Shown here: piece by piece, positions 1 to 34,359 of the stretch
How the letters are laid out: each line of letters begins with the position of its first letter
Numbering within the stretch: the first letter of the stretch is position 1
DNA from: Octopus sinensis
Taxonomy: Eukaryota
DNA length: 34,359 nt
Direction of reading: 5' to 3'
NCBI RefSeq assembly: GCF_006345805.1
Contig: NW_021831727.1
Span: 1 to 34,359, forward strand
Translations under genes and position numbers: made by a program
Notes under the pieces: model-generated
What the model saw: only the letters and a program-made list of their open reading frames with translations
What the model was told of the DNA's origin: nothing
Databases searched by the model: none

Positions 1-356
1 GGAAAAATGAAAAAATTAAATATAAAAAAAAATAAACCACAAAAAATGAAAAAAAAGTGTGCAATGACAATAAACAAGGCCCAGGGACAGTCATTAAAGG
101 TAGTTGGGTTATTTTTAGAGAGTGAGTGCTTTTCACATGGACAGCTGTATGTGGGATGCTCGAGGGTAAGCAGAAGAGAAAATTTATTCATATATGCCAA
201 GGAAGGACGGACGACAAACATCGTTTATCAACAGGCGATAGAATAGGGTTAATTAAACCAGGTAGTTTTATACATCTACATAAACTTATAGTTGTTTGAT
301 GAAAAGGCCCTCCGCAGGAGCTAGGTCGCGGTGAGCGAAGCGAGCTGCCGAGCTAT
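1..356 (+). mobile_element. Non-autonomous Helitron, copy 1 (5' part lies outside the window)
   Basis: Near-identical to the reverse complement of about 9817-10163. Contains a PIF1 helicase C-terminal fragment, then a GC-rich subterminal hairpin region (ctaggtcgcggtgagcgaagcgagctgccgag) ending CTAT at 353-356; copy 2 has the canonical CTAG. Confidence 0.85.
58..246 (+). pseudogene. PIF1-family (Helitron RepHel) helicase C-terminal fragment
   Basis: AMTINKAQGQSL and FSHGQLYVGCSRV match the conserved C-terminal motifs of PIF1/Helitron helicases (FAMTINKSQGQS, HGQLYVAxSRV). Upstream is only A-rich low-complexity sequence. Confidence 0.9.
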
Positions 357-1715
357 TTTTCATAAAATTAAGTCGAAAATCGTAAAATTCTTTGAGCATT
401 TCAGGAGATATGTGAAAAATTTTCTTTTTTAATGATCAAGAGAATCTTGCGTTTCTCTTAGACTTGTTTCCATGTTATCGTTTTCTAAACTTCGTTATAA
501 ATATTATCGACGAATTCGTCATTTTCCCCATCCAATGTTCGTTTACGGCATTGTTGATTAATTCTTCTGTAATGCTATCTTTAATTATTACGGAATCACG
601 AATCTTTTCAACTTGATTCCAACAATTAAATATCAAGTTTTTCCCAGCTTTTAGAAATTAGCAGGATTACCTGACGAAGGTTTATTTGTTTATCGACCGT
701 TTGAATTCATCACCATCATCCTCAAAGCACAAAAACTGAATCAGATAATTTGAGTAATATGCATTTTAGATAATGAGTATGAAATTCCAAAATCTTTCAC
801 ATTGAATTTTGAGACATCGAGGGTTTTAAATTTCCAAACAATCATGGCTCAAGTTTTTCTCCCATAGAATTGCAACAAAGAAGTACGGTGACTCTTTCTT
901 TCCCTGTTTAAAGCCAAAAGTATCGTCATTTATTCCGACAAACGACTTTCTCGGTGTCCTTTTATATAAAGCGCTGTTTCATCACAATTAAAGACATTTT
1001 CTCTTCCATATTCCGCAATTTTCTCGTCAAGGATTTAAAAAAACTCATTGATGTAAGTTAAGTCAGATGAATTTTTCTCTCCACAAATTGATTTGAATCT
1101 CAGTTCATGACGCTTTTTGAATCTGTCAAGCCAGCCGTTTGAAGCTTTGAAAGAATCAAATCCATTTTTGAAGCCGTATATAAGGCGATTTTCTTTATGA
1201 AAGGACCTGATATTGGAACTTTATCTTCCAGTAGTTTCTAAAATATTTCAAAAACTTGATCATCAAATTTCGATTTCTCACAATAAGGCATAGGATCTTC
1301 ATCCGTGTTTACAGTTCCTTGTTCAAGAAAAGGCACAATTGTTTTTTTTATTCGTGAAATCATGCCTTTACTAGTTTTATATTTTTTAATTATCTGTCTT
1401 TCAAATAATTTGTTCTTCAATATCAATTTAGCAATCTTTAATTTTGTTTCATAGTTTATAACCATTGACAACAAAAAAATGTAAATAAACGTGTAAATTT
1501 AAATTATGTATTTATTAATAAAATATAATTTTATTTACTTATAATTTCATTCCCCACAATTTTATAGTGCCCCAAAATTTCCATATTTTTTTATCGATTT
1601 TCCATTTTACTCTGCCAAAATGTTGGCCAGAAAAAAAGTGCCCCAAAATGCGGGGGTGCCCTAAAATCCGAGAGTGCCCCACCCATGGGGTCTGCCCCAA
1701 TTCGGGGTCGGACTG
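357..1715 (-). mobile_element. pogo/Tigger DNA transposon, degenerate transposase, one TIR visible
   Basis: Minus strand gives an HTH N-terminus (ORF 1238-1474), FKASNGWLDRFKKRH (CENP-B-type HTH), FNCDETALLY and KERVTVLLCCNS (DDE_1-type). The end reads TA|CAGTCCGACCCCGAATTGGGGCAG (TIR 1692-1715, TA at 1716-1717). GTGCCC(C/T)AAAAT-type subterminal repeats start at 1567, 1638, 1656 and 1674. Confidence 0.85.
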
Positions 1716-2639
1716 TATGTCACAAAGCATTTGGTGAATATTATGTTTTTAAAAAAGCTAGCAAAACTGTTTTTATTTACGATCTGGATTTTAGAACAAT
1801 ATTTTTTAGGTTACTCTTTTGTTACGTTGTGATCGTCCATTTAAAAAAAACAAAAGAAACAAAAACACAACAGAAACTACAACAGGAACTTTTAGCAGCA
1901 AGAAAATTTTGGAAACAAAATTTTGTATGGTTTTTATTTTTGATAGATATTAAAATTTTCTTAATTTTTAGTTATCCAATTATTAATAGAAAATTTAATA
2001 AATTTTCTAAATGTGACACGTGGCTGACTACTTTGTTGTCATGCTACAGTAGATCTTTATTTTTTATTTAATTGGATTCAGAAGGAATATTTCACGATGT
2101 AGTTTCATTTAATGGTTAAATTATTTGAAATTTCATAATTTTGTAATGTTTGTGAGTTTATTTCTTCAATCTGTCTATTCCACTTATTTTTAAATTTGAA
2201 AAATTATTATTTTATTTTTGATCTCTATTTATTAAATTCCATCTTATTTTTTAATGAAAAGTTCTATTCTGTATAATTTTATGGAACAATTTTATTATTT
2301 GTGGCTGGATTTTTTTAAAGCATGAGCTGTTTTTAAAATTTTGAGAATATTTTTTCATTTCTAATGGTAATTTCGATCCTCCCGTACTTGAACTTCTAGC
2401 TGCAGCAATCTCTAGGCATTCATGTCGGAAATTGACTGCAGCTGTGAAGAATCGGTTTTTATTTTTGGGCATCTAGAGAATAAAATAACGAATGTATACT
2501 TGTCTAAATGGTTCATCACATATTTGCCACCTGATCCGATGGTGGTAACATCAGTTGTTGTTTTTTACCTAAAACTAATGCTTCTACAATTTTTAACTAC
2601 CCGTTTGAGTGATTCTAAACATTTAAATAAATATTTGAA

Positions 2640-2975
2640 ACATTTATTAAAAAACCAAGAGTAAAGTAATTACATTTCTTTTTTATTTTTGTTTTGGAGT
2701 AATGTAATAGTTCCCTTTTTGTTCCCAACCATAAATGGAGCCCCATCTGTTGTAATTCCAACTAATTTTGAAAGCGGGATATTTGATTCTGTTAAAAATT
2801 ACATTAAATGCAGGAATACGTCGGTTCCTGTCACTGTACTCATCAGTGAATATTTTCATAAATTCTTCAAAAATTTGGAATGTTTCGGTTATTCTTCGGA
2901 CAAATACGACAATTTGAGTTTCTGTCAGTACTGGTATCCAATGCGATGGAAAAATATTTGAAATTCCCAAAAACT
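2640..2975 (-). pseudogene. hAT (Buster/GTF2IRD2-like) transposase fragment
   Basis: Across frameshifts the minus strand reads YFSIALDTSTD, QIVVFVRRITETFQIFEEF and LVGITTDGAPFMVG, the first two catalytic Asp regions of hAT transposases. Confidence 0.8.
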
Positions 2976-3420
2976 TTTTTTTAAAGACGGCTGAAGTCGT
3001 GAGGCTGAGAGTGTCGATGGCAAAAGGGAACTCGACGAGGCGACAAGCCTGACAGCACCGCGAACATCGCCGTCCATGATTTTGCAATTTACTTTTCTGT
3101 AAAGGTAGTCGTCATCATACGGGGGTGCAGTCAAATTTGGGCAGTTTGAGTCGAAAGGAGGTTCTGAGTTGGCGAGATAGGCCTGGAGTCAGCGATGAGA
3201 AAAACAGTTCCTGTCGTACGAGGACAGTTCATGTTTGACGGTCGAAGCAAGCGAGGGGGAGGTTTTGTTACTCGATGGGAGAAAGCTGAGGCCGGAAGAG
3301 GCAAAGCAGAACAAATCTAAGCCAATGAGATTGCCCGTCGGAGGCCAAAGCGTCATCAATTGCAGTGGACAAAGAGGAAGCAGCTAGGATACGAGCAGCT
3401 TTTGGGAATAATTTAAACAT
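2976..3420 (-). mobile_element. CRE-like non-LTR retrotransposon fragment (region N-terminal of RT)
   Basis: FPKAARILAASSL...HWLRF and KIMDGDVRGAVRLVAS resemble the conserved pre-RT region of CRE-type elements. It is GC-richer than its flanks and abuts the hAT fragment. Confidence 0.65.
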
Positions 3421-3590
3421 TAAAAGAAACTACATCATAAAAATGCCATTTTCCAAAAAAACTGGCGAGCAATAGTCGGTAAACTGTATTTGGCAGCTAC
3501 GGCTCCACGTTCTTAGACAAATTTGAATATTAAATGAATAAATAATTTTTTCTTTTTCTATTGTTTCTTGCTGTTTATCCTCATATTCAT

Positions 3591-3958
3591 ATGGAAAATG
3601 ACTTCGATAAGATGAGCGAGAAGGATTCAGTTCAAACTTTCACGGATCCGCACATAAAACATTGTCATGTTCTGCATTATCTTGCCAATTAGCCGGGTCT
3701 CCGTTTATTAAATATCAATGTCTATTAAATATGCTTGTCCACGTTCGACGTAATTTTCCGTTGTTTCGAGTGGATGGTGACTTAGCAGGAAGTCAAAGTG
3801 CACTTTTCAAGTCAGTTGAATGTATCCATTGCCAGTAGATTTTATTCGAGTCACAGGGTTGCAGTCGACTGCCATTTTGTCTTTTTGTGGCAGTCTTGAC
3901 CAGGTTTATACAGCGAGTAATCCGACAGAGCATTGATATTATTGTCAACTGAAATTTG
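3591..3958 (+). CDS. Candidate spliced small ORF, unknown function
   Basis: Removing GT-AG segments 3664-3692, 3750-3770, 3822-3856 and 3904-3928 gives an open frame (MENDFDKMSEKDSVQTF...SPFIKYQCLLNMLVHVRLDGDLAG...). No family recognised, and the model could be a chance construction. Confidence 0.25.
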
Positions 3959-4704
3959 ACAGACTACATATCGAGAAACGCAGTGAGACAAGAGTTGACC
4001 TGCTCATCACAATTGTCGAGAGTCGGGGATTACTTTTAGTATAGGCTGTTGCGGGGAATAAAAAGAGGTTTATGTTTGCGTTTAAGAAGAATGATCGGGA
4101 AGATGTTTGAAAATGTTCTGAAACAGCTGAAAGAGAAAATATGAATGAAATATTATTTAACCTTTCAATTGAAACATTGGATAATAACCGTTCAAATAAA
4201 CTATTTGTTCTTTTAGTAATATGTGGTGACTTTATATAGCCAAGTGAAATTTACATACACAGTACAGGCAATTGATAACTATTAGAATAGATTGACTATT
4301 GGCTCTGATTTGCACAAGTTTATTGTCGAAACCGCTTAAATCAAATAAATTTTTTAAATAGATATTGAATGAACACAACATCTTATAAATGTTAGATCAT
4401 AGATACACAAGTAGTTATCTTTCTTTGATTAAAAAAATTATTTATAATATAAATTGATTATCCTAATATTGTTTAAAAATTTGACTTTGATACGAATCAT
4501 TGGATAAAGCTTCGCAAATTAAATTCACTTTGATTTTTAAAGGAGAATTTACATTTTCTTGATTTTGGTTTTATGCAGTCAACGTCACTCTCGGCCATTA
4601 TGGGAATATATTTACTAAAATTCCACAACTAAAAATGAGATAGGCAAATCTAATCCAATTTATCAAAACAGAGGATAATTTGAATATAATGTATCCTTTT
4701 CGTG

Positions 4705-4728
4705 TGACGTCACAAAAAAGTATATAAA
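4705..4728 (+). promoter_or_regulatory. Candidate core promoter of the protocadherin-like gene
   Basis: Perfect CRE palindrome TGACGTCA (4705-4712) and TATATAAA (4721-4728), the latter starting 38 nt upstream of the ATG at 4759. Confidence 0.4.
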
Positions 4729-4758
4729 CAGAAATCGACTTAGGAAAATAATCATATA

Positions 4759-7237
4759 ATGGTTATTATCTAGATTAATAGATAGACTATACTCCTTCTA
4801 TTCCTCTCACTGTCCACGGCAACGGACCTCTCTGTCTACGAAGAAACACCCGTGGGGACATTCATTGGCAACTACTGTCTTCTCTCAAAGATTTCATGCA
4901 GATCGTACAACTCCCTCAGTTTCGACAAAAACATGTTATCTATTGACTTATCGGGGGATATTAAGGTTGTCATTTCTGAAGACTCACTGCTTAGGTGACA
5001 CAGAGAATTGACTCCGATAGCATCCCGGGAAGAATCATCAACATCAACCTCACTCTCAAAAAAGTCTCATTGGCGACTATCTACGATATTATTAAACTGA
5101 AGGTCATTGACATTAACGACAATCCCCCAAAATTCCCGAGTGCTGGACGGACTATTATGCTTCCCTCAATTTGCCCAGGATTTATTCTCCACTTACCTAA
5201 GGCTGAGGACAGAGACTTGGGGATCAACGCCATTCAACGGTATGAGCTGTTGGGAAAAGGACCTTTCTCACTCACGGAAAATAGGTCGTCCCCAGTCCTC
5301 ATATCTCACTCAGCCAACGCTCAAAAGTCGGTCAAACTGCGACTATTAGTATTTGACGATCAAAAAATCGTTTTTTGGTCATTTATGGACGTTTTTATAA
5401 CCTTTGGCGACTCCTACATAGCCACGACTCAGTTCTACGACGTGGTCCTCAGTCACTCGGCCAATAAAGGGACCCCAATACTCAATGTAGGGCCCACTAA
5501 GGACTACATACAGCACGTGTACAAATTAGAGGGGAACAAATACTCTATTGACACATATGGAACAATAATAAAGAATGATGATGAAAAAATAATCAAAGAC
5601 CAGCTAAATGTGTTAGTGGATAACACAAGAGGGCAAATTACGTCCTATCAAGTGCAGATTGAGACTGTTGAACGAAAAAACTTGTCATTAAAATGGACTA
5701 ATCAGAAAAGCAAGATTTTCAACGTGCTAAGGAACACTTCCTTTATTGCTCAGTTGTGTGTAAGCTGTCATGAAAATGATTTAAACGTGGAATGCAAAAC
5801 CAATACAAAAAGTGTCGTTCTGGTAAGAGTTAAAAGCAACGTGTTTAATCTAACTCTCGTGGATTATTCAAATGTCATTCCCAAAATATTTGTGTACGTG
5901 TATTGCACGTGGGTTGAGAATATCACAAGATATAGTACATGGTACCCACATGAGGAAACGTCGAAAGACATTGTTCAAGTTTGAATTATTTTATTCAAAT
6001 AGATATTTCCCAAAGATGACCAAGTACCTCAATTATTGGGAATTTATGAAGACATGCCTTTAGACACCGTTGCCTTGTTGGGAGTGGATAATGCGTTTGA
6101 AATAGAATTAAATGACTACTTTAATTGCCATCAAGTGTTTCGCAAAGACAATAAAGTTGGGTGCTTCGAAGTCGGCTCGCGGAAAATTTTCGACAGGGAA
6201 AAACTGGACAACCTCACTATAGGTTTTCTCTTTTGGAACGAAACGATCAATCCTTTGACAATCAGAATACTGGACTTGAATGAATATCCCCCCGTCTTCA
6301 GAAATAAAAACTGTGCCATTTCGATCAAGTTGGATACTCCGTCGGGACTTGAGTTGGCGAGAGTGTTGGCAGAAGATGAGGACATAGGACCCGACAGGGA
6401 GATATGGTATAGAATGATGTCTGTGGAGAATATGAGTGATTACAGCAATAGCCACGGCATGTTCTCCATTGATTTGAGTACTGGAAGACTGAGAACAAGC
6501 AAAAAAATAAACAGGACGGGGTATTTCCTCGTGAACCTCCGAGCTTCTGACTCAGGACCCCAGAATTGTTTGCGGATTTACACTGTCTCGTCCAAGTCGT
6601 TGATCTTTCTTCCGTTTTTGTGTATTCCTACAAAGGAAGTGTACTGGGACTATCCTCGACCATCGAATCGTCGAACATTCAAGTGGGAGATGTTTTCCTA
6701 CAAAATTCACGTTTCACATATGACTTCACTTTTTTTGTCGTTAATGACACGAATGGACATTTCCGATGTGACCCCGATTCTGGGAATGTGACTTTGGTTA
6801 AGCAAATGTCTCCCGGCGACTATTTGAAGTTGACCATCAAAGCTGTTTTCCGTCCCAATCCTTCCTTGTGGACGCTGTACTCCGTAGATTTGTTCTTACG
6901 GAATCCAATAGTGAGCGGATTGAGTGCCACTTTCGTGTCAGTTCCTGTCGTAGTTCTAATAATTTGTGTCGGGTTTGTGTGCTTGGGAGTCTATCTGTAT
7001 CGAAAGCACAGATCACCTCGAAAAATAGAGGTGAAATTTACATCTACCCTATAGCGACACACCGAGTAATTATAACTAATTATTTTTGTTATGTATAATT
7101 TATGGATTTGTAGTCCGATTATAACAGCGGTATTTGCAGGTGAGAATATCCAAAGTCGTGCTGAAAAATTGCAGGACTTTGACACATCAATCATTAATGT
7201 TGCCACTTCAAGTGTTAGTGTTAATTCTCGCTTCTAA
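4759..7237 (+). CDS. Protocadherin-like type I membrane protein (signal peptide, cadherin repeats, TM helix, short tail)
   Basis: Introns 4762-4785, 4966-4994, 5979-6002, and probably 7031-7054 and 7066-7113. Signal peptide MTILLLFLSLSTA. Cadherin motifs VYEETPVGTFIGN, DINDNPPKF, AEDRDLG, DLNEYPPVF, AEDEDIG. TM segment VSVPVVVLIICVGFVCLGVYLY. One missing base near 6556 links SDSG(T)PELF. Confidence 0.85.
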
Positions 7238-8112
7238 GTAAGAATTAACGTTTTTCGCGAACTTCTGTTTTAGAGAGCTATATGTCGACAACAAAGAAAT
7301 ACTATACTTTTTCGACGTTTAAGCTCGGAAAACCCTATATGTTTGACATAAAATTGGTTTCAGAACGACGAATCAAGAAATATAAAATAAATGACAAATC
7401 GGCAAAATATAAAAATGTCATAATTGAATGTCAGATAGTCAAAATGTAATGTAGTATTGTTAAAATTGATATAAAAAATGTAAGAATTGAATACCACATT
7501 ATCAACATTGCATATCGCGTTGTCAAATCTGATGTAAAAATGTCAAAATTGTATTCATTGAATGTTAAAAATATATCATAAATCACTTTGTTATATTTAT
7601 TTTTTAATCAAAAAACAGCTAATGAAAACACAATTAAATTGATCAAAGAAATATTTTTGCGGTCTATAACCGGCCTTAAGTTATTTTTAACCAAATTGTG
7701 AATTTTCCATTTTTAAACAAATCGAGCCCCAGTTCAATTCGGACATTACTAGCAAAATTGATTTACTCTTTTCGAAAATTATTACTTAGAATATTAGGAT
7801 AGAAGTATTTTTCATCAAAATTTCGTATGAATATATTTTGCGGTATTCTCTCAGGTCGGTTTAGATTATCGAAATTTCAGAAACACAATCTCCTTGCAAA
7901 TTAATTGTCGATTCTCTATGAAACAGAAATAAATATTGTTATCGCAGTCTTTATTTCAGATATCTGGACAATCATTGAGACATCCCCTCTGGTATTTACA
8001 CTGTTTATAAGCTACTAGGTAGAATTGTGTTTTAATTAAAATTATCTTAATTTTTAGTTACCCAATTATTAATAGAAAACATAATAAATTGTGGCACGTG
8101 TGAGTACTCTTT

Positions 8113-8640
8113 TGGGCATAACATCTCAGGACCGCTTAAAACAAGTGGAAGTTGAGAAACTTCACAAATATGATTTCCTTGCAAATGAACTATCACTACT
8201 CTACGAATGCCAAGTTAAAATTATTCCCGTGGTTCTGACCTGGGATGGTGTTGTCACAAGATGCTTCAAAAATTATATGGATAAACTATATATTGAAAAA
8301 TCTACAATGACATACATCCAATCGGTTGTGCTCAAAAGGACGCTAGAGAGCATGATAATTGAACACAAGCATGGAATGATGATAACTGGCGAGGAATATA
8401 CTTCTGCGACCGATCAACTAGTAGAAATGGCATGCCGCCAGGACATTCCATTCAAAGATAAAAGACGCACAACAACTGACGCAGAGATAGAGAATGAAGA
8501 GGAACAGCAGCAGACTCTTCTCCTAAAAGGAGAAGAGAGACTACCAATCAGGATTGAAAGTCCTAATTAAATATTTTAATCTAAATTAAATTTTGGTTTC
8601 GTAAATAAATGAATTAATTGAATAATAAGAATTTATAATG
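8113..8640 (+). mobile_element. 5'-truncated RLE-type non-LTR retrotransposon (endonuclease C-terminus plus 3' UTR)
   Basis: GITSQDRLKQVEVEKLHKYDFLANEL...IIPVVLTWDGVV is closely related to the C-terminus of the long element at 22272-23870. Homology begins abruptly near 8113. Confidence 0.85.
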
Positions 8641-8957
8641 GAAGTTATCAAAGTTTAAAACGTCAATATTTACATAAAATAAATTAATGAGGTCAAAAAT
8701 TTATTCAACTTTCTCTGATCGTGTAAATATCAGAATTATATGCTAATATCAATACGCCAAATATAAAAAAATATTAAAAAAGAAATTTTTATTAGGGCGA
8801 ACTAAGTTAAAAAAGTTAAAATTTAATAATAGTAAATAAATAATAATTTAAATGATTTTTTAACTATATTTTATTATAAATAAATGCATATTAAACAATA
8901 TTATTAGGTTAAAAAGTTAAAATTAAAATTATAAGGTTAAAATTATATGATTCTTGA

Positions 8958-9801
8958 GGATTGTGGTTATTTTGGTTCAAAGGGAATATTTTTTTGTTAA
9001 TTTCGGATGCCGCAAATTATATGAAATCAGGTAAAATTTCATTTTTAAGTTTTAGCTGGCAAAATACTTAAAAATCTGTACCCCAAGTTATTCCATGTCA
9101 CATGTACTGTTCATCTATTACACAATTGTTGTGAGAAAATAAAAACCTCCTATCCGGAAATTGATTTGATGATTGCTACTGTACAAGCAGCCATTAACAA
9201 GAACAATACAAGAAAACGAATATTTAAAGACAGAAACATCGCCATTCCACCTCGTGTGCATTTGATAAGATGGGGGAGTTGGCTTAAGGCCGCTACTTAC
9301 TATTCAGAAAATCTGATCGGAGTACAAAATATTTTCGAATCATTCGCGGATGATGGATATCTAGTTCGAACAGCCAAAGAAAGTCTTCGAAACCATGTGT
9401 TAGTGAGCAGTCTATGTGACCTTATCCGAAGCTATTCAAACATTCCAGGTTTTCGAGTAAATGTCGCTATTGCAGATATTATTACAAAATTTGAAAGTAC
9501 GCGCTTCACAATTGAACAGGCATATTATTGTTTAGAATCGTTGGAATTTGGGAATGACAACAAATTTATCAAAGAATACATAAATAAAAGGCTTAAAACA
9601 AACGATATTTCGAACATAACTAGAATGACTAATTCACAAATATCTCCTGCCGAGTATGCATTACTTCTGAATTGTCAGCCAACCTCGTGCTCGGTTGAAA
9701 GAACTTTCTCTCTAATAAAGAGTTTTCTAAGATCCAACCGAAATTTTCTACAAGAAAATGTAGAAAATTATGTAATTTGTATGTGCAACAAACAGTTTTA
9801 G
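8958..9801 (+). pseudogene. hAT-like DDE transposase, C-terminal portion, with a 25-nt intron
   Basis: LLISDAANYMKS|AGKILKNLYPKLFHVTCTVHLLH (CxxH motif), IRWGSWL and PTSCSVERTFS. The frame is open only when GT-AG 9031-9055 is removed. Confidence 0.8.
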
Positions 9802-9816
9802 TGTTTTTATTGTTTA

Positions 9817-10301
9817 CTAGCTCGGCAGCTCGCTTCGCTCACCGCGACCTAGCTCCTGCGGAGGGCCTGTTTCATCAAACAACTATAAGTTTATGTAGAT
9901 GTATAAAACTAGCTGGTTTAATGTAACCCTATTCTATCGCCTGTTGATAAACGATGTTTGTCGTCCGTCCTTCCTTGGCATATATGAATAAATTTTCTTT
10001 CTGCCTACCCTCGAGCATCCCACATACAGCTGTCCATGTGAAAAGCACTCACTCTCTAAAATAACCCAACTACCTTTAATGACTGTCCCTGGGCCTTGTT
10101 TATTGTCATTGCAAACTTTTTTTTTCATTTTTTGTGTTTATTTTTTTTTTATATTTAATTTTTTCATTTTTCCTTTGTAATTTCCTTTTTTTTCTTTTTT
10201 TATTTTTTGTTTTTACTGGCGGAAATGGGGCAGGGGAGATGCGGCAGGCGGAAATGCGGCAGGCAAGAAAGCGACACACAAAAAAGCGACACACAAAAAG
10301 A
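9817..10301 (-). mobile_element. Non-autonomous Helitron, copy 2 (485 bp)
   Basis: Minus strand runs A|TC (10301) to hairpin and CTAG|T (9817): canonical Helitron termini with an AT target. Carries the same PIF1 C-terminal fragment as copy 1. Confidence 0.9.
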
Positions 10302-10492
10302 TTTAATTAATTACCTTATTAAGCTGACCGTTTTTCTTCAGCTTCGTTTTTCCTCCTTCGGTTATCTATTTAAAAAATTATTTTTGAATAATAAAAAGTT
10401 TAGGAAAAGAGGCATACCGAAAATAAATTCTATCTTTACGAAAAACTCAAGTAAATAGTTAATATTTTTACGCAAATTCTTCTGATTGCGCT

Positions 10493-10696
10493 GTCAATTG
10501 GTGGTAAATTGTGTTAATGGTTGTGCTAATGTGGTTTCAACTATCAAAGTGTTTTTCAAAATCTGTAATTGCACACTCTATTCAAGGTCGTGCGTCAATT
10601 GGTGGTAATTTGTGTTAATGATTGTGCTAATGTGGTTTCAACTATCAAAGTGGTTTTTCAAAATCTGTTAATTGCACACTCTATTCAAAGTCGTGC
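10493..10696. repeat. Direct repeat of about 101 bp, two copies plus a partial third
   Basis: gtcaattggtggtaa...ctattcaa(g/a)gtcgtgc at 10493-10593 and 10594-10696 with few differences; partial degenerate copy to about 10730. Confidence 0.9.
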
Positions 10697-10899
10697 AATC
10701 TGTGATTGCACATTCTGTCAAAGTCAAATATGATAATAGCTTTAATTTTGATTCATGGTCGATAATGATATATGCATTTAATTTTAAGAGAAAACATAGG
10801 ATCAATTGAATTTCTTTATCGCGAATAATTGGGAGTTCATCATTGTTAATATTCTCGCTGTCGTTTTCATCAAGGATATTCTTAATACGTGAGATTTTT

Positions 10900-12530
10900 G
10901 CCTTGAAGGTTTTAATGGACCTCATCATGAATGTCGAGGACATTCGCGTTGTTCATTTTAATCAAAATGCAGAAAATAATTTTTTGATTTTTGGGGGAAA
11001 GGTTTTAAGGACTTCATCATGTAAGTCGAGGACATTGTAGTTGTTCATTTTAACCAAAATGCAGAAAATTTTTTTTTAATTTTTTTGGGGGGGAAGGTTT
11101 TAAGGACTTCATCATGTAAGTCGAGGACATTGTAGTTGTTCATTTTAACCAAAATGCAGAAAATTTTTTAATTTTTTTGGGGGGGAAGGTTTTAAGGACT
11201 TCATCATGTAAGTCGAGGACATTGTAGTTGTTCATTTAACCAAAATGCAGAAATTTTTGTTTTAATTTTTTGGGGGGGAAGGTTTTAAGGACTTCATCAT
11301 GTAAGTCGAGGACATTGTAGTTGTTCATTTTAACCAAAATGCAGAAAATTTTTTTTTAATTTTTTTGGGGGGGAAGGTTTTAAGGACTTCATCATGTAAG
11401 TCGAGGACATTGTAGTTGTTCATTTTAACCAAAATGCAGAAAATTTTTTTTTAATTTTTTGGGGGGGAAGGTTTTAAGGACTTCATCATGTAAGTCGAGG
11501 ACATTGTAGTTGTTCATTTTAACCAAAATGCAGAAAATTTTTTTAATTTTTTTTGGGGGGAAGGTTTTAAGGACTTCATCATGTAAGTCGAGGACATTGT
11601 AGTTGTTCATTTAACCAAAATGCAGAAAATTTTTTTTATTTTTTTTGGGGGGAAGGTTTTAAGGACTTCATCATGTAAGTCGAGGACATTGTAGTTGTTC
11701 ATTTTAACCAAAATGCAGAAATTTTTTTTAATTTTTTTGGGGGGGAAGGTTTTAAGGACTTCATCATGTAAGTCGAGGACATTGTAGTTGTTCATTTTAA
11801 CCAAATGCAGAAAATTTTTTTTTAATTTTTTGGGGGGGAAGGTTTTAAGGACTTCATCATGTAAGTCGAGGACATTGTAGTTGTTCATTTTAACCAAAAT
11901 GCAGAAAATTTTTTTTAATTTTTTTGGGGGGAAGGTTTTAAGGACTTCATCATGTAAGTCGAGGACATTGTAGTTGTTCATTTTAACCAAAATGCAGAAA
12001 ATTTTTTTTAATTTTTTTGGGGGGGAAGGTTTTAAGGACTTCATCATGTAAGTCGAGGACATTGTAGTTGTTAATTTTAACCAAAATGCAGAAAATTTTT
12101 TTTAATTTTTTTGGGGGGAAGGTTTTAAGGACTTCATCATGTAAGTCGAGGACATTGTAGTTGTTCATTTTAACCAAAATGCAGAAATTTTTTTTTTAAT
12201 TTTTTGGGGGGGAAGGTTTTAAGGACTTCATCATGTAAGTCGAGGACATTGTAGTTGTTCATTTTAACCAAAATGCAGAAAATTTTTTTTTAATTTTTTT
12301 TGGGGGGAAGGTTTTAAGGACTTCATCATGTAAGTCGAGGACATTGTAGTTGTTCATTTTAACCAAAATGCAGAAAATTTTTTTTTAATTTTTTGGGGGG
12401 GAAGGTTTTAAGGACTTCATCATGTAAGTCGAGGACATTGTAGTTGTTCATTTAACCAAAAGCAGAAAATTTTTTTTTAATTTTTTTGGGGGGAAGGTTT
12501 TAAGGACCTCATCATGTAAGTCGAGGACAT
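10900..12530. repeat. Tandem array of a ~93-bp unit, about 17.5 copies
   Basis: The anchor GAC(T/C)TCATCATG recurs 18 times from about 10918 to 12505 at 92-95 bp spacing. Internal differences are almost all T-, A- or G-run lengths. Confidence 0.97.
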
Positions 12531-12556
12531 CGTATTGCCAATTTGAAGTGGGTGTG

Positions 12557-12592
12557 CACACACAGACAGACAGACAGACAGACAGACACACA
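12557..12592 (+). repeat. (CA)/(CAGA)n microsatellite
   Basis: cacacacagacagacagacagacagacagacacaca, about 25 bp inside the Helitron-like 5' end at 12614. Confidence 0.9.
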
Positions 12593-12744
12593 CCATACCA
12601 TTTTATTATTAAGATTTATAAAGTTAAATTTTTGGGTTAATTTTTTTAGTTTTTAGGTTAATAAAGTTAAAGTTTTTAGGTTAAAATTTTTATTTTTCAG
12701 GTTAAAAAAAATCGCCCTAGTCATTATATAGCCTAAAATAATAG

Positions 12745-14986
12745 CCTTCTACGAACAGTGAGAATCCTGACCAAAAAAGCAAGAACGTAAAAGGTAAAAG
12801 ATACCAAAGGCACTATAAACATTAACTAATAATAGCCGATGGTTCCATGAATTACGGGACGAACTAGAAAGAACTCCTACAAGTAAAAAACTACTTATTT
12901 CATGACCAACAGCCCCAATTTTCACGACCAATACACCAAAGACCGAAAAAATGAAAAGCTCTAACCCAAATAAGCAAATTTAAAAAAATTAGTCGAAGAA
13001 TCTCAAGAAGCAGGCACCGAACAATTTCAAGGGTTTGACAAAGAAAATTTCGATTCAATCCCCTACAAGTATTTAAAATTAATTATTTAAGTAATTTGGA
13101 TTGGAATGATTCATCCAAGGACTGTTTTGTCGAAGGAACTGGTATTTATATATTTGTATGTTAGAAATGATTCTCCAACCATGTTACTACTGCAAAAAAA
13201 TTAAAGAAATGGTATTTTGACATTTTTTGTTAAAAATAGGTCCCGCCGTTGAAGTTGGGAAGACACAGTGACACAACTTTGGCACTTATGTTTTATTTGA
13301 ACACTCAAAATGAACTCCATTTGAATACAAGCATAGAATTGTAGTTTAGAGCTGTCAAAGTTGTTTAGATTTCGTAGGAATTGGAGATACAGTCAACCCT
13401 CTCTATAGTGAACCCTCTCTATAGTGAACAGGCCATATTAATGCAATCTACAATAACAAATATTAGTAATTCTCATTAATATATTTATTATAAAATGAAT
13501 ACCACGTTTAAAAATGTATAATATCATTTATTTCAATATTTTTGTGTTCACTATTAAAGAATAGTGAACGTCAAATTTTTGTGAACATAAAAATATTAAA
13601 TTTAATATTTTTACATATTAAAATGAATAAACTACACGTTCTACAGTTGTTAGCATGGTGGAAAATCGAAAACGCCTGTCATTTTTTCAAAAGAAGGAAA
13701 TAATCGAATTTTATCATAAAAATAGACATTACACACAGCGCGATTTATCTCTTTATTTTAATGTTTCTCTGGGCTGCATAAACAAAATTTTGAAAAATTC
13801 TGAAGGAATACTTAATGTTCAAGATGACCAAAAAAAGAAGAAAATTTACTTGCCCAAGTCTCAACCATTCGACAGAGATCTATTTGAATGGTTCGTTAAA
13901 AAATGATCATTTGGATTTACAATCAATGAATATCTTTTGAAGTCCATGTCTCTAAAAATGGCGAATTAATAATTTACAAGTGGAATACAAATCAAATAAA
14001 AAAGCATGGATGACATATTTCTCAGAATGGCTCATAGAATTGAACAAAAAAATGATTTTGCAAAAAAGAAAAATTCTAATTCTACTTGATAATGTGACTG
14101 TACACTCACGTGATTTAGAGTTCAGTAACATCGAACTCTTTTTTTTCCCTCCAAAACAACATCGAAGTTACAACCCCTTGATTAAGGAATAATAAAATCA
14201 TTCAAAGACAGGTATAGACAACTCCTATGTGCACACTTGATTGAATTTTATACTAATGATGACAATGTAGATCACGAAAAAGTTACGGAAAAGTTGAAGA
14301 AATTCACTCTATTGAATTGCTTGATATTCATAAATGAAGCTTGGTTAGAAGTGTCGGAATTAACAATTACAAATTATTTCAAGAAAGCATTTGAAAATGC
14401 GTTAATACAGAACCTGACAGAGTTCCGACACTATATGAAGCTAGTGAATATGCGAAGGCGCTTGAATTATGGTTTCTTGAGAATGATTATGAACAAAGAG
14501 GAAAAGTATACAAAATACAAAAAATTTTAAGAAATTATCAAACTAATCATTCTCAAAAAATCACCGATTACATGATTAAAATCTCTAAATAATCTTTGTA
14601 ATTATACTTTAATATTGTTTATTGTTATTTTGATTCCTTTTGTTCACTATAGACAATAGTGAACATGATGTTTTGACGTGGACATTTTGTTCATTATAGA
14701 GAGGGTTGACTGTACCACAAACCCAGCAAGTTTGGATAACCGGGACAAGCACAAAGACACAGGAATTGATCGCCAATAAACCGACAGAGTCGTTTACAGA
14801 AACATTTACTTACATAAATCCTAGTGAAATGAAAAAAGTATATTTTTGTGAAAAATTGTTTAGTTTAAAAAGGAATTTTTTATTAATTCGGAGACTTTGG
14901 AGTATATAATCTATTCGGATTTGTTGAAAGATAAGGGACCAACTGATGTTCATGAGGCAACTTCGGCCGCATTTAAACAATTTTAA
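12745..14986 (+). pseudogene. CNOT2: CCR4-NOT subunit 2 (NOT-box) gene, interrupted by a pogo/Tigger insertion; 5' end not found
   Basis: Introns 12794-12835, 12883-12912, 13069-13091, 13142-13164, 13212-13239, 13341-13368 and 14838-14863. With 13390-14714 removed the product reads PLKLGRHSDTTLALMFYLN...ELFRRNWRYHK(T)QQVWIT...KKFKKEFFINSETLE, matching the NOT2 domain (IKLGRY..DLLFYLYYMN...ELFNRDWRYHKEERVWIT...RKVAKEFHLEYDKLE). Three single-base homopolymer losses are needed (about 12778, 12980, 14720). Confidence 0.85.
13390..14712 (+). mobile_element. pogo/Tigger DNA transposon, both TIRs and TA target duplication intact, transposase defective
   Basis: TA|CAGTCAACCCTCTCTATAGTGAAC ... GTTCATTATAGAGAGGGTTGACTG|TA: 24-bp TIRs with one mismatch. 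ORF pieces 13655-14530 give an HTH, then KKAWMT, KILILLDNVTVH and IELFFFPP (DDE_1). Confidence 0.95.
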
Positions 14987-15244
14987 AAAATAATTTAGCT
15001 TTGAGTTTTTTTTTTTTGGCTGTAGATTAATTTTGTTTTTGTTCATTTTTTATCGTGATGTTAAGTAACAGTAATAATAATTTAGCATTTAACTATGCCT
15101 CTTTTTTATTTTGTTTTCTATTAAGTTATTAAGTATTAGACTAAATCGATTGTAAAAAATTGGTTCTTGGAACCTTCATTTAATCCTGTTCAGTTTATCT
15201 GGTGAACTAGCATTTTGTTACATTTGTTTATTAGGCTACACCCC

Positions 15245-15680
15245 CTCTCTTGTCACCTCAGTGCCGGCCGAATACCCAGACATGCGCCTTGAATGATATT
15301 GTCAAGCGTGCGCTCTACGCCGCTGGATTCCCTTCGGTCCTGGAGCCGGTTGGGTTAGACCGTGGTGACGGAAAACGTCCCGATGGGTCCACGCTATTCC
15401 CGTTCAAGGGGGAACTCGCTCTCGTTTGGGACGTCACCTGTGTCGACCCGTTTTCCTCGTCATCTCTCATCGACTCTGCCTTCCGCCCTGCTCAGCCTCT
15501 GCAAATGCCGAAACAAAAAAAATCACAAAGTATGCCTCATTGAAGAACACCTGCCTTTTCGTCCCTCTGGCTTTCGAGACGAGTGGGATAATCGGCTCAA
15601 AACCCCTGGAGTTCCTTTTGGAGACCGGCTTGATGATCTCAAGGAACTGCCTGTCTATTCGCTCGTTTTCTCAATCAAAG
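15245..15680 (+). mobile_element. CRE-like non-LTR retrotransposon 3' fragment (REL endonuclease)
   Basis: LNDIVKRAL...[16 protein letters not shown]...WDVTCVD...KITKY...FVPLAFETSG, with frameshifts. Confidence 0.85.
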
Positions 15681-15761
15681 AATTAACGCTACTTACTTGG
15701 CTAGCATCTAATTTTGTTTTTGAACTTTCTTTTAAAGGTAAAAATATTTGTTTATTCAAGG

Positions 15762-16025
15762 AGGATTCAACTGTTCTCAGTCTCAAGTTTCAAGGATTTT
15801 GAAGAATAAAGAAGAAATTATGTTATTGGCTGAATCAAATTGCACCAATTTGAGTCGCAAAAGATGACGCCATGGCAAAGAAAAGAACGTAGAAACTGCT
15901 TTGTCCGTCTGGTTTGGTCAAACCAGGGGGGAAATGTGCCAATTAATGGTCACATATTAACCCACAAAAGCTACTAGCTTTGCTAAAACTATGAAAATGG
16001 ATGACTTTATTCCCACTTCAGCCAT
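15762..16025 (+). pseudogene. pogo/Tigger transposase N-terminal fragment
   Basis: FNCSQSQVSRILKNKEEI (HTH_psq-type) and VETALSVWF...VPINGHIL...KATSFA (CENP-B-type HTH). Confidence 0.7.
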
Positions 16026-16108
16026 GTGATATAGGGATCATAAAAAGTCTAAAGCACAAGTACAGATTGACATTTTTACAGAGAGTGATTGTCATAATTG
16101 ATTCAGAC

Positions 16109-16935
16109 CAGTGATTCTCAACCGTGGTGCACCAATTTTGGTACATCAAAAATACTCGAATGGTGCATGAAAAGAAAATTGATACATGGTATTATATTTT
16201 TATTTTAGTGGAGACAAATCTAAGCCTTTTTTCATAATCTGCAAAAATAGTTCAATGAAATTGTCAAGATTAGCACACCATTTGAGAACTGAACATCCAA
16301 ATCTAGTCGAATCTTCGCATAAATATTTTCAAAAAATAAAAAAAACAAGATTGATGAACCTACTACCATTCAAAAGTTAATCACTCATCATGTTCTTGCA
16401 CAAAAAAGTATTACTTTTAACCTATTTCATAGATGGGCTACTTGCATCGTTGCGAATCGTTGCCGAATCGTTGCTAAAAATAATGCTACCCATGTTTCGG
16501 GTGAATCGTTAAAAATACCTTCTATCGCAGTTGTTTTACAAGATATGTTGGGACATAATCCATTTGAAATTTTACAAGTAGTGTGACCATTTTGATGTTC
16601 CTAGAATTTACCTTTGAGTATTCGTCGCCGAATTGATGAAATGGCTGAAAGCGTCAAAGGTTCCTAAAATATATTTAGAAAAACTGTTTTTTCCTTGCAC
16701 ATTGACGAATGTCTGGTATGTGATAATAAATCTATATTAAATGCCTATGTTAGGTAGGTATTTTAAATAATATTTTGTTTAGATTTTTGATGAACAAGTA
16801 GTTTTTGTGAAGAGGTTTTGTTTATCAGACCTTTGATAACAAATTCTACCGGAGAGTCAATTTTTAATGTATTGAAAACGTATTTTGAGGAAAAACAAAT
16901 TCCATTTTCCAATCACATGTGCTACAGACGGGGCA
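16109..16935 (+). mobile_element. hAT Buster/Charlie (ZBED5/SCAND3-like) element, left end plus degenerate transposase
   Basis: Starts CAGTGATTCTCAACC (Charlie-type TIR). Peptides SMKLSRLAHHLRTEH, RRRIDEMAE, FSLHIDEC, LFIRPLITNSTGESIF. Probable 29-nt intron at 16754-16782. Confidence 0.8.
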
Positions 16936-16959
16936 ATGGCCATAAAGATTTTTCGAAAA

Positions 16960-17340
16960 GCAAAAATCTTTATTACCTGGGAGCAACCATCAACTGTCGT
17001 GGCTCGTACGCAGATCATATATCAAATCAGAGAAAGAGGAGTGTGAGGATCCTAACAAGCTTAACCAGGTTCCATCTGGATCCGGAAACGTACATCTACG
17101 TATACAAAACGTGTGTGCAGCCAGTCCTCGCATATGGCTACGAGGGCTGGTACGGAGAAGAGTGACTACCTGATCAAACAGTTGAAAAAGACAAGACGTT
17201 TCGCTATAAAATTGGCTTACGGAGTACAACTCGACGGAAGGTTAAAAGACTCACAAGAATCCTCTGTGTCCACGATCCGGATGGTCTTGGAGAATTGTTG
17301 TCAACTACACTACAATTAGGGATACGCATGGAAAGAGACA
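16960..17340 (+). mobile_element. APE-type LINE 3' fragment (RT thumb region)
   Basis: YLGATIN...YKTCVQPVLAYG...KKTRRFAIKLAYG. Related to KTRRLALKVAF in the element at 27900-30450. Confidence 0.7.
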
Positions 17341-18503
17341 CTTCGGTGCCTTGTTTTTATCTCCTCGTTAATGATTTCTTTCTTGTTTTTCTTTTCGGTC
17401 AATAAATACAATTCTATTCTATATATTCATTGCGTATTACACCGCCATCAACTCAACTGGTTTCGGGAAAATGAAGAGGAAATAGAAAAATCGATTTCAA
17501 AAAATGAGAAATAGGATTTTTGCTAAACTTAATGAAATTCCTTGAAATTGCAGGGAAATTTTTGTAAGACTTGATTTCATCAGGAAGTCGGCAAAGATAT
17601 ATTCCATGAAGTCATGGAAGAATTTAGTAATATTGAAAATGAAATAGCGATGGATGTTGCTAATGAGGACGATGAATGTATCGGAATCATGTCCAATGAT
17701 GAAAACACAGAAAACACAAATTATAGAACAATTTGAACCAACCACCGAGAGGTAGACCACAATCTAATATGTGATAGTAACAAGTCTATTTTTTGTGACT
17801 TTGCAGTGAGCCACGAGACTTTTTCGGTGGATATATTCAGTACTCTGAGTCCCCAAAAAACAGAGAATGTGGCAGTTTGGGGTACCTTACAAAATGTCAA
17901 AAAATAAAAACTGTACGAGCTTTTCTCAAATGAAGTATAAATATATACATACTAGGAAAAAGATAAAACAAACAAAATATTTTATTCAATATGGGCAAAC
18001 TCAGACAAATAGAAAAAAACTGTCTTAGTCAAGTTGCAGTCAAAAGCTCGTCTGCGATCAAAAAATTAGAAAAAATCACCCACGATGACTCATAGGCACT
18101 ACACCAGCCGTATTCACTTCCTACTTTACAACCACTACCAAAGTGCCCAAGATGTATAATTTTTCGTAACTTTTTTCGGGAACGTGTCAGTATACAAACC
18201 ATTCCAGACAACATCCGAGTATTTTGCCTGAAATTAATATATGCAGGTCATTTTCGACAGTTGCAATAATGAAGATGGTCGTAAAAAATACTAAAAGAGA
18301 TGACTGTCATTGACAGCATGTGGGCCCCTCTTTAAAGCGTGAATAAAACGCAATGTTGGAAAGAATTTTCCAAAAAATATTATAGACATCTAATTCTATA
18401 CCATTTCAGGCTAAAAGTGGGTCTTACCAAGAGCAAAGTGGCACTTATCAATAGCAAAGTGATACAAAAAATAATTTCTGTATTTTTAAACAAAATGACT
18501 AAG

Positions 18504-19078
18504 CAACATTAAATAATACTCTTGAAGATCTGCTTGGTAGGGATCCGAAGGAGAGGCATCTCATATCCCGAGAATTATGGTCTGCTAGGAGCGACCTGTC
18601 AAGTAATCAAAATACTTATTAGATTTAACTTTCGAACAAATACTCAGGAAAGACATGAAGGAAATTCAGCCAAACCCGAACCGTTCTTCAACACAAATTG
18701 CATCAGTCCCCTTCAAACTCAATGTTGGCTTTCATTTATATTTGCTAGGACTTGATTAAAGTGGTTCCGGAATTGGATCAGGAGATTGAGAAATATTCAA
18801 AAAGCAACACTTTGGACTTTTTAATAATTCTGACTTGGTTTTTGGATGACTCAGGCTTTGAACGAGGAATAGTCGTACACCACAGTTGTTTGATGCGTAT
18901 GAATGAGGAAAGGGTGGTGATGTTTATTTTGCAGTTCGTTGACCGTCTTTGTAGTCGAATCAATCTTGGTCTGTCGATGAAATTCCCCACTTGTCTTGTT
19001 TTTAGACAAGAAGATCAGTCTAGTTCTAGAAAAGTGCTTTCTCCTATATTTTATGACATAATTCAATCTTTGAATTAA
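18504..19078 (+). CDS. PRUNE: PRUNE/PPX1-like exopolyphosphatase, C-terminal DHHA2 half only
   Basis: Introns 18603-18622 and 18724-18748 (possibly also 18480-18503 and 18914-18934). ARSDLSNLTFEQILRKDMKEI and FRQEDQSSSRKVLSP align to the PRUNE segments [21 protein letters not shown] and YHQGNTQVSRKKLLP. The DHH domain was not located. Confidence 0.65.
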
Positions 19079-19099
19079 TAAATTTCATTTTTGTAACCT

Positions 19100-20605
19100 A
19101 TTCTTAGAGGGGAGTTATGCCGACTTTCTTTTCTCCCTTTTTAATCATTTCCCGATTCATTCCCTTATTTCTTTTCTTTTTAAGCTTTTCACAGGTCCAA
19201 GATTTATTTGACGTTCCATTAATTTTGATTAAAAGAAAAATTTATGTACTATTTTAGAAAAGTTATTATATCGAAAGAGAAGAGATTGATTTGAGAAATC
19301 AATTGAGGAAGCCCGCTGCCTGTATGGAAAGCAAGTTCCCTCGGAGTATGGCTATTCCGATCCTTTGTCTTAGCCATACTCCTTCACGAGGATCATTCTT
19401 CTTTGTGGCGAGCATTCTTCCGAGTTCGCGCAAGAACTCGGCAGTCGCTGGGCCGACTGCTCCTGATGACTCAGCCGCAACAGGGGTGAATCTGTAGCGG
19501 TCCCCGAGGAAGGAATATTTTTTGGTTTTAAGGTTTTCCGCGATTGAGGCAGCTGCTCCAGGTGTCTGAACCGATTTAAGGAGATTCGTGCTTGAGTAAG
19601 TATCGACGCAAGTTGCGTCCCAGACCAAAGATCGTCCGGAGTTGAAAGGGAAAAGAGTCATCCCGTCAGGTCTCTTTCCATCACCTCGATCGAGACCCAC
19701 TGGTTCAAGCTGTGCTGGGAAGCCTGCAGCCTTCAGAGCTCTGACGATCACGTCGTTCAGAGCGGCGTGACGTGGTCCTCTTCCGGCGGATCTCCTGCAG
19801 GATAGCGGGTGCAATCCCTTCGCATCGACCGTTTTCCCGCAGCGGCATCGGTGCTCCTGGCAAACGTCTAGTCCAAGTCTTTGTCCGATTCCAATCCTCA
19901 AAGAATCGTCGTCCAAAAAAGTCCCGAGATTTGGGCAAGGGATTGCACCAAGCCATGCTCCGCTCCCTCCACTTGAGGCTGACACCAGGCAAGCAAGACG
20001 ATGTTGATTTGCTTCTTTTTTAAGCCCTTCTGAAATTTTGGAGCAGACAATGTTATCCCAGTTCCTTTGTTTCGTTGTGTCTTCGGGATTTTGAGTCCTG
20101 ACCCGTTCCAATCCCGGCAAGCTTCATCAAATGACTCATTCCAGCGAAGTCCAATAGTGTGACGAAGGACTTGCCGTGTCAAATGGTTGCAGCTTGAGAG
20201 AGACGAAAGATATGCCGGGTACGCGACCTCCAGCGCCGATCTTAGACCGACACCCCCAAATCCAGAGGGAAGCTTACATTGCTTCCAACCGAGTTCGTCG
20301 AAGCGGACGTTGATTAGTGACTCAACAGTTTGTTTGAGAGATTTGTCTATCGAAAGTAGACTGTCGTAATGTTCGTGGCAGGGTGAACTTCGCAGTAGGT
20401 ATAAAAGCTTGGGTAGTCCGATGTTGTTCTCTCATCAGGAAGAAGGATGTGTGAGAGTCGAGGCATGACAATCTTTTTGCGAGGCGAGATAATTCTTCAT
20501 TTTTAGAAAGTAGATGGTTCCTGAGTTCGTCTTCACTGAGTGGACATCCAAGGAAATATAGTTTATCGACTGGCACAGTCGGGATCCCGGGAAGCAGTTC
20601 GTTGA
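19100..20605 (-). mobile_element. CRE-like non-LTR retrotransposon, 3' part (RT end, CCHC, REL endonuclease)
   Basis: ORF 19299-20120: GAWLGAIP...LDDDSLRIGIGQRLG...CRCG...HPLSC...RHAALND...GKRPDG...WDATCVD...KTKKY. ORF 20322-20576 (LYFLGCPL) is the RT C-terminus. Confidence 0.9.
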
Positions 20606-21078
20606 AAAACTCCTGATTAAATAATTTTATCTACTACTATTGAGGTTCCACACAAATCAGCTACAAGACAGCGCATTTATAGCTCTAAATAGGTTTTGCA
20701 TTCAATTTTGCTTTGATCACATTTTCAATTCGCATTCGAATGGGTGCGACAAATCTTTCAAACTCCTGCTAGTCTGGAGCATCAGTATTTTCCTAATGAC
20801 GGGGCAATCAATAGAATATTTTCTATCGCCGAAACAACTTTAGAATGAATCTTGCACAGGAAGCCAACAACGTCGATAGATCGTTTGCAGAGAGGCAGAG
20901 AATGTGTATTGACAAGGTACTGTGACTAATGCTCCTTATTAATATTTATATCTTAACTGCCCTGTTTGCCACCTTAGAAAGTTTTTACATAATGGTAAAC
21001 TCGAACGACAAAAGAGGACTAATAAGTACTGAACAAATCGATATTAATTGATAACGAGTGATTAGTAAATAAGTCCCG

Positions 21079-22164
21079 CTAGTAAATTTGATACTTATTG
21101 TAGTATTGAACAAGCAATGTCTTCAACTCTTCTTGTCCCTGGGAGTCGAGGTTAACCAGAGGAGCCCGGACAGGTCCCCCGTAAAGTCCAATCACATCCA
21201 AGGCAAACTTATACCCGGCAGAACAAGATTTTTTGCAACCTTCAGTGACTGAGCAATAATAGAACGAGGTGATTGAGTGGAAGAAAGCTCTGCTGCAACT
21301 CAAGAGCTTCCTGGAAGGACGATGACTGGAGGAGGGAGTACAACCTGCAGGCTGATCGAGGGAGTACTCCCGCCAACGAACTGATGCAGTATTTGGCTCC
21401 TGTGGGTAAAGAAAAAAAGGGTACCTGCAACGTAGGCAGGTAGAAGAAGAGAAGCAGAGCCCATAAAGACATTAAACTCACAGTTTTTAGTTAAAGAGAC
21501 GACTTGTGATATTTTGATGATCTGAGATTATAAAATGAGACTCACATCTCCGCCGCTCTCTTTCAATCCGATTATATTTGGGTGTTGGGCCATTTCGGCA
21601 ATGATTTGTGAGTCCATATCGATGCCCGTGAATTGAGGAATGTTGTACATAATGACGGGGAGGGGCGAGGCGTCGGCCACCTGAATAAATTACAGCACTC
21701 TCACCTCGTTGAAGTACAAACGAAATGTGTCAGCATTCATTTGTGGTTTGTAGTAGTATGGGGGTTTCACCAGCACTGCATCCACCCCACAGTCCGCCAG
21801 CTGGTTTATTTGCTCGATCGTTGCCCTCGGGGCTGCAGTTATACTTAACGGATGTACTTTCATATCCAGCTCCCGAAATCAATACTTTGCTACTATTCAA
21901 AGCTTTTCTGGCAGTGCTCACCACTTGGATACGTTCGGAAGGACTCAGTAGAGGGTATTCTCCATTCGATCCGATCATGGTTATTCCATTTATGTCAGTC
22001 TCGTTCCACTTGCCAATATTCTCGGTCAGTTTTTGGGTGATGACATTGCCTTTATCGTCAAATGGGGTTGGGATAGGCGGAATAATCCCTCTTATCTTGC
22101 TTATATATCTTCGTGAAGCCATCGATGTGTGAATAATACTGCTCAGAGATCGTGCCACTCCCAT
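21079..22164 (-). CDS. HOGA1: 4-hydroxy-2-oxoglutarate aldolase (DHDPS-like family), probably mitochondrial
   Basis: Introns 21833-21857, 21681-21704, 21522-21545, 21400-21424 and 21240-21265. Motifs GIIPPIPTPF, GSNGEY, YNIPQFTG, HPNIIGLKESGGD, GLYGGPVRAPL. The N-terminus is basic with no acidic residues. One missing A near 21209 restores PGIKFALD. Confidence 0.92.
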
Positions 22165-22199
22165 TTATGGTTTGATATTAATTGAGTTCTTTTATATTA

Positions 22200-25100
22200 T
22201 TTTTATATTTTGTTATTTATTAAACCAATGTTTAATAAAAAATTAATTATGTAAATTCTATCTTAAATTATTTAAGAATCCAGATCGTCAGTGATTTCTC
22301 TTCTTCGCTTGGAAGAAGAGTTTGCAACAAAATTCTCATCATTTTCCATTTCTGCGTCAAAGTAATTGTTCAACTGAGTGTCCTCACGACATGCCAGCTC
22401 TGCAAGTTGATTGGCGGCAGAGGCGTACTCCTCGTTGTCTACCTTCATCCCATGTCTGTGTTCAATAAGCATACTCTCTAGAGTCCTCTTCAGCACAACC
22501 GACTGGATGTATGTCCTCGTTCCTTCTTCAATGGATAATTTGTCCATATGACTTTTAAAGAACTTTGAGACAACTCCATCCCATGTCAAGACAATTGGAA
22601 TAATCTTCACTTTTGCTTCATAGAGAAACGACAGTTCGTTTGCAAGCAGGTCATATTTGTGAAATTTCTCCACTTCAACTTGCTTTAAACGGTCTTGCGA
22701 GGTAACTCCCACTTCGATTAAATGAATTTCTCTTTTCCTCTTGTCATAAACGAAGATATCAGGTTTATTGAATTGAACCTTTGTTTCAGTCATAATTGAA
22801 GTGTCAACTCTGATTTCGACATTTTGGGTCGACATTGTTGACACGACTGAATGTCCTTTCAATTTCCTGCTTCGTTTTATTCCATACATTCGACACAAGT
22901 GGAGATGAATACACTTTACCACTTCGTTGTGTCTTCGGAGATAATCACTGTTTAGCATCCTACCACACCGCGTGGCTAGATGGTCAACAGTCTGCCTGCT
23001 TTTTTTGCAGTGGACGCATAGTGATCCCGTGTATGCAAAGAACAAATTCCTATCTTGCAAAAGACAGTACAATGCTTCGCTTCGTGGACCATTGTTCCCT
23101 TTCGATAGCCATTGCGAAGAAGTAGATATGTCGACATCTGATTCCTCCATACATTTGAACATCACCGAGTGTAGTGATTTACTGTTAATTCGGTTAAGCA
23201 AGAGTTTCCTTTGTGCGTCCTTCAGTAACTCAATGGTCAGATTTTCCCTGCCGACAGCTGCATATTTGGAGACAAGAAATTCTGCGATTGTGGCTAAGTG
23301 CCATTTTTTTCCTTTTATTACTCGCAGAATACCCGACCTCCGCAGACAGGTAGTCGACTGTTTTTCCAAACTTTTAAGAAACTGGAAGAGCATTAATTCG
23401 CTTTTGAAAGAAATTGAGGCAAGTCCTCTTCCAAGGGTCTTGCGGTCCAAATACAACCTCTCCTTATTTGCAGGCTGGAGGTGTAACTTGAGAGTCGTAA
23501 GTAATCGGCGTATTTGTTGGTCAATCTCATCAAATTCGTAAGGTTCAATATTGATTAGCCCAATATAATAATTATATAGGGATAATGCATATTCATTGAT
23601 TCCACGAAACAAATTTACAGCATTCAGGTTTGTTTTTGACAACATAGTTATCCTCTTCTTGACATTCTCCAATATGGAGTCCATAACTTTATTCTTGAGA
23701 ACATTACTTCCGCCATCTTCAAGTACACCCAAGTAGCGATATCCGTTGATTCCATCGACAGTCTCACAGCATGATAAAGATTCCACATTAGATGCTGATT
23801 TTTCGGAATTCATCTCTAGGCCGACACTTTCAAAAAATCCATTAACAGCCTCCATCATTTTGACTAACACATCTTCTTTGAGGGCAACTATTTTCAGATC
23901 GTCAATAAAGAAGAAATGATGGTGGAGTATGTCAACATATGGAATCTTCCCGACTAATTTCGAGTTTGGGAAACATGGAGTTAAGCATCCTGCTTAGGGG
24001 ATCCATCGCCATAACGAATAGCAGCGGGGACAATGAATCTCCTTGGAGTATTCCCCGGCTTAACTTTACTTTCCCAATTCTTTTCCCATCGATATGTAAG
24101 TTTACTGTCCACTTCTTGACTATGTTCTTTACAAAGCTGACAATCCAATGTGGTATTCCAGAGCAATCCAATACGTGGAACAAGAACTCGTGATCAACTG
24201 AGTCAAATGCCTTCTTCACATCGACCCAAGCAGAATAAAGGCCATTTCCATACTCCTTATTTAAGCATTGGTTAATGAGGGCTTGCTCTTTGGCGCCTTG
24301 ACATTGCTTCCTCGTCCCAAGCTGATTATCTGAGATTAAGCCAAATGCTCGATGAAATCGATGAAATCGGCCAGTTTGGCATTAACACATTTGGTGACAA
24401 GTTTATACAAAGTTGGCATACACGTTATAGGGCGTAAGTCCTTCGGGGTCTCACACTCACTTTTTTAGGGATCAAGTAAGTTACGCCAGTGTAAAACCAG
24501 CTATCAGGCGTGTACTCTCCATTAATTATTCGGACTATCTCTTTACACAGAAACCCATGCAAAGAATCCATCTTCTTTAAGAAAAAGTTATACGTTCCGT
24601 CGCATCCGCATGCCTTCCAGTCAGGTGCATATTTGAGCATATCCATAATAAAATCACTTGTGAATTGAGGTCGCATGGTTTCACCGCCAGTACACCTCAC
24701 ACCCACAAAATCATAAACTACGGGCCCCATATTTTTCTTGCTCCAGACATCTTCCCAAAATGATAAGCACTCACCATCACCAAACCCATACAGGGTGGCT
24801 TCGTTGCTCGAAGATAAGTTTCGATAAAATCTTCTGCGGTTTAATTCAAAACACGCATTGTCTTTCCGGAAATTTTTCCTCGAGGAATGGATAGATATCT
24901 GTTTCTTTTTGATTCTAATTAGATCATTCAATAGAGTCTCAATTCTGGTTAGCTCCCCCTTCTTAGACTTCTTATATCCGTAGCGGCAGAGAACATCCAT
25001 TGCCTTTTGCTTTTCTGCCTGAGGCAAGGTTTGTTTGGAGAAAGAACGAACTGTGTCAATTTCATCTGCTAATTTAGAGATTTTTCTTTCCGTGTTTTCC

Positions 25101-25800
25101 AACCATGTGCTCTGTGGTCTGGCTCTCGTAGTTAAGGCCAAATAAGCACACTGTGCAGCATATAGAATATCGGTAATTTGATTAATATCTTGGGGCGGAT
25201 CATCTTTTGTAATATGATAAATTGCAGAATTAATCCAGCCAGGAGGATATCAGTTTTTTACCATCCTTCGTTGCACCTTTGGAGTTGGCTTTCGAGAGTC
25301 TCTCTGAATAGACTGAACTTTCCCAATTTGGAATTTGAGTTCCTCTAGGCAATTTCTGAAACTGGAAATTTCTACGTCCACATCATCTTGCACTCTGGAA
25401 GAGTCGCATCTCCCTTGCACATTGTTATTCCGTCTAGCCATGCTCTTTAGTTGGCATAAACTAGAGCACTTTGCCGAGTACTTCTCATTGAACTTCTCCA
25501 GGACAAGGTTCCAACCACCTCTTGGCATCCTTCCAAGTCTTTGCTTCGCGGCAAGGGCAATCTGAGACACCCATTCGCCTTCAGAGACACCATTGACATT
25601 TCCGATGATCGCAGAAAGAGAATGCAAGTTAGTTTTGGCAGCATCACCAACAAGATCTTCTTTAACACCATTAGCTCTTGTGGCATTGTGAGGTCCCATA
25701 GGCGACGGTCCTGTCTTTTTAAGTTCTTTTTATTTGCAGGAAGGCCCGTAGGTTTCGTTTTCCTTAACTGCTTGGAAACGTACATGCACACACCACAACA
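22200..25800 (-). mobile_element. Near full-length RLE-type non-LTR retrotransposon (RT, CCHC, REL endonuclease)
   Basis: RT motifs WVDVKKAFD, GILQGDSLSPLLF, FIDD and YLG; CVHCKKSRQTVDHLATRC; RHNEVV; KPDIFVYD...LIEVGVT. The ORF is split by roughly five frameshifts. AT-rich 3' UTR containing AATAAA. Confidence 0.92.
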
Positions 25801-26299
25801 ACTTTATTTATTAAATAAATTAATCATTATTTAAAGCTAATAATATTTCATACTATCTACAATTTTCATACTATCTACAACTTGAAGCTTTTAATTCCCG
25901 CACTTGAAGCTTTTAATTAATTAACTTGTAGTTATTGGTTGGTTTTCCTTTAATAAATTAACATTCTACAACTTTATTTTCATAAATAAACTACTCTTAT
26001 AAAAATTTTAAGTAATCTTATTCATTGTTTATCGAGTTATTTACAATTAAGTAATATTCTACATTATCCGCTTTAAAATTTACATCTTTAGTTAAGATTC
26101 TGTTAAGAATAAAAATAATCGTTCCACTTCGTACGATGTAGCCTGACATTTAATCAACAAAGAATAATCTATAGACGTAAAATAACATAGAATAATTAAC
26201 TTTATTGTTCTATCTCTGGCTTGTGAAAATTGTTTAGCACAAGCGAAAATTTTGTCACCTAGTTGTTGTAGATGGTTCTTCCGAGTTCATCATTAAGTT

Positions 26300-27140
26300 T
26301 TAGTTTTTCTGATTTTTCTGTCGCGCTGGTATTTTTACAGCTGATACGTTTGCGCTTCCTGCATGTAGCCTTTTTAAACGAACTCTCTCTGGATCTACCG
26401 GCCGACGACCTGCAGGAATTTCGGACCATAGTCAACCTCCAATTCCTTCTGAGATGTCCAGACAGAGGATTTAGGACGAGATCTGGGCAGCACACTCCTT
26501 TTCCATGCTACAGCCGCTACTGGATTAACATCGCCTGGCGTGCTTGCTTTCTGCAGTTCACAAACACAGTGACTCCTGACTCGACGTCTCCCAGACGCCA
26601 TCAACGGGCTAGTTATTGGATGACGAGAATCTCCGAATTCGAGTTGCTCTTCGGTTGGGTATTGATAGCTGTACGCCCCGTTGTTGCCGATGGGAAGGTA
26701 TGGTGAATGTGGAAGCTCCCGAGAACAGGCCGCACGCCTCGTCACGGGGCACTCAACGACGTCATCTCGTGAGCACTCAATGTTGCCGGTTTCTTGAATT
26801 TACTCGAACTAGCCGGTCTGGACAGGGGGGACGGCAAGCCTCTAAATAGGATGGCAACCTTTTTTCCGTAATGGCAAATGCCACATCTGGGATGCTACGA
26901 ATACAATTTAGTCCCCATCCGCATCTTCTCCTGGATCGGCTGCGGTTTTGGCGAAGTCAACATAACGGAAAAGTGCAATCAAATTGCCCCTCAACATTTC
27001 TCTGTCCCTCCGATATTCGAAACCTCCGGAGCCTTCGGCTTGCAAAAATCAAAATTTCTGAAAAACGTCTCCCACATTATCGCTCGAGGATGTTCTCTGG
27101 CAATGCTGCAGATCGAGTTTGTTTTTTTCTCACTATCTTC
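26300..27140 (+). mobile_element. Degenerate CRE-like retrotransposon 3' fragment
   Basis: HRLACLL, LDDENLRIRVALRLG, GLDRGDG(K) and FETSGAFG, with many stops and frameshifts. Confidence 0.75.
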
Positions 27141-27163
27141 TCTCATTCAATATAAAAGGTTAG

Positions 27164-27607
27164 ATGTTAGTCAGCTCAACGACACCCCAATGCGTATTGA
27201 ATGGCAGTTTCTGCGGAGCACAGCAACCGAGATTCGCGAAAGTGCCAGCTCGTATTTCTCCAGTCGTCTGTTTTCGAGGAGATTTTCCTAACATTGTCAG
27301 TGAGGAGTTGAGTCACAGCCTTTCGAATATTCCTGAGGTTTTGATAACAAGGACTGAAGACGGATCCAAAAAAGTCCTCCCGGAACTTACTGCTTCAGTG
27401 CTGAGATCGCCCAAGCAGTTTCCCGCAGAGATTCGACAATTTTTAAAAACGATTAACTATAAACAATTATTTTTCTTCATCGGCTTGGAACGAAAATTAC
27501 AAGGGAAAATAAGGATCCCAACCAGACTTATCATCTTTTTCAAAAAGTCTCGTCAGCGATCTTCCGAGAAAACTGCAACCCATCTTGTACGGAAGAGTTC
27601 AAAATAA
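27164..27607 (+). other. Unassigned ORF-bearing island between two LINE remnants
   Basis: A 147-codon open frame on the plus strand and a competing spliced reading on the minus strand. No family recognised. Confidence 0.2.
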
Positions 27608-27899
27608 TTCTTTTCTATGTTTAAATTCAAAATCAAAAAATAAATTCTCCGAAAAAAATTAAAATGTAAAGAGTGATATTTTAAAAAAGAACAACATGTT
27701 CTCCAGTCAACGGGAACAATCTTCTTAACGTTCTAAAGCGAACGCCAAGTCACGTTCAGGCAATGCAGAGTAAAGAACATCATTACAGTTTTGTCTAAGA
27801 ACATTTTTGATAAACGTTCTCTCTTAGAAATGATCCTGAAAGTATAGCCTTACTTCCAATAAATAGGAAGATAAAGATGAGATAGGTTTATTTTCACAA

Positions 27900-30450
27900 A
27901 GAGAATACTTGATATAAAATTAAAGAAAAGTAGCAGGCCTTATACACTAAGTCGTTCATGGCTATTTCCTTCTCTTGTCTAGAAACTTTAGGAACTGGCT
28001 TTCGACAAGTCACCAATTTCGTGACAGCTCATAAAAAGGTTTTGTGACAGCTCGGTATTTTTTCTCTCAAATTTACGCTAAAGGCCACCTTGAGAGCTAA
28101 TCTCCTCGTTTTTCCAGTAGTTTTATAATTCTTGCCTTAGAAAGGGACAAGATCCGCCCTTCCAGCCCAGACATCACCACAGAAAGAATGACTACCCGGA
28201 AAATAAATAGCACAGTCTCCGGGGTAGTTTGATTAGGTCCATAATCATTTGTGTAAACATTTCATTAAAAAAATTAGACTTCCAGGTACAAAAACGATTA
28301 GCTCTTCCGAATAGATTCAATCGTATATGGTAAGGTTTTTGCACTTCTTGCTTATACTTTAGTGAGCGTGCACTTCTCAATTAACAGAGTCAAGTACTTC
28401 AATACCATCCACTGTTTTATTTGCTTTAAGTAGATTTTAGTTTTATTTCCGACGTCGTCGGAAGGGCTGCCTCGTTCGTGATAATAACGTCATCAGCATA
28501 AAGGAATACATTCGTTGAGATGCACACAGGTTTTTGGAAAGTCTGCCATGTACACGATGAACAAAAATGGGGTGAGAACTGAGCCTTGAGGTACTTCCTT
28601 TTTTGAAGAATAACTTTTGAATCTTAACCAAGATATTTGACAAAGGAGATCCTCCCATTCAAAAAACTCGCTAACTATCAAGGGTTTCTGCATCGACATC
28701 ACAATATTCAAGATTTTCCAGCAAGATTGAGTGACAGACACTGTCGAAAACCTTCGACACATCCAAGCAGACAATACTGTTCGATAAGCCAGAATCTCGT
28801 GCCTTAGATACTATCGAATTCAGTCGATAGATGAAGTCAGCAAGGTTCGGCCCGGACGAAAACCCCACTGATCGTGAGAGAGCCAGTGATTCTATATGCA
28901 ATACTAGACTTCTATATATGATTTTCTCCATTATCTTTGATGTAGATCAAATTAGACTTATAGGCCTATAGTCCAAGGCTTTTTTAAATTTCTTAGGTTT
29001 TCGAATTATTCGAACTTAGGTTTTTTCCATGATGTTAGAACGGAGGCTGGAATTGTAGAGTTTTGTAAGCACAGACATCAAACAAATCAGTGCATGCTTA
29101 ATACAGGCCATTGGAATCTTGTCATATACTGGGGCCGCATTTTTGACTACGCTTATTACTTCTCGAGTCTCAGACTCAATAATCGTGTAACGTTGCAATC
29201 TGCGTGTGTAGTTTGCTGGAGGACGCTTTGGTAAAAAGGCAGATGGATCTGCTTCCGAAACAGCTGCGAGCTGATTGCGGAGGATTTCAGTAATCTCCTC
29301 TTGGATCGAGAGGCATCCTCTCAGACGTCATTAATGTTGAATACAGCATTATAGTCATCATCTTGGAAGTATGATCACCGCCGATGTTTTCGATTTTCCT
29401 CGTAGGTTTGCATAAGAGCTTCAATGAGGGTGAAGTTAGGAACAGCCGTAAGAAATCATCTCCATGACATGAAAAATAATTTGGCTCTTCCGATGTTTAA
29501 ACATCAAAACCAACATGATCGGATATAGCTCGCAGGCTTTTTTTCTACTGAAGATGGGCATTTAGAATTTAGATTTCCAGCAATTAGTGAAAATTGATTT
29601 TCTTTAAAGAAATCAGCAATTAAGTTTTTGTTTTCAGCTAATTTCTTATAGTAAATTCCCCCAAGCAGAACCCATTCCTGTCTACATTAAAACTCGAGAG
29701 ACAAAAATTTAAAAATAGTTTCGTTTTCTATTCTCAAGTTTTCCATCTTTAACCAATTCATATAGAAGATGACCGTGCCAGCAACTGGACACCATATGAA
29801 GTATAGCCATCCAAGGTATATCATTCCATGTTTTTATTTTGACTCGTTTACTACTAAAATATCCGGCTGATGGAAAGCCACGAGCCGGATTAGCTCGGAA
29901 GGCCGTCTCCATATTGATCTGACATTTAGGAGGATGACCACAAGAGAGCCTTTTACGCCACCATCTCTCGTAAATATCGATCTTTTTCGTTAGAGATCAC
30001 ATCGTTCTATCCCAATTAAATGATTTCCCCCTCAATTGATTTAAGTCACCTGTCTATCGACATATTGAGTTCCTTTTTAAGGATGACTTCTTTTTGAGAC
30101 CCCTGCCTTTCGTTGTTTTTTGTTCCGGAATTAATTTTGAGACTTCTGCTGCTTCCAGATCTATAGTCATTATATTTGAGTCCGTAGGCTCATCCGTTTG
30201 GGTTCCAATGGATACACTGCTTTTAAAGACTTCTGTTTACAGACGATTCTTCCAAAAATGGAGTCACAGTTTGCTGTTTCTTCCAAGCTGAGGTCATACT
30301 TGGGGCTTTCTTAGAGATCATATACAATCCAAAATCAGAAGGTAGATTGGCTTCCGTGTTTGATGGTACTCAGAGACGAAAGTTTTTAAGGTCCATTTGG
30401 GAGTTATTAGTTTCCACATGAGATCTGAACTCGATTGATGTTATAAAGTT
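27900..30450 (-). mobile_element. Degenerate APE-type LINE (ORF1 remnant, RT)
   Basis: VCLDVSKVFDSVCHSILL, EVPQGSVLTPFLF, VKNAAPVYDKIP and the thumb region KTRRLALKVAF; decayed zinc-knuckle-like sequence near 29780; many stops. Confidence 0.75.
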
Positions 30451-30817
30451 ATTGGACAGCAACTTTTTCGAAGGATATTAAGCTTATAGGTTTTCCATTA
30501 TCCTCAATAAAGAAATATTCATGAGTCCAATCTTGACTAAACGTACAATTTGAAGATTTTAGTCGTCATTATTATTATCAAAACATTTTGGAGCTTGCGT
30601 TCGTTTACACGACCCCGCTGCACAGTAACAGCTTTTTTTAATAAATAATCTAAAAAATTTGCCAGATCTCTTTCCACTGTGGACGTCCCAACCCTATATT
30701 CCATTCAGAGTACTAACATAGCAACTCTTATCATATTTTTATTATTCCATAAGTCTCTTCTCTACTCCTATATGGCAAAAATATTGCATTTTCATCAGAT
30801 CTATTAGCCCTGTGAAT

Positions 30818-31105
30818 TTAAGTAAAAATTAATCCGTTTACCAACTCGATTCTAAAAGATATATACCATTTGACACGAAATACACCATTCTTATTTAAAT
30901 TGAGAGTAATAGTTCGGGGGAAAATTACTTTTTTAGTAATTTTTTCCATTTCTAACGACAGATATTTAGCGGATTTTGCACAATTTGCTCCAGGAAGTTC
31001 GAAAAGTATTTTAACTTTGTTTGTATCCAGAAATGTTGGTCTTTCAGAATCTTTTTCTACAAATGGTTCCTTCGTTGATGTATATCTAAGCAACATAAAA
31101 TACAA
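30818..31105 (-). other. Unassigned ORF, possibly an exon of an unrecognised host gene
   Basis: 95-codon open frame (EPFVEKDSERPTFLDTNKVKILFELPG...) bounded by GT-AG-like AT-rich segments. No family recognised. Confidence 0.25.
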
Positions 31106-31354
31106 TCAATCTTGGGACACCAAGTGTATCATTATTTCTCCTATAAGAAAAATTTTGCTGTCAGTAGGATATAACTTGTCCCTTTAAAAAATCCATTACT
31201 ATTTTTCAAAATAATTAAAAAATTGAGTCTTTTAGCTAAAAAGTGTCCGGATTTTTACGTCACTAAAAACACGTTTTACGCCTTTAACTATTGTTTTTAA
31301 AAACTTTTGAAAATATATTTTTTTTAATACAAAAAATATAGGAACAAATATTAA

Positions 31355-31855
31355 TTTATCCAGCGGTAGATCACTTGGTATTGTGCGTCAAAGCACTTGT
31401 TGTCAAAAAGAATTTACGACGTCAATTATTTACAGAAATTGGATATTCACCCGAGCCCATTGTAACTAGATGGGGCAGCTGGTCAAATGCTGCTGACTTG
31501 CAAAAAATTTAACAGAAATCTTCAAGAAGAGGATTTTTTTATTAAAAATATTGAATCAAATAAATTCACTATTTCAAGAGCGTATCATTTTTGAAAAATA
31601 CTGATTTTAAAGAAGATTCCTGTAAAATTCAAGACTACATAAGCTTACAAATTTCAAGAAACGACATTTTAGAAACAATGGAGTTATCTAAGCTACCAAT
31701 TACTTCATTTCGTCACGCATTATTGTCCGGCAACATCGTGCAAAGTAAAAAGGTCATTTTCTATTATTCATAAAATTTTAACCAAATATTGCAATTTCCT
31801 ACCTGAAAATGTTAAATATTATTTAATGTTGTGCTTTGATAAATTAATTTCTGTT
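31355..31855 (+). pseudogene. Second, more decayed copy of the hAT-like transposase family seen at 8958-9801
   Basis: YPAVDHLVLCVKA...PEPIVTRWGSW and NFLPENVKYYL parallel YPEIDLMIATVQA...IRWGSW and NFLQENVENYV. Confidence 0.7.
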
Positions 31856-32179
31856 TCTTGAAACTTTTAATTTTTTAATGCAATTTAGTCGACTTTTAAG
31901 ATCATTTTTTTAATATTTTTGAGAGCAACTCTCCGGTTGCCCTAATTACAACATGACTGCTCACCGAGAGGTGTTATAGTTACTTAGTAAATATCAATTA
32001 AGCATCGTGTAGAACTAAAAGATTATTTCACTTCTCATCGTAATCTGTGAAAATATTAAATTGGGCTTTTTTTAAAAATAACTTGGTTAAATATTTTAAT
32101 TAGATTTATAATGGAAAAAATTGATTGATAATTATTTTAGAGCTAATATGTATTCACATTTAAAAAGCACTTCGTTTTA

Positions 32180-34359
32180 TTTTTTAGATGGAGATTTCCT
32201 AAAATATATAAATTAGATTGATACTTTTTTTTAGCTGAAGTAGATTTTGTACTTATTTTAGCTATTGATTACTTACCACGAACATCTAACCTTTATTTGT
32301 AGAAACTGGGGTAGCATTCGGGCGTTCCACATTCTAAACATAAACCAGAGGCCCATACATCTTCAAGTTCTAGTTCTTCGTTTTCTTTCGTAAGATCATC
32401 GAGATCCTCGTCCGTTATTATGCCAAAAGATTTGCTCTATGAAATAAAAAACAAACGCTACGTGCACATTCGATATATCGTAGCAATCAATTTCTTTAAT
32501 TATCTATAAAGTTTTATTTGTCCTAATACTTTTATCCACTCATTCAAGACCTCACTATCCTGCTCTGTGATCGCAGCGTGTCTCAGTGATATTTTCAATT
32601 TTTTCAACTCGTCGATGTCTTGTGGTTTTATGCACCGGCGACATTGCATGATGACCGAACAGAGACTCAGTCGCACAATGGGGACGGGGTCATTGATCAT
32701 GTCAATCAGATGAGAGACAAAGTGAATTTTGTTGAACCTCCTGGAATTTAGTTCAAACGAGTTTTTTGCAACATCAATGAATATAATCCGAAAATAACAA
32801 TTTTGATTGAAACAGAATTCTAAATGTCAAATAAGCCACTAAAAACCATTGAATATTTTTTGCAGAAATTCCTGTTGTTTCTGCTTTGGCTTTGTATACC
32901 GAATAATCATAATAATCAGCGAAACATACGAATCAATGACCGGTAATGGAAGCTATGATATAAACAAAAATTTTTAAGTCACCGAGCTTTTAAGATGTCT
33001 CCAAATAGAGGGAACAAATTTTTGGTAAATTACGTTCGATGGAAGTAATTTCCAACACTTTTTAAACTGTTCGACAAATTTTACGTGAAGATGCCATTCG
33101 TATGTATTAATCAAAAGGGCCTCTATTTCTTGAAAGATTTTTATAAATTCGTTGATATACTCACACTAGTGGATTATTAGAAAGAAGTACGGTTATATTT
33201 TTACTTTCCTTGTGCCCTTTTGGGATATTTAAGAACAAAGTGACTATTTCACCCAGATTGGGAATTATCTCACAAATAACCTAATCATGTTGCTAAAAAA
33301 AACCTCAAGTTTGACATTTTTACATAGCTCTACAAATTGAGGCTGGACACAGTAAACACTCAAACCCAAACCCAACATGATCTATCATCTTTATTCAGAA
33401 CTAAATAACCTCCAAAAAAGTTTTTGCGACTGTTTTTTTAAGTTCAAGTTCAGAATCTTTCACGAGCGTTTTAAGACAGATGTGGAGATGTGAATGGAAT
33501 AAAGCAACCCCTGCAATTTGTAAAACTTTCTAAGCAAAAAACAAATCCAGTTATACTCCAAAATTCATTGCAAAGCCCAGTTTGCAGTTAAGGTTCAGCG
33601 ATTTTGAAATTTTTAGAAGAAATATTTCCTATAATAAATAAAAAATAGAACATCATTTTTATCATCGAGAAAACAAAGGTTGGCAAAATACTCAACGAAC
33701 CAACGCATTTGATGGTCAGTGATGTCTCCTGAGACATGACATTTAATTCTCATCAAACGTTTAAAATTGTCGAGGAATAATGAAAACTGTCGAGCAATCA
33801 CTTGAAGTGTGTCTTCGCATTTGTTGTAAGATTCTTGGAACAGTTTTATAATCATGGAAATGTATCCTTTCTTGACTTCTGACAAACTTAATGAGGAGAT
33901 GTCGGTACATTACCGGTGTCTAGAATCGGCAAGATGCAAGCCAACGTTTCCACTGCAGCCGATTTGACAATAATAGAATCGTCTTTCAACAATTCCAGGA
34001 GTTCTGGAACTATTGACATGGCTGTGTTCTGGCCTCCAATTCTACTCTAATAGCACATTTTATGTACCGCGATATGTGACGTAATTCTCCACACATTGCA
34101 GCTCGTACGTCGTAGTCAATATCTTGACATAGATCTTTGACTAGACGAAACATTTTTTCAACCATCCTAAGATTTGAAAACATACATGACACGTCTTGTT
34201 TCTAATTTTATTTAACATAGGAGTGATTAGTCGACAACTGAGAATCCTACTTCCCACTGACTTGGAAATAATTGCATTTTGTATTGAAAGAGGCATTATT
34301 TGGCACATCACAGTGTCTTGGGTCAAATAAGGAGTCACTCGAATTAGTCCTTCAAACCA
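32180..34359 (-). CDS. PPP4R4: Ser/Thr protein phosphatase 4 regulatory subunit 4 (HEAT repeats); 5' end beyond the window, 3' end approximate
   Basis: WFEGLIRVTPYL...SVGSRILSCRL, LVKDLCQDIDYDVRAAMC, VPELLELLKDDS and MINDPVPIVRLSLC match the segment order of PPP4R4. More than ten mini-introns, for example 34167-34192 and 34042-34067 (26 nt each). Confidence 0.85.

Follow-up and report, generated by a model that had tools for sequence, protein, structure and literature searches.

Mini-intron genomes

Dicyemids are microscopic parasites of the octopus kidney, and those of the genus Dicyema carry very short introns. In gene structures of D. acuticephalum they measure 26.2 ± 1.9 nt (Aruga et al. 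2007, PMC2222250), and a Dicyema sp. has a median of 27 nt, two in three introns being shorter than 30 nt (Zverkov et al. 2019, PMC6543705). The D. japonicum genome (Lu et al. 2019; RDEW00000000), from material collected and sequenced with O. sinensis as host, has 36.7% GC and 48.9% repeats (PMC6736024), and its splice motifs are cut down to about 'GTa...AG' (PMC13644364). Among animals, comparable introns are otherwise known only from the myxobolid myxozoans, with medians of 22–27 bp and reduced 5' splice motifs (Hadjez et al. 2026, PMC13644364). Myxozoan genomes are described as holding relatively few transposons, and that of H. salminicola has 29% GC. The orthonectid Intoshia linei has a median intron of 57 nt, most being longer than 30 nt (PMC6543705), and the introns of Paramecium span 20–35 nt with a mean of 24.8 (quoted in PMC2222250).

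Five conserved genes broken by very short introns

The window analysed here is a 34,359-nt contig labelled Octopus sinensis. Five conserved genes were rebuilt within positions 4759–34359: a protocadherin-like gene, CNOT2, a PRUNE-like gene, HOGA1 and PPP4R4. All are broken by very short GT-AG segments whose excision yields frames that can be aligned to homologues (Table 1). The initial annotation had described about 30 GT-AG introns in five conserved genes, and the number holds: 30 are counted, 22 of which fall within continuous homologue alignments of the spliced products (PPP4R4, 11; HOGA1, 5; CNOT2, 3; PRUNE-like, 2; protocadherin-like, 1). The remaining eight have open-frame joining or weak similarity as their basis. 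All five genes are confirmed, and the fifth, left unnamed at that stage, is a PRUNE-like DHH/DHHA2 phosphoesterase. The earlier size estimate stands for the bulk of the introns (20–30 nt in 29 of 30) and fails at its upper end, where a range of 35–48 nt had been given: the longest verified intron is 35 nt, and none of 36–48 nt was verified.

Introns range from 20 to 35 nt (median 25, mean 25.6, SD 2.9, n=30), and 24 of the 30 lie between 23 and 28 nt. Every one begins with GT and ends with AG. The base after the initial GT is A, T or G, never C, and of 29 tabulated introns 19 end in TAG and 6 in CAG, so that splice signals are minimal. GC content is 28% in introns versus 37–47% in exons. Cutting at these boundaries, at these sizes, restores conserved proteins; the introns would presumably be removed by a U2-type spliceosome.

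HOGA1 and PPP4R4 contribute 18 introns, 17 of which shift the frame or contain an in-frame stop, the exception being a 30-nt in-frame intron of PPP4R4. Spliced HOGA1 aligns over residues 23–310 to human HOGA1 (3s5o) with 214 bits. In an unguided tblastn search with bacterial HOGA1 homologues, almost every junction shows a change of frame with 25 nt of DNA left over; for a few pairs of overlapping HSPs the surplus comes to 4 or 37. A 16-nt GT..CA model for the last HOGA1 intron was rejected, the 26-nt model being better in 40 of 40 homologues tested, by 5.3 bits on average. Residues 1–505 of PPP4R4 align in a single stretch to animal PPP4R4 (222 bits), with Pfam HEAT repeat matches. Its stop lies at 32503–32505, or at 32296–32298 if the last two introns are spliced. 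A 27-nt alternative to its longest intron hits a stop and was discarded. The window's proteins all lack a close relative in the protein collection, identity reaching at most 47% for HOGA1 and 31% for PPP4R4.

Scanning open frames one by one against Pfam does not reveal CNOT2, which is seen only once the gene is spliced and the flanks of an inserted transposon are joined. The model built in this way covers the conserved part without the N-terminus, and its best solved-structure match is human CNOT2 (E 2.8e-9, residues 55–155). The pogo/Tigger-type insertion is bounded by 24-nt inverted repeats at 13390–13413 and 14689–14712 (0 expected by chance) with TA at both sides. Its own reading frame is broken, and among open frames in the first 14.8 kb the Pfam matches include HTH_Tnp_Tc5 and DDE_1. 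The PRUNE-like model represents the 3' half of the gene (18455–19078), and the DHHA2 match occupies stretch 24–168 of its spliced 176-aa product.

From its sequence, the protocadherin-like product is predicted to have a signal peptide, cadherin repeats and one transmembrane helix. Its stop is at 7052–7054, or at 7066–7068 if the last, optional intron is spliced. Single-nucleotide frame breaks occur in three genes; the protocadherin-like frame requires a 1-nt bridge at a CCCC run (6558–6561) and the HOGA1 frame one at a GGG run (21214–21216). These breaks and the exonic transposon may mean that some of the copies are in decay or that the assembly has flaws.

Table 1. Genes, introns and inserted transposon in the window
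Feature	Coordinates	Strand	Evidence
Protocadherin-like gene	4759..7068	+	Pfam Cadherin 48.8 bits; best solved-structure matches protocadherins, 100 bits
Intron, 24 nt	4762..4785	+	Right after ATG; excision gives signal-peptide-like start; model only
Intron, 29 nt	4966..4994	+	Junction within residues 18-155 alignment to protocadherin 6vg1
Intron, 24 nt	5979..6002	+	In-frame TGA; connects two long open frames
Possible intron, 24 nt	7031..7054	+	Optional; unspliced frame stops at TAG 7052-7054
CNOT2 gene (NOT2/3/5 C-terminal domain), conserved part	12989..14986	+	NOT2_3_5_C 35 bits (cut-off 27)
Intron, 23 nt	13069..13091	+	Connects open frames; outside aligned stretch
Intron, 23 nt	13142..13164	+	Junction at edge of Pfam stretch 43-153
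Intron, 28 nt	13212..13239	+	Within human CNOT2 alignment
Intron, 28 nt	13341..13368	+	Within human CNOT2 alignment
Decayed pogo/Tigger-type DNA transposon in CNOT2 coding exon	13390..14712	+	Terminal inverted repeats; joined flanks align to CNOT2
Intron, 26 nt	14838..14863	+	Within human CNOT2 alignment
PRUNE-like DHH/DHHA2 phosphoesterase gene	17550..19078	+	DHHA2 49 bits (cut-off 27)
Intron, 24 nt	18480..18503	+	In-frame TAA; connects open frames; model only
Intron, 20 nt	18603..18622	+	Within DHHA2 alignment
Intron, 25 nt	18724..18748	+	Within DHHA2 alignment
HOGA1 (4-hydroxy-2-oxoglutarate aldolase) gene, complete ATG to TAG	21079..22164	-	Human HOGA1 alignment
Intron, 25 nt	21833..21857	-	tblastn frame switch, 25 nt surplus; within HOGA1 alignment
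Intron, 24 nt	21681..21704	-	In-frame stop; within alignment
Intron, 24 nt	21522..21545	-	In-frame stop; within alignment
Intron, 25 nt	21400..21424	-	tblastn frame switch, 25 nt surplus
Intron, 26 nt	21240..21265	-	Outscores 16-nt GT..CA alternative
PPP4R4 (protein phosphatase 4 regulatory subunit 4, HEAT repeats) gene	32296..34359	-	Alignment to animal PPP4R4; 5' end beyond window
Intron, 26 nt	34167..34192	-	Within PPP4R4 alignment
Intron, 23 nt	34045..34067	-	Within PPP4R4 alignment
Intron, 35 nt, longest verified	33879..33913	-	35-nt version agrees with alignment
Intron, 30 nt, in frame, without stop	33729..33758	-	10-residue gap versus P0121; intron-free query aligns as one stretch
Intron, 23 nt	33629..33651	-	Within PPP4R4 alignment
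Intron, 27 nt	33530..33556	-	Within PPP4R4 alignment
Intron, 28 nt	33382..33409	-	Within PPP4R4 alignment
Intron, 23 nt	33281..33303	-	Within PPP4R4 alignment
Intron, 25 nt	33166..33190	-	Within PPP4R4 alignment
Intron, 30 nt	32953..32982	-	Within PPP4R4 alignment
Intron, 27 nt	32820..32846	-	Within PPP4R4 alignment
Possible intron, 26 nt	32504..32529	-	Model only; past aligned part of protein
Possible intron, 22 nt	32435..32456	-	Model only; past aligned part of protein

Comparison with Dicyema and with the octopus assembly

Host genes, in the sense of the genome that carries the transposons, occupy about 8–9 kb of the 29.6-kb span 4759–34359, the remainder being transposons (LINE, pogo and hAT elements) and a 93-bp satellite. 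Counted from open frames and Pfam matches, repeats make up about half of the window, whose overall GC content is 36.1%. The window resembles the D. japonicum genome in its very short introns, GC of about 36–37%, repeat content of about half with numerous LINE copies, and strong protein divergence. The median and mean in the window fit the published Dicyema median of 27 and mean of 26.2 nt. The published D. japonicum mean of 38 nt, which a tail of long introns pulls upwards, is higher than the 25.6 nt found for 30 introns here. None of the genes described in PMC6543705 or PMC2222250 is present in the window. Intoshia linei, a reduced spiralian parasite that also has short introns, differs with its median of 57 versus 25 nt.

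A further likeness to D. japonicum is that its host, O. sinensis, has an assembly with scaffolds sharing the window's repeats. The LINE reverse transcriptase encoded in the window finds its best matches in 13 proteins labelled Octopus sinensis (57–77% amino-acid identity), all 13 encoded on small scaffolds of 40–509 kb. Genuine octopus PPP4R4, by comparison, lies on scaffolds of 33–59 Mb and is 28% identical to the window copy. All four small unplaced O. sinensis scaffolds fetched have repeats in common with the window, at best identities of 87%, 92%, 97% and 100%, and two of the four bear mini-intron genes: a chitinase (introns of 24, 32, 29 and 41 nt) and an HSDL2 homologue. These small 'octopus' scaffolds with mini-intron genes are probably mislabelled. 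The link between window and scaffolds rests on repeats, which can move between genomes.

The data support an animal source with uniformly tiny spliceosomal introns. The step from protocadherin to animal, made in the initial annotation, is borne out by the solved-structure matches and by PPP4R4. Among its best 20 matches, 16 carry names, and all of these are bilaterian (molluscs, arthropods, an echinoderm) except one from the unicellular animal relative Pigoraptor; the other four clusters are unnamed. For proteins evolving this fast, the taxonomy of the best matches offers weak guidance. The proposal that the contig is a co-sequenced cephalopod parasite likewise finds circumstantial support in the shared repeats, the two scaffolds with mini-intron genes and the agreement with Dicyema. 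We put at roughly 85% the probability that the window belongs to the nuclear genome of a dicyemid, most likely a Dicyema from the renal sacs of O. sinensis, either D. japonicum or a close relative. Intron size, composition and octopus-scaffold links together give this assignment strong, if indirect, support.

Other possible sources

Another cephalopod-associated animal with mini-introns, so far unsequenced, or a dicyemid-like lineage outside Dicyema is an unlikely source, even though intron size, base composition and association with the octopus assembly do not fix the genus. To our knowledge, dicyemids are the sole mini-intron animals of cephalopods. All measured figures, moreover, are close to published Dicyema values (PMC2222250, PMC6543705, PMC6736024).

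Myxobolid myxozoans, parasitic cnidarians such as Henneguya, Thelohanellus and Myxobolus, are the main rival and were missing from the initial annotation. Their median introns of 22–27 nt, reduced 5' motifs (PMC13644364) and fast-evolving proteins and genomes resemble what is seen here, yet an origin from them is quite improbable. Their genomes are generally poorer in transposons, with 29% GC in H. salminicola, against about half repeats and 36% GC in the window. Small scaffolds of the octopus assembly, two of them with mini-introns, share the window's repeats, a link that myxobolids lack, and no cnidarian occurs among the 16 named PPP4R4 matches in the best 20. Myxobolids parasitise fish and annelids.

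It is very improbable that the short segments are GT...AG pairs arisen by chance, or small insertions into degenerate pseudogenes of an animal with normal introns. The 1-nt bridges in three genes and the transposon in an exon would suit decay, and in non-coding DNA the frame-joining search does return numerous false GT...AG bridges too. Against this, all 30 segments are GT...AG and 20–35 nt long, and they are located where homologue alignments break and then resume without loss of residues. The decoy rate for lengths of 20–30 nt is 0.47, which gives P = 4e-7 for at least 23 of 24 in that range, and unrelated genes on other scaffolds are built in the same way. A ciliate or other protist with introns of about 25 nt, whether Paramecium-like (as the similar sizes quoted in PMC2222250 would allow) or the cephalopod renal ciliate Chromidina, is scarcely credible given exons bounded by all three standard stop codons, gene ends at TAG or TAA, a protocadherin-like gene, an animal-type load of LINE, pogo and hAT elements, and animal proteins closest to PPP4R4.

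Implications

The mini-introns of dicyemids are already known and are an oddity of the group, no new kind of system. In a dicyemid source, ordinary GT-AG spliceosomal introns would have contracted to lengths narrowly grouped around 25 nt and would keep minimal splice signals, and the genes carrying them would be embedded in a repeat-rich genome of about 36% GC. The cephalopod label on the contig would then reflect parasite DNA sequenced together with that of its host.

Gene and repeat content

The window is eukaryotic and transposon-rich, as seen in open frames and Pfam scans, and has a GC content of 36.1% over its 34,359 bases. A tally of the open frames and Pfam matches assigns approximately 16–17 kb of the 34 kb, roughly half, to transposons and satellite, and the five host genes are placed between these repeats. 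Rfam and tRNA scans of the window found neither tRNAs nor Rfam-listed RNA genes. The satellite, which can also be read with a 187-bp period, has a Helitron-type helicase fragment on one side and CNOT2 on the other.

All five conserved genes of the initial annotation were rebuilt, and the fifth, which had been left without a name, is a PRUNE-like DHH/DHHA2 phosphoesterase. No confident model was obtained for the 5' half of this gene or for the CNOT2 N-terminus. The protocadherin-like product matches Pfam Cadherin with 48.8 bits, and among solved structures it is closest to protocadherins (100 bits). CNOT2 escaped a Pfam scan in which every open frame of at least 38 aa was taken singly; it was first located by tblastn with a CNOT2 C-terminus as probe and then confirmed independently, and the top solved-structure match of its spliced product is human CNOT2 (E 2.8e-9). 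Spliced PPP4R4 aligns as a single stretch (residues 1–505) with animal PPP4R4, with scores reaching 222 bits and identity no higher than 31%, and its residues 13–505 align to one fungal homologue. Word-indexed searches with spliced HOGA1 returned bacterial-type matches only (at most 47% identity) and those with spliced PPP4R4 one fungal match; neither found a close relative or helped in placing the taxon. The contig collection held no exact match to the window's open frames that were looked up.

Table. Positions of genes, repeats, frame breaks and other features in the window
Feature	Position	Strand	Description
Protocadherin-like gene	4759–7068	plus	signal peptide, cadherin repeats, transmembrane helix
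CNOT2	~12989–14986	plus	NOT2_3_5_C 35 bits after splicing
PRUNE-like DHH/DHHA2 phosphoesterase	end at 19078		DHHA2 49 bits; model covers 3' half
HOGA1	21079–22164	minus	complete; with five short segments removed, residues 23–310 align to human HOGA1 at 214 bits
PPP4R4	32296–34359	minus	5' end beyond window edge
LINE-type reverse transcriptases	~22272–25800, ~27700–30000	minus	open frames and Pfam
Further retroelement fragments	~15235–15800, ~19299–20630, ~26260–27610		open frames and Pfam
Pogo/Tigger elements	13390–14712, ~15740–16110		open frames and Pfam
hAT fragments	~8860–9925, ~16100–17500, ~31300–31860		open frames and Pfam
Helitron-type helicase ends	1–243, 9937–10137		open frames and Pfam
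Satellite	10905–12534		93-bp unit, 17.4 copies, 95% identity
Frame break, protocadherin-like gene	6558–6561		CCCC
Frame break, CNOT2	14715–14716		CC
Frame break, HOGA1	21214–21216	minus	GGG
Candidate 17-nt intron, PRUNE-like gene	18438–18454		GT-AG; GTGGCACTTATCAATAG
Segment shared with an octopus scaffold	25895–25947		53 nt, just upstream of the window LINE

Introns of the five host genes

The initial annotation had claimed about 30 tiny introns, and 30 were counted in the five genes, every one of which starts with GT and ends with AG, as U2-type spliceosomal introns do. Their lengths span 20–35 nt, with a median of 25, a mean of 25.6 and an SD of 2.9; 29 of the 30 measure 20–30 nt and 24 measure 23–28 nt. 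The longest introns had been put at 35–48 nt; the longest verified here is 35 nt, and the cases of 36–48 nt were not confirmed.

Twenty-two of these introns lie inside continuous homologue alignments of the spliced products, and the remaining eight are based on joined open frames. All but one of the 18 introns in HOGA1 and PPP4R4 introduce a frame shift or an in-frame stop; the odd one, a 30-nt segment that stays in frame, coincides with a 10-residue alignment gap. When bacterial HOGA1 homologues are aligned by tblastn without guidance, the frame passes from −1 through −2 and −3 and back to −1, and the surplus DNA is 25 nt at nearly every frame change. The continuous alignments of spliced HOGA1, PPP4R4 and CNOT2 argue for removal of these segments from mRNA. 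Dynamic programming that simply joins frames runs too far, by way of chance GT...AG pairs in transposons and in antisense DNA, and the counted junctions were therefore limited to homology-backed or clear frame joins. The intron lengths that this procedure gives in genes and in decoys did not differ significantly (Fisher P = 0.18).

The last intron of HOGA1 was at one stage modeled as 16 nt with GT...CA ends. A canonical 26-nt intron now takes its place, together with a frame bridge, a single nucleotide added by the model to keep the reading frame, and the bridged model outscores the earlier one against all 40 homologues tested. In the PRUNE-like gene, a possible 17-nt intron upstream of a 25-nt micro-exon can also be read as a slip of the frame within a run of A, and it stands outside the 30 counted.

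Splice signals in the window are minimal, and the 5' splice site carries no extended consensus. Among the 29 introns tabulated, GT is followed by A 14 times, by T 10 times and by G 5 times but never by C, and AG is preceded by T 19 times and by C 6 times. The introns have a GC content of 28%, compared with 47% for HOGA1 exons and 37% for PPP4R4 exons.

Source organism

The best explanation is that the window derives from a dicyemid from among the parasites of O. sinensis, to which we assign a probability of about 0.85. This reading, already proposed in the initial annotation, draws its support from the intron profile, composition, repeat load and link to octopus scaffolds taken together. Only dicyemids and myxobolid myxozoans are named in the literature as animals with introns of this kind (PMC13644364). 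Introns of seven Dicyema genes measure 26.2 ± 1.9 nt (PMC2222250), and those of Dicyema sp. have a median of 27 nt with two thirds below 30 nt (PMC6543705), close to the window's 25.6 ± 2.9 nt and median of 25. The genome of D. japonicum has a mean intron length of 38 nt, 36.7% GC and 48.9% repeats (PMC6736024), and the window fits it closely in both GC content and repeat share. Splice-site motifs of D. japonicum are reduced to about GTa ... AG (PMC13644364), and those of the window are similarly reduced, with A, T or G but never C after GT. Finally, O. sinensis was the host in which D. japonicum was collected (PMC6736024), and the window is associated with a cephalopod host indirectly, through repeats common to O. 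sinensis scaffolds.

Myxobolids are the closest competitors. Their median introns of 22–27 nt (PMC13644364) include the window median, and intron size alone cannot part them from dicyemids. Their genomes generally hold few transposons, and H. salminicola has a GC content of 29% (PMC13644364). The window's repeats have relatives in the octopus assembly, and the named PPP4R4 matches among the best 20, at 25–31% identity, include no cnidarian and are bilaterian except for one Pigoraptor. The taxa of these matches agree with a dicyemid source, as weak evidence. Myxobolid hosts are fish or annelids. The orthonectid Intoshia has a median intron of 57 nt, with most above 30 nt (PMC6543705). The window differs, with 29 of 30 introns at or below 30 nt. 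Ciliate macronuclear mini-intron genomes have reassigned stops in many lineages, few transposons and no animal-specific genes, and a ciliate source is ruled out by the window's standard stop codons, its animal genes (the protocadherin-like one) and its transposon load.

Related scaffolds in the octopus assembly

A transposon gave the strongest lead towards octopus. The closest relatives of the LINE open frame at 22275–23993 are 13 proteins labelled Octopus sinensis, with 57–77% identity, all of which are encoded on scaffolds of 40–509 kb. Genuine octopus PPP4R4, by comparison, is found on scaffolds of 33–59 Mb, and its identity to the window copy is only 28%. From the scaffolds with reverse transcriptase matches, four small unplaced ones of GCA_006345805.1 were examined: L001 (VCDQ01005537.1), L002 (VCDQ01011117.1), L003 (VCDQ01001009.1) and L004 (VCDQ01009738.1). 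The four have several repeat families in common with the window, with best matches of 97% (250 nt), 92% (267 nt), 87% (492 nt) and 100% (53 nt). The 53-nt segment is identical to L003 at 8987–9039 and 9916–9968, two copies that are inverted relative to each other and ~0.9 kb apart, and is probably the end of a mobile element common to the window and L003.

Mini-intron genes were shown on two of the four scaffolds, a chitinase on L002 and an HSDL2 homologue on L003. The true introns of the L002 chitinase (GH18) are 24, 32, 29 and 41 nt long; its annotation has gaps of 44, 86 and 167 nt in their place and skips coding sequence. The L003 homologue scores 148 bits to human HSDL2, its exons are linked by 20–26-nt GT-AG segments, and its alignment gaps point to further in-frame mini-introns that were left unremoved. 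The four scaffolds are probably dicyemid DNA annotated as octopus. The initial annotation had flagged co-sequenced parasite DNA blind, from raw sequence, and scaffolds of the O. sinensis assembly do carry mini-intron genes.

Two existing gene models on these scaffolds join unrelated sequences. At L002 10001–14781, the RefSeq entry 'chitinase-3-like protein 1 [Octopus sinensis]' joins a transposon open frame to the GH18 chitinase. On L003, a voltage-gated potassium channel with T1 and ion-transport domains, encoded in a single uninterrupted 1171-nt exon (3922–5092), adjoins the HSDL2 homologue with its several introns (6723–8094), and the two are merged in the annotation as one 418-aa product.

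A transposon within CNOT2 and breaks in reading frame

Within a conserved CNOT2 coding exon lies a decayed DNA transposon of the pogo/Tigger type, whose terminal inverted repeats measure 24 nt. It is bounded by TA on both sides (13388–13389 and 14713–14714), and when its flanks are joined the product matches human CNOT2 across the junction. By far the likeliest reading is an allele with a recent insertion among pooled parasites, a gene copy that is dead, or an erroneous join. In Paramecium, TA-bounded internal eliminated sequences derived from Tc1/mariner elements are removed. Chromatin elimination and formation of circular DNA have been reported in dicyemid somatic cells (PMC6543705), and therefore the 1.3-kb element might, very improbably and by analogy, be germline-limited and cut out in these processes. 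Against this speculative reading, simple TA-to-TA excision does not restore the frame of CNOT2, which needs one extra base at 14715–14716. If it were true, an essential gene of an animal would stay interrupted in the germline and be repaired by excision of DNA. Removal of the element as a long spliced intron was rejected, as no GT...AG pair at its ends preserves the frame.

A 1-nt frame bridge was required in three of the five host genes: the protocadherin-like gene, HOGA1 and CNOT2. Because every break sits at a short G or C run, the three suggest homopolymer under-calling in a long-read assembly; alternatively, they are real frameshifts in decaying gene copies.

Implications

Dicyemid mini-introns are already known, having been described since 2007–2010 and surveyed again in 2026, and the value of the present finding is one of data hygiene. 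Scaffolds of a mini-intron organism, several hundred kb in size, are present in the public O. sinensis assembly, where their genes are listed as octopus proteins and given incorrect exons. In contigs of this kind, genes will be systematically broken by gene finders whose minimum intron length exceeds ~30 nt, and parasite DNA can stay hidden in a host assembly with its genes credited to the host. Work on cephalopod gene families and transposons can be misled by such mislabelled entries, and the scaffolds themselves could be mined as extra dicyemid sequence.

What the first reader, a model, noticed from the sequence alone, without database searches (positions are those of the whole stretch)
13369..14740. 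Core deadenylase subunit CNOT2 split inside its WRYHK motif by a pogo/Tigger element
Removing 13390-14714 rejoins AGA TA|C CAC AAA (R-Y-H-K) in the most conserved part of the NOT-box. CNOT2 is a core CCR4-NOT subunit, so this locus may be a dead duplicate, one disrupted allele, a real loss of the subunit in a reduced parasite, or a locus repaired by excision or splicing. Apart from the insertion and homopolymer slips the coding sequence has no stops, so the disruption looks recent.
Basis: partly seen in the sequence, partly recalled or inferred. Interest (0 to 1): 0.7.

Follow-up and report, generated by a model that had tools for sequence, protein, structure and literature searches.

The report
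Transposon insertion splitting a CNOT2 gene
A dead 1.3-kb pogo/Tigger-type "cut-and-paste" transposon sits inside the last conserved domain of the CNOT2 gene of a tiny-intron animal parasite. The gene is otherwise intact, so this looks like a young, ordinary knock-out allele, not proof that the animal has lost CNOT2.

Summary
Window 13390-14712 is a 1323-bp element with 24-nt terminal inverted repeats (23/24) and a TA target-site duplication. It carries a decayed CENP-B-like HTH and a DDE_1 transposase, so it is a non-autonomous pogo/Tigger element. Joining the flanks restores ...FRRNWRY|HK..., and the flanks encode a CNOT2/Not2 NOT-box (Pfam 47 bits; human CNOT2 E 1.6e-12).

The gene has five canonical 23-28-nt introns, no stop codons, and ends where human CNOT2 ends. 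A single -1 frameshift lies in a CCC run 8 nt past the insertion. Two neighbouring, clearly conserved genes (HOGA1-like, cadherin) each carry the same kind of -1 homopolymer error, so this frameshift is probably an assembly artefact.

The transposon is therefore the only real lesion, and it is young. The allele would translate as ...NWRY-SQPSL-stop and lose the beta-sheet half of the NOT-box.

I could not decide between a haplotype-specific allele (favoured), a dead duplicate, or a true loss. The source organism is absent from every searchable collection. Tiny introns, 36% GC and a heavy repeat load fit a dicyemid such as Dicyema japonicum.

Interest is modest. A speculative link to dicyemid somatic DNA elimination cannot be excluded.

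The parts
12951..13068 (+). Putative first coding exon of CNOT2. ATG at 12951; the frame that continues into the NOT-box is open from 12974 to 13068 (ANLKKLVEESQEAGTEQFQGFDKENFDSIPY). Joining the ATG to it needs one extra base in the A3/T3 runs at 12976-12981.
   Evidence: Three-frame translation and coordinates. No homology support: the PDB alignment starts further downstream. Inference only.
13069..13091 (+). Mini-intron 1, 23 nt, GTATTT...TTAAG
   Evidence: Its removal keeps the frame.
13092..13141 (+). CNOT2 exon (NLDWNDSSKDCFVEGT)
13142..13164 (+). Mini-intron 2, 23 nt, GTATTT...GTTAG
13165..13211 (+). CNOT2 exon (EMILQPCYYCKKIKEM), start of the Pfam NOT2_3_5_C match
13212..13239 (+). Mini-intron 3, 28 nt, GTATTT...AATAG
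13240..13340 (+). CNOT2 exon (VPPLKLGRHSDTTLALMFYLNTQNELHLNTSIE), the helical part of the NOT-box
   Evidence: Aligned to human CNOT2 KLGRYGEDLLFYLYYMNGGDVLQLLAAVE
13341..13368 (+). Mini-intron 4, 28 nt, GTAGTT...TTTAG
13369..13389 (+). 5' part of the split exon (L)FRRNWR + TA of the Tyr codon. TA 13388-13389 is the left copy of the target-site duplication.
13390..14712 (+). Non-autonomous pogo/Tigger-type DNA transposon, 1323 bp, transposase remnant in the same orientation as CNOT2
   Evidence: TIRs and TA duplication. DDE_1 at 92.9 bits over profile positions 45-177/177 after stitching one frameshift and one stop. N-terminus aligns to the CENP-B DNA-binding domain 1hlv, E 9e-4. Best database relatives are Tigger-named proteins at 41-46% identity.
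13390..13413 (+). Left terminal inverted repeat CAGTCAACCCTCTCTATAGTGAAC. Its inner 16 nt are tandemly duplicated up to 13429.
13655..13906 (+). Transposase remnant, N-terminal CENP-B-like helix-turn-helix (83-aa ORF; the similarity continues past a stop to about 13970)
13956..14530 (+). Transposase remnant, DDE_1 core from the second Asp (LLDN) to the third (QPLD) plus the C-terminal part. It has a frameshift in the T8/C3 run near 14140-14150 and a TAA in place of Gln after QPLD. The first-Asp region and the Tc5 HTH are deleted.
14689..14712 (-). Right terminal inverted repeat (one mismatch to the left one)
14713..14714 (+). Right copy of the TA target-site duplication
14715..14837 (+). 3' part of the split exon: C of the Tyr codon, HK, then (P)QQVWITGTSTKTQELIANKPTESFTETFTYINPSEMKK. 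A -1 frameshift lies in the CCC run at 14722-14724.
14838..14863 (+). Mini-intron 5, 26 nt, GTATAT...TTTAG
14864..14986 (+). Last CNOT2 exon (FKKEFFINSETLEY...AAFKQF) with stop TAA at 14984-14986

Best explanation
This is a young insertion allele. A non-autonomous, internally deleted pogo/Tigger-type DNA transposon was mobilised in trans by a transposase encoded elsewhere. It integrated at a TA dinucleotide inside the Tyr codon of the WRYHK motif of an otherwise intact, intron-containing CNOT2/Not2 gene, and it duplicated the TA.

On this haplotype, translation would read ...FRRNWRY-SQPSL-stop. That keeps the three N-terminal helices of the NOT-box but loses the whole C-terminal Sm-like beta-sheet (about 85 residues). 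The product could not form a proper NOT module with CNOT1 and CNOT3, so the allele is null.

The extra -1 frameshift 8 nt downstream is most likely a homopolymer under-call of the long-read assembly and not a mutation.

The rest of the gene shows no decay, and CNOT2 is needed for CCR4-NOT integrity. So the most likely situation is that a working copy still exists in the animal. That copy is probably the other haplotype of a highly heterozygous, pooled, partly clonal sample collapsed into a haploid assembly.

Shown: the element's anatomy, the gene's identity, the exact split, intact introns and frame, and the same type of error in neighbouring genes. Inferred: mobilisation in trans, null function, allelic status, and the organism (dicyemid-like).
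For: - Element: TIR 23/24 and TA duplication, 0 matches expected by chance.
- Transposase remnant: DDE_1 at 92.9 bits but only profile positions 45-177, with a stop and a frameshift. CENP-B-like N-terminus. Tigger-named relatives at 41-46% identity, and a related Logan element with an 18/24-identical TIR and a TA duplication.
- Gene identity: Pfam NOT2_3_5_C 47.1 bits; human CNOT2 E 1.6e-12; yeast Not2 E 6e-7; about 32% identity, gapless across the junction.
- Gene integrity: five canonical GT..AG mini-introns, no stops, and a stop at the human C-terminal position.
- Read-through stops after 5 codons.
- Frameshift as artefact: the HOGA1-like gene (human HOGA1 E 6e-64) needs A7 where the assembly has A6 at 21229-21234, which gives a gapless 285-residue alignment. 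The cadherin gene needs C5 where the assembly has C4 at 6558-6561, which completes the Pfam Cadherin match to 92/93.
- NOT-box architecture, and the loss of complex stability and deadenylase activity on CNOT2 depletion: PMC4032980.
- If the source is Dicyema japonicum: 1.24% heterozygosity, merged Illumina and PacBio RS II assemblies, HaploMerger collapse, 49% repeats, 36.7% GC (PMC6736024).
Against: - No read, transcript or second-locus data could be obtained, so allelic status is untested.
- The 5' end of the gene is not established. There is no homology support upstream of 13165, the start codon needs a further 1-nt correction, and a 1.6-kb satellite begins about 400 bp upstream. The locus could therefore be a 5'-truncated duplicate.
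- The frameshift at 14722-14724 could be a real mutation; a CCC run is short for a homopolymer error.
- The organism is not identified with certainty.
Confidence: 0.5

Rival explanations
1. Dead duplicate. This locus is a recently duplicated, perhaps 5'-truncated, copy of CNOT2 lying in repeat-rich DNA. It was free to take a transposon hit, and an intact paralogue elsewhere does the work.
For: The locus is hemmed in by a 93-bp satellite (10905-12534) and by transposon debris, including Helitron-like helicase fragments at 1-243 and 9937-10137. No homology-supported N-terminal exon or clean start codon was found. There is an extra frameshift at 14722-14724.
Against: All five introns keep GT..AG, and there is no stop in about 190 codons of 30%-GC sequence, so any duplication would have to be very recent. 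The frameshift looks like the assembly errors seen in neighbouring functional genes. Apparently functional genes (cadherin, HOGA1-like, HEAT-repeat protein) lie in the same 34 kb, so this is not a gene graveyard. A 194-codon reading, the size of yeast Not2 (191 aa in 4by6_B), is possible with one more 1-nt correction.
Confidence: 0.2
2. Real, fixed loss of CNOT2 in a reduced parasite, caught shortly after the inactivating insertion.
For: Tiny-intron parasites (dicyemids, myxobolid myxozoans) have lost many conserved genes (PMC6736024, PMC13644364). The insertion truncates the protein inside its key domain.
Against: The coding frame, splice sites and about 32% identity to human show purifying selection until very recently. 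Fixing a null in a subunit whose depletion destabilises the whole CCR4-NOT complex (PMC4032980) is unlikely a priori. Seeing a fixed loss this fresh needs a lucky time window.
Confidence: 0.1
3. Rescue at the DNA level. The transposon is present in germline or some nuclei and is excised precisely at its TA boundaries in the cells that express CNOT2. This would resemble ciliate internal eliminated sequences, or frequent somatic Tc1/mariner excision.
For: The ends read TA|CAGTCA...TGACTG|TA, and removing the element plus one TA restores the codon exactly. This is the geometry of TA-bounded eliminated sequences in Paramecium (my own knowledge). Dicyemids are reported to undergo chromatin elimination and to make extrachromosomal circular DNA in somatic cells (PMC6543705 citing Noto et al. 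2003).
Against: There is no direct evidence. Classical Tc1/pogo excision leaves footprints and is not precise. The three other genes in the window carry no such insert in their exons. DNA from whole animals is mostly somatic, so a germline-limited insert should be under-represented in the assembly. The organism's identity is itself an inference.
Confidence: 0.03
4. Rescue at the RNA level. The element is removed from the pre-mRNA through cryptic splice sites, as for Tc1 in C. elegans or Ds/dSpm in maize, giving a slightly altered CNOT2.
For: A cryptic donor at 13392 (CA|GTCAAC) joined to an acceptor after 14730 (GCAAG|TT) would be in frame. It gives WRY-I-WIT and deletes HKPQQV (reading).
Against: Exact removal is impossible: no GT..AG at any of the three equivalent boundaries. 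The cryptic product lacks H and K of the invariant motif. The 19 introns traced in this window are 21-35 nt and start GTA, GTG or GTT, so a 1.3-kb intron with a GTC donor would be very atypical for this spliceosome.
Confidence: 0.03
5. Assembly artefact. The insertion comes from a chimeric long read, or from a rare somatic insertion promoted into the consensus.
For: The assembly in this region clearly carries uncorrected indel errors.
Against: A perfect TA duplication and complete TIRs at both junctions are the signature of real transposition and not of mis-joining.
Confidence: 0.04

Closest known systems
CNOT2 / Not2 (Cdc36) NOT-box subunit of the CCR4-NOT complex (human 4C0D, 4C0F, 5FU6; yeast 4BY6)
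   Same: Pfam NOT2_3_5_C above threshold. Gapless alignment of about 100 residues to human CNOT2, including KLGR, ELF.R.WRYHK..VWIT and the KEF...LE tail. The stop is at the same C-terminal position. Only CNOT2/Not2 chains were hit, not CNOT3/Not5.
   Different: About 32% identity, so very divergent. The conceptual protein is only about 194 aa, which is yeast-like; human is 540 aa. The NOT1-anchor region is not recognisable. The frame is interrupted by the transposon and by one frameshift.
pogo/Tigger group of Tc1/mariner-type DNA transposons (Drosophila pogo, human Tigger, CENP-B and jerky relatives; Pfam DDE_1 + HTH_Tnp_Tc5 + CENP-B_N)
   Same: TA target-site duplication, 24-nt TIRs starting CAGT, DDE_1 core with LLDN and QPLD Asp motifs about 30 residues apart, CENP-B-like N-terminal HTH. 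Nearest database proteins are annotated as Tigger-derived.
   Different: It is a deletion derivative. It lacks the Tc5 HTH and DDE_1 profile positions 1-44, which include the first catalytic Asp, and it has a stop and a frameshift. No relative is closer than 46% identity, so it belongs to an uncatalogued family. The nearest element with readable ends (Logan SRR31540189, L001) shares 18/24 TIR positions.
Transposon-insertion alleles of Not2 in model organisms, e.g. the P-element allele that defined Drosophila Regena (Rga = NOT2) (recalled from memory, not checked here)
   Same: A mobile element interrupts the NOT2 gene and produces a loss-of-function allele that is carried heterozygously.
   Different: Those are laboratory alleles of known zygosity. 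Here the zygosity and the phenotype are unknown.
Removal of Tc1 from C. elegans pre-mRNAs by cryptic splicing, and maize Ds/dSpm acting as introns (recalled from memory)
   Same: A Tc1/mariner-superfamily element in a coding exon, with cryptic GT and AG sites near its ends that could give an in-frame product.
   Different: Not tested. This organism's introns are 21-35 nt, and the only in-frame cryptic product deletes invariant residues.
TA-bounded internal eliminated sequences of Paramecium, thought to descend from Tc1/mariner elements (recalled from memory)
   Same: TA at both boundaries, ends reading TACAGT..., and removal of the element plus one TA restores the reading frame.
   Different: No evidence of developmental excision. 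It is a single case in 34 kb. The element is a recognisable, recent transposon and not a short degenerate eliminated sequence.

Membership tests
CNOT2/Not2 (NOT-box protein) | NOT2_3_5_C domain above Pfam's gathering score | tested here: met
   47.1 bits against a cut-off of 27, profile positions 20-125/126, on the flanks joined after intron removal
CNOT2/Not2 (NOT-box protein) | Closer to CNOT2/Not2 than to the paralogous CNOT3/Not5 NOT-box | tested here: met
   The PDB search hit human CNOT2 (E 1.6e-12) and yeast Not2 (E 6e-7). No CNOT3/Not5 chain was hit at E<=1, although they are in the same entries.
CNOT2/Not2 (NOT-box protein) | Uninterrupted reading frame through the NOT-box | tested here: not met
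   1323-bp insertion in the Tyr codon of WRYHK, plus a -1 frameshift at 14722-14724 that is probably an assembly error
CNOT2/Not2 (NOT-box protein) | N-terminal NOT1-anchor / connector region and a start codon | tested here: inconclusive
   The frame is open at 12974-13068 and an ATG lies at 12951, one base out of frame. No alignment to human or yeast upstream of the NOT-box.
CNOT2/Not2 (NOT-box protein) | Assembly with CNOT1 and CNOT3 into the NOT module | not testable with these tools
   Needs the partner genes and biochemistry.
pogo/Tigger DNA transposon | TA target-site duplication | tested here: met
   TA at 13388-13389 and 14713-14714
pogo/Tigger DNA transposon | Short terminal inverted repeats | tested here: met
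   24 nt, 23/24 complementary, 0 expected by chance
pogo/Tigger DNA transposon | DDE_1-type transposase core | tested here: met
   PF03184 at 92.9 bits, E 2.3e-26, profile positions 45-177/177. Invariant KRKIL..DN..H and LQPLD.GII..FK shared with Tigger-named proteins.
pogo/Tigger DNA transposon | CENP-B-like N-terminal DNA-binding HTH | tested here: inconclusive
   Aligns to CENP-B 1hlv over residues 4-104 at E 9e-4, 22 bits, but no Pfam HTH family reached E<=1. The Tc5 HTH is deleted.
pogo/Tigger DNA transposon | Complete catalytic triad and open frame (autonomy) | tested here: not met
   The first-Asp region (profile 1-44) is absent, and there is one stop and one frameshift. The element is non-autonomous.
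Processed (retro-) pseudogene | Loss of introns | tested here: not met
   Five mini-introns are retained with GT..AG.
Programmed-elimination sequence (ciliate-type TA-bounded eliminated sequence) | TA boundaries whose removal restores the coding frame | tested here: met
   This is also true of any fresh Tc1/pogo insertion, so it does not discriminate.
Programmed-elimination sequence (ciliate-type TA-bounded eliminated sequence) | Many such inserts in coding exons of the same genome | tested here: not met
   The HOGA1-like, cadherin and HEAT-repeat genes in the window have none.
Programmed-elimination sequence (ciliate-type TA-bounded eliminated sequence) | Developmentally regulated precise excision | not testable with these tools
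   Needs germline versus somatic DNA.

The most novel reading that the evidence does not exclude
The window comes from a dicyemid. The transposon is a germline-resident, TA-bounded insert in an essential gene that is removed precisely during the somatic chromatin elimination and circular-DNA formation reported for these animals. That would make it an animal counterpart of ciliate internal eliminated sequences.
Probability: 0.03. Interest if true: 0.85.

Novelty: new member of a known kind. Interest (0 to 1): 0.3.

Why it matters
If this is simply a young insertion allele, it has three practical consequences:
- The pogo/Tigger family was active recently in this genome.
- The assembly carries homopolymer errors that will break gene models. 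Three of the three genes I checked closely are affected.
- An automatic annotation would wrongly score CNOT2 as absent or as a pseudogene in a "reduced" parasite, inflating gene-loss lists.

It would matter more if reads showed the insert to be fixed with no second copy. That would be an animal living without the NOT2 subunit.

It would matter most if the insert were removed from somatic DNA. That would give the long-described but molecularly uncharacterised DNA elimination of dicyemids a concrete, testable substrate.

Tried and rejected
**Searches that found nothing**
- Homology searches with the conceptual CNOT2 and with the 329-aa cadherin ORF found nothing. The organism and its close relatives are absent from the 5.8-billion-protein collection, so "no second copy found" carries no weight.
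- Exact look-ups of two window ORFs in public assemblies found nothing.
I did not try to get round this.
- The one job of that kind was used instead on HOGA1 exon 1 to find the organism. The best hit was 52% identical. The named hits were HOGA1 from an ostracod and fishes, which gives no taxonomic resolution.
- Scans of JGI metagenome contigs for the empty site and for the TIR, and of GTDB genomes for the TIR, gave zero hits.
- Rfam and tRNA scans found nothing.

**Readings I rejected**
- An intron as the explanation of the CNOT2 frameshift. Only 8 nt separate the K and V codons.
- A 29-nt GT..AG intron as the explanation of the cadherin frame change. It truncates the Pfam match at 80/93 (41.7 bits). 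Adding one C gives 92/93 (46.4 bits).
- A 16-nt non-canonical or a 58-nt intron in HOGA1. The first needs GT..CA and a 3-residue gap. The second deletes the conserved G-x-K segment. A canonical 26-nt intron plus A7 scores best, at 219.5 against 214.5 bits.
- Exact splicing of the transposon, because there is no GT..AG at any equivalent boundary.
- A processed pseudogene, because the introns are retained.

**Other checks**
- A second copy of the element in the window: none. The other pogo-like fragments (1038-1237 on the minus strand, about 15750-16110) are unrelated at the DNA level and only about 40% identical over 25 aa.
Full report
**1. The observation**

The sequence at 13381-13430 reads ...TTGGAGA TA|CAGTCAACCCTCTCTATAGTGAAC.... 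At 14689-14725 it reads ...GTTCATTATAGAGAGGGTTGACTG|TA|CCACAAACCCAG....

The repeat finder pairs the two ends. A pattern search finds the 24-nt terminus only at these two places: 0 and 1 mismatch, plus an internal tandem half-copy. None is expected in 100 shuffles.

The element proper is therefore 13390-14712 (1323 bp). It is flanked by a duplicated TA at 13388-13389 and 14713-14714. Its removal gives AGA TAC CAC AAA, that is R-Y-H-K.

**2. The interrupted gene**

Translating the flanks shows short coding blocks in changing frames, separated by 23-28-nt stretches that all begin GTA and end AG:
- 13069-13091 (23 nt)
- 13142-13164 (23 nt)
- 13212-13239 (28 nt)
- 13341-13368 (28 nt)
- 14838-14863 (26 nt)

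Removing these stretches and the element gives a continuous reading ...NLDWNDSSKDCFVEGTEMILQPCYYCKKIKEMVPPLKLGRHSDTTLALMFYLNTQNELHLNTSIELFRRNWRYHK / QQVWITGTSTKTQELIANKPTESFTETFTYINPSEMKKFKKEFFINSETLEY...AAFKQF-stop.

This reading matches Pfam NOT2_3_5_C at 47.1 bits (cut-off 27). It also matches the NOT-box of human CNOT2 (5fu6_B, 4c0d_B, 4c0f_A; E about 2e-12) and yeast Not2 (4by6_B, E 6e-7). No CNOT3/Not5 chain was hit. The alignment is gapless across the insertion site, about 32% identical, and the stop (TAA at 14984-14986) lies where human CNOT2 ends.

The gene is therefore a CNOT2/Not2 orthologue or a very recent copy of one. CNOT2 is a non-catalytic core subunit of the complex. Its NOT-box has three helices followed by an Sm-like beta-sheet and pairs with the NOT-box of CNOT3. 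Depleting CNOT2 destabilises the complex and inhibits its deadenylase activity (PMC4032980).

**3. The element**

Three-frame translation shows three features:
- An N-terminal 83-aa ORF whose similarity continues past a stop. It aligns over about 100 residues with the DNA-binding domain of CENP-B (1hlv, E 9e-4).
- An internal deletion after that ORF.
- A DDE_1 core running from ...KRKILILLDN... to ...LQPLD(stop)GIIKSFKDRYR....

Stitched across one frameshift and one stop, the core scores 92.9 bits (E 2.3e-26). It covers only profile positions 45-177 of 177. The region with the first catalytic Asp and the Tc5 helix-turn-helix are gone, so the element cannot move itself.

The best relatives in 5.8 billion proteins are only 41-46% identical. 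They include [quoted passage not shown]. The best hit lies on a Logan contig (L001). Its element ends CAGTCAAACCTGTCTATCTCGAAT followed by TA, which is 18/24 like the window's terminus.

The TA duplication, the CAGT termini, the DDE_1 core and the CENP-B-like N-terminus together place it in the pogo/Tigger group, as a deletion derivative of an undescribed family.

**4. The "homopolymer slip"**

After the element is removed, one defect remains. Between the K codon (ending at 14721) and GTT TGG ATA (VWI) there are 8 nt (CCCAGCAA) where 9 are needed. Human CNOT2 has three residues at this point. One more C in the run at 14722-14724 gives HK-PQQ-VWIT, and no intron can fit there.

To judge whether this is biology or assembly, I reconstructed the neighbouring genes.

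*HOGA1-like gene (minus strand, 22164 to 21079).*
- It has four clean 24-25-nt introns and matches human HOGA1 along its whole length.
- At the fifth junction, the only reading with a canonical intron (26 nt, 21265-21240) needs A7 where the assembly has A6 (21229-21234).
- That reading aligns without a gap over 285 residues (219.5 bits, E 6e-64). The non-canonical 16-nt alternative scores 214.5 bits with a gap.

*Cadherin gene (about 4790-7054).*
- Its introns lie at 4995-5020 and 5979-6002.
- It changes frame at a C4 run (6558-6561). Adding one C completes the Pfam Cadherin match to position 92/93 (46.4 bits).
- An alternative 29-nt intron cuts the match at 80/93 (41.7 bits).

Two otherwise well-conserved genes within 10 kb therefore show the same -1 homopolymer defect. 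That is about one per 1.2 kb of coding sequence. This is what an imperfectly polished long-read consensus looks like.

I conclude, by inference, that the CNOT2 frameshift is probably an artefact (about 70%). That leaves the transposon as the only real lesion.

**5. Completeness of the gene**

- Upstream of 13092, the frame that continues into the NOT-box is open from 12974.
- An ATG at 12951 is one base out of frame. One extra base in the A3/T3 runs at 12976-12981 would join them and give about 194 codons.
- Yeast Not2 is 191 residues in 4by6_B.
- There is no homology support for this part, and a 93-bp satellite of 17 copies starts about 400 bp upstream (10905-12534).
- The 5' end is therefore unresolved, and a truncated duplicate cannot be excluded.

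**6. The organism**

*Evidence from the window itself*
- I traced 19 introns in four genes; all are 21-35 nt.
- The standard code is in use: TAA and TAG act as stops.
- A cadherin, HOGA1 and a HEAT-repeat protein are present.
- GC is about 36%.
- The window is crowded with LINE-like, pogo and other repeats.

*What the literature says*
- Among animals, such introns are reported only in Dicyema japonicum and in myxobolid myxozoans (PMC13644364).
- D. japonicum has 36.7% GC, 48.9% repeats with many LINE copies, 1.24% heterozygosity and merged Illumina and PacBio RS II assemblies collapsed with HaploMerger (PMC6736024).
- The myxozoan Henneguya has 29% GC, and myxozoans are described as having relatively few transposable elements, though content varies among species.

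A dicyemid is the better fit (my estimate about 65%). No search could confirm it. Every query found either nothing or only distant relatives.

**7. What the insertion does**

On this haplotype the reading continues ...FRRNWRY SQPSL stop stop. The helices of the NOT-box are kept, but the whole beta-sheet half is lost. That is a null allele.

Exact removal by splicing is impossible. None of the three equivalent 1325-nt intervals begins GT and ends AG. One cryptic combination (donor at 13392, acceptor after 14730) is in frame, but it deletes H and K of the invariant motif and needs a 1.3-kb intron in an organism whose introns are about 25 nt.

**8. Which biological situation**

The gene shows no decay apart from the insertion, so the event is young.

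I favour (0.5) a haplotype-specific or polymorphic insertion captured by a collapsed haploid assembly, with the other allele intact. This is easy to imagine in a heterozygous, pooled and partly clonal sample.

The alternatives are:
- a recently dead duplicate (0.2)
- a fixed fresh loss (0.1)
- an assembly artefact (0.04)
- rescue through cryptic splicing (0.03)
- precise somatic excision (0.03)

The last is the only truly novel reading. It draws on reports of chromatin elimination and circular DNA formation in dicyemid somatic cells (PMC6543705) and on the TA|CAGT...ACTG|TA geometry. Any fresh pogo insertion has that geometry, however, and no other gene in the window carries such an insert.

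**9. Verdict**

The phenomenon, a non-autonomous DNA transposon knocking out a gene, is a known kind. The instance is new, and so is the element family.

Interest is modest (0.3) unless reads show fixation without a second copy, or tissue-specific excision.

A practical by-product is that this assembly region carries homopolymer under-calls that will break gene models.

Noticed in passing
window 21079-22164 (minus strand): An HOGA1-like gene (4-hydroxy-2-oxoglutarate aldolase; human 3s5o E 6e-64) with five 24-26-nt introns. It needs one extra A in the A6 run at 21229-21234 to stay in frame, which is probably an assembly under-call.
   Followed up: yes
window ~4790-7054 (+): A cadherin-repeat membrane protein gene with 26- and 24-nt introns (4995-5020, 5979-6002) and a -1 frameshift in the C4 run at 6558-6561. 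It is extremely divergent: the 329-aa ORF 4995-5984 found no homologue among 578 candidates.
   Followed up: yes
window 10905-12534: A tandem satellite of 93-bp units, 17.4 copies, 95% matches, with a 187-bp higher-order period. It ends about 400 bp upstream of the putative CNOT2 start. A short 21/44-nt repeat follows at 12618-12709.
   Followed up: partly
window 32503-34359 (minus strand, cut by the window end): A HEAT-repeat protein gene (Pfam HEAT 24.1 bits; it looks like a PP2A/PP4 regulatory-subunit type) with many 21-35-nt introns. At two junctions an apparent frameshift disappeared when a different AG acceptor was chosen, so frameshift calls in this genome need care.
   Followed up: partly
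window 22275-25700 (minus) and 8088-8567 (+): A non-LTR retrotransposon-like element with a long ORF (532 aa at 22272-23870) and an RT-like block at 23935-24381. A C-terminal fragment of the same family lies at 8088-8567. Pfam gave no significant hit to the 532-aa ORF.
   Followed up: partly
window 27600-30300 (minus): A second reverse-transcriptase-like element (motifs at 28496-28946), broken into several frames.
   Followed up: no
window 1-243 (+) and 9937-10137 (minus): Two fragments encoding nearly the same Pif1/Helitron-helicase-like C-terminus (...ESECFSHGQLYVGCSRV...). This is recognised from the motif only and was not tested.
   Followed up: no
window 1038-1237 (minus) and ~15750-16110 (+): Two further pogo/Tc5-type transposase fragments (HTH_Tnp_Tc5 E 7e-8 for the first). 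They are not the same family as the element in CNOT2.
   Followed up: partly
window 15235-15540 (+) and 19302-20123 (minus): Two copies of an unknown repeat family sharing ...[24 protein letters not shown]...VWD.TCVD.... The 273-aa ORF has no Pfam hit.
   Followed up: no
window 9166-9801 (+), 31342-31858 (+): ORFs with hAT-dimerisation-like C-terminal motifs (..SCSVERTFS..). Pfam did not support this for 9166-9801.
   Followed up: partly
L001 (Logan SRR31540189 contig) 1400-1580; L002 (Octopus sinensis VCDQ01007429.1): The nearest relatives of the transposase are a Logan element with TIR CAGTCAAACCTGTCTATCTCGAAT plus TA and similar subterminal repeats, and a Tigger-7-like gene annotated in Octopus sinensis (44% identity). 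Octopuses host dicyemids, but the identity is far too low to argue for transfer or contamination.
   Followed up: partly
window 1-18000 versus 19000-30000: GC shifts from about 29-34% to about 38-46%. The shift coincides with the retroelements and the HOGA1-like gene.
   Followed up: no
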